Positions 1 through 64,000 of a stretch of DNA of 64,000 nt are shown here, piece by piece. The notes under the pieces were generated by a model. That model was not told where the DNA came from and did not search any database. It worked only from the letters and a program-made list of their open reading frames with translations. The translations under genes were made by a program, and so were the position numbers. This DNA comes from Heterodontus francisci (lineage: Eukaryota), in contig NW_027140825.1 in NCBI RefSeq assembly GCF_036365525.1, positions 1,426,001-1,490,000 on the forward strand. Reading direction: 5' to 3'. How positions within the stretch are numbered: position 1 is the first letter of the stretch; each line of letters starts with the position of its first letter.

Positions 1-27
1 TTTAGGGGCAGGTTGGGAGAGTGAGGA

Positions 28-66
28 TGTTTTTGTCTCACTCTGCCGCAGGGTTGTATCGCTGTG
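28..66 (-). promoter_or_regulatory. 23-bp-spacer recombination signal sequence
   Basis: CACAGCG (60-66) + 23 nt + ACAAAAACA (28-36). Confidence 0.92.
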
Positions 67-686
67 CCCATACTCGCTGCACAGTAGTAGGTCGCAGTGT
101 CTGTCGGCTGGGGGTCGACCAGCTGCAGGGAGAATCGGTTGCTTGCAGAGTCTTGTTGCACAGTGAACCGCTTCTCAAAGCCTGGCCCACAGCTGCCGTG
201 CTCATTGCACATCCACTTTACTGCCTTCCCCTCCTGCCTGTACCAGTGCATGGTGTAGCTGCCCATGCTGGCTCCCTCCAAGCTGCAGCCGAGGGCGAGG
301 GGCTTCCCCGGTCGAATAGAAGCCGCAGCTGGAGTCTGGATCACAGTGGGTGCAGACTGAACCCCTGGAACACATTCCATAAAAGAAAGTAATTCAGAAT
401 CATGGAAGGAAAATGGTAGCATAAATCATAAAATCTAACAGAATAGAAAGAGGCCGTTCTGCCCATCGTATCTGCTGTTTGAAAGAGCTATCGAGTTAGT
501 CGCACTTGCCCCTGCTCCTACCCCATTGCCCTCCCAATTTCCCTGCTCCAAGCCCTGATCCAATAGCCATTTGGGAGATTACTATTGAATCTACTTCCAC
601 CTGCTGAAGGGATAGTACTTACACCAAATCCAATGTCCAAGCAATAAGATGACCAAGATTGAGATGTTTTTAGCTGAGAGTGCCAT
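67..686 (-). CDS. Intact T-cell receptor V gene segment (leader exon 623-686, V exon 67-364); probably TRBV, TRA/DV not excluded
   Basis: Leader MALSAKNISILVILLLGHWIW ends at a gtaagt donor (phase 1); acceptor ttccag at 365-370. Open V exon: VQSAPTVIQTPAAASIRPGKPLALGCSLEGASMGSYTMHWYRQEGKAVKWMCNEHGSCGPGFEKRFTVQQDSASNRFSLQLVDPQPTDTATYYCAASM, with both canonical Cys and WYRQ, followed by a 23-RSS. Not in the ORF track because the frame runs off the window edge. Confidence 0.93.
420..600 (-). mobile_element. CR1/HE1-type 3' tail fragment in the V leader intron
   Basis: Reverse complement of the CR1/SINE 3' end motif (agaggcc...gcccatcg...attgaatctacttccacc) that recurs across the window. Confidence 0.55.
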
Positions 687-919
687 CGCCCTTCTCAGAA
701 GCAGAGAGGCAGCCCTTACTGAGCAACAAGCCAGCGCCTGGTAAATGGAAATGCCACCACTTGTGATGAAGAGAGTGGAATGATTGGCCGCCCATCCTGT
801 ACCTCGACCACGCCTGTCAGCAGAGTGAACAAATGAGGAGCACTTCCGTCGGCAACATTGCTGTTATTTATGCAGATTGCTGCAAGCCCCTTAGCCCGAC
901 TTTCCCTCTTCCCTTCCCA

Positions 920-2480
920 ACATTCCCACCTTTCCTTCGATGGAATATTGCCTTATTTTTTGATTGGCTGACCATGCGAAAGTTAGGTAGGAAAACAAAT
1001 TGTGAGGAGGGCACAAAGAGTCTGCAGAGGGTTATAGATAGGTTAAGTGAGTTGGGCAAAAAATTGGCAGATGGAGTATACTGTGGGCAAATGTGAGCTT
1101 GCCCAATTTGGCAGGAAGAATGGGAATTCAGAATATTATTTAAATAGAGAGAGACTGCAGGACTCCACAGTACAGAGGGATCTGGGTGTCCTGGTACATG
1201 AATCACAAAAAGTCAGCATGTAGTTACAGCGCGTGATTAGGAAGGCAAATGAAATGTTGTTGTTTATTGCAAGGGGAATCGAATTCAAAAGTAGGGAAGT
1301 GTTGCTACAGCTGTACAGGGCCTTAGTTAGAATTAGAATTAGAATATTACAGCGCAGTACAGGCCCTTCGGCCCTCGATGTTGCGCCGATCATCTGACCT
1401 ACACTATTCCATTTACATCCATATGTCTATCCAATGACCACTTAAATGCCCTTAAAGTTGGCGAGTCTGGAGTAATGTGGACTGTTTTGGTCTGAATAAT
1501 TGTCTTATGAGGAAATGTTGAGCAGTTTGAGCCGATACCCACTGGAGTTTAGAAGAATGAGAGGTGATCTTATCGAAACATGTCATATTTTAAGGGGGAT
1601 TGACAGCGTGGAAACCGAGAGGATGTTTCCCCCTGGTGGGCGAATCTAGAACTGGGCAGCATAATTTCAAAATAAGTGATTGGCAGATGGAGTATAATGT
1701 GGGGAAAATTGAGGTTGTTCACTTTGGTTGCAAGAATATAACTTTTTACAAGGCGTGAATCTTCTCGATGTTGCTGTTCAGAGAAAATTGGGTGTCCCCC
1801 TACATGAAACACAGTAACTTCACATGCAGGTGCAGCTAGAAATTAGCAAGGCAAATGGCCTGTTGGCCTTTATTGCAAGTGGGATTGGAGTACAGGAATA
1901 AGGAAGTCTTGTTACAATTGGCCAGTGCTTTGGTAAGATCACATCTGCCTTACTGTACGCAGTTTTGGTCTCCACATCCGAGGAAGGCTACACTTGCCTT
2001 GGTGGCAGTACAGCGAAGGGTCACTCCATTGTTTCCTGGGATGAAAGGTTTGTCCTAATATGAGAGGGCCTGTAGTCTATGGAGTTTAGAAGAATGAAAG
2101 GTGATCTCAGTGAAACATACAAGATTCTGAAGGTGCTTGCCTGGGTAGACACTGAGAAGTTGTTTCCCCTGGCTGGGGAATCTAGTACAGCCTAAGGATG
2201 AGGGGCCAAGCATTTGGGACTGAGATAAGGAGAGGTTTCTTCACTCAAAGGGTGGTAAATCTTTGGAATTCCCTACCCCCGGGGGTGGTGGATGCTCCAT
2301 TATTGAATATATTTAAGGCTGGGATAGACAGATATGTGGTGACTGATGGACTGAAGGGATATGGGGAGCGGGTGGAAAAGTGGAGTTGAGTTAGTGGATC
2401 AGTCATGATGGAATTGAATGACAGAGTAGGATCGACGGGCCGAATGGTCTACTCCTGCTCCGATTTCTCATGTTATTCTG
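920..2480 (+). mobile_element. Degenerate CR1 LINE fragments (RT C-terminus and 3' UTR) with an inverted CR1/SINE tail inserted at about 1327-1467
   Basis: Peptides LEYRNKEVLLQL..LVRSHL.YC.QFWSP and FFTQRVVNLWNSLP; multiple stops and frameshifts. Confidence 0.85.
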
Positions 2481-2609
2481 AAATCTAGTCATTTGATTCA
2501 TGATGATTCCATTAACACAATCTAAAAGCCCGTTAACTTTAACTGCAGGCTCTTTACATCAGTGTTCACCCTTCAATGATCAGACCAGAATAATTCTCTG
2601 CTGGCCTCA

Positions 2610-3335
2610 TTCAGTATCTTCCCTGCAAGTGATACTTGGATTCATTTTTGGCCCCATCAACGTACATAACACAACATTTGCCTAAATTTAATGCCAGTTG
2701 CCATTGTGTGGCCTTATCCCCTGCCACAGGGAAATCACTTTGGATTCCACAGGACCCCTCTACTGTCTTAACCCGTGCAAAGATTTTAGTGACATCTGCA
2801 AACATTCTTTTATTATTTCATTGGATGTGGGAGTCACTGGCCAGGCCAGCAATTATTGCCCATCCCTAATCGCCCTTGCGAAGGTGGTGGTGAGCTGCCT
2901 TCTTGAACCACTGCAGTCCATGAAAGGTGGGCACACCCACAGTGCTGTTAGGAAGGGAGTTCCAGGATTTTGACCCAGCGACAGTGAAGGAACGGCCGAT
3001 ACAGTTCCAAGTCAGGATGGTGTGTGGCTTGGAGGGGAACTTGCAGGTGGTGGTGTTGGCATGCGTTTGCTGCACTTGTCCTTCTAGATTGAGGTCGCGG
3101 GTTTGGAAGGTGCTGTCGAAGGAGCCTTGGTGCGTTACTGCAGTGCATTGTGTAGCTGGTACACACTGCTGCCACTGTGCGTCTGTGGCGGAGGGAGTGA
3201 ATATTTAAGGTGGTGTTTGCTTAGTTAGATTCCCCCAGCTGCTGTGGTGGGATTTGAACTCTTGTGCTCTGGATCATTCGGCCGAAGCCTCAGGATTACT
3301 AGTCCCAGTAACATAACAGCAATGCTACCGTACCC
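2610..3335 (-). mobile_element. CR1 fragment, 3' end of a second CR1-clade family (2810-3210) and a short tRNA-derived SINE (about 3225-3335)
   Basis: FADVTKI motif; SKSWNSLPNSTVG...KKAAHHHL terminus; gtgggatttgaac B-box-like head. Confidence 0.7.
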
Positions 3336-3371
3336 CCAGAGACTGGGGTAAGGTGTATTACACAATTCCCA

Positions 3372-3410
3372 AGTTTTTGCCGTGTTTCCTTGCATTCTAG
3401 GTACACTGTG
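3372..3410 (-). promoter_or_regulatory. 23-RSS
   Basis: CACAGTG (3404-3410) + 23 nt + GCAAAAACT (3372-3380). Confidence 0.88.
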
Positions 3411-3690
3411 TGTATCCTTGTGAGCCCCACAGTAGTAAGTGCTGTTGTCTTGGACTCGGGAGCTTTTCCAGGACAGAGTGAAAGTGTTGGCCTGAGTCTT
3501 GTGCTGGGTTTCAATCCTTTTCCTGTAGTTCAATGCAGAAAGTACACTCTATCCGATCCATTCCAGGCAGTCACCAATCTGCAATTACCAGTCCAAGCAA
3601 CACTCAGTCATGTTTCCCTGCCCAATGCTTCTGTGGAACGTGGGTTCCTCCACGGGAACCAGAGCATTGACCACCGGGGACTGGAGAACC
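3411..3690 (-). pseudogene. TCR V pseudogene, family A copy 1
   Basis: VLQSPVVNALVPVEEPTFHRSIGQGNMTECCLDW*LQIGDCLEWIG*SVLSALNYRKRIETQHKTQANTFTLSWKSSRVQDNSTYYCGAHKDT; first Cys lost, two stops, intact 23-RSS. Confidence 0.85.
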
Positions 3691-4409
3691 ATCTAACATC
3701 TAACAAGATTCTTCACACAGTATGGCAGATCAATGGGGAGAGAACGACAGGGGGCCACAGGGAGGGACAGAGGCAAAAGCAGAAGAGAGGGAGTAAGAAG
3801 GAGACAAATTATTCTTCTCCAGTCACGCTGCTACATTCATACTTATATTTGCTCCACAGGTTAAGCCCAATTATAAATCAGATTTATTACATTGATAAAA
3901 CTATAAATGCACCAAACTCGGAAGGATGAATACAAACCAATTCAGTCTGCATCTGAGTAAAAAGAAAATTGGTAATGTTTAATGATGATACTCGGTCAGA
4001 ATAATCCTAACTGCTGTTCACATCAAGGAACAGTAAATTATTTCAATTTGGTTGACGAGGAGATTATGTATAGCAATGCATAAAGTAACTATTACGAACA
4101 TTAATTTCATCAACAATGGGACCAAATGGGGACAGTGGTGTTTTGTGTCTTAAAGGTGGAAAGCAGGAATATGGAAAGCAGATCTCAAACTACTTTGAGA
4201 TTCTTTTCAGAGGAGGAGGCTCGTTATAAGCAGTGTGATCAAACCGCCCCTGCTGCTGTGGAAACTGCAGATAGGTCAAATAACCAGTGTCACTGGCGTT
4301 GTATTCCTTGCAGAGCACCCTCTGACCACATCATACCAACAAAACCTTAGAGGGGAACAGAGCCGGACAGGCAGAGGCCATCCCGGGGAACCCCACATAG
4401 GGAGAAATA

Positions 4410-4995
4410 AAGAGAGAATGAGAGAGAGAGAACAACTGAGAGGAGGCAAGGGAGAGGTAGAGTTAGGCAAAGACAGAGAGAGAGAGAGACAGACAGACAG
4501 ATCAACAAAGCCACTGAGAGATGGAATGATTCAGGGAAAATTAGTTGGAAAGAGAGAGAGAGAGAGATTGAGAGAACTAGTGACAGATAGAGAGAATGAG
4601 GCACTAGGAGGTGTAGAGACAGACAGGGAGAGACAGAGACAGAGCGACACAGAGACAGGAAATGAGAGGAGCTAGGCAGAATTAATTAGAGAGAGAGAGA
4701 CAGAATGAGACTGAGTGCGTGTGAGAGAGAAATAGAGACAGACAGCAAGAGTAAGCGAGGAAATGAGAGGCGAGAAAGAGAGGGGAAGGAAAGAAGCGAG
4801 TGAGATAAAGAGAGAGAATGAGAATGGGTGTGTGTGTGAGAGACAGAAAAAGCAACAGAGCTGAGAGGAAATGAGAGAAGGAAAGAGAGACAGGGATAAA
4901 GAAAGAGAATGAGAGTGAGTGTGTGTGAGAGAGGAAAGATAACAAGACCAACAGAGACAGAGAAACAGACATGACAAGAGAGAGTAAGGAAACAA
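4410..4995. repeat. GA-rich low-complexity tract (paralogous tract at 10410-10990)
   Basis: (GA)n/(GAGA)n-rich purine stretch. Confidence 0.85.
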
Positions 4996-5099
4996 TTTTA
5001 CAGAACAATGTAAACGATTTTTTTAAATCAATATTGGTGAAGTCTGATGTGTTCCCTGGTCCTAGCTCGCCCTCTGCTGTCCCCCTGGAGGAGAAAACC

Positions 5100-5860
5100 C
5101 CCCAAAAATACAAAATCAACTGCAGCAGAAAAAAACACTAACAAATTCAACAATAACTTCAACAGGAAAAAAAAAGCACCAATGAAAAGGGCGACACAGA
5201 GGCCTCATTGTTAGCACCGCAGCCTCATAGCTCCAGCGACCCGTGTTCAATTCTGGGTACTGCCTGTGTGGAGTTTGCAAGTTCTCCCTGTGTCTGCGTA
5301 CTTTCCTCTGGGTTCTCCGGATTCCTCCCACATGCCATTATAAATTACCCGTGGTATAGGTAGGTGGTAGCGAAATACAGGGACAGGTGGGGATGTGGTA
5401 GGAATATGGAATTAGTGTAGGATTGGTATAAATGGGTGGTTGATGGTCGGCACAGACTTGGTGGGCCAAAGGGCCTGTTTCAGTGCTGTATCTGTAAACT
5501 AAACTCCAAACTAAACAACTTCAACAGGAAAAACACCAACAAATTCAACAACAACTTATTACAGGAAAAACATCAACAAATTCAACAACCACTTCAACAG
5601 GACATAACACCAACAAATTCAACAACAACTGCAGCAGGATAAAAACACCAACAAATTCAACAACAACCTCAACAGGAAAAACACCATCAAATTCAACAAC
5701 AATTGCAACAGGAAAAACACCAACAATGCCAACAACAGCTTTAGCAGGAGAAAAACACCAACAAAGTCAACAACAACTTCAGCAGGAAAAACAGCAACAA
5801 ATTCAACAACAACCTCAACAGGAAAAACACCAACAAACTCAACAACAACTTCAGCAGGAT
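5100..5860 (+). repeat. CAA-rich degenerate minisatellite (aggaaaaacaccaacaaattcaacaacaac), interrupted by a SINE; related arrays at 11070-11575 and 55430-56360
   Basis: Recurring units of about 35-38 bp visible in the sequence. Confidence 0.85.
5189..5512 (+). mobile_element. tRNA-derived V-SINE/HE1-like SINE
   Basis: tRNA-like head (gttagcaccgcagcctca...gttcaattctggg), tgtgtggagtttgca core, CR1-like tail ending in taaac repeats. Confidence 0.85.
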
Positions 5861-5989
5861 CTGCACGTTGTCTGTTCCTGGGATCTTGCCTTGTAGAAAG
5901 TGGCTGCCACTGTTCCTACATTACATCAGGGGCTGTACTTCGAAACAGTAGCAAAGAGTATGGGAATAGCAAAACCTATGAGATTAGCA

Positions 5990-6322
5990 AAAAATGCGAG
6001 ATCTTGGGCTTCATAAATAGAGGCACTGCCTACAAAAACTGGGAAGTTATGCTGAACCTTTATAATGCTCTAGTGAGGCCACAACTGGAGAATTGCATCC
6101 AGTTCAGGTCAAAACACTTTCGGAAGGAGGTGAGGGTCATTGAGAGGGTGCAGAGGAGATTTACCAGAATGGTTCCAGGAATGGAGGATTTCAGTTACAA
6201 GGTTAGGTTGGAGAAGCTGGGGTTGTTCTCCCTGGAGAAACTGAGATTGAGTGGAGACCTGATAGAGGTGTACAAGATTGTGACAGGTTTAGATAAAGAT
6301 CACAAAGAAAAGCTGCTACTCA
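5990..6322 (+). mobile_element. CR1 LINE RT fragment (paralog at 11690-12020)
   Basis: LYNALVRPQLENCIQF...ERVQRRFTRMVPGM...LEKLGLFSLE. Confidence 0.85.
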
Positions 6323-6816
6323 TCCAGGAGTCAGTCCCCCAGCTCCACTGACTTGTCCCACAGTGTTGGTGTTCCTGCTCCTCACCCAGGCGTCAGTCCT
6401 CCAGCTCCACTGACCAGTCCCACAGTGTTGGTGTTCCTGCTCCTCACCCAGGCGTCAGTCCCCCAGCTCCACTGACTAGTCCCACAGTGTTGGTGTTCCT
6501 GCTACTCACCCAGGCGTCAGTCCTCCAGCTCCACTGACTAGTCCCACAGTGTTGGTGTTCCTGCTACTCACCCAGGCGTCAGTCCTCCAGCTCCACTGAC
6601 CAGTCCCACAGTGTTGGTGTTCCTGCTCCTCACCCAGGCGTCAGTCCCCCAGCTCCACTGACTAGTCCCACAGTGTTGGTGTTCCTGCTGCTCACCCAGG
6701 AGTCAGTCCTCCAGCTCCACTGACTAGTCCCACAGTCTTGGTGTTCCTGCTTCTCACCCAGGCGTCAGTCCACCAGCTCCACTGACTAGTCCCACAGTCT
6801 TGGTGTTCCTGCTCCT
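6321..6816 (+). repeat. 62-bp VNTR, about 8 copies
   Basis: Unit cccaggcgtcagtcctccagctccactgactagtcccacagtgttggtgttcctgctcctca, period 62; only one unit in the paralogous cassette (about 12020-12080). Confidence 0.92.
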
Positions 6817-7444
6817 CGCTCCAGCTGCAGGGAATATACAGCACAGAAACAGGCCATTCGTTCCGATACATCCATGCTGGTCTTTTTGGTCCACACGAAC
6901 GTTGTTCCACGCCCTCTTCATCTCGCCCCCAGGCAGATATCCTTCTGTTCCTCTCTCCCTCATGTCCTCTCCAGCTTCCCCCCAGCTTAAATATATCTTC
7001 CCTATTCCCCTCAGCCTGTGATAATGAGTTCCACATTCTCCCCATTCTCTGGGTGAAGATGTTTCTCCCGAATTCCCAATTGGATTTATTGCTGACTGTC
7101 TTATATTGATGCCCCACCCCTTTTTCTAGTCTCACCCACAAATGAAAAAAATCTTCTCTACATTTATCTGATCAAAAACCCTTTCATAATCTTAAAGAGC
7201 TCTGTCAGGGCATTCCTGAGCCTTCTCTTTTCAAGCGAAAAGAGCCCAATCTGTTCAGTCTTTTTCTGATCATTATAACCTCCCAGTTCTGGTATCATCC
7301 TTGAAGATATTTCCGTGCATCTTTTCCCCGACGTTCAATGCAACCTGTGTCTTCATCATGTCAAAGACATGTTCACACTGCAATAGGTAAACCCAACAGG
7401 AGACAGAGCTGCAGGCTTTTATCTGAAACAGGTGTTTCTGTTGG

Positions 7445-7483
7445 TGTTTTTATTGAACTGCTCCATCTCTCTGAGTCACTGTG
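7445..7483 (-). promoter_or_regulatory. 23-RSS
   Basis: CACAGTG (7477-7483) + 23 nt + ATAAAAACA. Confidence 0.88.
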
Positions 7484-7974
7484 CTGACTCCAGGCACAGA
7501 AATATAGGGCTGAGTGATTCTCCCACATGCTGATGGACTCCAGGTTGAACTGGGAGCCAGTCGGTCTCTTGGCGTTGAAACCCTCCACCGTCGCCTCAGA
7601 GTTCACACCTAGTGTAGCTGCGGAGTAAAACATCAGCCGTGGCTCCTTCCCCGGTCCTGTCTGTACCAGAACATGGAACCGCTACTCTCATCCTCCACAC
7701 GGCACTCCAGTCCCACTCCCTCCCCAGGAAATCTGGAGACAGCGGTGGGAGTCTGTCGGACCCTCGCTGAGATTGCGCCTGGGGGAAGAGACCGGGAGAG
7801 AAGAAAGTCAGTGAACATGGACAATCTGGGATGTGAAGAATGAAGGAAGGAGAGAAAGATAGAGAGAAAGAAAATAAGAAAGAGAGCTGTTAATAATAAC
7901 AATGGGGGTGGGGGAGGTGGTGAGAAAGATCCCTTACTTTGAAATAAGACCATGAGACTCAGTAACAGATACAT
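7484..7974 (-). pseudogene. TCR beta V pseudogene (CAWS-type), family B copy 1; leader 7938-7974, V exon 7484-7778
   Basis: Leader MYLLLSLMVLFQ with gtaag donor. V: SAISARVRQTPTAVSRFPGEGVGLECRVEDESSGSMFWYRQDRG / KEPRLMFYSAATLGVNSEATVEGFNAKRPTGSQFNLESISMWENHSALYFCAWSQ. A single 1-bp frameshift near 7650. The RP..QF.L and CAWS motifs are typical of TRBV. Confidence 0.88.
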
Positions 7975-8129
7975 CTTCCACTGGAAGCTTATCCTGCAAA
8001 TGGTAAATCAGTGGAAAGAAGAGAGTTGAGTCTTGTGAGGAGCCACATGTAGACTCAAGCAAGTGATTCAGGTTTGCACAACACCTCCCTCCCTGATGGG
8101 GAACCCACGCCCCTCTCTCTACCATTGGC

Positions 8130-8440
8130 TGCCAGAAGTTGCTGTTGCATTTGCTGGTATCATTCTGCTGCTGAGGTTGTTGTTGTATTTGCTGGTGTTT
8201 TTCTCCGACTGAGGTTGTTGAATTTGTTGGTGTTTGAATCTCCTGCTGATCTATTGTTGAATTTGTTGGCCTTGTTCTCCTGCTGAGGTAGTTGTTGTGT
8301 TGGTTGGTGTTTTCCCTGCTGAGGTTTTTGTTGTACTTGTTGTTTTCTTCCCTGCTTAAATTGTTGTTCAATTTGGTTTTTCCATGCTGAGGTTGTTGTT
8401 GTATTTTTGGTGTTTTTCTTTCCCTGCTGAGGTTATTTTC
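8130..8440 (-). repeat. TTG-rich array, reverse complement of the CAA minisatellite (also 13070-13360, 14490-14720, 61255-61565, 62715-62950)
   Basis: gttgttgaatttgttggtgttt units. Confidence 0.8.
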
Positions 8441-8454
8441 TCTTTTTTACTTCA

Positions 8455-8980
8455 TTCATGGGATTTTGGGCGATGCTGGTTGAGGTCAGCATTTATTGTC
8501 CATCCCTAATTGCCCCTTGAGAAGGTGGTGGTGAGCTGCCTTCGTGAACCACTGCAGTCCATGTAGTGTAGGTACACCCACAGTGCTGTTAGGAAGGGAG
8601 TTTCAGGATTTTGACCCAGCGACAATGAAGGAACGGTGATATAGTTCCAAGTCACGATAGTGTGTGACTTGGAGGGGAACTTGCAGGCGATGGTGTCCCC
8701 ATGCGTCTGCTGCCCTTGTCCATCTAGTTGGTAGAGGCCGCGGGTTTGAAAGGTGCTGTCGAAGGAGCTTTGGTGCATTACTGCAGTGCTTTTTGCAGCT
8801 GGTACATACTGCTTCCACTGTGCGTCGGTGGTGGTGGGAGTGAATATTTAAGGTGATGTTTGTTTAGTTAGATTCCCCCAGCAGCTGTGGTGAGATTTGA
8901 ACTCCTGTGCTCTGGATCATTCAGTCGAGGCCTCTGGATTACTAGTCCCAGTAACATCACAGCTATACTACCATACCCCC
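8455..8980 (-). mobile_element. CR1-clade LINE 3' end plus short SINE (paralog of 2810-3335)
   Basis: Closely matches 2810-3335. Confidence 0.75.
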
Positions 8981-9014
8981 AGAGACTGGGGTAAGGTGTA
9001 TTACATCATTCCCG

Positions 9015-9053
9015 AGTTTTTGCCGTGTTTCCTTGCATTCTAGTTACACTGTG
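9015..9053 (-). promoter_or_regulatory. 23-RSS
   Basis: CACAGTG (9047-9053) + 23 nt + GCAAAAACT. Confidence 0.88.
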
Positions 9054-9327
9054 TGTGTACTTGTGAGCCCCGCAGTAGTAAGTGATGTTGTCTTGTGCAC
9101 GGGAGCTTTTCAAGGACAGAGTCAAAGTGTTGGCTTGAGTCTCGTGCTGGGTTTCAATCCTTTTCCTGCATTTAGATGCAGAAAGTACAATCTATCTAAT
9201 CCATTCCAGGCAGTCACCAATCTGCAAGTACCAGTCCATACCAGTCATGTTGCCCTGCCCAATACTGCTGTGGAACGTGGTTTCCTCCCTGGGAACCAGG
9301 GCGTTGGCCGCCGGGGACTGCAGAACC
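9054..9327 (-). pseudogene. TCR V pseudogene, family A copy 2
   Basis: VLQSPAANALVPREETTFHSSIGQGNMTGMDWYLQIGDCLEWIR*IVLSASKCRKRIETQHETQANTLTLSLKSSRAQDNITYYCGAHKYT; first Cys replaced by Ser; TAG at the same position as in copy 1. Confidence 0.85.
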
Positions 9328-9881
9328 ATCTAACATCTAACAAGATTCTTCACACAGGATGGCAGATCAATGGGGAGAGAACGATAGTGGGTTACAGGGA
9401 GGGACAGAGGCAAAAGCAGAAGAAAGGGATTAAGAAGGAGACAAAATAATTTCCTCCAGTCATGCTGCTGCCTTCACACTTATATTTGCTCTGCAGGTTA
9501 AGCCTAATTATAAATCAGATTTATTGCATTGATAAAACTATAAATGCGCCAGACCCGGAAGGATGAACACAAACCAGCTCAGTCTGCATCTGAGAAAGAG
9601 GAAAATTGGTAATGTTTCAGGATGATACTCTGTTAAAAGAATCCTAACTGCTGTTCACATCAAGGAACAGTAAATTATTTCAGTTTGGTTGACGAGCTGA
9701 TGATGTATAACAATGCATAAAGTAACTATTACGAACATTAATTTCATCAACAATGGTACCAAATGGGGATAGTGGTGTTTCCTGTCTTAAAGGTGGAAAG
9801 CAGGAATATGGAATGGCAAGGAATCATGACCACTATCTCCGAATAACACTTCAGTATCTTCTGTCAGCAGATCTCTAACTA

Positions 9882-10203
9882 GTTTGGTTTAGTTTAGAGA
9901 TACAGCACTGAAACAGGCCCATCGGCCCACCGAGTCTGTGCCGACCATCAACCACCCATTTATACTAATCCGATACCAATTCCATATTCCTACCACATTC
10001 CCACCTGTCCCTATATTCCCCTACCACCTACCTATACAAGGGGCAATTTATAATGGCCAATTAACCTATCAACCAGCAAGTCTTTGGCATGTGGGAGGAA
10101 ACCGGAGCACCCGGAGGAAACCCACGCAGACACAGGGAGAACTTGCAAACTCCACAAAGGCAGTATCCAGAATTGAACCCGGGTCGCTGGAGCTGTGAGG
10201 CTG
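9882..10203 (-). mobile_element. V-SINE/HE1-like SINE, present only in cassette copy 2
   Basis: Reverse complement of the SINE at 5189-5512; the corresponding site near 4190 in copy 1 is empty. Confidence 0.85.
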
Positions 10204-12668
10204 GATCTGTGAGATTCGTTTCAGAGGAGGAGGCTCGTTATAAGCAATGTGATCAAACCGCCCCTGCTGCTGTGGAAACTGCAGACAGGTCGAATAACCA
10301 CTGTCACTGGCATTGTATTCCTTACAGAGCACCCTCTGGCCACATCATACCAACAAAATCTTAGAGGGCAACAGAGCTGGACAGGCAGAGGCCATCCCAG
10401 GGAACCCCACATAGGGAGAGATAAAGAGAGAATGAGAGAGAGAGCACAGCTGAGAGGGAGCAAGGGAGAGGTAGAGTGATGCAGAGACACAGAGAGAGAC
10501 AGACTGATCGGCAAAGCCACTGAGAGATGGAATGATTCAGGAAAAATAAGTTAGACAGAGAGAGAGAGAGAGAATGAGAGATATAGTGACAGATAGAGAG
10601 AATGAAGCAGTAGGAGGTGTAGAGACAGACAAGGAGAGACAGAGACAGAGCGATACAGAGGCAGAAAATGAGAGGAGATTGTAAGAATTAATGAGAGAGA
10701 GAGAGAGAATAAGAGTGAGTGTGTGTGAGAGAGAAATGGAGACAGACAGCAAGAGTAAGCGAGGAAATGAGAGGCGGGAAAGAGAGTGGAAGGAAAGAAG
10801 AGAGTGAGATAAAGAGAGAGAATGAGATTGGGTGTGTGTGTGAGAGACAGAAAGAGCAACAGAGCAGAGAGGAAATGAGAGAAGGAAGGAGAGACAGTGA
10901 TAAAGAGAGAGAATGAGAATGTGTGAGAGAGGAAAGATAACAAGAGCAACAGAGAGAGAGAAACAGACATGAAGAGAGAGAGCAAGGAAACAATTTTACT
11001 GAACTATGTTAACCTTTTTTAAAATCAATATTGGTGAAGTCTGCTGTTCCCCTGGAGGAGAAACCCCCCCAAAAATACAAAAGCAACTGCAGCAGAATAA
11101 AAATCCTAACAAATTGAACAATAACTTCAACAGGAGTAAAAAAAAAACAACAATAAATTCAGCAACAACCTCAACAAGAAAGACACAAACAAATTCAACA
11201 ACAACCTCAACAGGAAATAGCACAAATAAATACAACAACTTCAACAGGAAAAAGCACAAACAAATTCAACAACAACTTCAACAGGAAAAACACCGACAAG
11301 TTCAACAACAAATTCAAATGGGAAAATACCAACAAATTCAACAACAACTATAACAGGAGAAAAACACCTCCAAGTTCAACAACAAATTCAACAGGAAAAA
11401 CACCAACAAATTCAACAACAACCTCAACAGGAAAAACATCAACAAAGTCAACAACTTCAGTGGGAGAAAACACCAACAAAGTCAACAACAACTTCAGCAG
11501 GAGAAAAACAGCAAATTCAACAGAAACTTCAGCAGGAGAAAAACACCAACAAATTCAACAACAACTTCAGCAGGATCTGCACGTTGTCTGTTCATGGGAT
11601 CTTGCCTTTTAGAAAGTGGCTGCCACTGTTCCTACATTACAGCAGTGGCCGTACTTCGAAACAGTAGCAAAGAATATGGGAATAGCAAAACATGCGAGAT
11701 CTTGGGCTTCATAAATAGAGCCATTGAGTGCAAAAACTGGGAAGTTATGCTGAACATTTATAAAGCTCTGGTTAGGCCACAACTGCAAAATTGCATCCAG
11801 TTCTGGTCACCACACTTTAGGAAGGAGGTGAGGTTCCTTGAGAGGGTGCAGAGGAGATTTACCAGAATGGTTCCAGGAATGGAGGATTTTAGTTACAAGG
11901 TAAGGTTGGAGAAGCTGGGGTTGTTCTCCCTGGAGAAACTGAGATTGCGTGGAAACCTGAGGGAGGTGTACAAGATTGTGACAGGTTTAGATAAAGATTA
12001 CAAAGAAAAGCTGCTCCTCACCCAGGAGTCAGTCCCCAGCTCCACTGACTGGTCCCACACTGTTGGTGTTCCTGCTCTTCGCTCCAGCTGCAGGGAATTT
12101 ACAGCCCGACACGTCCTTGCCGACCTTTTTGGTCCACACGAACGTCGTTCCACGCCCTCTTCATCTCGCCCCCAGCCACATCTCCTTCTGTTCCTCTCTC
12201 CCTCATGTCCTATCCAACTGCCCCCCTCCCCCCCAGCTTAAATACATCTTCCCTATTCCTCTCATCCTGTGGTACTGAGTTCCACATTATCCCCACTCTC
12301 TGGGTGAAGATGTTTCTCTCAAATTTCCAATTAGATGTATTGGTGACTGTCTTATATTGACGCACCTGCCCCCTGTTTTTACTGGTCTCACCCGCAAATG
12401 CAAACATTTTTCTCTACATTTATCTGATCAAGACCCCTTTCATAATCTTAAATAGCTCTATCAGGTCACTCCTCAGCCTTCTCTTTTCTAGAGAAAAGAG
12501 CCCCAGTCTGTTCAGTCTTTTCCTGATCATTATAACCTCTCAGTTCTCGTATCATCCCTGAACATCTTTCTGTGTCTTCTGATGTCGAAGACATGTTCAC
12601 ACTGCAGTAGGTAAACCAAACAGGATACAGAGCTGCAGGCTTTTATCTGAAACAGGTGTTTCTATTGG

Positions 12669-12707
12669 TGTTTTTGTTGAACTGCTCCATCTCTCTGAGT
12701 TACTGTG
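12669..12707 (-). promoter_or_regulatory. 23-RSS
   Basis: CACAGTA + 23 nt + ACAAAAACA. Confidence 0.82.
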
Positions 12708-12910
12708 CAGACTCCAGGCACAGAAATGCACGGCCGAGTGATCCTCCCACAGGCTGGAGGACTCCAGGTTGAACTGGGCGTCAGTCGGTCACTTGGCGCT
12801 GAAACCCCCCCCCCCCCCCCCCCACCGTCCCCTCTGAAATCACACTTGGTACAGCTGGGGAGTAAAACATTATTTTGAAATAAGACCATGAGACTCAGTA
12901 ACAGATATAT
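12708..12910 (-). pseudogene. TCR beta V pseudogene, family B copy 2 (leader fused to the 3' half of V by an approximately 300-bp deletion)
   Basis: Start codon changed to ATA; leader joined directly to MFYS; 19-nt G run; in-frame TGA; ends ..SAVHFCAWSL followed by an RSS. Confidence 0.85.
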
Positions 12911-13369
12911 CTTCCACTGGAAGCTTATCCTGCAATTGGAAAATCAGTGGAAAGAAGAGAGTTGAGTCTTGTGAGAAGCCACATGAAGATTCAAGCAATT
13001 GATTCAGGTTTGCACAACACCTCCCTCCCTGATGGGAATCCTACGCCCCTCTCTCGACCATTGGCTGCCAGTAGTTGTTGTTGCATTTGTTGGTATAATT
13101 TTGTTGTATTTGTTATTGTATTTGCTGGTGTTTTTCTCCAACTGAGGTTGTTGAATTTGCTGGTGTTTGAATCTCCTGCTGATCTGTTGTTGAATTTATT
13201 GACGTTGTTCTCCTGCTGAGGTAGTTGTTGTTTTTGTTGGTATTTTCCCTGCTGAGGTTTTTGTTGTACTTCTTGTTTCCTTCCCTGCTTGAGTTGTTTA
13301 ATTTTTTTTTTGTTGAGGTTGTTGTTTTATTTTGGAGTTTTTTCCCTGCTGAGGTTATTTTCCGTTTTT

Positions 13370-14480
13370 TAACTCATTCATGGGATTTTGGGCGATACTG
13401 TTTGAGGCCAACAATTATTGTCCATCCCTAATTGCCCCTTGAGAAGGTGGTGGTGAGCTGCCTTCTTGAACCGCTGCAGTCCATGTTGGGTGGGTACACC
13501 CACAGTGCTGTTAGGAAGGGAGTTCCAGGATTTTGACCCACAGTTAGTGAAGGAACGGCCGATATATTTCCAAGTCAGGATGGTGTGTGACTTGGAGGGG
13601 AACCTGCAAGTGGTGATGTTCCCATGCATCTGCTGCCCTTGTCCTTCGAGGTGGTAGAGGTTGCGGGTTTGGAAGGTGTTGACGGAGGGAGCCTTGATGC
13701 ATTGCTGCAGTGCATCTTGTAGATGGTACACACTGCTGACACTGAGCATCAGTGGTGGAGGGAGTGAATGTTTGTAGATGGGGTGCCAATCAAGCGGGCT
13801 GCTTTGTCCTGGACGGTGTCGAGCTTCTTGAGTGTTGTTGGAGCTGCACCCATCCAGGCAAATGGACAGTATTCCATCACACTCCTGACTTGTGCCTTGT
13901 AGATGGTTAACAGGCTTTGGGGAGTCTGGAGGTGAGTTACTCGCTGCAGGATTCCTAGCCTCTGACCTGCTCTTGTAGCCACAGTATTTATATGGCTACT
14001 CCAGTTCAGATTCTGTTCAATGGCAATCCCCAGGATGTTGACAGTGGGGGATTCAGCGATGGTAATGCCATTGAATGTCAAAGGGAGATGGTTATATTCT
14101 CTCTTGTTGTAGATGGTCAATGCCTGGCACTTGTGTGGCGCGAATGTTACTTGCCACTTATCAGCCCAAGCCTGGATGTTGTCCAGGTCTTGCTACATCT
14201 GGAAACAGGCTGCTTCAGAATCTGAGCTGTCGCGAATGATGCTGACCATTGTGAAATCATCAGTGAACATCCCCACTCTGACCTTATGATTGAAGGGAAT
14301 TTCATTTATGAAGCCGTTGGAGATGGTGGAACAGGACGTACCCGGGGATGGCGATAGCGAGGTCTGTGACATTGTCTGTAAGGCATGATTCCTTGAGTAT
14401 GACTATGTCAGGTTGTTGCTTGACAGCTCTCCCAACCTTGGCACAAGGCCCGAAATGTTGGTAAGGAGGACCGTGCAGAT
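13370..14480 (-). mobile_element. CR1-clade LINE 3' portion (RT), paralog at 61580-62710
   Basis: IYKAQVRSVMEYCPFAWMGAAPTTLKKLDTVQDKAARLIG; broken frames. Confidence 0.85.
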
Positions 14481-14719
14481 TCAACATGTTGTTGCATCTG
14501 CTGCTGTTTTTCACCTGCTGAAGTTGTCTTTGTTGCTTTTCTCCTCCTGACGCACTTCTTGAATTCTGTTGGTGTTTTTTTCTCCTCCTGACATTGGTTG
14601 GTGAGCTTTTTTTTGCCAACGTTGCTTCTGAATTTGTTGGTGTTTTCCCTCGCTGAGGCTGTTGTTGAATTTGTTGATGCTTTTCGTGCTGAGGTTTTTG
14701 TTGTGTTTGTTGTATTGCC

Positions 14720-15150
14720 CGGAGGAGGTTACAGAGATAGGGAGGGTTGTAGGGCTGGAGGAGGTTACAGTGATAGGGAGTATTGTAGGGGCTGGAGGAA
14801 GTTACAGAGAGAGGGAGGGTTGCAGGTCTGGAGGAGGTGACAGCGATAGGGAGGGTTGTAGAGCTGGAGAAGGTTACAGAGATAGGGAGTATTGTCGGGG
14901 CTGGAGGAGGTAACAGAGATAGGGAGGGTTGTCGGGGCTGGAGGAGGTTACATCGATAGGGAGAGTTGTCGTGTCAGGAGGAGGTTACTGAAATAGGGAA
15001 GCTTGTAGGGGGCTGGAGGGGGTTATGGAGATAGGGAGGGTTGCATTACCTTAAGCAGGATACAGACATAGGGAGGATTGGAGGAGCTGGAGGAGGTTAC
15101 AGAGAGAGGGAGGGTTGCAGGGGCTGGAGGAGGTTACAGAGACAGGGATA
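14720..15150 (+). repeat. 37-bp minisatellite (ggaggaggttacagagatagggagggttgtaggggct)n
   Basis: Period of about 37; same array at 62958-64000. Confidence 0.9.
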
Positions 15151-15999
15151 ATTGTCACTGTTCATCGAGTGTACTCAGTGTTAACCCCAGTATCATTCTG
15201 GTGAATCTCAGCTGTATCTGGTCTCAGGCAAACAGCTGCTTGTTGAGGAAGGTGCCCAGACTGTGTGCAATATTCCAAATGTAGTCTAACCAGAGCCTCC
15301 TACAACTGTGGCATTACCTCCAAACCCTTTGCATTGTAGCTTCATCCATTAATCACACGTTCCACAATGCATGACTGGATGCACGCATACACCACACACA
15401 CTCTCCCAACCCTCTCTCTCTCCCACCCCCTCTCTCTCCTCAGTTTGTTTGACTATGTTGTTAGTTGTGCATCTTTGTCCTTCAGCTGATCTTATCTGTG
15501 CCTCTGATATGAAGAGTCTATTGTTCTCAGTCCTTGACAAACACAACAGCTTCCTGCTTTGCAAAAGTTGACATTTTCCTAGTTGACACACGGCACAACA
15601 TTCAAATCTGTTAGTCCCAGGGAATGCAAATATCAAAGCCGGCTCAGAAGAGCTAATGGGCCCATTGTGGGACTGAATGAATATCTGACAACCTGGCATG
15701 GACACAGGGGCACTGACAGAATCAGCAATCCAGAGAGAATGGAAACTGTGGAAACTATCAGGGACGAGGCGTTGGACATGGGCTGGTTGGAACTGAGATG
15801 CACATTCAGACGCCCCTTTTCACAGGCAGTGTAACATTGAATAACAATGTGCTGCAAGGTGATTGTGATTACTGAGGGGACAGTGACATTGTGATTCTGT
15901 CACAGGAATATTATCTAGAACCCTGGACTGACTGCACTGCCCAATGTGCTAATGATCTAACAGAGAAATGTGGGGACAGACGAATCCCACCCAATCAGA

Positions 16000-16700
16000 A
16001 ACAAATCCTCGAATAGTCCAACAGAGGGAGGCCATTCGGCCCATCGAGGGTTTGTCATCTCTTTCGAAAATCAACCCAGTTAATCCAACTCCCCACACTT
16101 TCACACATAATTCCCTCATTTAATTCCCCTTCAAGTGTTGAGCCAATTCCCTTTTTGAATAATACCATTGAATTTCCACCACCCTATCAGACATTGCCCT
16201 CCAAATCCAAACCACTCATGATATTAAAAAACATTTATCCTCATGTCACCTCTGGTACCTTTGCCCATCACATTAAAGATGTGCCCTCTGGTGATCTATC
16301 GAATCTCCCCTTAACCTTCTCTACTCTAAGGAGAACTCCCCTTTCTAGCCCAGTCTTTTTACTTGACTGAAATTCCTCACCAACTGAACCATCCGAGAAA
16401 TTTTCTTCTGCATCCTCTCCAAAGCCGACAGGTCTTTCCCAAAGTGTGGTGCCCAGAATTGGGCACAATGTTCCAACAGGGACCGAACTGGTGTTTTATA
16501 CAGGTTTGGCATGACTCCCGGACTTTTGTACTCGACCTCTCTATTTCCAAAGCCCAGACTGGAATATGATTTATTAATCGCTTTCTCAACCTCCTCTGCC
16601 ACCTTTAAATATTCCTGCACAAGCCCCCCCAGGTCTCTCTGTTCTTGCACCACTTCACAAATTGTTTTGTTTCATCTCTCCTCATTCTTGCAGTCAAAAT
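16000..16700 (-). mobile_element. Degenerate CR1 fragment
   Basis: LYKTPVRSLLEHCAQFWAPHF. Confidence 0.75.
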
Positions 16701-17587
16701 CAAACATATCAAAGACTAATCCCACCCATATCTGGGACAAATTACCTGCTTATTATTATTCGGTCAGTCATGGACAATGGTCTGCCAGTAACTCTATAAA
16801 GTTTACATGCAACACTTTTCCTTCCAAAAAACAACATCCTCGGTGGTTCTTGTATTGGAGTTTATACCTGAAGCCCACTGCTATCTCAATGTTGGCAGTT
16901 GAGGAGCAGTCAGTGACTGAGACATTAACATCTGGTCAGGGACCCCTCACAATATCCCATGTCCTGAATACTCAAACACTCTCTCACTGAGAAATTTATG
17001 TCCTCCTCATTCTGGTTTGTATGTGTTACTAACGCTGTATCTGTGCTATTTCGGAGATGGTATCACTGTCGCTGATGTGAGGATTTCATTGTTCTCATTC
17101 TGTGACTATATTCTGAAAAACACAATCATTTACTTTAACCCCATCGACCTCAAGGAGGAAAATGGAAGTCCGATCATTTGTCTCTCTGGAACATCTTGTT
17201 TCTCTGCCCCCTCTCATCATCCCCCCAATACTGACCCACTACTGATAAGAGAGGCATGTCTCCTGTGAATATTCTCTCCCTAATACTTAATGCCTATGAA
17301 AGATCAAATATACACAGCCAACTGGCAAATACTAACTATAATATTCAGAGTCCCAGCCCCAGGCTCCAATCTCCCTACACACTCTCTGTTGGGTAACTGA
17401 AGACAAGTTATGTTACAACAGCAAAGCCCCGTGGGTTAGCATGGTCCCAGGAGAAATATTAATTTGGTTTATTATGGCAGCTACTTTAACCAAAAGGCCT
17501 TCGTTTGCATAGATTATGTAATGTCATTCATCATTACTAAATGTTAATATTTCAGCCAACCAGCACTGCAGTCAATCCGTCGTGGTG

Positions 17588-17717
17588 TATATAGGAGTTG
17601 GAGCTGACACTGAGACTGACACTGTTCACAGCAGAGTGGACCCGAGACTGAGGAGCAAGCAGCTGGAACTGAACCGACAACATCTCCCACCCAGTGACAC
17701 CTCCATTGGAGACTCTG
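17588..17717 (+). promoter_or_regulatory. Candidate TATA box and non-coding first exon of the D8C gene
   Basis: TATATAG at 17588; strong donor TG|gtaagc at 17718; about 450 bp upstream of the ATG exon acceptor. Confidence 0.5.
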
Positions 17718-18183
17718 GTAAGCAGTCGGGTATGGGAGGACTGTTAGAAAAAGCAAAGGAGTTTGTCACTTGCTAGGTATTGACCCAGGGGGTGTGTGTC
17801 CTGCTTCTCCTGAAACAACACCATCTCCATGAATAACCTTTGTCAGAAATTCAAAGAGGTTTGTTTCAGGGATGCAGGAGACAGACCTGGAGGAGAGAGT
17901 CAGGAACACATGTGGTTTATTCATAAAAGCTTTGGAGAGTGGAAAGGGTGAAGGATTGGAGTCAAGTTCCTGATGTTTAACAAGAACATGTAGCTGAGCT
18001 CACCTCTGTCTGTAAGAGCCCCAGTGAGAGAGAGATAATTAGATGGAGCTCACCTCTCTAAAACAGATATACTGACAAACTCCTCGGCAACTCCCTATTT
18101 AATATTCCCTCCAATTTCCCTACTCGGTAATCTCTCTCAAATGTTTGTCTTGTGTTTCCCTTTCCAGAATCTCAGCCAGTAAG

Positions 18184-18217
18184 ATGTGGACTCTGCTGAT
18201 CATTCTGGGTTACCTGA
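18184..18217 (+). CDS. Signal-peptide exon MWTLLIILGYL
   Basis: Acceptor tttccag ending at 18167, ATG in an aagATG context, donor A|gtgagt (phase 1). Confidence 0.8.
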
Positions 18218-21200
18218 GTGAGTAACTTTCATTCTCGACAAAGTTCACCCCCAGTACAACTAGAACAAGCTGTGTTTATTCAAACCGTTACATAGAATAA
18301 TCTCCCAAGATGTTGCACAGAAATCTGATTGAAGAAATGTCTGACACACGGCAGGGAAGGAGATGATTGGAGGGCTGACTGTTAGTTTAAAAGAGCAGAC
18401 GGAGGTGGAGAGGCAGAAAGGTTTAGGAGGCCAGACATCTTGAAGCCACATCAGACACTGCTGGAGGAAAGGGAGTGGAGGGAAGTTCTACAGGAGGCTT
18501 GGGTCAGAGAAACAGAGATTTGGTGAAGATTACAGAAATGAGGTGGGAGAGGGCGGGAGAGGTCATGAAAGAATTTGAACAGGAAGATGGAAGTTGTACA
18601 TCAAAGGCGTTTGCAGCTGTGAACCAATGTGGGTCAGAGAGCACAGGGGTGATGTGTGACTTAAACTTTCTGCAAGATAACATACAACAGCAGTGTGTTG
18701 GAGGAGACCTGACTTCTGGAAAGTGGAAGCTGGGAGGCTGGCCAGGAGTGGATTAGAAGATTTGATTCTCTAGAAGGTAGAGGGTTTTTGGTAGAGGATT
18801 GGCTGAGGCAAAATCTGTGATGGTGGATATTAAGTAGGTTGTAATTGGATGCCCTTGTGATGAGGAGGCGACAGGGAAGGAAGCTGGGCACAGTCGGAAG
18901 CTGATGAGAAATTGGAGAGGGACAAGATAGATTCTCGGGGTACCATAGAGGTAACAGTGCTGGAGTGGGTAGGGAAGACACTGCAGGAGACTCTCTGCCA
19001 GAGACTAGACTGGGTTGAGTGGAAATAGGCCAGAGCAGTTCCACCCAGCTGGACATGGAAGGAGTGGTGTTGGCGATGGATAGTGTGGTGAATTGTGTCA
19101 AAGGCTGCCGACAATTCGAGAAGGATGATCAGAAACAGTATTCCTGACTTGGCTCTTGCAGCTTCACTGCTGCTCAAACACTTTACCAGTTCTTTGGTAA
19201 CTCTAGACTTGACTATTCCAAAGACCTCCTGGCTGATCTCTCACATTCCACCTTCTGTACATTTTTGTCATCCAAAATGATACTGCACAAGTCCCGTTCA
19301 CCTTTCATCTCCGTGCTCACTGACCTACACTGGCTCCCGGTTCAGCAAGGCCTGGATTTCAATATTCTCACAATCGTTTCCAGATCATTCTATCACCTCG
19401 CCGTTCCCTACCGCTGAAATCATCTCCAGCCCCACAACCCTCGGAGATCTCTGCGCTCCTCTAATTCAGGCCTCTTGAGTATTCCCGATTCGAATCCCTT
19501 CCACTATTGGCAGCTGTGACTTCACCTGCCGAGGCTTAATGCTATGGAATTCTATCCCTCAACTTCTCCGTCTCTCCACCTCTCTTTCCTCCTTTCAGAC
19601 ACTCCTTAAAACCTACCTCTTTGACAGAGCATTTGGCCACCTGTCCGACCAGCTGCTTCTGTGGATCGGTGTCAGTTCGGGATGGTAACACACCGATGAA
19701 GTGCTTTGGGACATTTTATTACATCAAAGGCTCTACAGAAATGCAGGTTGTTGTTGGTTTTGAGACTACACGTTCCCTCTGCAGGACCCACCAGTCACAC
19801 TGGGTCGCTTGTGCTCCACCTGGCAGTTCTCGCTCCTCCTCCACTTTACATCTTTCCTACTGGGATGAAGTGAAGCTGAGATATTTACTGCTTTCTGTTA
19901 CCTGAGAGCTGGTGGTTAATCTAGAATAGGGAGGACTGTCTGTGAGCAGTGAGTTAGAGGGGGAGGCTGAGCTGGGAGACAGATGGAAACCCAGTTTAGA
20001 GAAGGAGGACATTTTCCAGCTTTAATCTGGGGGGTTTTGACCAGGGCGGAGGGTGAAACTGAGATTATTGGTATTTTGGGAGGGTACAAGGCGTGTGTAA
20101 CATTAATTGTACTTTATATTAACATTAAACATCTTTCTGTCACTCAGTCACAGACTCCACACTCACTGACCCGTGTGTAAATCACACAGTCCTGGACCAG
20201 CCCTGGAGGAGCATCGATTGTAATGAGACTGAGTGCTCTGGTCAGGTGAAGTGTGATCAGAATCTTGCTCAAGGATGGTACAGATTTAAAAGGTAATGTA
20301 AAGGAACAAATTCTGGGTAAATCAGTTAATGAGGGAGGAGTAAGGGATTTCCCCCAGTTTCAGGTACTATCTGCTGTTACCAGTCTCTCTAACAGTTAAT
20401 ATTTACCATCAGTTCAGGGACTGACTCTGTGATTATTGTTTCAGTTCTGGTGGATGGAAGATTCCGGACACTGTTGTCCCAGATAGCCACTGCTCCACAC
20501 GTGCCTCAGGCTGGTTACAGGGTAATTTCCGTCTTAAAAATATCAGATTTACATTCACTGTCCAGCACTGTTCACATGGGTTACATTCTTCAATCTTTAT
20601 AAACTCTCATTTCAGGTTCCCATCCCAGTGTGGGAAATGGGGAAGTAACGAGGACAGTTTGTTTTAACAAGGCTGGAAATCGCTGTCACAAGACCCAGGA
20701 AATAAAGATCGAGAACTGCAGCAGTTATTTTGTTTATGAGTTGAAGCCTCCACCTGACTGTGAAGCTGTTTATTGTACAGGTAGATTGCTGTTCATGGTG
20801 CAGATGGGTGATTCTGGGATGTCCCGTGTCACCCATAGAAATGAGACAGTTTACTCACTGCCCTCCTTTTTGTAAGGGACACAGTGAATAAAAGATCTGT
20901 AAAACAGAGTGAACTCTTCACTAAAACTCTAGGGAACTGAAACATGCGCTCGCTGTCTGGAGAGAGGGCTGGCATGTCTGGGTAGTATTCTGTCTGGTCT
21001 GCAATTGAGGAGATTCAGGTTTTCTGGTGAGTATCAGACACAGCAGCAGGATCCTGACAGACTCTATGTGAAGGGCAGTCACTCTCACCTCACCTCTTGA
21101 GTTCCACTCTTTTGTCCATGTTTGAACCACACTGTAATGAGGTCAGGTGCTGAGTGACCCCGGCGGAACCCAAACTGACCATCACTGAACAGGCGATTGC

Positions 21201-24200
21201 TGAGCAAGTACCACTTGATAGCACTGTCGATGACACCTTCCATCATTTTACTGATGATAGAGAGTAGACTGATGGGACGGTAATTGGGTGGGTTGAACTT
21301 GCCCTGCTTTGACTTGTCCTGCTTTTTATGTACAGGACATGCCTGGGCAGTTTTCCACATTGCAGTGTAGATGCCAGTGTTGTACCTGCACTGGAACAGC
21401 TTGGCTAAGGATGCAACAAGTTCTGGAGCACAGGTCTTCAGTACTACTTCCGCGATATTGTCAGGGCCCATAGCCTTTGCAGTATCCAGTGCCTTCAGTC
21501 ATTTCTTGATATCAAGCGGAGTGAATCGAATTGGCTGAAGACTGGCATCTGTGATGCTGGGGATTGCAGGAGAAGGCCGAGATGGATCATCAACTCAGCA
21601 CTTCTGGCTGAAGAATTTTGCAAATGCTTCAGCCTTATCTTTCGCACTGATGTGCTGGGCTCCCTGATCATTGAGGATGGGGATATTTGTGGGGCCACCT
21701 CCTCCAGTTAGTTGTTTAATTGTCTACTGCCATTCACGACTGGATGTCGCAGGACTGCAGAGCTTAGATCTGATCCGTCGGTTATCGGATCGCTTAGTTC
21801 TGTCGATCACATGCTGCTTCTGCTGTTTGGCATGCAGATAGTCCTGGGTTGTAGCTTCACCAGGCTGACACCTCATTTTGAGGTCTGTCATGTGCTGCAC
21901 TTTGCATGCCCTCCTGCACTCTTCATTGAACCACGTTTGGTTTCCTGGCTTGATGGTCATGATAGAGTGGGGGATATACCGGACCATGAGGTTACAGATT
22001 GTGGTTGAGTACATTTCTGCTGCTGCTGTTGTTCCCACAGCACCTCATGGATGCCCATTGTTGCATTGCTAGACTTGTTTGAATCTATCCCATTCAGCAC
22101 GGTGATAGTGCCACACAACACGATGGACGGTATCCTCAATGTGAAGGCGGGACTTTGGCTCCACAAGGACTGTGCGGTGGTCACTCCCACCAATACTGTC
22201 ATCAGCAGATGGATATGTGGCAGGCAGATTGGTGAGGATGACGTCAAGTATATTTTCTCCCCTTGTTGGTTCTGTCATCACCTGCCGCAGTCCCAGACTA
22301 GCAGCTCGGTCAGGAGTGGGCTGCAGCGACTGAGGGCAGTGGGATGTAGTGACTGAGGGGAATGAGATGTAGTGACTGAGGAGAGTGGGATGCAGTGAAT
22401 GTGGGGAGTGGGATGTAGCGACTGAGGGGAGTGGGATACAGTGACTGAGGGTAGTGGGATGTAGTGACTGAGGGGAGTGGGGTACAGTGACTGAGGGGAG
22501 TGGGATGTAGTGACTGAAGGGAGTGGGATACAGTGACTGAGGGGAGTGGGATGTAGTGACTGAAGGGAGTGGGATGCTGTAATTGAGGGAAGTGGGATGC
22601 AGTGACTGATGAGTAGGATGTGGTAACTGAGGGGAGTGGGGTACAGTGACTGAGGGGAGTGGGATGACGAGACTGAGGGGAGTAGGATGTAGTGACTGAT
22701 GGGAGTGGGATACAGTGACTGAGGGAAGTGGGATGCAGTGACTGATGAGTAGGATGTGGTAACTGAGGGGTGTAGGATGTAGAGATGCGGGGAGTGAGGT
22801 GCAGTGACTGAAGGGCATGTTATAGAGTGATTCGGTGGACTGGGTGTGGTGACATAGAGAAGTGGGATGCAGTGATTGAGGGTAGTAGGAGCAGTGACTG
22901 AGGGGAGTGGGATACAGTGACTGAGGGTAGTGGGATGCAGTGACTGAGGGGAGTGGGATACAGTGACTGAGGGGAGTGTGATACAGTGACTATGGGGAAT
23001 GGGATACAGTGACTGGGGGGAGTGGGATACAGTGACTGAGGGGAGTGTGATACAGTGACTGAGGGGAGTGGGAAGCAGTGACTGAGGGGAGTGGCATCCA
23101 GTGACTGAGTGGGAGTGGCATCCAGTGACTGAGTGGAGTGGGATCCAGTGACTGAGGGGAGTGTGATGCAGTGACTGAGGGGAGTGGGATGCAGTGACTG
23201 AGGGGAGGGGGATGCAGTGACTGAGGGGAGTGGGATACCGTGACTGAGGGGCGTGTGATACAGTGACTGTGGGGAATGGGATACAGTGACTGAGGGCAGT
23301 GTGATACAGTGGCTGAGGGGTGTGTGATACTGTGGCTGAGGGGAGTGGGATGCAGTGACTGAGGGGAGTAGGATACAGTGACTGAGGGGAGTGTGATACA
23401 GTGACTGAGGGGAGTGGGATACAGAGACTGAGGGAAGTGGGATGCAGTGACTGAGGGGAATGGGATACAGTGACTGAGGGGAGTGTGATACAGTGACTGT
23501 GGGGAATGGGATACAGTGACTGAGGGGTGTGTGATACAGTGGCTGAGGGGAGTGTGATACTGTGGCTGAGGGGAGTGTGATACAGTGACAGAGGGGAGTG
23601 GGATACAGTGACAGAGGGGACTGGGATACAGTGACTGAGGGGAATGGGATACAGTGACTGAGGGGTGTGTGATCCCTTCCATTTATCTTCACATCCTCCT
23701 CGCTTTCACTTGTCACTTGAACTTTTCCCAGTTCTGATGTAAGGTCACATATTAACATTAAACATCTTTCTGTTACTCAGTCACAGACTCTGCACTCACT
23801 GACCCGTGTGTAAATCACACAGTCCTGGACCAGCCCTGGAGGAGCAGCGATTGTGATGACACTCGGTGCTCCAGCCAGGTGAAGTGTGATGATGGTCTTC
23901 ACTTCGGATGGTACCGATTTAAAAGGTAATGTAAAGGAACAATTTCAGGGTAATCTCGTCAATATGGGCAGAATAAGGGATTTCCCCTACCTTCTGGTAC
24001 TATCTGATGGTACCAGTCTCTCTAACAGTTAATATTTACCATCAGTTCAGGGACTGACTCTGTGATTGTTATTTCAGTTCTGGTGGATGGAAGATTCCGG
24101 AGACTGCTGTCCCACATCATCACTGCTCCACACATGTTACAAGCTGGTTACAGGGTACTGTCAGCCTTTATAATATCAGATTTATATTCACTGTCCAGCA

Positions 24201-27200
24201 CTGTTCACATGGGTTACATTCTTCAATATTTCTAAATTCTCATTCCAGGTTCCCATCCCAGCGTGGGAGAGGGTGAAGTAACACGGACAGTTTGTTTATA
24301 CTGGGGTAGCAATCACTGCGACAAGGTCCATGAGATAAAGATCAAAAACTGCAGCAGTTACTTCGTTTATGAGTTGAAGTCGTTGTTTCATTTCGCTGCG
24401 TATTGTACAGGTACATTGATGTTTCTATATCATTCAGAGGCTGATTCTGGGTTGTCCTTTGTCACCCACCGAAATGAGACAGTTTACTCGCTCCCCTCCT
24501 TATTGAAAGGGACACAGTGAATAAAGTGTCTGAAACACAAAGTGTACTTCACTGAAACTCTAGGGAACTGAACTCTGCTGTCCCTGTCTATCAGGCACTC
24601 TGATCCCTGCAGTGTTCATGGCTCACGTCAGGTCCCCACTGCAGTGCTGGATACCTCACACTCCCTCTCCAGGAAACAATGTTCACGAGGAGTCGGATTG
24701 GATAGTCGAGGGTTTGATAAAGATGAAAATCTGACACTGTCTGGACTCGAGTACTAAATACATGAGCTCTTCGGGTTTCCTCCTCTCCGCCCTCTTCCTT
24801 TATTACAGATCCAGAGACTGCCACAACTGAGGAACCCGTGGAACAATCAACTCGAGAATCCACGAGGGGATCATCGTCTACCCCAGCGGTGTCTGGAACA
24901 TCAGGTACCCCCCTTGTGGGCCCATTCGAAACAGATTCCACACCCAATGTTACATCATAGAAGATCAGTCCTGGAGATCATCCAGTCTCTTACTGAGGGA
25001 AGTGGGATGGAGTGACTGAGGGGAGTGGAATGTAGTGACTGAGGGGAGTGGATGGGGCGACTGAGGGGAGTGGAATGGGGTGACTGAGGGGAGTGGGATG
25101 GGGTGACTGAGGGGGAGTGGGATGTAGTGATTGAGGGGAGTGGGATGTAGTGACTGAGGGGAGTGGGATGTAGAGACTGTGGGGAGTGGCATGCAGTGAT
25201 TAAGGGGAGTGGGATGATGTAATTGAGGGGATTGGGATGTAGTGAAGGAGGGGAGTGGGATGAAGTAATTGAGGGGAGTGGGATGCAGTGACAGAGGGGA
25301 GTGGGATGCAGTGACGGAGGGGAGTGGGATGATGTAATTGAGGGGAGTGGGATTTCGTGACTAAGGGGATTGAGAAGATGTGATTGCGGTGAGTGGGATG
25401 CAATGACTGAGGGCAGTGACATTTTATGACTGGGGAAAATGTAATGCAGTTCCTGTGCCAACTGGGATGCGGTGAGTGTGGACAGTGGATTGTCTCACAA
25501 TGGTTTTTATATACACTAGCATCTGTGATTTACTGTACTCTAATCTATCCAGTTCGAGCTTTCTCTCACTCCTTCTCTCCCCCATGTTTCTCTTCCTTTA
25601 TTACACATCCAGAGACTTCAACAACTGCAAGAACCAAGGAGCAAACAACTCCACACTCCATTGAGAAATCACCATCTAACCCAATCGATATTTTCACCTC
25701 AGGTGTCAGTATTGTGTTGATCAATCAGGACGGGTTGACTCTTGCACTGACTGCCTGATTTGGGTGAATGGAATCTACCGCACAGGAAGAGGCCACTCGG
25801 CCCCTCTTGCTACTCCTCTTTATCCAACCTTATCCCTCTTTTCCTTTCTCCTTCAGGTGTTTAACCAGATTTACCTCAAATTTCATTGCCCTGGACAATT
25901 CAGGATTAATTCTACATTCTCACTACACCTTGATGTACTTGTCCATAGTTCACTGAAGGCAGCAGCACAGGTAGATCATGTGGTTTGGAAGGCATATGGG
26001 ATACTTTCCTGTCTTAGCCGAGGCACAGAATATAAGAGCAGGGCGGTTACGATGGAGCTGTACAAAACGCTAGTTTGGCCACAGCTGGAGTACTGAGAAC
26101 AGTTCTGGGCACCACACTATAGGAAGGATGTGATTGCACTGGAGAGGGTGCAGAGGAGATTCACCAGGAGGTTGCCTGGGCTGGAGCATTTCAGCTGTTA
26201 AGAGAGGCTGGCTAGGCTATGGTTGTTTTCCTTAGAGCAGAGAAGGCTGAGGGGGGACCTGATTGAGGTATACAAAATTATAAGGGGCATTGATAGGTTA
26301 GATTGGAAGAAACTATTTCCCTTAGCGGAGGGGTCAGTAACCAGGGGGAATAGACTTAAGATAAAAGGCAAGAGGTTTATAGGGGATTTGAGGAAACAGA
26401 TTTTCACCCTGAGGGTGGTTGGAATCTGGAACACACTGTCTGAAGAGGAGGTAGAGGCAGGAACCCTCACAACATTTAATAAGTATGTAGATAAGCACTT
26501 GAAACGCCGCAGCATACAAGATTACGGGCCAAGTGCTGGAAAATGGGATTAGAATAGCTACGTGCTTGATGATCGGCATGGACACGATGGGCCGAAGGGC
26601 CTGTTTCCATGCTGTATAATTGTATGAGTCTAGGGCTGTGACGCACTTTTCAGTAAAGAGGCTTCCTCTGAAATCACCACTGGATTTACTTGTGACTGTT
26701 TTATTTTCTATCCCTCTCTCTCCACCCTCCTCTCCCACTGCCTCTTTCTGCACTTCCTGTCAGTATCTCTTTTGCTCTCTGTGTATCTTTCTCTTTATAT
26801 CTCTATATTTGCTCTCTCTCTCTGTCTGCCATTTTCACTTAGTCTCTGTCTATCTCTATCTGACAATTTCGTTTTCCCTCTGTCTCTCTCTTTATCTCTG
26901 TAACTCACTGCTCTCCCCATTTCGCTTCTTCTCTCGCTGTCTGTATCTGTTGCTCTCACTCTCGGACTCTTTCTTGATCTCTCACATTTTCTATCGCTCT
27001 CTTTCTTCTCATTTTTCTCTCCCTCTGTTGCCCTCTTTCACTCTGTCTCCCACTCTCACTGTCTCTAACTCTCACACGTTATCTCTCACTCACAGTGACT
27101 GAGGGCAGTGGGATGCATTGACTGAGGGGAGTGGGATGCATTGACTGAGGGGAGTGGGATGTAGTGACTAAGGGGAGTGCAATGTAATGGCAGAGGATGG

Positions 27201-30200
27201 TGGGGTGTAATGACTGAGAAGAGTGGGATAGACTGATGGAGGTGAATGGAATGCAATGACTGAGGGGACTGGGATGGAGTGGCTGAGCGGAGTTGTGTGA
27301 AAGGTTTGAGGGGAGTGAGTTGTAGTGAATGAGGGGAGTGGAATACTGTGACTGATATTAGATCCAGAGAGTGAGGGAGAGTGGGAGGCAGTGACGGAGG
27401 GGCTTGGGATGCCGTGACTGAGGGCAGTGCGATGGCCTGACTGAGGGAGTGGGATGTTGTGACTGAGGGAAGTGGGAGTGCGAGTTAGAGCCTGAGAGTA
27501 GTGGGATGTAGTGACAGAGGGAGGTGGGATGCAGTGACTGAGGGGAGTGGGATAGACTAACGGAGCTGAGTGGGATGTAGTGACCTATGGGAGTGGGATG
27601 CGGTGACTGAGGGGAGTGGAATGTAGAGACCGAGGGTTGTGGGTTACACAGGCTGAGGGGAGTGTAACACAGTGACTGAGGGGAGAGTGATACAGTGACT
27701 GAGGGGAGTGGGATACAGTGACTGAGGGGAGTGGGATACAGCGACTGAGGGGAGTGGGATACAGCGACTGAGGGGAGTGGGATACAGCGACGGAGGGGCA
27801 TGGGACACAGCGACTGAGGGGAGTGGGATACAGTGACTGAGTGGAGTGGGATACAGTAATGTCGTGATCAGGATGGAAGATGATGGATTTATAAAGATTG
27901 ATATCTCACTTTCTCCTGACACTAGTACCATCCTGTTGAAATGTTGTGTTTTTCTCCATCTCTCACTCTGCAATGTTTCCCTCCCTTTATTACAGAGCCC
28001 ATGACTTCCCAAACTCAGGAATCCGAGGAACAATCGACTGGAGAATCCACTGAGGTTTCATCCTCTATCCCAGTGGGCTCTGGAACCCCAGGTATCTGCC
28101 GTGCCGGATTATAATTACAGAAAGATGGAATCAGAGACTGGTTACAGCACAGAAAGAGGCCATTCAGCCCATCGTCACCGTGCCAGCTCTCTGCCAGAGC
28201 AATCCACCTACTCGCACTCCTGCCATTTCCCCATCACCCAGCAGATTGTTTCTCCTATGATAATTTTCCAATTCCCTTTTGAAAGCCTCAATTGAACCTG
28301 CCTCCAGCGCACTCACAGGCAGTGCACTCCAGACCCTAACCACTCGCTGTGTGAAAAGATTTTCCTGTCTCTGTTGCTACTTTTACCACTCACCTAAAAC
28401 CGGTGTCCTCTGGTTCTGGATTCTCCCACCAATGGGAACAGTTTCTCCCTGTCTGCTCTGTCCACATCCCTCGTGATTTTGAAAACCTCGATCAAATCTT
28501 CTCTTAATCTTCTCTTCTCCAGGGAGAACAGCCCCATCTTCTCCAATCTATCCAAGTAACTGACGTCCCTCATCCTGGGAAACATTCTTGTAAATCATCT
28601 CCGCACCCTCTCGAATACCTTAACATCCTTTCTAAGTATTAACCGCTCTCTCGACCTGTCTTGCCACCTTCAATGATCTGTGCACATGTGCCCCCAGGTC
28701 CCTCTGCCCCTGCACCCCTTTACAATTGTATCCTTTATTTTATATTGCCTCTCCTCCTTCTTCCGACCAAAATGCATCACTTCACAATTCTCTGCATTAA
28801 ATTTCATCTGCCACTTGCCTGCCCATTCCACAGGTCTGCCTAAGTCCACTTGAAGTCCATCACTATCCTTCTCACTGTTCACAACACTTCCATGTCTTGT
28901 GCCCTCCACAAATAAGGTTGTTGAGCTGCAGGCGCAGATAGCCACGTGGAAATATGCTGTTGTGGCAATAACCGAGTCCTGGTTCTAAGAGAGGCAGGAC
29001 TGGGTAGTGAATATTCCTGACTACAAGGTGTTCAGGAAAGAGAGGGGAGGAAGGAAAGGAGGAGGGGCATCAGTATTGTTTAAGGGGAGAATTACAGTGC
29101 TGGAAGGAGATGATGTCGCAGAGGAACCAAGGATAGAATCCATCAGATTAAAGTGAAACAACGAAAGAAATACCATGACCTTTCTGGGTGTATGTTCTAG
29201 GCCAACAACTAGTGGGAAAGATATAGATGAACAGATTTGCATAGAGCAACCAAGAGATGCAAGAGTTAAAGTGTAGATATATCATTGGGCAATAATTATC
29301 TGAATATAGTCTGGAATAGTAATAGTGTAAAGGGCACAGAGGGACAAGAGTTTCTCGAATATGTTCAGGAGAATTTCCTACGTCAGTTTGTTTCCAGTCC
29401 AACGAGGAAGGAGGCATTGTTGGATCTGATTCTGGGAAATGAGGTTGGACAAGTGAATTAAGGGTCAGCCGGGGAACATTTGGGGACAGTGACCAGCGTA
29501 TCATATGGTTTAGGTTGGCAATGGAAAGTGACAAGGAGAAATCCAGAGGAAAGATAATTCATTGAGGGAGAACCAATCTCAATGGAGTGAGAACAGATCT
29601 GACCCAAATAAACTGGAATCATATTACAGAGTCCCACACTGTGATGCCTGAAGTGCTCATTCCAAGAGACGCATCCAGTCTCTTAATGATGGAGTGTGGG
29701 GCAATGATAGAGGGCAGTTGGAAAACAGTGACTGAGGGGAGAGGGATCTCGTGACTGAGGGGGGCGGGGTGGGATGCAGTGACCGAGGGGATTGGGATGC
29801 AGTGACTGAGGGCAGCGGGACATAGTGACTGAGGGCAGTGGGACATAGTGACTGAGGGCAGTGAGATTTAGTGACTGAAGGGAGTGTGATGTATTGACTG
29901 TGCGCATTGGGATACAGTGACTGAGGAGATTGGGATACAGTGTCTGAGGAGATTGGGATACAGTGTCTGAGGGGAGTGTGATGCAGCAACTGAGGGGAGT
30001 GTGATACAGTCAATGAGGGGAGAGCGATACAGTGACTGAGGGAACGGTGATACAGTTACTGAGGGAAGTGTGATACACTGACTGAGGGAAGAGCGATACA
30101 GTGAGAAAGGGGAGTGTGATACAGGGACTGAGGGAGTGTGACATAGTGACTGAGGGGAGAATGATACAGCGACTGAGGGGAGAGTGATACAGCGATTATG

Positions 30201-33200
30201 GCAGTGTGATACAGTGACTGAGGGGAGTGTGATACAGGGACTGAGGGGAGTGGAATACAGTGACTGAAGGGAGTGTGATACAGTGACTGAGGGGATGGGA
30301 CACAGTGACTGAGGGGAGTGTGATGCAGCGACTGAGGAGAGTGTGATACAGCGACTGAGGGGCGTGTGATTCAGTGACTGAGGGGAGTGTGGAACAGTGA
30401 CTGAGAGGAGTGTGATACATTGACTGAGGGGAGTGCGATACAGTGACTGAGGGGAGTGGGATCGGGCGACTGAGATGACTGTGATACAGTGACTGAGATG
30501 AGTGTGATGCAGTGACTGAGGGGAGTGTGATAGAGACAGAGGGGAGTGTGACGCCGTGACTGAGGGGAGTTTGACACAATAATGTAGGGAACAGATGGAA
30601 GACTATGGTTTTATAAAGATTGATATCTGACATTCTCCTGACACTAGTACCATCCTGTTGACCTATTGTGTTATCCTCCATGTCTCACTCTGCAATGTCT
30701 CCCTCCCTTTATTACAGAACCCGTGACTTACCAAACTCAGGAATCCGAGGAACAATCGACTGCAGAATCCACTGAGGGGCCCTCCTCTATCCCAGCGGGC
30801 TCTGGAAGCTCAGGTATCTGCCTTGTGGGGTTATCATCGCAGAATCATGGAATCATAAACCGGTTACAGCACAGAAAGAGGCCGTTCAGACAATCGTCAC
30901 CGTGCCAGCTCTCTGCCTGAGCAACTCAACTACTCCCACTCCTGCCATTTCCCCATCACCCTGCAGATTGTTTCTCCTGTGATAATTATCCAATTCCCTT
31001 TTGAAAGCCTCAATTGAACCTGCCTCCAGCACAGTCTCAGGCAGTGCATTCCAGACCCTAACCACTCGCTGTGTGAAAAGATTTCCCTGTCTCTGTTGCT
31101 ACTTTTACCACTCACTTAAAGCCGGTGCCCTCTGGTTCTGGATCCTCCCACCAATGGGAACAATTTCTCCCTGTCTACTCTGTCCACATCCCTCGTGATT
31201 TTGAACATCTCGATTAAATCTCTTCTTAATCTTCTCTTCTCCAGGGACAAGAGCCCCAGCTTCTCCAATGTATCCATGTAACTGACGTCCCTCATCCCAG
31301 GAACCATTCTCGTAAATCATTTCCGCACCCTCTCGAATACCTTCACATCCTTCCGAACGTATTAACCGCTCTCTGGACCTGTCTTGCCACCTTCAATGAT
31401 TTGTGCACACGTACGCCCAGGTCCCTCTGCCCCTGCACCCCCTTTGCAATTGTATCCTTTATTTTATATTGCCTCTCCTCGTTCGTCCGACCAAAATGAA
31501 TCACTTCACAATTCTCTGCGTTAAGTTTCATCTGCCACTGTCTGCCAATCCCACCAGCCTGTCTATAACCTCCTGACGTCTATCACTATCCTCCTCACAG
31601 TTTACAATACTTCCAGGTTTTGTGTCATCTGCAAATTTTGAAATTGTGGCATGTACGCCCCAGTCTATGTCATTAATATACATCAGGGAAAACAGGGGTC
31701 CGAGCAATATTACAGATCAAAACACAGATGCACAGAGAATTAGGAGGAACAGATAACACTGGAGTAGAAAAGAGTAACGTATTAGACAGGGACAGTGTAA
31801 GAGGGAAGGTGATGAGCTGTAAATTCAGTTCAATGTGTGTGTATATGAGAATGCAATGAGAGTGGTAAAAAAGGTTGTTGAGCTGCAGGCGCAGATAGCC
31901 ATGTGGAAATATGATGTTGTGGCAATAACAGAGTCCTGGCTCTAAGAGGGGCAGGACCTGGTAGTGAATATTCCTGACTACAAGGTGCTCAGGAAAGGGA
32001 GGGATGGAAGGAAAGGAGGAGGGGTATCAGTATTGATAAAGAGGAACATTACAGTGCTGGAAAGAGATGATGTCGGAGAGGAACCAAGGATAGAATCCAT
32101 CAGATTAGAATGAAACAAGGAAAGAAATACCATTACCTTTCTGGGTGTATTCTATAGGCCAACAAGTAGTGGGAAAGATATAGAGGAACAGATTTGCATG
32201 GAGCAACCAAGAAGTGCAAGAGTTAAAGTGTAGATATATCGTTGGGCTTTAGTTATCTGAATATAGACTGGGATAGTAATAGTGTAAAGGGCAGAGAGGG
32301 ACAAGAATTTCTAGAGTGTGTCCAGAAGTATTCCCTCCGTCAGTTTGTTTCCAGTCCAACGAGGAAGGAGGCATTACTGGATCTGGTTCTGGGAAATGTG
32401 GTTGGATAAGTGAATTATGGGTCAGTCGGGGAACATTTAGGGGACAGTGACCATCATATCATGTGGTTTAGGTTGGCAATGGAAAAGGATAATGAGAAAT
32501 CCGGAGGAAAGATAATTCATTGAGGGAGAACCAATCTCAGTAGAGTGAGAACAGATCTGACCCAAATAAACTGGAATCATATTATAGACACACATAGTGT
32601 GATACCTGACGTGCTCAGTCTCAGTGACCCATCCAGTCTCTTACTGATGGAGTGTGGGGAAATGACAGAGGGCAGTGGGATATAATGACCGAGGGGAGTG
32701 GGATGTACTGTCTCAGGGGTGAAGGATGTAATACTGAGGGGAGAGGGATATAGTGACTGTGGGCAGTGGGATATAGTGAGTGAGGGGAGAGGGATGCAGT
32801 GACTGAGGGGAATGGGACATCGTGACTGAGGGGAGTTGGATATAGTGACTGTGGGCAGTGGGACATAGTGATTGAGGGTACTGTGATAAAGTGACTGAGG
32901 GGAGTATGATACAGTCACTGAGGGGAGTGGGATGCTGCGACTGAGGGCTGTTTGATAGTGTGACTATGGGGAGTGGGATACAGTGACTGAGAGGAGTGTG
33001 ATACAGTGACTGAGAGAGTGTGATGCAGTGACTGAGGGGCGTGTGATGCAGTGACTGAGGGGAGTGTAATACAGCGACTGAGGAGAGTCTGATACAGCGA
33101 CTGAGGGGAGTGAGATACAGCGACTGGCGTGTGTGTGATACAGTGACTGAGGTGAGTGTGATACAGTGAGTGAGGGGAGTGTGATATAGGGACTGAGGTG

Positions 33201-36200
33201 ATTGTGATTGAGTGACTGAGGGGAATGTGATACAGTGACTGAGGGGAGTGTGATATAGTGACTGAGGTGAGTGTGATGCAGTGACTGAGGGGAGCGTGAC
33301 GCCGTGACTGAGGGGAGTGTGACACAGTAATGTATTGAACAGGATGGAAGATAATGGTTTTATAAAGATTGTGATCTGTCATTCTCCTGACACGAGCACC
33401 ATCCTGTTGACCTGATGTGTGTTTCTCCCTGTCTCACTTGGCAATGTCTCCCTCCCATTATGACAGAACCCGTGACTTCCCAAACTTAGGAATCCGAGGA
33501 ACAATCGACTCGAGAATCTACTGAGGTTTCATCCTCCACCCCAGCGGGCTCTGGAAGCTCAGGTACCTGTCATGTGGGGTTATCATCGCAGAATCATGGA
33601 ATCAGAGACTGGTTACAGCACAGAAAGAGCCCGTTGAGCCCATCGTCACTGTGACAGCTCGATGCCTGTGCAACTAACCTACTCCCACTCCTGCTATTTC
33701 CCCGTCGCACTGCAGATTGTTTCGCCAATGACAATTTTCCAATTCCCTTTTGAAAGCCTCAATTGAACCTACCTCCAGCACACTCTCAGGCAGTGCATTT
33801 CAGATCCTAACCACACGCTGTGTGAAAAGGTTTTACTGTCTCTGTTGTAATTTTTACCACTCACCTAAAACCGGTGCCCTCTAGTTCTGGATCCTCCCAC
33901 CAATGGGACATAGGGGTGTGGGGCATAGTTACTGGGGGAGAGGGATGTAGTGACTGAGGGGAGAAGGTTGCACTGACCGAGGTGAGTGGGATATAGTGAC
34001 TGAGGGCAGTGGGACATTGTGACTGAGGGCAGTGGGATATAGTGAGTGAGGGGAGAGGGATGTAGTGACTGAGGGGAGTGGGACATAGTGACTTAGGGTA
34101 GTGGGATATAGTGAGTGAGGGGAGAAGGATGTAGTGACTGAGGGGAGTGGGACATAGTGACTGAGGGGAGTGGGATGTAGTTACTGAGGGCAGCTGGACA
34201 TAGTGATTGAGGGCAGTGGGATGTCGTGACTGAGGGGAGTGAGACATAGTGACTTAGGGTAGTGGGATATAGTGAGTGAGGGGAGAGGGATATAGTGAGT
34301 GAGGGGAGAGTGATATAGTGACTGAGGGGAGTGGGACATAATGACTGAGGGGAGTGGGATGTAGTTACTGAGGGCAGTAGGACATAGTGATTGAGGGCAG
34401 TGGGAAATAGTCATCGAGGTGTGCGGAACATAGTGACTGAGGGCAGTGGAACATAATGAATGAGGACAGTGGGACATATTGTCTGAGGGCAGAGGGATAT
34501 AGTCATTGTGGGGAGTGGGATATAGTCATTGGGGGCAGTGGGACATAGTCACTGAGGTGAGTGTGATATAGTGACTGATGGGATAGGTATGCAGTGATTG
34601 AGGGCAGTGGGATATAGTGACTGAGGGCAGTGGTATGTATTCACTGCACGGAGTGGGATGTGGTAGCTGCGGAGAGTGGGATGCAGTGACTGAGGTGAGT
34701 GGGATACAGTGACTGAGGGGAGTGGGATACAGCGACTGAGGGTAGTATGATACAGTGACTGAGGGGAGTGTGACACAGTGTCTGAGGGGAGTATGATACA
34801 GTCACTGAGGGGAGTGTGATGCAGAGACTGAGGGTAGTGTGATCCAGTGACAGAGGGAGTGTGAAACAGTGACAGAGCGGAGTGTGATGCAGTGACTGAG
34901 GGGAGTGTGATGGAGACTGAGGGGAGCGTGACGCCGTGACTGAGGGGAGTGTGACATAGTAATGTAGTGAACAGGATGGAAGATAATGGTTTTATAAAGA
35001 TTGTTATCTGTCATTCTCCTGACACTAGTACCATCCTGTTGACCTGATGTGTTTTTCTCCATGTCTCACTTTGCAATGTCTCCCTCCATTTATAACAGAA
35101 CCCGTGACTTCCAAAACTCAGGAATCCGAGGAACAATCGACCAGAGAATCTACTGAGGTTTCATCCTCCACCCCAGCGGGCTCTGGAAGCTCAGGTACCT
35201 GTCTTGTGGGGTCATCATCGCAGAATCATGGTATCAGAGACTGGTTACAGCACAGGAAGAGGCCATTGAGCCCATCGTCACCGTGACAGCTCTATGCCTG
35301 GGCAACTCACCTACTGCCACTCGGGCCATTTCCCCGTCGCACTGCAGATTATATCTCCAATGACAATTTTCCAACTCCCTTTTGAAAGCCTCAATTAAAC
35401 CTGCCTCCAGCACACTCTCAGGCAGTGCATTTCAGATCCTAACCACACGCTGTGTGAAAAGATTTTCCTGTCTCTGTTGTGACTTTTACCACGAACCTAA
35501 AACCGGTGCCCTCTAGTTCTGGATCCTCGCACCAATGGGACTGAGGGGAGTGGGACATAGTTACTCAGGGGAGAGGGATGCATTGACTGAGGGGAGAAGG
35601 TTGCACTGACCGAGGGGAGTGGGATATAGTGACTGAGGGAAGTGGGACATAGTGACTGAGGGCAGTGGGATATAGTGAGTGAGGGGAGAGTGATGTAGTG
35701 ACTGAGGGGAGTGGGACATAGTGACTGAGGGGAGTGGGATGTAGTGACTGAGGGAAGTTGGACATAGTGATTGAGGGCAGTGGGATGTAGTGACTGAGGG
35801 GAGTGACACATAGTGAATGAGGGGAGAGGGATATAGTGACTGTGGGGAGTGGGACAAAGTGACTGAGGGGTGTGGGATATAGTTATTGAGGGCAGTAGGA
35901 CATAGTGATTGAGCGCAGTGGGATATAGTCAGTGAGGGGCGAGGGATATAGTGACTGAGGGGAGTGGGACATAGTGACTGAGGACAGTGGGACATAGTGA
36001 CTGAGGGCAGTGGGATATAGTGACTGAGGGGATTGGGATATAGTCATTCAGGGCAGTGGGACACAGTGACTGAGGGAAATGGTACATAGTGACTGAGGGC
36101 AGAGGGACATAGTGACTGAGGTGAGTGGGACATAGTCACTGAGGTGAGTGGGATATAGTCATTGAGGACAGTGGGACATAGTGAGTGAGGGCAGTGGGAT

Positions 36201-39200
36201 ACAGTGAGTGAGGGGAGAGGGATATAGTGACTGTGGGGAGTGGGACAAAGTGACTGAGGGGAGTTGGATTTAGTTACTGAGGGCAGTAGGACATAGTGAT
36301 TGCGCGCAGTGGGATATAGTCATTGAGGGGCGAGGGATATAGTGACTGAGGGGAGTGGGATATAGTCATTGAGGGCAGTGGGACACAGTGACTGAGGGCA
36401 ATGGTACATAGTGACTGAGGGCAGTGGGACATCGTGATTGAGGTGAGTGGGACATAGTCACTGAGGTGAGTGGGATATAGTCATTGAGGACAGTGGGACA
36501 TAGTGACTGAGGGCAGTGGGACATAGTGACTGAGGGAAGTGTGACATCGTGACTGAGGGCATTAGGACATAGTGACTGAGGGGAGTGGGATATAGTCATT
36601 GAGGGCAGTGGGATATAGTGACTGAAGGCAGTGGGATATAGTGACTGAGGGCAGTGGGACATAGTGACTGAGGGAAGTGTGACATCGTGACTGAGGGCAT
36701 TAGGACATAGTGACTGAGGGGAGTGGGATATAGTCATTGAGGGCAGTGGGATATAGTGACTGAAGGCAGTGGGATATAGTGACTGAGGGCTGTGGGACAT
36801 AGTGATTGAGGGGAGTGGGACATAGTCACTGAGGTGAGTGGGATATAGTGACTGATGGGAGAGGGATGCAGTGATTGAGGGCAGTGGGATGTAGTAACTG
36901 AGCGGAGTGGGACGTAGTGACTGAGGGCCGTGGGATATAGTGACTTAGGGCAGTGGGATGTATTGACTTTGCGGAGTGGGATGTGGTAACTGCGGAGAGT
37001 GGGATGTAGTGACTGAGGTGAGTGGGATACAGTGACTGAGGGGAGTGGGATACAGAGACTGAGGGTAGTATGATACAGTGACTGAGGGGAGTGGGATACA
37101 GCAACTGAGGGGAGTGTGATACAGTCACTGAGGGTAGTGTGATACAGTGTCTGAGGGGAGTATGAAACAGTCACTGAGGGGAGTGTGATGCAGCGACTGA
37201 GGGTAGTGTGATACAGTGTCTGAGGGGAACTTGATACAGTGACTGAGGGTAGTGTGATACAGTGTCTGAGGGGAGTATGAAACAGTCACTGAGGGGAGTG
37301 TGATGCAGTGACTGAGGGGAGTGTGATACAGTGTCTGAGGGGAGTATGAAACAGTCACTGAGGGGAGTGTGATACAGCGACTGAGGGGAGTGTGATACAG
37401 AGACTGAGGGGAGTGTGATACAGCGACTGAGGGGAGTGTGATACAGTGACTGAGGGGAGTGGGATACAGAGTCTGAGGGTAGTATGATACAGTGACTGAG
37501 GGGAGTGGGATACAGCAACTGAGGGGAGTGTGATACAGTCACTGAGGGTAGTGTGATACAGTGTCTGAGGGGAGTATGAAACAGTCACTGAGGGGAGTGT
37601 GATACAGCGACTGAGGGGAGTGTGATACAGAGACTGAGGGGAGTGTGATACAGCGACTGAGGGGAGTGTGATACAGCGACTGAGGGGAGTGTAATTCAGT
37701 GACTGAGGGGAGTGTGATACAGCGACTGAGGGGAGTGTGATACAGTGTCTGAGGGGAGTGGGATACAGCAACTGAGGGGAGTGTGATACAGTCACTGAGG
37801 GGAGTGTGATGCAGCGACTGAGGGTAGTGTGATACAGTGTCTGAGGGGAACTTGATACAGTGAGTGAGGGGAGTGTGATGCAGTGACAGAGGGGAATGTG
37901 ATACAGTGACTGAGGGGAGTGTGATGCAATGACAGAGGAAGTGTGATACAGTGACAGAGTGGAGTCTGACACAGTGAGTGAGGGGAGTGTGATGCAGTAC
38001 AGAGGGAAGTGTGATACTGTGACTGAGGGGAGTGTGATACTGTGACTGAGCGAGTGTGACACAGTGACTGAGGGGAGTGTGATACAGTGTCTGAGGGGAG
38101 TGTGATACAGTGTCTGAGGGGAGTGCGATACAGTGACTGAGGGGAATGTGATACAGTGTCTGAGGGGAGTGCGATACAGTGTCTGAGGGGAGTGTGATAC
38201 AGTGTCTGAGGGGAGTGTGATACAGTGTCTGAGGGGAGTGCGATACAGTGACTGAGGGGAATGTGATACATGACTGAGGGGAGTGTGATACAGAGTCTGA
38301 GGGGAGTATGAAACAGTCACTGAGGGGAGTGTGATACAGAGACTGAGGGTAGTATGATACAGTGTCTGAGGGGAACTTGTTACAGTGACTGAGGTTAGTG
38401 TGATGCAGTGACAGAGGGAGTGTGATACAGTGACAGAGGGGAGTGTGATACAGTGAGTGAGGGGAGTGTGATGCAGTGACTGAGGGGAATGTGATACAGT
38501 GACTGAGGGGAGTGTGATACAATGACAGAGGAAGTGTGATACAGTGACAGAGTGGAGTCTGACACAGTGAGTGAGGGGAGTGTGATACAGTGACTAAGGG
38601 GAGTGTGATGCAGTGACAGAGGGAAGTGTGATACTGTGACTGAGCGAGTGTGACACAGTGACTGAGGGGAGTGTGATGGAGTGACTCAAGGACTGTGATA
38701 GTGTCTGAGGGGAGTAGGATACGGTCACTGAGGGGAGTGGGATGCAGCGACTGAGTGTACTGTGACACCGTGACTGAGGGGAGTATGATACAGTCACTGA
38801 GGGGAGTGGGATGCAGCGAATGAGGGTAGTGTGATCGAGTGACTGTGGGGAGTGGAATACATTGACTGAGAGGAATGTGATATAGTGACTGAGGGAAGTG
38901 TGATACAGTGACTGAGAGAGTGTGATGCAGTGACTGAGGGGAGTGTGATGCAGTGACAGAGGGAGTGTGATACAGTGACAGAGGGGAGTGTGATGCAGTG
39001 ACAGAGGGAGTGTGATACAGTGACAGAGGGGAGTGTGATACAGTGACTGAGGGGAGTGTGATACAATGACAGAGGAAGTGTGATACAGTGACAGAGTGGA
39101 GTCTGACACAGTGAGTGAGGGGAGTGTGATACAGTGACTAAGGGGAGTGTGATGCAGTGACAGAGGGAAGTGTGATACTGTGACTGAGCGAGTGTGACAC

Positions 39201-42200
39201 AGTGACTGAGGGGAGTGTGATGGAGTGACTCAAGGACTGTGATAGTGTCTGAGGGGAGTAGGATACGGTCACTGAGGGGAGTGGGATGCAGCGACTGAGT
39301 GTACTGTGACACCGTGACTGAGGGGAGTATGATACAGTCACTGAGGGGAGTGGGATGCAGCGAATGAGGGTAGTGTGATCGAGTGACTGTGGGGAGTGGA
39401 ATACATTGACTGAGAGGAATGTGATATAGTGACTGAGGGAAGTGTGATACAGTGACTGAGAGAGTGTGATGCAGTGACTGAGGGGAGTGTGATGCAGTGA
39501 CTGAGGTGAGTGTGATACAGTGACTGAGGTGAGTGGGATACAGTGAGTGAGGGGAGTATGATATAGTGACTGAGGTGAGTGTGATGCAGTGACCGCTGGG
39601 AGTGTGATGCAGTGACCGCTGGGAGTGTGATGCAGTGACTGCTGGGAGTGTGATACAGTGACTGAGGGGTGTGTGATACAGTAATGTAGTGAACAGGATG
39701 GAAGATAATGGTTTTATAAAGATTGTTATCTGTCATTCTCCTGACACGAGCACCATCCTGTTGACCTGATGTGTTTTTCTCCCTGTCTCACTCTGCAATG
39801 TCTCCCTCCCTTTAATACAGAACCCGTGACTTCCCAAACTCAGGAATCCGAGGAACAATCGACTAGAGAATCTACTGAGGTTTCATCCTCCACCCCAGCG
39901 GGTTCTGGAAGCTCAGGTACCTGTCATGTGGGGTCATCATCGCAGAATCATGGTATCAGTGACTGGTTACAGCACAGGAAGAGGCCATTGAGCCCATCGT
40001 CACCTTGACAGCTCTATGCCTGTGCAACTCATCTACACCCACTCCTGCAATTTCCCCATCGCACTGCAGATTATTTCTCCAATGACAATTTTCCAACTCC
40101 CTTTTGAAAGCCTCAATTGAACCTGCCTCCAGCACACTCTCTGGAAGTGCATTTCAGATCCTAACCACTCGCTGTGTGAAAAGGTTTTCCTGTCTCTGTT
40201 GTGACTTTTACCAGTCACCTAAAACCGGTGCCCTCCAGTTCTGGATCCTCCCACCAATGGGACTTAGGGGAGTGGGGCATAGTTAGTGGGGGAGATGGAT
40301 GTAGTGACTGAGGGGAGAAGGTTACACTGACCGAGGTGAGTGGGATATAGTGACTGAGGGCAGTGGGGCATAGTGACTGAGGGCAGTGGGATATAGTGAG
40401 TGAGGGGAGAGGGATGTAGTGACTGAGGGGAGTGGGACAGAGTGACTTAGGGTAGTGGGTTATAGTGAGTGAGGGGAGAGGGATGTAGTGACTGAGGGGA
40501 GTGGGACATAGTGACTGAGGGGAGTGGGATGTAGTTACTGAGGGCAGCTGGACATAGTGATTGAGGGCAGTGGGATGTCGTGACTGAGGGGAGTGAGACA
40601 TAGTGAATGAGGGGAGTGGGATATAGTGAGTGAGGGGAGAGGGATATAGTGAGTGAGGGGAGAGTGATATAGTGACTGAGGGGAGTGCGACATAATGACT
40701 GAGGGGAGTGGGATATAGTGAGTGAGGGGAGAGGGATATAGTGACTCAGGGGAGTGGGATATAGTTACTGAGGGCAGTAGGACATAGTGATTGAGGGCAG
40801 TGGGATATAGTCATCGAGGGGTGCGGAACATAGTGAATGAGGGGAGTGGGATATAGTCATTCAGGGGAGTGGGATATAGTCATTGTGGGCAGTGGGACAT
40901 AGTGACTGAGGGCAGTGGGACATAGTCACTGAGGTGAGTGGGATATAGTGACTGATGGGATATGGATGCAGTGATTGAGGGCAGTGGGAGATAGTCACTG
41001 AGCAGAGTGGGTCGTAGTGACTGAGGGCAGTGGGTTATAGTGACTGAGGGCAGTGGAATGTATTCACTGTGCAGAGTGGGATGTGGTAACTGCGGAGTGT
41101 GGGATGCAGTGACTGAGGTGAGTGGGATACAGTGACTGAGGTGAGTGTGATACAGTGACTGAGGGCAGTGGGATACAGTGACTGAGAGGAGTTGATACAG
41201 TGACTGAGATATTGTGATGCAGTGACTGAGGTGAGTGTGATGCAGTGACTGCTGGGAGTGTGATACAGTGACTGAGGGGTGTGTGACGCAGTAATGTCGT
41301 GAACAGGATGGAAGATAATGGTTTTATAAAGATTGTTATCTGTCATTCTCCTGACACGAGCACCATCCTGTTGACCTGATGTGTTTTTCTCCATGTCTCA
41401 CTTTGCAATGTCTCCCTCCCTTTAATACAGAACCCGTGACTTCCCAAACGCAGGAATCCGAGGAACAATCGACTAGAGAATCTACTGAGGTTTCATCCTC
41501 CACCCCAGCGGGCTCTGGAAGCTCAGGTACCTGCCTTGTGGTGTTATCATCGCAGAATCATGGAATCAGAGACTGGTTACAGCACAGAAAGAGGCCGTTC
41601 TGCCCATCGTCACTGTGCCAGCTCTCTGCCTGAGCAACTCACCTACTCCCACTCCTGCCATTTCCCCATCTCCCTGCAGATTGTTTCTCCGATGATAATT
41701 ATCCAATTCCCTTTTGAAAGCCTCAATTGAACCTGCCTCCAGCACACTCTCAGGCAGTGCATTTCAGATCCTAACCACTCGCTGTGTGAAAAGATTTTCC
41801 TGTCTCTGTTGTGACTTACATCACTCACCTAAAACCGGTGCCCTCTAGTTCTGGATCCTCCCACCAATGGGACTGAGGGGAGTGGGACATAGTTACTGAG
41901 GGGAGAGTGATGCGGTGACTGAGGGGAGAAGGTTGCACTGACCGAGGGGAGTGGGATATAGTGACTGAGGGCAGTGGGACATAGTGACTGAGGGTAGTGT
42001 GATACAATGACAGAGGAAGTGTGATACAGTGACTGAGAGAGTGTGATACAGTGACTGAGAGAGTGTGACACAGTGACAGAGGGAAGTGGGATACAGTGAC
42101 TGAATGTGTGGGATACAGTGACTGAGGGGATTGTGATACTGTGACAGCGGGGAGTGTGATACAGTGACTGAGAGAGTGTGATACGGTGACTGGGGTAGAG

Positions 42201-45200
42201 TGATACAGTGACTCCGGGAGTGTGATACACTGTCTGAGGAGAGTGGGATGCAGTGACTGAGGGGAGTGTGATGCAGTGTCTGAGGGGTGTAGGATACAGT
42301 GAACTGAAGGGAGTGTGATCCAGTGACTGGAGGAGTGTGATACAGTGACTGAGGGGAGTGTGATACAGTGACTGAGGGGAGTGTGATACAGTGACTCCGG
42401 GAGTGTGATACAGTGATTGAGGGGAGTGCGATAAAGTTACGGAGGGGAGTGTTATACACTGACTGAGGGGATTGGGATACAGTGAACTGAAGGGAGTGTG
42501 ATACAGTGACTGGAGGAGTGTGACACAGTGACTGAGGGGAGTGTGATACAGTGACTGAGGGTAGTATGATACAGTCACTGAGGGGAGTGCGATGCAGCGA
42601 CTGAGGGTAGTGTGATACAGTGTCTGAGGGGGATGTGAAACAGTGACAGAGGGTAGAGTGATACAATGACAGAGGAAGAGTGATACAGTGACAGAGGGGA
42701 GTGTGATACAGTGGGTGAGGGGAGTGTGATGCAGTGACTGAGGGGAGCATTATACAGTGACTGAGGGGAGTGTGGTACAGTGACTCCGGGAGTGTGATAC
42801 AGTGATTGAGGGGAGTGCGATAAAGTTACGGAGTGGAGTGTTATACACTAACTGAGGGGATTGGGATACAGTGACTGAAGGGAGTGTGATACAGTGACTG
42901 AGGGGTGTGGGATGCAGTGACTGAGGGGAGTGTGATACAGACACTGAGGGGAGTGGGATGCAGCGACTGAGGGTAGTGTGATACAGTGACTGAGGGGAGT
43001 GTGATACAGTCACTGAGGAGAGGGGAATGCAGCGACTGAGGGGAGTGGGGTACAGTGACTGAAGGGAGTGTGATACAGTGACTGAGGGGTGTGGGATGCA
43101 GTGACTGAGGGGAGTAGGAAACAGTCACTGAGCGGAGTGGGATGCAGCCACTGAGGGTAGTGTGTTACAGTGACTGAGGGGAGTATGATACAGTCACTGA
43201 GGAGAGTGGAATGCAGCGACTGAGGGGAGTGTGATAGAGTGACTGAGGGGAGTGGGATACAGTGACTGAGGGGAGTGTGATGCAGTGTCTGAGTGGTGTA
43301 GGATACAGTGAACTGAAGGGAGTGTGATACAGTGACTGGGGGAGTGTGATACAGTGACTGAGGGGAGTGTGATACAGTGTCTGAGGGGGATGTGATACAG
43401 TGACAGAGGGGAGAGTGATACAGTGACTCCGGGAGTGTGATACAGTGACTGAGGGGAGTGTGATACAGTGTCTGAGGGGGATGTGATACAGTGACAGAGG
43501 GGAGAGTGATACAATGACAGAGGAAGAGTGATACAGTGACAGAGGGGAGTGTGATACAGTGACTCAGGGAGTGTGATACAGTGATTGAGTGGAGTGCGAT
43601 AAAGTTACGGAGGGTAGTGTTATACACTGTCTGAGGGGATTGGGATACAGTGACCGAAGGGAGTGTGATTCAGAGACTGAGGGGTGTGGGATGCAGTGAC
43701 TGAGGGTAGTAGGATACAGTCACTGAGGGGCGTGGGAGGCAGCGACTGAGGGTAGTGTGATGCAGTGACTGAGGGGAGTGTGATACAGTGACTCCGGGAG
43801 TGTGATACAGTGATTGAGGGGAGTGCGATAAAGTTACGGAGGGGAGTGTTATACACTGACTGAGGGGATTGGGATACAGTGACTGAAGGGAGTGTGATCC
43901 AGTGACTGGAGGAGTGTGATACAGTGACTGAGGGGAGTGTGATACAGTGTCTGAGGGGAGTGTGATACAGTGACTGAGGGTAGTGTGATGCAGTGTCTGA
44001 GGGGGATGTGATACAGTGACAGAGGGTAGTGTGATGCAGTGACTGAGGGGAGTATGATACAGTCACTGAGGAGAGGGGAATGCAGCGACTGAGGGGAGTG
44101 GGATACAGTGACTGAAGGGAGTGTGATACAGTGACTGAGGGGTGTGGGATGCAGTGACTGAGGGGAGTAGGATACAGTCACTGAGGGGAGTGGGATCAGC
44201 GACTGAGCATAGTGTGATGCAGTGACTGAGGGGAGTATGATCCAGTCACTGAGGAGAGTGGAATTCAGTGGCTGAGGGGAGTGTGATAGAGTGACTGAGG
44301 GGAGAGGGATACAGTGACTGAGGTGAGCGTGATACAGTGAAAGAGGGAAGTGGGATACAGTGACTGAGAGAGTGTGATACAGTGACTGAGAGAGTGTGAT
44401 ACAGTGACAGAGGGAAGTGGGATACAGTGACTGAATGTGTGGGATACAGTGACTGAGGGGTGTGTGATACTGTGACTGAGGGGAGTGTGATACACTGACT
44501 GAGAGATTGTGATACAGTGACAGAGGGAAGTGGGATACAGTGACTGAATGTGTGGGATACAGTGACTGGGGGAGTGTGATACTGCGACAGTGGGGAGTGC
44601 GATACAGTGACTGATAGAGTGTGATACAGTGACTGGGGGAGTGTGGTACATTGACTGAGGGGAGTGTGATACTCTGTCTGAGTAGAGTGGGATGCAGTGA
44701 CTGAAGCGAATATAATGCAGGACTGAGTGGAGTGTGATACATTGAATGAGGGGAGTGTGAGACTCTGTCTGAGGGGAGTGGGATACAGTGAACTGAAGGG
44801 AGTGTGATACTGTGACTGGGGGAGTGTGATACAGTGACTGAGGAGAGTGTGATACACTGTCTGAGGGGAGTGGAGTGCAGTGACTGAAGGGAATATAATG
44901 CAGTGACTGAGGGGAGTGTGATACAGTGCCTGAGGGGCGTGTGTTGCAGTGGCTGAGGGGAGTGTGATACAGCGACTGAGGGGAGTGTGATACAGTGACT
45001 GAGGGGAATGTGATAAAGTGACTGAGGTGAGTGTAATGCAGTGACTGAGGGGAGTGTGATAGAGACTGAGGGCAGCATGATGCTCAAACTCAGGAATCCG
45101 AGGAACAATTGACTAGAGAATCTACTGAGGTTTCATCCACTACCCGAGCGGGCTCTGGAAGCTAAGGTATCTGCTTTGTGGGGTTATCATCGCAGAATCA

Positions 45201-48200
45201 TGGAATCAAAGACTGGTTACGGCACAGAAAGTTTCTGTTCAGCCCATCTTCACTGAGCCAGCTCTCTGGCAGTGCAACTCACCTACTCCCACTCCTGCCA
45301 TTTTCCTGTCGCCCTGCAGATTTTTTCTGCCATGACAATTATCCAATTCCCTTTTGAAAGCCTCAATTAAACCTGCCTCCAGCACACTCTCATGCAGTGC
45401 ATTTCAGATCCTAACCACTCGCTGTGTGAAAAGGTTTCCCTGCCTCTGTTGTGACTTTTACCACTCACCTAAATGCGTTGCTCTCTAGTTCTGGATCCTC
45501 CCACCAAGAGGAACAGTTTTTCCCTGACTACTCTGTCCAGTTCCCTCTTGATTATGAACATCTTGCTCAAATCTCGTCTTAATCGTCTCTTCTCCACGGA
45601 GAACAGCCCCAGCTTCTCCGATCTATTCATGTCACTGACGTCCCTCATCCCGGGAACCATTCTGGTAAATCTTCTCTGCACCCTCTCGAATACCTTAACA
45701 TCCTTCCTAAGTATTGACCGCTCTCTCGACCTGTCTTGCCACCTTCAATGATTTGTGCACATGTCCCCCCAGGTCCCTCTGCCCCTGCACCTCCTTTAGA
45801 ATTGTAGCCTTTATTTTATATTGCCTCTCGTTCGTCCGACCAAAATGAATCACTTCACAATTCTCTGTGATAAATTTCATTTGCCAGTGTCTGCCCATCC
45901 CACCAGCCTGTCTATGACCTCCTGACGTCTATCACTGTCCTCCTCACAGTTCACAATACAACCAGGTTTTGTGTCATCTGCAGAATTTGAAAGTGTGCCC
46001 TGTACGCCCCAGTCTATGTCATTAATATATACATCAGGAAAAACAGTGGTCTGAGCAATATTAGAGAGCAAAGCACAGATGCACAGAGAATTAGGAGGGA
46101 CAGATAACACTGGAGTCGATAAGAGTATCGTATTAGACGGGGGCAGTGGAAGAGGAAAGGAGATAAGCTGTAAATTCAGTTTAATGTGTGTGTATATGGA
46201 TGCACGGAGAGTGGTAAATAAGGTTGTTGAGCTTCAGGCGCAGATAGCCACGTGGAAATATGATGTTGTGGCAATAACAGGGTCCTGGCTCTAAGTGGGG
46301 CAGGACTGGGTAGTGAATATTCCTGACTACAAGGTGTTCAGGAAAGAGAGGGGAGGAAGGAAAGGAGGAGGGGTATCAGTATTGATTAAGGGGAACATTG
46401 CAGTGCTGTTTTCTTTTCTCTCTCTTGTTCTCACTCATTCCAGATCTCCCTTACTCTTTTCTGTCTCACTCCTGTCGCCTTCCCTCCTTTTCTCTCATTC
46501 CTGCTCTCTGTTGTTCTCTGACACCACTTTCCCCCTGTCGTTTCGCTGATCACTTTGATAATCTCCTGAATTTTCTCTGTTAGTTTTTTTTCCTTGTCGG
46601 AGTCGTAACTGATTCTGCAGCCGATGATGTCTGGTGTCTCCCCTCGGTAAAGGCTGGTATACATTGATTCAGTGTGTCGAGGGAGTTAGATTACATACGA
46701 GAGGAGGTTCTGTGTTAAAACACTTCTGTCCACTCATCCAGCGTTCTGAATCCCAGTGAAATTCCTCTTGTCTTTATTTGATCCTCTCAGACTCGGGGAT
46801 TCCGTCTACTCCCGAGGAACCTCCCGACTCCCAGCCTGTTTCTGATGATGGTGGGAACATTTCAGATTCTCCACATTTCAGGAATATTAAATCCCTCCTC
46901 CTGTCTCAGTCTGGCACAAATATATCAGGACCGAGGGCCTCCAAACAGCTGTGTGATCGTTCTGTGTAGGGAAACCCATCGTTCTCACTCTCTCTCTCTG
47001 CCTTGTCTGTGCTGTCAGACAAGAGTTGCAGTCGCTTGTGTTCAGTCTGAGTGGAATCATTGGGAAACACAGAAACGTAAACGTTCAGAAATTCCTTCAG
47101 AAATATCTTTGAGCTTCTATCTCACATCCCTCTCTCTCTCTTACTCTCAGTTTTATCTCTGTCTCTCCTTTATCTGCCTTTCACACGCATATATAAATAT
47201 ATTTCATTTCTGTAACCGCCTCTCTCCGATGCGGGTCTCAGTTTCTCCAGCTCCCTCTTTCGCCTCACTCTGTCTCCCACTCTCTCTGATGTTCTGTCTC
47301 CCTGTCTGTCTCTCTGACTCTCACTTTCTCTCTCTGTCTCTCTCACAGATGCTCTTTGTCTGTCTCTCTGTCTTTGTCTTTGTCAGAGGGACAGAGAGCA
47401 TCAGAGAGAGAGAGAGAGAGTGAGAGTGAGAGACAGAGACAGAGAAAAGGGCAGTGAGACCGGAGTAAACACGGAATGCAAATGATCTCGGGAGATGGAA
47501 CAAGAGGCAACGGAGAAGAGAGTGCAGGATAGAGGATGATAACACAGGGAGGGCAGATTAGAGACAAGACGAGTTGAGATAGAGAGAATAACAGAGACAG
47601 ATGAACAAACGAGTGGATGACAAACTGGAGGAAAGAGAGTTTAAATTAGAGAGGCGAGATCATTCGAAATACGTCCCGTGCCCTGTGCTAAACTCTGGGT
47701 GTGTTCAACCTGTTGATGTTGTGACTGTTGTGTTTAGATACCAAATACAAGAGGATTAATGTGAAGATCACTTCAATGACTGATCTGGATGATGAAACTG
47801 CAAAGAGAATCGTTGTGGAGAGGGTAAGAGACTGCACTGTACTGAGGAGAAACACGGGAGACAACAGATCCTCCCTCTCACTGTCTGTATTCACTGAATG
47901 GGAACTCCAGGTCATTATTTAAACAGCTCTAATTCCCCTCTGCTTATCTTCTGGTCCCCCAGATCAGGCTTGTGAGGGGTTGAATGGGCTTCCTCCTGAG
48001 CCTGTGTGAAAGGCTCGAGAGCGGGTGAGGGGGCTGAATGGCCTTCTCCTGTTCCTGTGTAAGAACTCGAAAGAGGGGCTCAATGGCCTCCTCCTGTTCC
48101 TGTGTAACAGATTCGAGGGGATGAATGGCTTCCTCGTTGTACGGTAACCTCTCTCTGATCTTCCCTCTCACTCTCCCCATTCTCTCTTTATGTCCTTTCT

Positions 48201-48622
48201 ATCTCTGTCTCTTTCTCTGCCTCGCTCACCCACTCTGTATTTCTCTTTCTTTGTCTTTCTTTCTGTCTGTGTCTGTCTCTCCCTCACTGCATCTCTGACG
48301 ACCTCTCGCTCTCACGCCATCTGTTTCTCTACCTCTGTCTCAATCCCTGTAGCTCTCCCACCCTCCCTCTCCATCTCTCCCTCTATCTGAGTATCTTTGC
48401 CTCACCCTGTCTCTCACTGTCTTGTCCCCACCCTTTCTCCCGATCTCTGTCTGTATCCTCTCTGTCTCTTTCTATTCACTCCTCCCCTTGCAGTAATACT
48501 CATCGTTTCTCCTCTCTGCGATGCAGATGAAGCAGATGTTCCAGGATCAGTGTCCACACACGAAGCTCGAATTGGATCCAGAAGACGTTCAGTGCTCGGC
48601 TAGTGCGCCTGTGGAAGTGTGA
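18184..48622 (+). CDS. Secreted uromodulin/GP2/OIT3-like protein: signal peptide, 2 x D8C (D10C), mucin-like stalk, C-terminal module; no ZP domain; about 570 aa
   Basis: Exons with GT-AG boundaries and compatible phases: 18184-18217, 20148-20292, 20445-20521, 20616-20780, 23781-23925, 24078-24154, 24249-24410, 24809-24904, 25613-25702, 27996-28091, 30718-30813, 35099-35194, 39821-39916, 41431-41526, 46791-46850, 47738-47823, 48527-48622. Total 1713 nt with an open frame if the stop-bearing exon at 33467-33562 is skipped. Confidence 0.78.
18270..19760. mobile_element. L2 LINE fragments (minus strand about 18270-19140, plus-strand 3' end about 19140-19760)
   Basis: LILLELSAAFDTIHH RT motif; L2 tail ctggctccc...ttaaaacctacctctttgac. 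Confidence 0.7.
20148..20780 (+). CDS. D8C/D10C domain 1 (three exons)
   Basis: DPCVNHTVLDQPWRSIDCNETECSGQVKCDQNLAQGWYRFKS / SGGWKIPDTVVPDSHCSTRASGWLQG / SHPSVGNGEVTRTVCFNKAGNRCHKTQEIKIENCSSYFVYELKPPPDCEAVYCT; matches the UMOD/GP2 D8C pattern (DPC, GWYRF, WL.G.HP, YVY.L, YCT). Confidence 0.92.
21060..22320 (-). mobile_element. CR1-clade LINE fragment (end of endonuclease to start of RT)
   Basis: PTRGENILDVILTN..SDH; GPDNI..NYRPISLLSIISKMME..QFGFR. Confidence 0.85.
23781..24410 (+). CDS. D8C/D10C domain 2 (three exons)
   Basis: DPCVNHTVLDQPWRSSDCDDTRCSSQVKCDDGLHFGWYRFKS / SGGWKIPETAVPHHHCSTHVTSWLQG / SHPSVGEGEVTRTVCLYWGSNHCDKVHEIKIKNCSSYFVYELKSLFHFAAYCT; duplicate of 20115-20945 including introns. 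Confidence 0.9.
24809..41526 (+). CDS. Array of symmetric phase 1-1 mucin-like exons (96 bp; consensus EPVTSQTQESEEQSTRESTEVSSSTPAGSGSS)
   Basis: Copies at 24809, 25613 (90 bp), 27996, 30718, 33467 (internal TAG), 35099, 39821 and 41431, each with a pyrimidine tract, cag acceptor and g|gt donor. Confidence 0.82.
25930..26625 (+). mobile_element. CR1 LINE 3' end
   Basis: FSLEQRRLRGDLIEVYKI...FTLRVVGIWNTL and 3' tail. Confidence 0.85.
28125..29620. mobile_element. CR1 debris in the exon-repeat unit (minus-strand 3' end plus plus-strand endonuclease fragment); repeated at 30850-32580 and 45200-46400, truncated in the other units
   Basis: LEKMGLFSLEKRRLREDLIEVFKI (minus strand); KYAVVAITESW..DWVVNIPDYKVFRK..GGG (plus strand). 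Confidence 0.8.
45085..45166 (+). pseudogene. Dead copy of the mucin exon
   Basis: 5' end and acceptor replaced by satellite; last codon TCA changed to TAA. Confidence 0.75.
46791..48622 (+). CDS. 3' exons of the D8C gene (linker and C-terminal module)
   Basis: DSGIPSTPEEPPDSQPVSDD / DTKYKRINVKITSMTDLDDETAKRIVVER / MKQMFQDQCPHTKLELDPEDVQCSASAPVEV*; phases 1-1, 1-0 and 0-stop are consistent. Confidence 0.68.
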
Positions 48623-49269
48623 AGGAGTTTGGACATGTCAACAAGCATCCAACACGTGTGATCCAGTCTCTGTGTGTTTTGCATCCTCACTCAATCACTG
48701 TGCCATCTTATCTTCACCTTGTTTAACTCAAGGAAATTGTCAGCAAAGGGTTAATCTCCGACTAGAAGTATGCTAATGTTATACTGTAATTGGTGTGTCT
48801 TTATACTGCAGGGGTGTGGGAGCTTTAAGCTATTGCTTTGTTAAATAGAGAAGTACGATCCCATTTGTATCCAGTGACCACTGGTCAGCTGAACCCAGAC
48901 TAACCTGACAGCTCTGGCCAGTTACAGGATGAAGTGATCTCAGGTTTAATGAGGGAGTTTCTTTAAAGATCTACCATTGAGTAGAGGTCCCTAAGCTTCA
49001 TGGAGCTGTCAGCACTGAGAATTGGGGCAAGGAAAACAGTTCGTCCTTGTCCAAGGAGAACCTCAGGGTAGATAACATCTTTTAAATTGAGGGTTCATGC
49101 AGAATGGGGGATCGGTTGATGCTGAACTTTGCAGAATCAAAATATATTGAAAAGGAAAGCTTTCATTGAGTACAAAGCATTTATGTGTGGCATATGTCAA
49201 ATGTTTAATAACAAAGGAAGGGAGTTATACTGAGCTCAGGAACCTAATGCTGACAACACTCCATCTCAA

Positions 49270-49745
49270 TAACACCTCTGTGAACGCTTCCATTGTCTCT
49301 GCTCTGCCACACTGCTTGTCTAACATCCAATACTGGATGAGCAGATATTTTCTCCTACTAAATATTGGGAAGACTGAAGCCATTGTCTGTGATCCTCGAC
49401 ACAAATGTCATTCTTGGACCACCGACACCATCTCTGGTACCTGTCTGAAACTGATCAAGACAGTTTTTAGCCTTTGTTGTTGTGTTTGACCCCGAGATGA
49501 GTTTCCGACCACATATCCACACCATCACCAAGACTGTCCATTTCCACCTCCATACCATCTCTCGACTCCGACCCTGCCTCAGCTCATCTGCTGCTGAAAC
49601 ACTAATCCGTGTCTCTGTTACCTCGAGCCTGGACTATTCCAATGCTCTCCTGGCCAAGCTCACATCTTTCACACTTCCTGATCTTATCCTCATACAAACA
49701 TTTGCTGTGTCTTAACTCACTCAGAACCTTGTTCACCCATCCCCC
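49270..49745 (+). mobile_element. L2 LINE fragment
   Basis: CLSNIQYWMS..LLLNIGKTEAI; SSLDYSNALL. Confidence 0.75.
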
Positions 49746-50384
49746 TGAAATGATTGTCATTCAGTGACTCCCAGCTACTCTCCAATTTCCCAATATTAAC
49801 ATCCAGATCAGTCAGTTGAACTGTTGTGAAATGACTCATTGGTCACAACTCTCTAGTGTAACGATGTAAAACGTCTGCAATAAGTGAACATGGCTGCGTA
49901 TCTTCCATTGATGGACATTCAGACAAGGAGAGCTGCAGCTTGGAAAGGGCTTTTAACGTGTTTGACTCCCTGACCACCCAGTGTGATTGTAAATCTGATT
50001 GTAAACTGTGTGTTTAAAGTTTTATTGCATTCTCTGTCTGCTCAATATATCTATGAACGCTAAACCTGACCGTCTCAAGAAGATTATTGATGTTGCTGGA
50101 ATGACTTTCCCATCTGATCATGGAAATCCAATGTTTTCTTGTTCTGGGAGGGAACACGCACTGTTAAATGATTGCTGAGGGCTGGGATCAGAAGGGATGT
50201 GACTGTACGTAGTGGGTCTGCCCAGCATTCGCCAAACCTCATGCTGCTCCATTCTATTCTGGTCTGTGCTTCCACCCTGGATAATCCAGCTCACTTGAGG
50301 ACTCACAGAGGAAAATGAGAAATCCTGGCAACAGGAGTGGACCATTCGGCCCATTCGAGCTTGCTGTTGACGTGATGAACCTGG

Positions 50385-53300
50385 CCCTTCAAAAGCCATT
50401 TGATACAGTTCCACACAACAGACTTGTGAGCAAACATGTAGTTCATTGAATAAAAGGGATGGTAACAACATGCATATAAAATTGGCTGAGTGACAAAAAA
50501 ACTGAGAATAGTGATTAATGGATGTTTTCGGGCTGGAAGAAGGTTTGTGGTGGAGTTCGCCAGGGATCAGTGGTGGGACCCTGGCATTTCCTGATATATA
50601 TTAATGTCCTAGACCTCGGTGTACAGGGCACAACTTCAAAATTTGCAAATGATACGAAACCTGGAAGCATTGTGAAGTGTGAGGTGGATAGCGTAAAACT
50701 TCAAAAGGACAGAGACAAATTGGTGGAATGGGCGGACAAGTGACAGATGAGGTTCAATGTGAGGAAATGTGAAGTGATTAATTTTGCAAGGAAGACCATG
50801 GAGAGACAATATAGAATAGAGGTTACGATTCTAAAGAGGGTGCAGGAGCAGAAAGACCTGGATGCATTTGTGCATAAGTCATTGAAGGTGGCAGGACAGG
50901 TTGAGAGAGTGGTTCATAAAGTATACAGTATCCTGGGCTTTATTAATAGTGGCACAGATTATAAGAGCAACGAAGTTATTTTGAACTTGTGCAAGGCACT
51001 AGTTCGTCCTCAGCTGGAGTATTGCCTCCAGTTTTGGGTGCTGCACTTGAGAAAAGATGTGAGGGCATTGGAGAGAGTACAGACGAGATTCACAAGAATG
51101 GTTCCAGGGATGAGGAATTTCAGTTATGAAGATAGATTCGAGAAGTTAGGGCTGTTTTCCTTGGAGAAGAGAAGGCAGAGAGGTGATTTGAGAGAGATAT
51201 TCAAAATCATGAGGGGTCTGGACAGAGTAGATAGAGAGAAACTGTTCCCACTCGTGAAAGGATCAAGACCAGGGCGCACAGTGATGCAGTGGTTAGCACT
51301 GCAGCCTCACAGCTCCAGCGACCCGGGTTCGATTCTGGGTACTGCCTGTGCGGAGTTTGCAAGTTCTCCCTGTGACCGTGTGGGTTTCTGCTGGCTGCTC
51401 TGTTTTCCTCCCACAGCAATGACTTGCAGGTTGATAGGTAAATTGGCCATTGGAAATTGCCCCGAGTGTAGGTCGGTGATAGGGAGTATGCAGGGTTAGT
51501 CTTAATGGGTTGTTGTCATGGACTGCGACACCGACCAGCCCCTGGTGTGCAGCAAGGTTGGACTCAAACCAAAGAAGCTGCATCACTCCAAGCAGAAGGG
51601 CTGCCCGCGCATCACACTGGCAGAATTTCTCATCCACAGCGGTTACATAAGTTTCTAAATTCACTTGAAAAAGCCCTTCAAAACACTCCCACAGGGGATG
51701 CAGAGACCAAAAGGGTCCACATCAGAGACGCCATCTATGACTCAGCAATGACCACCTATGGCAAATGTGTGAAGCGGAATGCAGGCTGGTTTCAATCTCA
51801 CATTGAAGAGCTGGAACCTGTCATAGCCACTAAGCGCATTACACTGCTGAACTCCAAGAAAGCCCCCAGCGAGTTAACATCCGCAGCACTTAAAGCAGCC
51901 AGAAGCACTGCGCAAATGACTACTGGCAACACCTATGCAGTCATATTCAGCTGGCCTCCGACACTGGAAATATCAGAGGAATGTATGATGGCATGAAGAG
52001 AACTTTTGGGCCAACCATCAAGAAGATCACCCCTCTCAAATCTGAATCAGGGGACACAATTACTGACCAAAGCAAGCAAATGGACCGCTGGGTGGAACAC
52101 TACCTAGAACTGTACTCCAGGGAAAATGTTGTCACTGATACCACCCTCAATGCAGCCCAGTCTCTGCCAGTCATGGATGAGCTGGACGTACAGCTAACAA
52201 AATCGGAACTTGGTGATGCCATTGATTCTCTCGCCAGTGGAAAAGCCCCTGGGAAAGGATAGCATTACCCCTGAAATAGTCAAGAGTGCCAAGCCTGCTA
52301 TACTGTCAGCACTGAACGAAGTGCTTTGCCTGTGCTGGGACGAGGGAGCAGTACCACAGGACATGCGCGATGCCAATATCATCACCCTCTATATGAACAA
52401 GGGTGACCACGGTGACTGCAACAACTACCGTGGAATCTCTCTGCTCAGCATAGCAGGGAAAGTCTTCGCTCGAGTCGAATTAAACATGCTCCAGAAGCTG
52501 GCTGAGCATGTCTACCCTGAGGCACAGTGAGGCTTTCGAGCAGAGAGATCTACTATTGACATGCTGTTCTCCCTTCGCCAGCTACAGGAGAAATGCTGTG
52601 AACAACAGATGTCCCTCTACATTTCTTTCATTGATCTCACCAAAGCCTTTGACCTCGTCAGCAGACGTGGTCTCTTCAGACTACTAGAAAAGATTGGATG
52701 TCCACCAAAGCTACTAAGTATCATCACCTCATTCCATGACAATATGAAAGGCACAATTCAGCACAGCGGCGCCTCATCAGACCCCTTTCCTATCCTGAGT
52801 GGCGTGAAACAGGGCTGTGTTCTCGCACCTACACTGTTTGGGATCTTCTTCTCCCTGCTGCTCACACATGCGTTCAAGTCTTCAGAAGAAGGAACTTTCC
52901 TCCACACAAGATCAGGGGGCAGGTTGTTCAACCTTGCCCGTCTAAGACCGAAGACCAAAGTACGGAAAGTCCTCATCAGGGAACTCCTCTTTGCTGACGA
53001 TGCAGCATTAACATCTCACACTGAAGAGTGTCTGCAGAGACACATCGACAGGATTGCGGCTGCCTGCAACGAATTTGACCTCACCATCATCCTCAAGAAA
53101 ACGAGCATCATGGGACAGGATGTCAGAAATGTTCCATCCATCAATATCGGCGACCACGCTTTGGAAGTGCTTCAAGAGTTCACCGACCTAGGCTCAACTA
53201 TCACCATTAACCTGTCTCTCGATGCAGAAATCAACAAGCGCATGGGAAAGGCTTCCGCTGCTATGCCCAGACCGGCCAAGAGGGTGTGGGAAAATGGCGC

Positions 53301-54310
53301 ACTGACACAGAACACAAAAGTCCAAGTGTATCATGCCTGTGTCCTCAGTACCTTCCTGCATGGCAGCAAGGCCTGGACAACGTATGTCAGCCAAGAGCGA
53401 CGCCTCAATTCATTCCATCTTCACTGCCTCCGGAGAATGCTTGGCATCAGGACCGTATCTCCAACACAGACGTTCTCGAGACGACCAACATCCCCAGCAT
53501 ATAAGCCAGCGGAGCATCAGATGGCTTGGCCATGTGAGCCGCATGGAAGATGGCAGGATCCCCAAGGACACATTGTACAGCGAGCTCGTCACTGGTATCA
53601 GACCCACCAGATGTCCATGTCTCCACTTTAAAGACGTCTGCAAATGCGACATGAAGTCCTGTGACATTGATCACAAGTCGTGGGAGTCAGTTGCCAGCGA
53701 TCGCCAGAGCTGGCAGACAACCATAAAGGTGGGTCTGAAGAGTGGCGAGTTGGAGAGACTTAGCAGTTGGCAGGAAAAAAGACAGAAGCGCAAGGAGAGA
53801 GCCAACTGTGTAACAGCCCCGACAACCAATTTTATATGTAGCACCTGTGGAAGAGTCTGTTACTCTAGAATTGGCCTTTATAGCCACTCCAGGCGCTGTT
53901 CCACAAACCACTGACCACCTTCAGGCGCTTACCCATTGTCTTCGAGACAAGGAGGCCAAAGAAGAAGTTCGGCATGACTGGGTGGGCCGAAGGGTCTGTT
54001 TCAATGCTGTATCTCTAATAAATATTAAACGAGAGGACACAGATTTACAATATTTGGTAAGAGAAGCAAAAGTGACATGAGGAAAGACTTTTCACACAGC
54101 GAGTCTGGAATGCGCTACCTGAGAACGTGGTGGAGGCAGGTTCAATTGAAGCATTCAAAAGGGAATTAGACAGTTATATGAAAAGGAAGAATGTGCATGG
54201 TGAAAGGAGGAAGCCGGGGGAATGGACCTGAAGAAGTTGCTCTTTCAGAGAGCCAGTGGACATGATGGGCTGAATGGCCTCCTTCTGCATTATCACAATT
54301 CTATGATTGT
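50385..54310 (+). mobile_element. CR1 LINE (50385-51271 and 54031-54310) interrupted by a SINE (51272-51518 and 53967-54030)
   Basis: RT motifs QGSVVGP, FAND and LVRPQLEYC; CR1 sequence resumes in register after the insert. Confidence 0.85.
51519..53966 (+). mobile_element. RTE-clade LINE, 5'-truncated and frameshifted
   Basis: FIDLTKAFD, GVKQGCVLAPTLF, LLFADD, C-terminal CxxC..HxxxC finger, (gaa)n tail. Confidence 0.92.
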
Positions 54311-54689
54311 TATGAGGAAAGGTTGAAGAGTTTGGCCAAATCGACTCAACTCAAAGGTTGAGTCTGTGGAACTCGGTTCCCCGGAGAGCATCGGAGGCTG
54401 GGCCATTGAATATATTCAAGCTTGAGTTGGACAGATTTTTGATCTACAAGGGAGTCAGGGTTATAGGGGGAAGACAGGAAAGTGGAGTTAAAGCTACAAT
54501 CAGATCAGCCATGATCTTATAGAATGGCTGAGCAGGCTCGAGGGGCCAACAAACACGCAATGATATCAGTTCAACTCCTGTTGAGTTAATTGCTGATATC
54601 AGGAATGGCTCTGTCACTGAACCCCCTCACTGTTCATACACAGAGCAGACTTCTCAACCTCTGCTTATAGGATAATCCCCACATATCCC

Positions 54690-54915
54690 TTCCACTGTTT
54701 GCAACAGGCAAGGTACGGGCCGTATCTCACCAGCCCATGCTTGCAAAACTAAATACACAGTTTCCAACATGAGATGTGATTCTGCAAATGGACAACATTT
54801 GCTAAATAATCATGTGCTAAGAATTACACTGACAAAAAAATTTAAAATTGGCATTCTTGCGGATTGTCCTGGTGAGTGCAAGATGAAGAGCTTTGACAAC
54901 ATGTCGCTATTTTCG
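54690..54915 (+). mobile_element. Penelope-like element fragment
   Basis: RCDSANGQHLLNN GIY-YIG-like peptide and cctggtgagtgcaagatgaagagc terminus. Confidence 0.55.
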
Positions 54916-57900
54916 GCAATACTCAAGTTCTGTACTTCCAAACGACTACCTCAATGACATCACCCTTTAAATTCCTATACTCAAGGGAATATGACACATG
55001 ACCATACAAACTGTGAAGCTAATTTAACCCTTTTAAACCCGATGTCACTGCCTCCAAGGCTGAGATATCCTTCCTGAGCTGTGGTGCAGGTGCACAGAAC
55101 TGAACAGAATTCCTCCAGATGGGGTCGAATCAGAGCTTCATACAACAGTAACACAACATCCAGCGCTTTCTATTCCAGCCTCCTTGATGGAAAAAGGACA
55201 ACATTCTTTGTTGTAGTAGTTACTTCATTTTAATTATTTGACCTGGAAACAAATCTGCAGAAAGGTTATTTCAGCGAGCGGGAGGTCACTCCATGGAACA
55301 GGCTTCCAGGGAGATGCTGGAAGCAATTATTACATGTACATTCGAGAGATTTCACTCAGAGATACAGTTTTAGTGTAAGCTGAGTCATGAGGGGTGGTGA
55401 GTGTAACATGTTTAGGAGGAACAGGGGAATTCAACAGTAATTTCAGGAGGGGGAAAAAGAACAACAAATACAATAACTTCAGGAGCAAAAATACACGAAC
55501 AAATACAGCAATAACTTCAGGAGGGAAATAAACAAATGCCACAACAAGTCGAACAGGGAACGAGCAGCAACAAATTCAACAACAACCTCAACAGGAGAGA
55601 AACACCAACAAATTCAACAGCATCTTGAACAGGGAAAGAGCACCAACAAATTCAACAACAACCTCACCAGGAGAGAAACACTAACAAATGCAACAACAAC
55701 TTGAACAGAGAACGAGCACCAACAAATTCTACAACAACCTCAACAGGAGGGAAACAACAACAAAGAACAACAACCTCAGCAGCAGAAAAACCAACAAACT
55801 CAACAACAATCTCAACAGGAGAAAAACACCAACAAATACAAAAACCTCCTCAACAGGGCAGAAACACCAACAACTGCAGCATCAATTTCAAGAGGAGAAA
55901 AACACCGACAAGTTCCAAAACACGGTCAGCAGGAGAAACACAGCAAATTCAAAAACAACTGCAGGTGGAGAAAAGCACCAAGAAATCGAGCAACATCGAG
56001 TGAAAAACACCGACAGATACAGCAACAACTTCAAGAGAAAAACACCAACAGATACAACACCACCCTTGGCAGAAGCAAAAACAGTTAACTTCAACAACAA
56101 GTTCAGCAAGCGAAAAGCACCAACAAATTCAAAAGTAATTTCGGCAGAAAAACACAAACAAATTCAACAGCAACGACGTCAGCCAGAGAAACACCCCAAC
56201 AAATACAAAAACAACCTCAACAGGATAAAATACCAACAAATTCAACAATTTCAACCGGAAAAGAACAGCTTTGTGAGGACAAAAAAAATCTAACAAATAC
56301 AACAACTTCAGTAGCTGATAATCACAAACAAATTCAACATCAGCAGAAGGGGAAAACACACCGATAAATTGGGCAATGGCACAAGCTGTTGGAGGGACAG
56401 GAAATCGTTCACGGGGGGACATAGTATCTGATTGGCTGCAGCGCCCCACATGTTTGGAGGTCAAAGGGGTCAAAAGCTGCCTCCAGCTTCCGCGCAACCG
56501 CGGTTTCGGCGACATGTGAGCACGCATGTGGGGGGAGGGGCCAGCACCAAACTGCACCGCCAGAACTGTCCCAAACTCTTAAAGGGACCCAACGTGGACA
56601 GACAGAGCAAGAGACTGAGAGAGCAAGTGACAGAGAGGGAAATAGAAAAGAGAGAGTGATGGGGGAGAGAGAGAGAGAAATGAGCTTGAAAGAATAATAG
56701 AGAGATGGAGAGACTGAGAGAAAATAGGTGATGGGGAGAGAGTGAGAGAGCAAGAGATGGTGAGAAATGGAGGGAGAATTTCCTCAATTGGATAGAGATG
56801 GAGAGAGAGTGATAGAGAGATGTAAAGAGCGATCAAAGAGAAAGGAAGGTGGAGAGTGAGGGACTGGTAGAGTTTGAGAGTGAGGAAACAGACAAATGGA
56901 GAGATAAAGGTGAGGAAAGAGTAACAGAGTGAAAGAGAGAGAGAGAGTGGGAAGGAAAATGAGAAATCAGAGGAAACGAGTAGACACAGGGTGTACAGAA
57001 AGAGCGAAAAATGAATGAGTGTCCGTCAGAGAGAGAGGGGAATTCCGGGATAGATGTGGGCAGAGAGAGAGGCAGATAGTGTGTGTGTGCGTGAGAGAGA
57101 GAGAGAGAGAGAGAGATCAGCACACGTTCATAGTATAGAAAGACTCGCCGTGTTAATCAGTCATTTAATTGGGTGCACAACCAGACAAAAGTAACTTTAT
57201 TCCCGGGTGAATGAGTGGAGTCAGACATATAAAAAACAGATTGCAGGTTAAGGCCCAGATAAGCTTTATTAAAGATTAAAAGTTGCAGAGAGAAGTCACC
57301 CAGTAATCCTGGTTGCAACCCATTGGACTCGATACAATGGTCCAAAAATATTATCACTGCCAATCAAACAAATTCATCAGCTCTACAGCAAACAGTGAAA
57401 TATCCATAAACTGCAGTGTTTAATGATTGGAGGAAGATGGCAGAGCATGACTGAGAACATGTAGAAAGACACAAAGTATTTGTTTAGTTTCTCTGCCTTT
57501 GTCCTCTGATGAGAGGCTGAGTAAATTGGACCTGTATTCTCTGGAGTTTAGAAGAATGAGAGGTGATCCTATTGAAACATATCAGATTCTAAAGGGACTG
57601 GATAGGATCGACACTGAGAGATTGTTACCGCTGCTCGGGAAATGAAAGCCTCCCTTATCCCTTCCTAACCAGCTTACCCACCTGTCCTGTCAGCCTCAGG
57701 AATCAGTGAACATTCACTTCAAGGCCCCCCGTGGTTCACAGACAAAGAGACAATGTTGGAGAACAGTCACGTTGTTAGGCTAGATCGAAAGGGCAAATGT
57801 CAAATATATTCATAGTTTGATGTAATCCTGTGTACACAGATGTACAAGAAATAGGCTTAGAGTGAGAAACATCAGGAGAGAGGGATAAATACAGATGGAG

Positions 57901-58679
57901 AGAGGGTACCAGTGAGAAAGGGAGAGATAGGCATGGAGAGAGAAGTGGAGAGCTACTCTTACTGGTAATCTCTCTCCATCTCTGTCTTCCCCTCTCTCTT
58001 ACTCACTCAATCACTAGTTCCCCTCTCTGCTAATCTGTCCATGTTTATCTCTCTCCTCTTCTCTCTCTATCTCGATCTCCCTCTGTACCCTCTCAATCCC
58101 AATCTCTAGCCGTTTCATACCTTCAACGATGCTGCACACAGTTTTGCGGAAACACTGACCGACACTGTCCTTCCCAATCTCTTCCTCTTTCTCTCTGGTA
58201 CTCTCTCCCCAGTGCTATCCTTCCCTCTCTCTTTGTTCTTTTCTATCTCTATACCCATCCCTGTCTTTCGCACTGTTACTCTCTCCATCTGGATGGAGGA
58301 GGAGAAGGAGAGGCATATATAGCTTTACTCTGTATCTAACCCCACACTGTACCTGCCCTGGGAGTGTTTGATAGAACAGAGAAGGCAGAGATTGACTCAA
58401 TAGCTAACTAATAGCTTGGCAGCATTTGATGGGACAGTGTAGATGGAGCTTTACTCTGTATCCCTGCAATTTAGAAGGTTAAGGGGTGATCTGATCAATG
58501 TTTGAAGTGGTGCATGGGGTGCCAATCAAGTGGGCTGCTTTGTCCTGGATGGTGTCGAGCTTCTGGAGTGTTCTGTAGAGGGACAGAGTGTATACAACAT
58601 TGGATAAGGGACAGAACACAGAGAGTAGTGGTGAATGGTTGGTTCAGACTGGAGGTCCGAATCTATCCCTGAAATAATC

Positions 58680-60742
58680 TTATGCACTTCTATTCACTCT
58701 TCCCACAATCTCATTTGCTCTATGGAGACCAAACCCAGCTTTTCCAACCTAACTTTGTCGCTAAAATCCCTCATCCCAGTAACCATTCTGCTAAATCTCC
58801 TCTGCAACCTCTCAAGGACTATCCCCTCCTTCCTGAAGTGTGGTGACCAGAACTGGACACAATTCTCCAATTGGGGCCTAACCAGAGCTTTATAAATGTT
58901 CAGCATAACCTCCCTGCTTTTGTACTCACTGTATACAGTGTACATTGTGGTACAGGGGTATTCCCCAGTGGTTTGGATTAGGACAACTGATCGTTTTGAT
59001 ATATATTAATGACTTGGACTTGGGTTTACAGGGCATAACTTCAACATTGTGCCATCTGCAATGGAACAAACAGGGAAGGGAATAGTAGTAGACTTCAGTT
59101 GGATAGAGGCAGTCATGTGAAATGGTGAGACTCATGGCAGGTTAACTTCAATGCTGAGAAATGTAAAATGATGCATTTTGGAAGGAAGGCTGAGAAGAAG
59201 CGATATAAACTAAATGGTATCATGTTAAAATGGGTGCAGGGACAAAGAGATCTGGGATTTCACTTGTGTCACTTTTTATATCTTAAAGATTCAATTTGGG
59301 GCTTGCAATCTGTAAGTTGAATCTAGCTTCATCCCGAAAAGTGTTAACAAACGTGTTGGGAAATGTGTCAAAAGCTGTTTCCATTCAGACATTCCTGCAT
59401 TGTGGACGTTTGAGCTATCTTTGCAGAGACAGGAAATAGGGGTGTTTGAATGGACCAGCAGGTTTTGGTTGATGCAATAAGGTGAGAATTTGAATTGTTT
59501 CCCTTGCAGATCCACAGAATTGAAGGTATTTACAGAACACCACATGAAGTAGTTTACCAATGTCTGACAAACTTCAAAGAATTCAGACACATGGAAGAAG
59601 AGGAGAAGGGAACAATATACAAAACCTGAGACAGTCAGACAACAGCAGTAGGAAAATGAATCGCTTTTTATGTGTTTTAATTTGAAGGCCTGAACTGATG
59701 ATTGAAAAAGCAGGAGTTCAAATCCCACACTGGGCTGTTGTGAATTTGAATTCTGTTTTTTCAAAAAGATACATCAATCTGGAATTAAAAAACCTCTCGG
59801 ATGGAATGATTCACTCCTGTCTACTAGTGCAAAGCCCGTGTGTGTCTCAATTTTGCTGCATTCATGAACGATTTAAGATGATGGGGTAGAATGACACCAA
59901 TGACACAAAAATAGGCAGCGTTGTAAGCAGTGTAGCTGGAAGCATCAAATTACAAAGAGATAATAATATCTTAAATAAATGGGCAAAACTGTGGTAGATA
60001 GATTTCAATGTCGGTAAAAAATACTAGAGCAGAGTACTTTACAAATGCTGAAAAACAAGAAACACTGGTGGTCCAAAGAGACTTGGGGGGTCCATGTCCA
60101 TTTGAGTGCAGTGTAGATTTACCAGAATGATAACTGGACTCAAAGGGATAAATTACGAGGTGATATTACACAAACTGGGGATTTATTCCCTGCAAGATAG
60201 GAGGATCAAGGTGATTTGTTCAAAGTTGTTGAGATATTAAGGGGAACTGATGGGGTAGTTTTGGAGAAAGTATTTCAGCAGCTTGGGAACATAGGAACAG
60301 GAGTAGGCCATTCAGCCCATCGAGCCTGCTCCACCATCCAATACTATCATGGCTGATCATCCATTTCAATGCCTTTTCCCCAGACTATCCTCATATCCCT
60401 TTATGTCATTGGTATTTAGAAATCTGTCAATCTCTGCTTTAGACATACTCAATGACTGAGCTTCCACAGCCCTCTGGGGTAGAGAATTCCAAAGATTCAC
60501 AACCCTCTGAGTAAAGACATTTCTCCTCATCTCCGTCCTAAGTGGCTTCCCCCTTATTTTGAAATTGTGTCCCCTGGTTCTAGACTCCCGAACCAAAGGA
60601 GACATCTTACCTGCATCGAACCTGTCTATCCCTTTATGTATTTTGTATATTTCAATAAGATCACCTCTCATTCTTCTGAATCCCAATGAGTACAGGCCCA
60701 ACCTGTTCAACCATTCCTCAGAAGACAACCCCATTATCCCAG
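58680..60742. mobile_element. Cluster of CR1 fragments in both orientations (best preserved: minus-strand 3' end at 60290-60742)
   Basis: YKALVRPQLENCVQFWSP; RRMRGDLIEIYKI..FTQRVVNLWNSLP. Confidence 0.75.
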
Positions 60743-61094
60743 GAGTAAAACATCAGCCGCGGCTCCTTCGCCTGTCCTGTCTGTACCAGAACATGGAACC
60801 GTTACCCTCACCCTCCACACGACACTCCAGTCCTACTCCCTCCCTAGGAAGTCTGGAGATGGCGGTGGAAGCTGACAGACCCTCGCTGAGATCGTGCCTG
60901 GGGGAAGAGACAGGGAGAGAAGAAGATCAGTGAACAGGGACAATCTGGAATGTGAGGAATGAAGGAAGGAGAGAAAGATAGAGAGAAAGACAATAAGAAA
61001 GAGAGCTGTTAGCACAAACAATGGGGGTGTGGGGTGGTGGTGAGAAAGATCCCTTACTTTGAAATAAGACCATGAGACTCAGTAACAGATACAT
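60742..61094 (-). pseudogene. TCR beta V pseudogene, family B copy 3 (leader 61058-61094 plus 5' half of V; 3' half and RSS lost at a CR1 junction)
   Basis: Leader identical to 7938-7974; ..LECRVEGEGNGSMFWYRQD..; two frameshifts; truncated at MFYS. Confidence 0.85.
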
Positions 61095-62957
61095 CTTCCA
61101 CTGGAAGCTGATCCTGCAATTGGGAAATCAGTGGAAAGAAGAGAGTTGAGTCTTGTGTGCAGCCACATGAAAACTCAAGGAAGTGATTCAAGTTTGCACA
61201 ACACCTCCCTCCCTGATGGGAAACACACGCCCCTTTCTCTACCATTGGCTTCCACTCGTTGCTGTTGAATTTGTTGGTATCATTCTGCTGCTGAAGTTGT
61301 TGGTGTATTTGTTGCTGTATTTGCTGGTGTTTTCCTCCTACTGAGGTTGTTGAATTTGTTGGTGTTTGAATCTCCTGCTGATCTGTTGTTGAATTTGTTG
61401 GCGTTGTTCTCCTGCTGAGGTAATTGTTGTGTTGGTTGGTGTTTTCCCTTCTGAGGTTTTTGTTGAGGTTGTTGTTTCCTTCCCTGCTTAAGTTGTTGTT
61501 GCATTTTTTAATGTTGTGGTTGTTGTTGTATTTTTTTGCGTTTATATTCCCTGCTGAGGTTATTTTCTCTTTTTGAATTCACTCTTGAGATTTTGGGCGA
61601 TGCTGCTGGAGGCCAGCATTTATTGTCCATCCTTTTCGCCCCTTGAGAAGGTGGTGGTGAGCTGCCTTCTTGAACTGCTGCAGTCCATGTGGGGTAAGTA
61701 CACCCACAGTGCTGTTAGGAAGGGAATTCCAGGATTTTGACCCAGCGACAGTGAAGGAATGGCGATATAGTTCCAAGTCAGGATGGTGTGTGACTTGAAG
61801 GGGAACCTGCAAGTGATGGTGTTCCCAAGGATCTGCTGCCCTTGTCCTTCTAGGTGGTAGAGGTCCAGGGTTTGGAAGGTGCTGACGAGGGGCCTTGGTG
61901 CATTGCTGCAGTGCATCTTGTAGATGGTACACATTGCTGCCACTGAGCATCGGTGGTGGAGGGAGTGAAAGTTGTGGATGGGTGGAGGGAGTGAAAGTTT
62001 GTGGATGGTTTGCCAATCAAGCGGACTGCTTTGTCCTGCATGGTGTAGAGCTTCTTGAGTTTTGTTGGAGCTGCACCCATCCAGGCAAGTGGAGAGTATT
62101 CCATCACACTCCTGACTTGTACCTTGTAGATGGTGGACAGCCTTTGGGGAGTCAGGAGGTGAGTTGCTTGTCACAGGATTTCTAGCCTCTGTCCTGCTCT
62201 TGAAGCCACAATATTTATATGGCTATCCCAGTTCAGTTTCTGGTCAATGGTAACCCTTTAGGATGTTGATAGTGGGGGATTCAGCGATGTTAATGCCATT
62301 GAATGTCAAGGGGAGATGGTTAGATTCTCTTTTATTTGAGCTGGTCATTGCCTGGCACTTATGTGACACGAATGTTTCTTGCCAATTATCAGCTCAAACC
62401 TGGATGTTGTCCAGGTCCTGCGACATCTGAACACGGGCTGCATCAGAATCTGAGGTGTCACGAATGATGCTGAACATTGTGCAATCATCAGTGAACATCC
62501 CCACTTCTGATCTTTTGATTGAAGGGAGTTCATTGATGAAGCAGTTGAAGATTGTGGGACAGGACATACCCGGGGATGGGGATGACGAGGTGTGTGACAT
62601 TGTCTGTAAGGCATAATTCCCTGAGTATGACGATGTCAGGCTGTTGCTTGACAGCTCTCCCAACTTTGGCACAAGCCCCTAAATGTTGGTAAGGAGGATT
62701 TTGCAGGTTCGACATGTTGTTGCATCTGTTGCTGTGTTTCGCCTGCTGAAGTTGTATTTATTACTTTTCTCCTCCTGAAGCACTTGTTGAATTCTGTTGA
62801 TGTTCTTTCTCCTCCTGACGTTGTTGTATTTGTTGGTGAGCTTTTTTTTTGCCAACGTTGCTTCTCAAATTGTTGGTGTTTTTCCCTGCTGAGGTTGTTG
62901 TTGAATTTGTTAATGATTTTCGTGCTGAGGTTTTTGTTGCATTTGTCGTATTGCCCG

Positions 62958-64000
62958 GAGGAGGTTACAGAGATAGGGAGGAATGTTGGGGCTGGAGGAG
63001 GTTACAGAGAAAGGGAGGGTTGTCAGGCGGGAGGAGGTTACAGAGATAGGAAGGGTTGTCGGGCAGGAGGAGGTTACACAGATAGGAAGGGTTTTAGGGG
63101 CTGGAGGAGGTTGCAGAGAGAGGGAGGCTTCTTGGGGCTGGAGGAGGTTACAGAGAAAGGGAGGGTTGTTGGGCAGGAGGAGGTTACACAGATAGGAAGG
63201 GTTTTAGGGGCTGGAGGAGGTTGCAGAGATAGGGAGGGATGTTGGGGCTGGAGGAGGTTACAGAGAAAGGGAGGGTTGTCGGGCGAGAGGAGTTTACACA
63301 GATAGGAAGGGTTGAGGGGCTGGAGGAGGTTACAGAGATAGGGAGGGATGTTGGGGCTGGAGGCAGTTACAGAGATAGGGAGGGTTGTAGGGGCTGGAGG
63401 AGGTTACAGAGATAGGGAGGGTTGTTGGGCTGGAGGAGATTACAGTGATAGGGAGGGTTGTTGGTGCTGGAGGAGGTTACAGTGATAGGAAGGTTTGTAG
63501 GGGCTGGAGATGGTTACAGAGATAGGGACGTTGTTGGGGCTGGAGGCTGTTACAGAGATAAGGAGCTTGTAGGGGCCGAAGGAGGTTACAGAGATAGGGA
63601 GGCTTGTTGGTTCTGAAGGAAGTTACAGAGATAGGGAGAGTTGTTGGGATGGAGGAAGCTACAGAGATAGGGAGGGTTGTAGGGGCTGGAGGAGGTTACA
63701 GTGTTAGGGAGGGTGGCAGGGTCTGCAGGAGGCTACAGAGATGGGGATGGTTGTCGGGCTGGAGGAAGCTACAGAGATAGGGAGGGTTGTAGGGGATAGA
63801 CGAGGTTACAGAGATCGGGACGGTTGTAGACTGGGGGAGGTTACAGACATAGCGTTGGTTTTCGGGGCTGGAGGTCATTACAGAGATCGGGATGGTTGTC
63901 GGGGCTAGAGGAAGTTACAGAAACAGGGAAGGTTGTCGGAGTTTAGAGGAGGTTACAGATGTCGGAAGGGTTGCATTATCTTTCGGAGGTAGCAGAGATA
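62958..64000 (+). repeat. 37-bp minisatellite
   Basis: Same unit as 14720-15150. Confidence 0.9.

Follow-up and report, generated by a model that had tools for sequence, protein, structure and literature searches.

The plus strand of the analysed window (the whole 64-kb stretch of horn shark, Heterodontus francisci, DNA) carries at 17588-48622 a gene with GT-AG introns, which is very probably one paralog of an elasmobranch-wide family with the architecture, amplification and origin proposed here. The reading of its exons supports a secreted, ZP-less product in which two D10C-fold heads precede a stalk and a tail. Proteins of this family would carry, after a signal peptide, one to five D10C-fold (D8C_UMOD) heads, followed by an acidic Ser/Thr/Pro stalk and by a conserved C-terminal domain, and are predicted to be secreted and to lack a ZP module, EGF domain, TM segment and GPI signal.

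Gene structure and encoded protein

The first-pass annotation had described a spliced open frame for a signal peptide, two D8C domains, a stalk and a tail, and each of these elements was found (Table 1). Every used splice site is AG/GT, and all 17 core exons are open with canonical splice sites. The N-terminus encoded by exon 2 is identical in the predicted proteins P0010 and P0167. The gene is 31 kb long, its introns being enlarged by a minisatellite that totals over 10 kb within them; the minisatellite arrays also yield long spurious ORFs on the minus strand.

Table 1 Features of the D8C gene and of the flanking V segments in the window
Feature	Position	Strand	Basis or remark
Intact V exon, antibody-VH-like	3..425	-	23-spacer RSS (CACAGCG / ACAAAAACA); V-set E 6.4e-11
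TRBV-like V pseudogene, one frameshift	7421..7785	-	23-RSS at 7483; best PDB matches TCR beta chains
TRBV-like V, C-terminal fragment; nearest V remnant left of the gene	12645..12803	-	Sequence
TATA box (TATATA), upstream of exon 1	17588..17593	+	Sequence reading
Exon 1, 5'UTR, donor GTAAGC	about 17608..17717	+	Sequence; paralog RNA contigs cover the exon and continue into 18168 onward
Exon 2, ATG 18184, signal peptide MWTLLIILGYL, phase-1 donor GTGAGT	18168..18217	+	Sequence
D8C/D10C module 1, 10 Cys	20148-20292, 20445-20521, 20616-20780	+	Sequon Asn 20180-20182
23-bp minisatellite arrays (GACTGAGGGGAGTGTGATACAGT)	22313..45072	.	Fill introns from module 1 to the last stalk copy
D8C/D10C module 2, 9 Cys	23781-23925, 24078-24154, 24249-24410	+	Sequon Asn 23813-23815
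Stalk exon S1, 96 nt, phase 1-1	24809..24904	+	Used in P0170
Stalk exon S2, 90 nt	25613..25702	+	Homologous exon used in paralog P0094
Stalk exon S3	27996..28091	+	Sequence
Stalk exon S4	30718..30813	+	Sequence; 100% identical in P0170
Stalk exon S5	33467..33562	+	AG/GT intact; in-frame TAG 33487-33489
Stalk exon S6	35099..35194	+	Sequence; 100% identical in P0170
Stalk exon S7	39821..39916	+	Sequence
Stalk exon S8, peptide identical to S7	41431..41526	+	Sequence
Dead ninth stalk-exon copy	about 45083..45166	+	5' part is minisatellite, no acceptor, in-frame TAA 45163
Exon C1, acidic/Pro linker (SGIPSTPEEPPDSQPVSDD)	46791..46850	+	100% match to P0010
Exon C2, first half of the conserved C-terminal domain (TKYKRINVKITSMTDLDDETAKRIVVER)	47738..47823	+	Sequence
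Exon C3, second half of the C-terminal domain, two Cys	48527..48622	+	Stop TGA 48620-48622
TRBV-like V, N-terminal fragment, interrupted by retroelement	60729..60878	-	Nearest V on the right

The stalk exons are all in phase 1-1 and measure 96 nt each, with one of 90 nt. Nine copies are present, seven of them usable, one with a nonsense codon (S5) and one broken, and they resemble each other in exon and intron alike. The whole frame is open only with S5 skipped, and this skipping keeps the frame because the stalk exons all share phase 1-1. In S2, the usual family acceptor AG is AC, and an AG 6 nt downstream preserves the frame. The stalk is composed of repeated 32-aa exon units and contains, over 234 aa, 26% S, 17% T, 15% E and 10% P (S+T+P, 53%). 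In the window copy the stalk exon has been amplified together with its flanking intron to nine copies, most likely via unequal crossing-over between the minisatellite arrays separating the copies.

The conserved tail of about 55-60 aa, ending in ...CSASAPVEV, is hydrophilic, with no hydrophobic end. In the model it forms one helix (pLDDT 68-83), for which the structure search returned no meaningful neighbours. The absence of ZP, TM and GPI parts claimed earlier was confirmed: tblastn with ZP-bearing frog uromodulins detected no ZP-like exon in the whole window, and the sequence up to 64 kb yielded no ZP, TM or GPI part. In the Pfam profile search for D8C and ZP domains that had been advised, P0170 (the RefSeq model of the locus) and its paralogs matched D8C_UMOD only, and PF00100 was absent from P0170, P0167, P0010, P0049, P0057 and P0013.

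Both heads have the sequon and the predicted D10C fold of GP2 and lack the beta-hairpin

Single exons match the Pfam profile D8C_UMOD (PF23283) at E 2e-5, and P0170 matches it in two stretches at 79.3 bits (cut-off 27). Moreover, P0170 matches GP2 and UMOD chains overall at E 1e-20 to 1e-23, including the GP2 decoy-module crystal chain 7p6r (E 6.7e-23). The AlphaFold model of the paralog P0167, whose head exons are 84-91% identical to those of the window copy, superposes on the GP2 decoy-module crystals with a target-normalised TM of 0.81-0.85 and 37-41% identity (with an rmsd of 1.3-1.6 A for 7p6r_B and 7p6s, the two chains that superpose best), and Foldseek matched this model to 7p6r/s/t at E 1.7e-14 to 1e-13. 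The D10C fold of the GP2 crystal is thus predicted for the heads from the paralog P0167.

The GP2 N65-type sequon reported for both domains is indeed present, DPCVNHT aligning residue by residue with DPCQNYT of GP2 in both heads. The accompanying description as a decoy of the GP2/UMOD type is not supported. The decoy module of those proteins combines a beta-hairpin (Cx-Cy) with a D10C domain on which it packs, and the glycan occupies the groove that the two form (PMC8930769). In the shark protein, merely 7-8 residues separate the signal peptide or the preceding head from DPC, and the hairpin half is therefore absent; the matches to GP2 chains begin at or just upstream of the DPC motif. In addition, the sequon is retained at 137 of the 400 DPC motifs in the family (about a third) and lost in many relatives.

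The D10C disulfides of GP2 are C1-C8, C2-C9, C3-C6, C4-C10 and C5-C7 (PMC8930769). Alignments to GP2 and to the family indicate that C1-C8, C2-C9, C4-C10 and C5-C7 are recognisable in the heads, while C3 and C6 are missing from both; one loop contains an additional pair of Cys (IDC...TEC). The GP2 set of five disulfides is consequently incomplete, lacking C3-C6 and, in head 2, also C9, which is replaced by Phe (TTC, 24392-24394), leaving its partner C2 unpaired. This replacement is unique to head 2, C9 being kept in all six other horn shark domain copies fetched. Rays lack the whole C2-C9 pair, suggesting that this disulfide is dispensable for the fold.

The family is widespread in sharks and rays

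The protein is already present in databases: RefSeq predicts the family in many sharks and rays and has a model, though a flawed one, for this very locus (P0170, a horn shark "uncharacterized protein"). P0170 is 100% identical to the window on exons D2c, S4 and S6 and at 49497-49712, and matches module 2 at 100%. It differs from the canonical exon set read from the window and is aberrant, with a cryptic donor within exon D1a, retroelement-derived terminal exons, and neither the signal peptide nor the normal last exon. At E <= 1e-10, 95 relatives were found, nearly all from sharks and rays, with labels such as 'uncharacterized', 'uromodulin-like', 'GP2-like', 'OIT3-like' and 'mucin-5AC-like'; D8C is the sole domain on record for the elasmobranch relatives. 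The C-terminal domain occurs in 31 of the 227 fetched proteins, mostly <=20 residues from the C-terminus. Gene number and head number differ by lineage. No paper on a ZP-less two-head family of sharks and rays was found in the literature.

Transcripts and condition of the window copy

The observed transcripts come from paralogs and are spliced as predicted. RNA contigs start at 17608, join exon 1 to exon 2 and, in the runs X1 and X4, show 20521 spliced to 20616; contig pieces stop at exon borders. The proposed check of the junctions by RNA thus succeeded for the splicing but not for the copy: every contig lying on the exons departs from the window sequence and agrees with paralogs instead (for example DFHC, HWTQ and IINC, as in P0167), and the window's base at 20239, 20711 and 20713 is in none of them.

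The odds that the window copy still makes a full-length protein are roughly even. With a probability somewhat short of that, it is a decaying duplicate and effectively a pseudogene, unexpressed or giving truncated or NMD-targeted messages, the functional genes being intact paralogs such as that of P0167. Such decay is suggested by the in-frame TAG of S5 despite its normal AG/GT sites, although S5 can be skipped in frame, and by the Phe at C9 with the odd Cys left in head 2, although odd Cys counts also occur in other annotated members (head 1 of P0167 and head 1 of P0013) and rays dispense with the C2-C9 pair. The lack of the copy's own letters in RNA weighs little, because contigs drop rare variants. 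Decay is also consistent with the lost canonical acceptor of S2, the broken S9, the minisatellite-swollen introns of a 31-kb gene, the defective RefSeq model, and module 1 and 2 exons that are no more similar than their introns (82.0% vs 82.9%). It is opposed by the 17 open core exons and by tail exons that differ from those of intact P0167 at 2 of 59 residues.

Possible functions

By analogy with GP2, UMOD and the zebrafish omcins, the product would be a glycoprotein, soluble or carried in mucus, that engages microbes with heads held on an O-glycosylated stalk, which we infer to be the most likely mode of action. The high-mannose glycan at GP2 N65, whose UMOD counterpart is N275, is bound by FimH (PMC8930769), and the multi-D10C omcins protect zebrafish from bacteria, as shown for omc5 (PMC11415648). 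The heads of the shark protein could offer mannose-binding adhesins an N-glycan carried on the GP2-N65-type sequon, or alternatively could bind microbes through variable loops; the tail may connect chains with each other. The missing hairpin and C3-C6 disulfide of both heads and the loss of the sequon in many relatives count against a decoy like that of GP2.

It is rather unlikely that the heads themselves bind and that the family comprises germline-diversified secreted recognition proteins, not presenters of decoy glycans. Among the seven horn shark domain copies the core is invariant and the differences fall into five stretches (following DC, ahead of C4, following ST, between C5 and C7, and ahead of C9), a pattern in favour of binding heads, although such loop variability may reflect plain relaxation, and dN/dS between the two heads of the window copy is 0.47, below 1. 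The lack of a beta-hairpin to shelter a high-mannose glycan (PMC8930769) and the lineage variation in gene and head number also fit binding heads, whereas no D10C domain has a known ligand as a binder and the sequon is kept in both heads of the window copy and of P0167. There is only a small chance that the D10C heads form a germline-diversified secreted repertoire of recognition modules, invariant in the core and variable in the loops, in which unequal crossing-over driven by the minisatellite reshuffles stalk length and the numbers of copies and heads, and which was amplified with TRBV cassettes; if true, an innate variable family would be physically nested in an adaptive-receptor locus and evolve with it.

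Location within an array of V segments

The D8C gene was described earlier as antisense within a TCR V array and duplicated with it. All V segments in the window lie on the minus strand, opposite to the gene and on both sides of it, but they are mostly dead, the sole intact V being VH-like and those not listed in Table 1 being TRBV-like or VH-like pseudogenes and fragments. D-J-C is located beyond the window. In support of the duplication, the V-bearing flank of the gene at 12870-15148 matches 61054-63381 at 85%. The location inside the array would come from duplication of a cassette composed of a V pseudogene, a repeat and the D8C gene. From the V orientation, the RSS position and textbook V(D)J recombination, joining of a V from the gene's right would delete the gene.

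Nothing points to a functional tie between the D8C gene and the TCR locus, and the suggested link to TCR biology is not sustained. The arrangement resembles that of trypsinogen genes, which sit within amniote TRB loci, have multiplied there and are removed on alleles rearranging across them. A functional V-array position, through co-regulation, V(D)J switch-off in T cells or selective retention, is very improbable: the gene and its V-bearing flanks were duplicated as one and joining from a right-hand V would delete the gene, but co-duplication is expected from tandem segmental duplication without any selection, the V segments near the window copy are nearly all dead, deletion would hit only rearranged T-cell alleles, where the gene need not be expressed, and trypsinogens show that TRB-locus passengers need no TCR link.

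Significance and comparison with known systems

At the family level, these proteins employ the GP2/uromodulin head without a ZP module, combining two heads with a predicted glycosylated stalk and a new small tail. The family occurs widely among sharks and rays, has multiplied within putative TCR V arrays and is unstudied. Should the proteins bind microbes, they would demonstrate that no filament is needed for the D10C head to work, and the family would be an old vertebrate example of fast-evolving secreted defence proteins. The window copy illustrates stalk lengthening via exon amplification between minisatellite arrays and the decay of copies (lost Cys, nonsense exon, poor automatic model), and adds little beyond these examples and the family-level picture.

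The RefSeq predictions from sharks and rays, for example XP_067884563.1 (P0010, Heterodontus francisci, 'uncharacterized protein'), XP_043533706.1 (Chiloscyllium, 'GP2-like') and XP_041038352.1 (Carcharodon, 'uromodulin-like'), belong to the same family with the same architecture, P0167 being an intact short-stalk paralog; they are automatic and have neither names nor studies. Trypsinogens are non-TCR passengers inside a TCR V/D-J region, as the D8C gene would be, and belong to an unrelated protein family.

GP2 and UMOD (7p6r/7p6s/7p6t, 7pfp) have the D10C fold in common with the shark heads, as well as the N-x-T sequon at the GP2 N65 position. Their beta-hairpin, EGF domains, ZP module and GPI signal are all missing from the shark protein, which therefore is expected to form no filament; it has instead two tandem heads, a stalk rich in Ser, Thr, Glu and Pro, and a small tail unrelated to any part of GP2 or UMOD. 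The zebrafish omcins (omc1-15), which are called teleost-specific and are not described in an antigen-receptor locus, differ from the shark family in retaining EGF IV, a ZP module and a predicted GPI anchor (PMC11415648). Like the shark family, they have several D10C domains per protein and form lineage-specific tandem clusters with rapid duplication and loss (PMC11415648).

A ZP-less D10C gene with a repeated stalk

The gene under study genuinely belongs to an unstudied family with D10C (D8C) heads, a stalk and a C-terminal tail, with no ZP domain, and is co-duplicated with V cassettes. The identity of its product was assessed from single exons searched separately and from two RefSeq proteins used as proxies, P0170 and P0167. 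The last exon of each module matches Pfam D8C_UMOD (E = 2e-5). With exon 20618-20779 as query, a full HMMER search returned 966 proteins at E ≤ 0.001, and tblastn of the best 150 of these 966 onto the window located every exon. Among the matches, listed with names and sources, the closest are RefSeq models of Heterodontus francisci. P0170 (548 aa), the model of the window locus, is 100% identical to the window on the last exon of module 2 (including SLFHFAAYC), on stalk exons S4 and S6 and on a 72-aa exon. P0167 (360 aa) belongs to a paralogous gene at another genomic place, which is intact and has a short stalk. The whole proteins carry two D8C_UMOD domains above the cut-off and nothing else from Pfam; no ZP domain was found in them, and ZP-bearing frog uromodulins used as tblastn queries hit only the D8C exons of the 64-kb window. 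The first-pass annotation, which described a ZP-less protein and suggested a D8C and ZP profile search, is borne out on this point.

At the structural level, P0170 matches the human GP2 decoy-module crystal chain (E = 6.7e-23) and UMOD (E of about 3e-20). In the AlphaFold model of P0167 the mean pLDDT is 80.8, with about 90 in the heads and less than 50 in the stalk. The model can be superposed on 7p6r, 7p6s and 7p6t with target-normalised TM scores of 0.81-0.85, and with an rmsd of 1.3-1.6 Å for the two best-superposed chains (7p6r_B and 7p6s). In the same model the tail forms a helix at residues 319-337 (pLDDT 68-83) with extended segments on either side; a protein atlas search found no meaningful structural neighbour for the tail.

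The predicted spliced, open plus-strand gene with two D8C domains, a stalk and a small C-terminal domain was recovered as a series of small exons with AG/GT borders. With just 11 codons, the exon for the signal peptide escaped a hydrophobicity scan and was located through the homologs' N-terminus, MWTLL. In a six-frame scan of the window, a DPC-containing piece and a YFVYELK piece each turned up twice, and inspection of the DNA resolved each D8C unit into three exons, both modules being entered and left in phase 1. The stalk exons that follow are typically 96 nt in phase 1-1 and encode E-P-V-T-S-Q-T-Q-E-S-E-E-Q-S-T-R-E-S-T-E-V-S-S-S-T-P-A-G-S-G-S-S and variants, the usable stalk (234 aa) containing 26% S, 17% T, 15% E and 10% P. 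The tail domain reads TKYKRINVKITSMTDLDDETAKRIVVER / MKQMFQDQCPHTKLELDPEDVQCSASAPVEV, and its stop codon agrees with the gene end proposed earlier, 48622. An alternative reading of the last exon, beginning VILIVSPLC, was rejected as using a wrong acceptor, since homologs place the acceptor at 48527.

Features of the gene and of the surrounding V array
Feature	Position	Strand	Remarks
Intact V exon	3-425	-	V-set E 6.4e-11; CACAGCG, 23-nt spacer, ACAAAAACA
VH-like pseudogenes	3411-3719, 9066-9356	-	stops; 23-RSS
TRBV-like V	7421-7785	-	ends YFCAWS; best matches TCR beta chains; frameshift required
TRBV-like fragment	12645-12803	-	same type as 7421-7785
TATATA	17588	+	upstream of first exon
Non-coding exon 1	~17608-17717	+	downstream of TATATA
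Signal-peptide exon	18184-18217 (coding)	+	acceptor 18168; followed by GTGAGT; MWTLL N-terminus of homologs
D8C module 1 (three exons)	20148-20292, 20445-20521, 20616-20780	+	AG/GT borders
D8C module 2 (three exons)	23781-23925, 24078-24154, 24249-24410	+	AG/GT borders
S1	24809-24904	+	stalk exon
S2	25613-25702	+	90 nt; usual acceptor AG is AC; AG six bases downstream preserves frame
S3	27996-28091	+	stalk exon
S4	30718-30813	+	stalk exon
S5	33467-33562	+	splice sites intact; in-frame TAG at 33487
S6	35099-35194	+	stalk exon
S7	39821-39916	+	stalk exon
S8	41431-41526	+	stalk exon
Ninth stalk copy	~45083-45166	+	5' part displaced by minisatellite; in-frame TAA
Retroelement-derived exons of P0170	45482-45664, 46596-46655, 49497-49712		RefSeq model; the last is the 72-aa exon
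Three last exons	46791-46850, 47738-47823, 48527-48622	+	acidic linker and small domain; stop 48620-48622
TRBV-like fragment	60729-60878	-	same type as 7421-7785; interrupted by retroelement

Modules 1 and 2 share 82.0% identity in exons and 82.9% in introns (20100-20950 versus 23733-24585), with a dN/dS of 0.47 between the two heads. Both head types are also present in the whale shark. As the modules are as alike in introns as in exons and their types are common to both sharks, either very slow neutral change or gene conversion between modules is suggested. The stalk copies are similar across the exon and about 300 bp of downstream intron, and thus stem from recent duplication of exon plus intron and not from conservation of the exon alone. 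Every stalk copy is flanked on both sides by arrays of a 23-bp minisatellite, GACTGAGGGGAGTGTGATACAGT, which dominate 22.3-45.1 kb of the window (22313-45072), occupy well over 10 kb of intron sequence in the gene and account for the strong GC skew. This minisatellite is open in all minus-strand frames, and the long minus-strand ORFs (up to 419 aa, of type SHSPQSLYHTPLSHCITLPSVTV) were rejected as genes because they are the repeat read in frame. In addition, fragments of LINE-type reverse transcriptase occur downstream of the gene (50747-53914, plus strand) and in its first large intron (21085-21471, minus strand).

Transcription of the family and condition of the window copy

A run search yielded five small runs from two studies, presumed to be RNA, four of which were compared with window positions 17500-22300. 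The matching contig pieces are limited to exons (17608-17717, 20145-20292 and 20615-20777), contain the joint between exons 1 and 2 and, in runs X1 and X4, show a GT..AG joint from 20520 to 20615 that corresponds to the predicted intron between the second and third exons of module 1, indicating that genes of the family are transcribed and that the modelled splicing takes place. Every piece differs from the window by 4-12 bases per 100, and the window's base at 20239, 20711 and 20713 is carried by no contig, an absence that is not proof, as contigs cannot prove absence. The contig changes at 20485-87, 20690-91 and 20711-13 give DFHC, HWTQ and IINC, the residues of P0167, so the transcripts derive from paralogs. 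Mapping RNA to the predicted junctions, as proposed earlier, thus recovered the expected splicing, in transcripts of paralogs and not of the window copy.

The window copy shows several signs of wear: S5 has a nonsense codon, the acceptor of S2 is shifted, the ninth copy of the stalk exon is broken, and the gene is 31 kb long. Its RefSeq model, P0170, is also aberrant: it starts at an ATG in a different frame within the first exon of module 1, with a cryptic donor, omits S2, S5, S7 and S8, and replaces the normal last exon by retroelement-derived exons. Since P0163, a second isoform at a paralogous locus, uses exons homologous to these, the exonisation may be partly real. Moreover, at a position where the six other horn-shark domain copies fetched all have Cys, head 2 carries Phe (TTC, 24392-24394). 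In the alignment, rays lose this cysteine (C9 in GP2 D10C numbering) together with C2 (the Cys of KC), in agreement with the C2-C9 bond of GP2; with only C9 lost, C2 of head 2 is left unpaired. Odd cysteine counts also occur in other annotated family members. The core exons of the window copy are all open with canonical splice sites, its tail differs from that of P0167 by two residues only, and skipping S5 preserves the frame. The copy may be decaying, and the chances of its still yielding a full-length product are close to even.

Co-duplication with a V-segment array

All V-like sequences lie on the minus strand with the recombination signal (RSS) at their low-coordinate end. V segments are present on both sides of the gene, as first annotated, but those near it are dead remnants only. 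The best solved relatives of the intact V exon are antibody VH domains; its short CDR2 region has extra cysteines (KWMCNEHGSCGPG). VH-like segments share array and orientation with the TRBV-like remnants.

In a self-comparison, 2843-8849 matches 8483-13773 at 88-90%, 7622-8844 matches 60742-61969 at 88.5%, and 12870-15148, the flank immediately left of the gene, matches 61054-63381 at 85%. The duplicated V-pseudogene flanks on both sides of the gene indicate cassette duplication, upholding the earlier suggestion that the gene was duplicated with an immune locus (85-90% identity of the V-bearing flanks). These data fit a repeated cassette of about 48 kb that contains a V remnant, a 37-bp repeat and a D8C gene, and the next D8C gene copy would begin just past the window end. 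The cassettes also carry tandem repeats of 36-38 bp, A/C-rich (5514-5859, 11108-11575 and 55531-56248), of 37 bp (GGAGGAGGTTACAGAGATAGGGAGGGTTGTNGGGGCT; 14717-15148 and 62957-63973) and of 62 bp (6313-6817), which cause the AT-skew peaks. CACAGTG heptamers are just twofold enriched in the window, owing to repeats.

Given the V orientation, D, J and C segments are expected to the left, and deletional joining from a right-hand V would remove the gene on that allele. Nothing suggests that such deletion is important, and any meaning of the TCR linkage would be conjectural. No relevant literature on horn-shark TRB locus maps or passenger genes was found.

Comparison with GP2, uromodulin and zebrafish omcins

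In GP2, N65 in 61-DPCQNYTLL-69 bears oligomannose-5, and N65A abolishes FimH binding (PMC8930769). The decoy module consists of a beta-hairpin and D10C, between which a groove holds the glycan, and D10C has the disulfides C1-C8, C2-C9, C3-C6, C4-C10 and C5-C7 (PMC8930769). The claim that a sequon of the N65 type, DPCVNHT, is kept in both domains was confirmed by alignment, Asn falling on Asn in both heads. Unlike GP2, the shark heads have no beta-hairpin, with just 7-8 residues ahead of DPC, lack C3 and C6, and have an additional cysteine pair in a loop. Moreover, N-x-S/T follows DPC at this position in only 137 of the 400 DPC motifs present in the fetched proteins, and many sharks and rays have D, T, H or S in place of the Asn. 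With the sequon not fixed in the family and the hairpin absent, the sequence claim is right and argues only weakly for a GP2-like decoy mechanism; the product of the window gene may act as a decoy and may be expressed at mucosal surfaces. Of the first-pass interpretation, the ZP-less family member co-duplicated with V cassettes stands, and the decoy role drawn from the sequon is weakened.

A word search with P0010 (XP_067884563.1) gave 95 relatives with E ≤ 1e-10; almost all come from sharks and rays, and they include at least five horn-shark loci on separate scaffolds. They occur in Mustelus, Carcharodon, Cetorhinus, Rhincodon, Chiloscyllium, Hemiscyllium, Scyliorhinus, Heptranchias and Pristiophorus, as well as in Leucoraja, Amblyraja, Rhinoraja, Hypanus, Hemitrygon, Mobula and Pristis. 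Their names are automatic, and the number of D8C heads ranges from one to five. A tail domain of about 55 aa is present in 31 of the 227 proteins fetched, mostly within 20 residues of the C-terminus, a few odd models excepted. In a qualitative comparison of seven domain copies from the horn shark, the core is invariant and the changes are grouped in five stretches around it. No relevant paper on the elasmobranch family or on GP2-like genes in elasmobranchs was found. Of the relatives that have been studied, the closest are the zebrafish omcins, which are encoded in a tandem cluster and combine five D10C domains with EGF IV, ZP and GPI; among them, omc5 protects against E. coli (PMC11415648).
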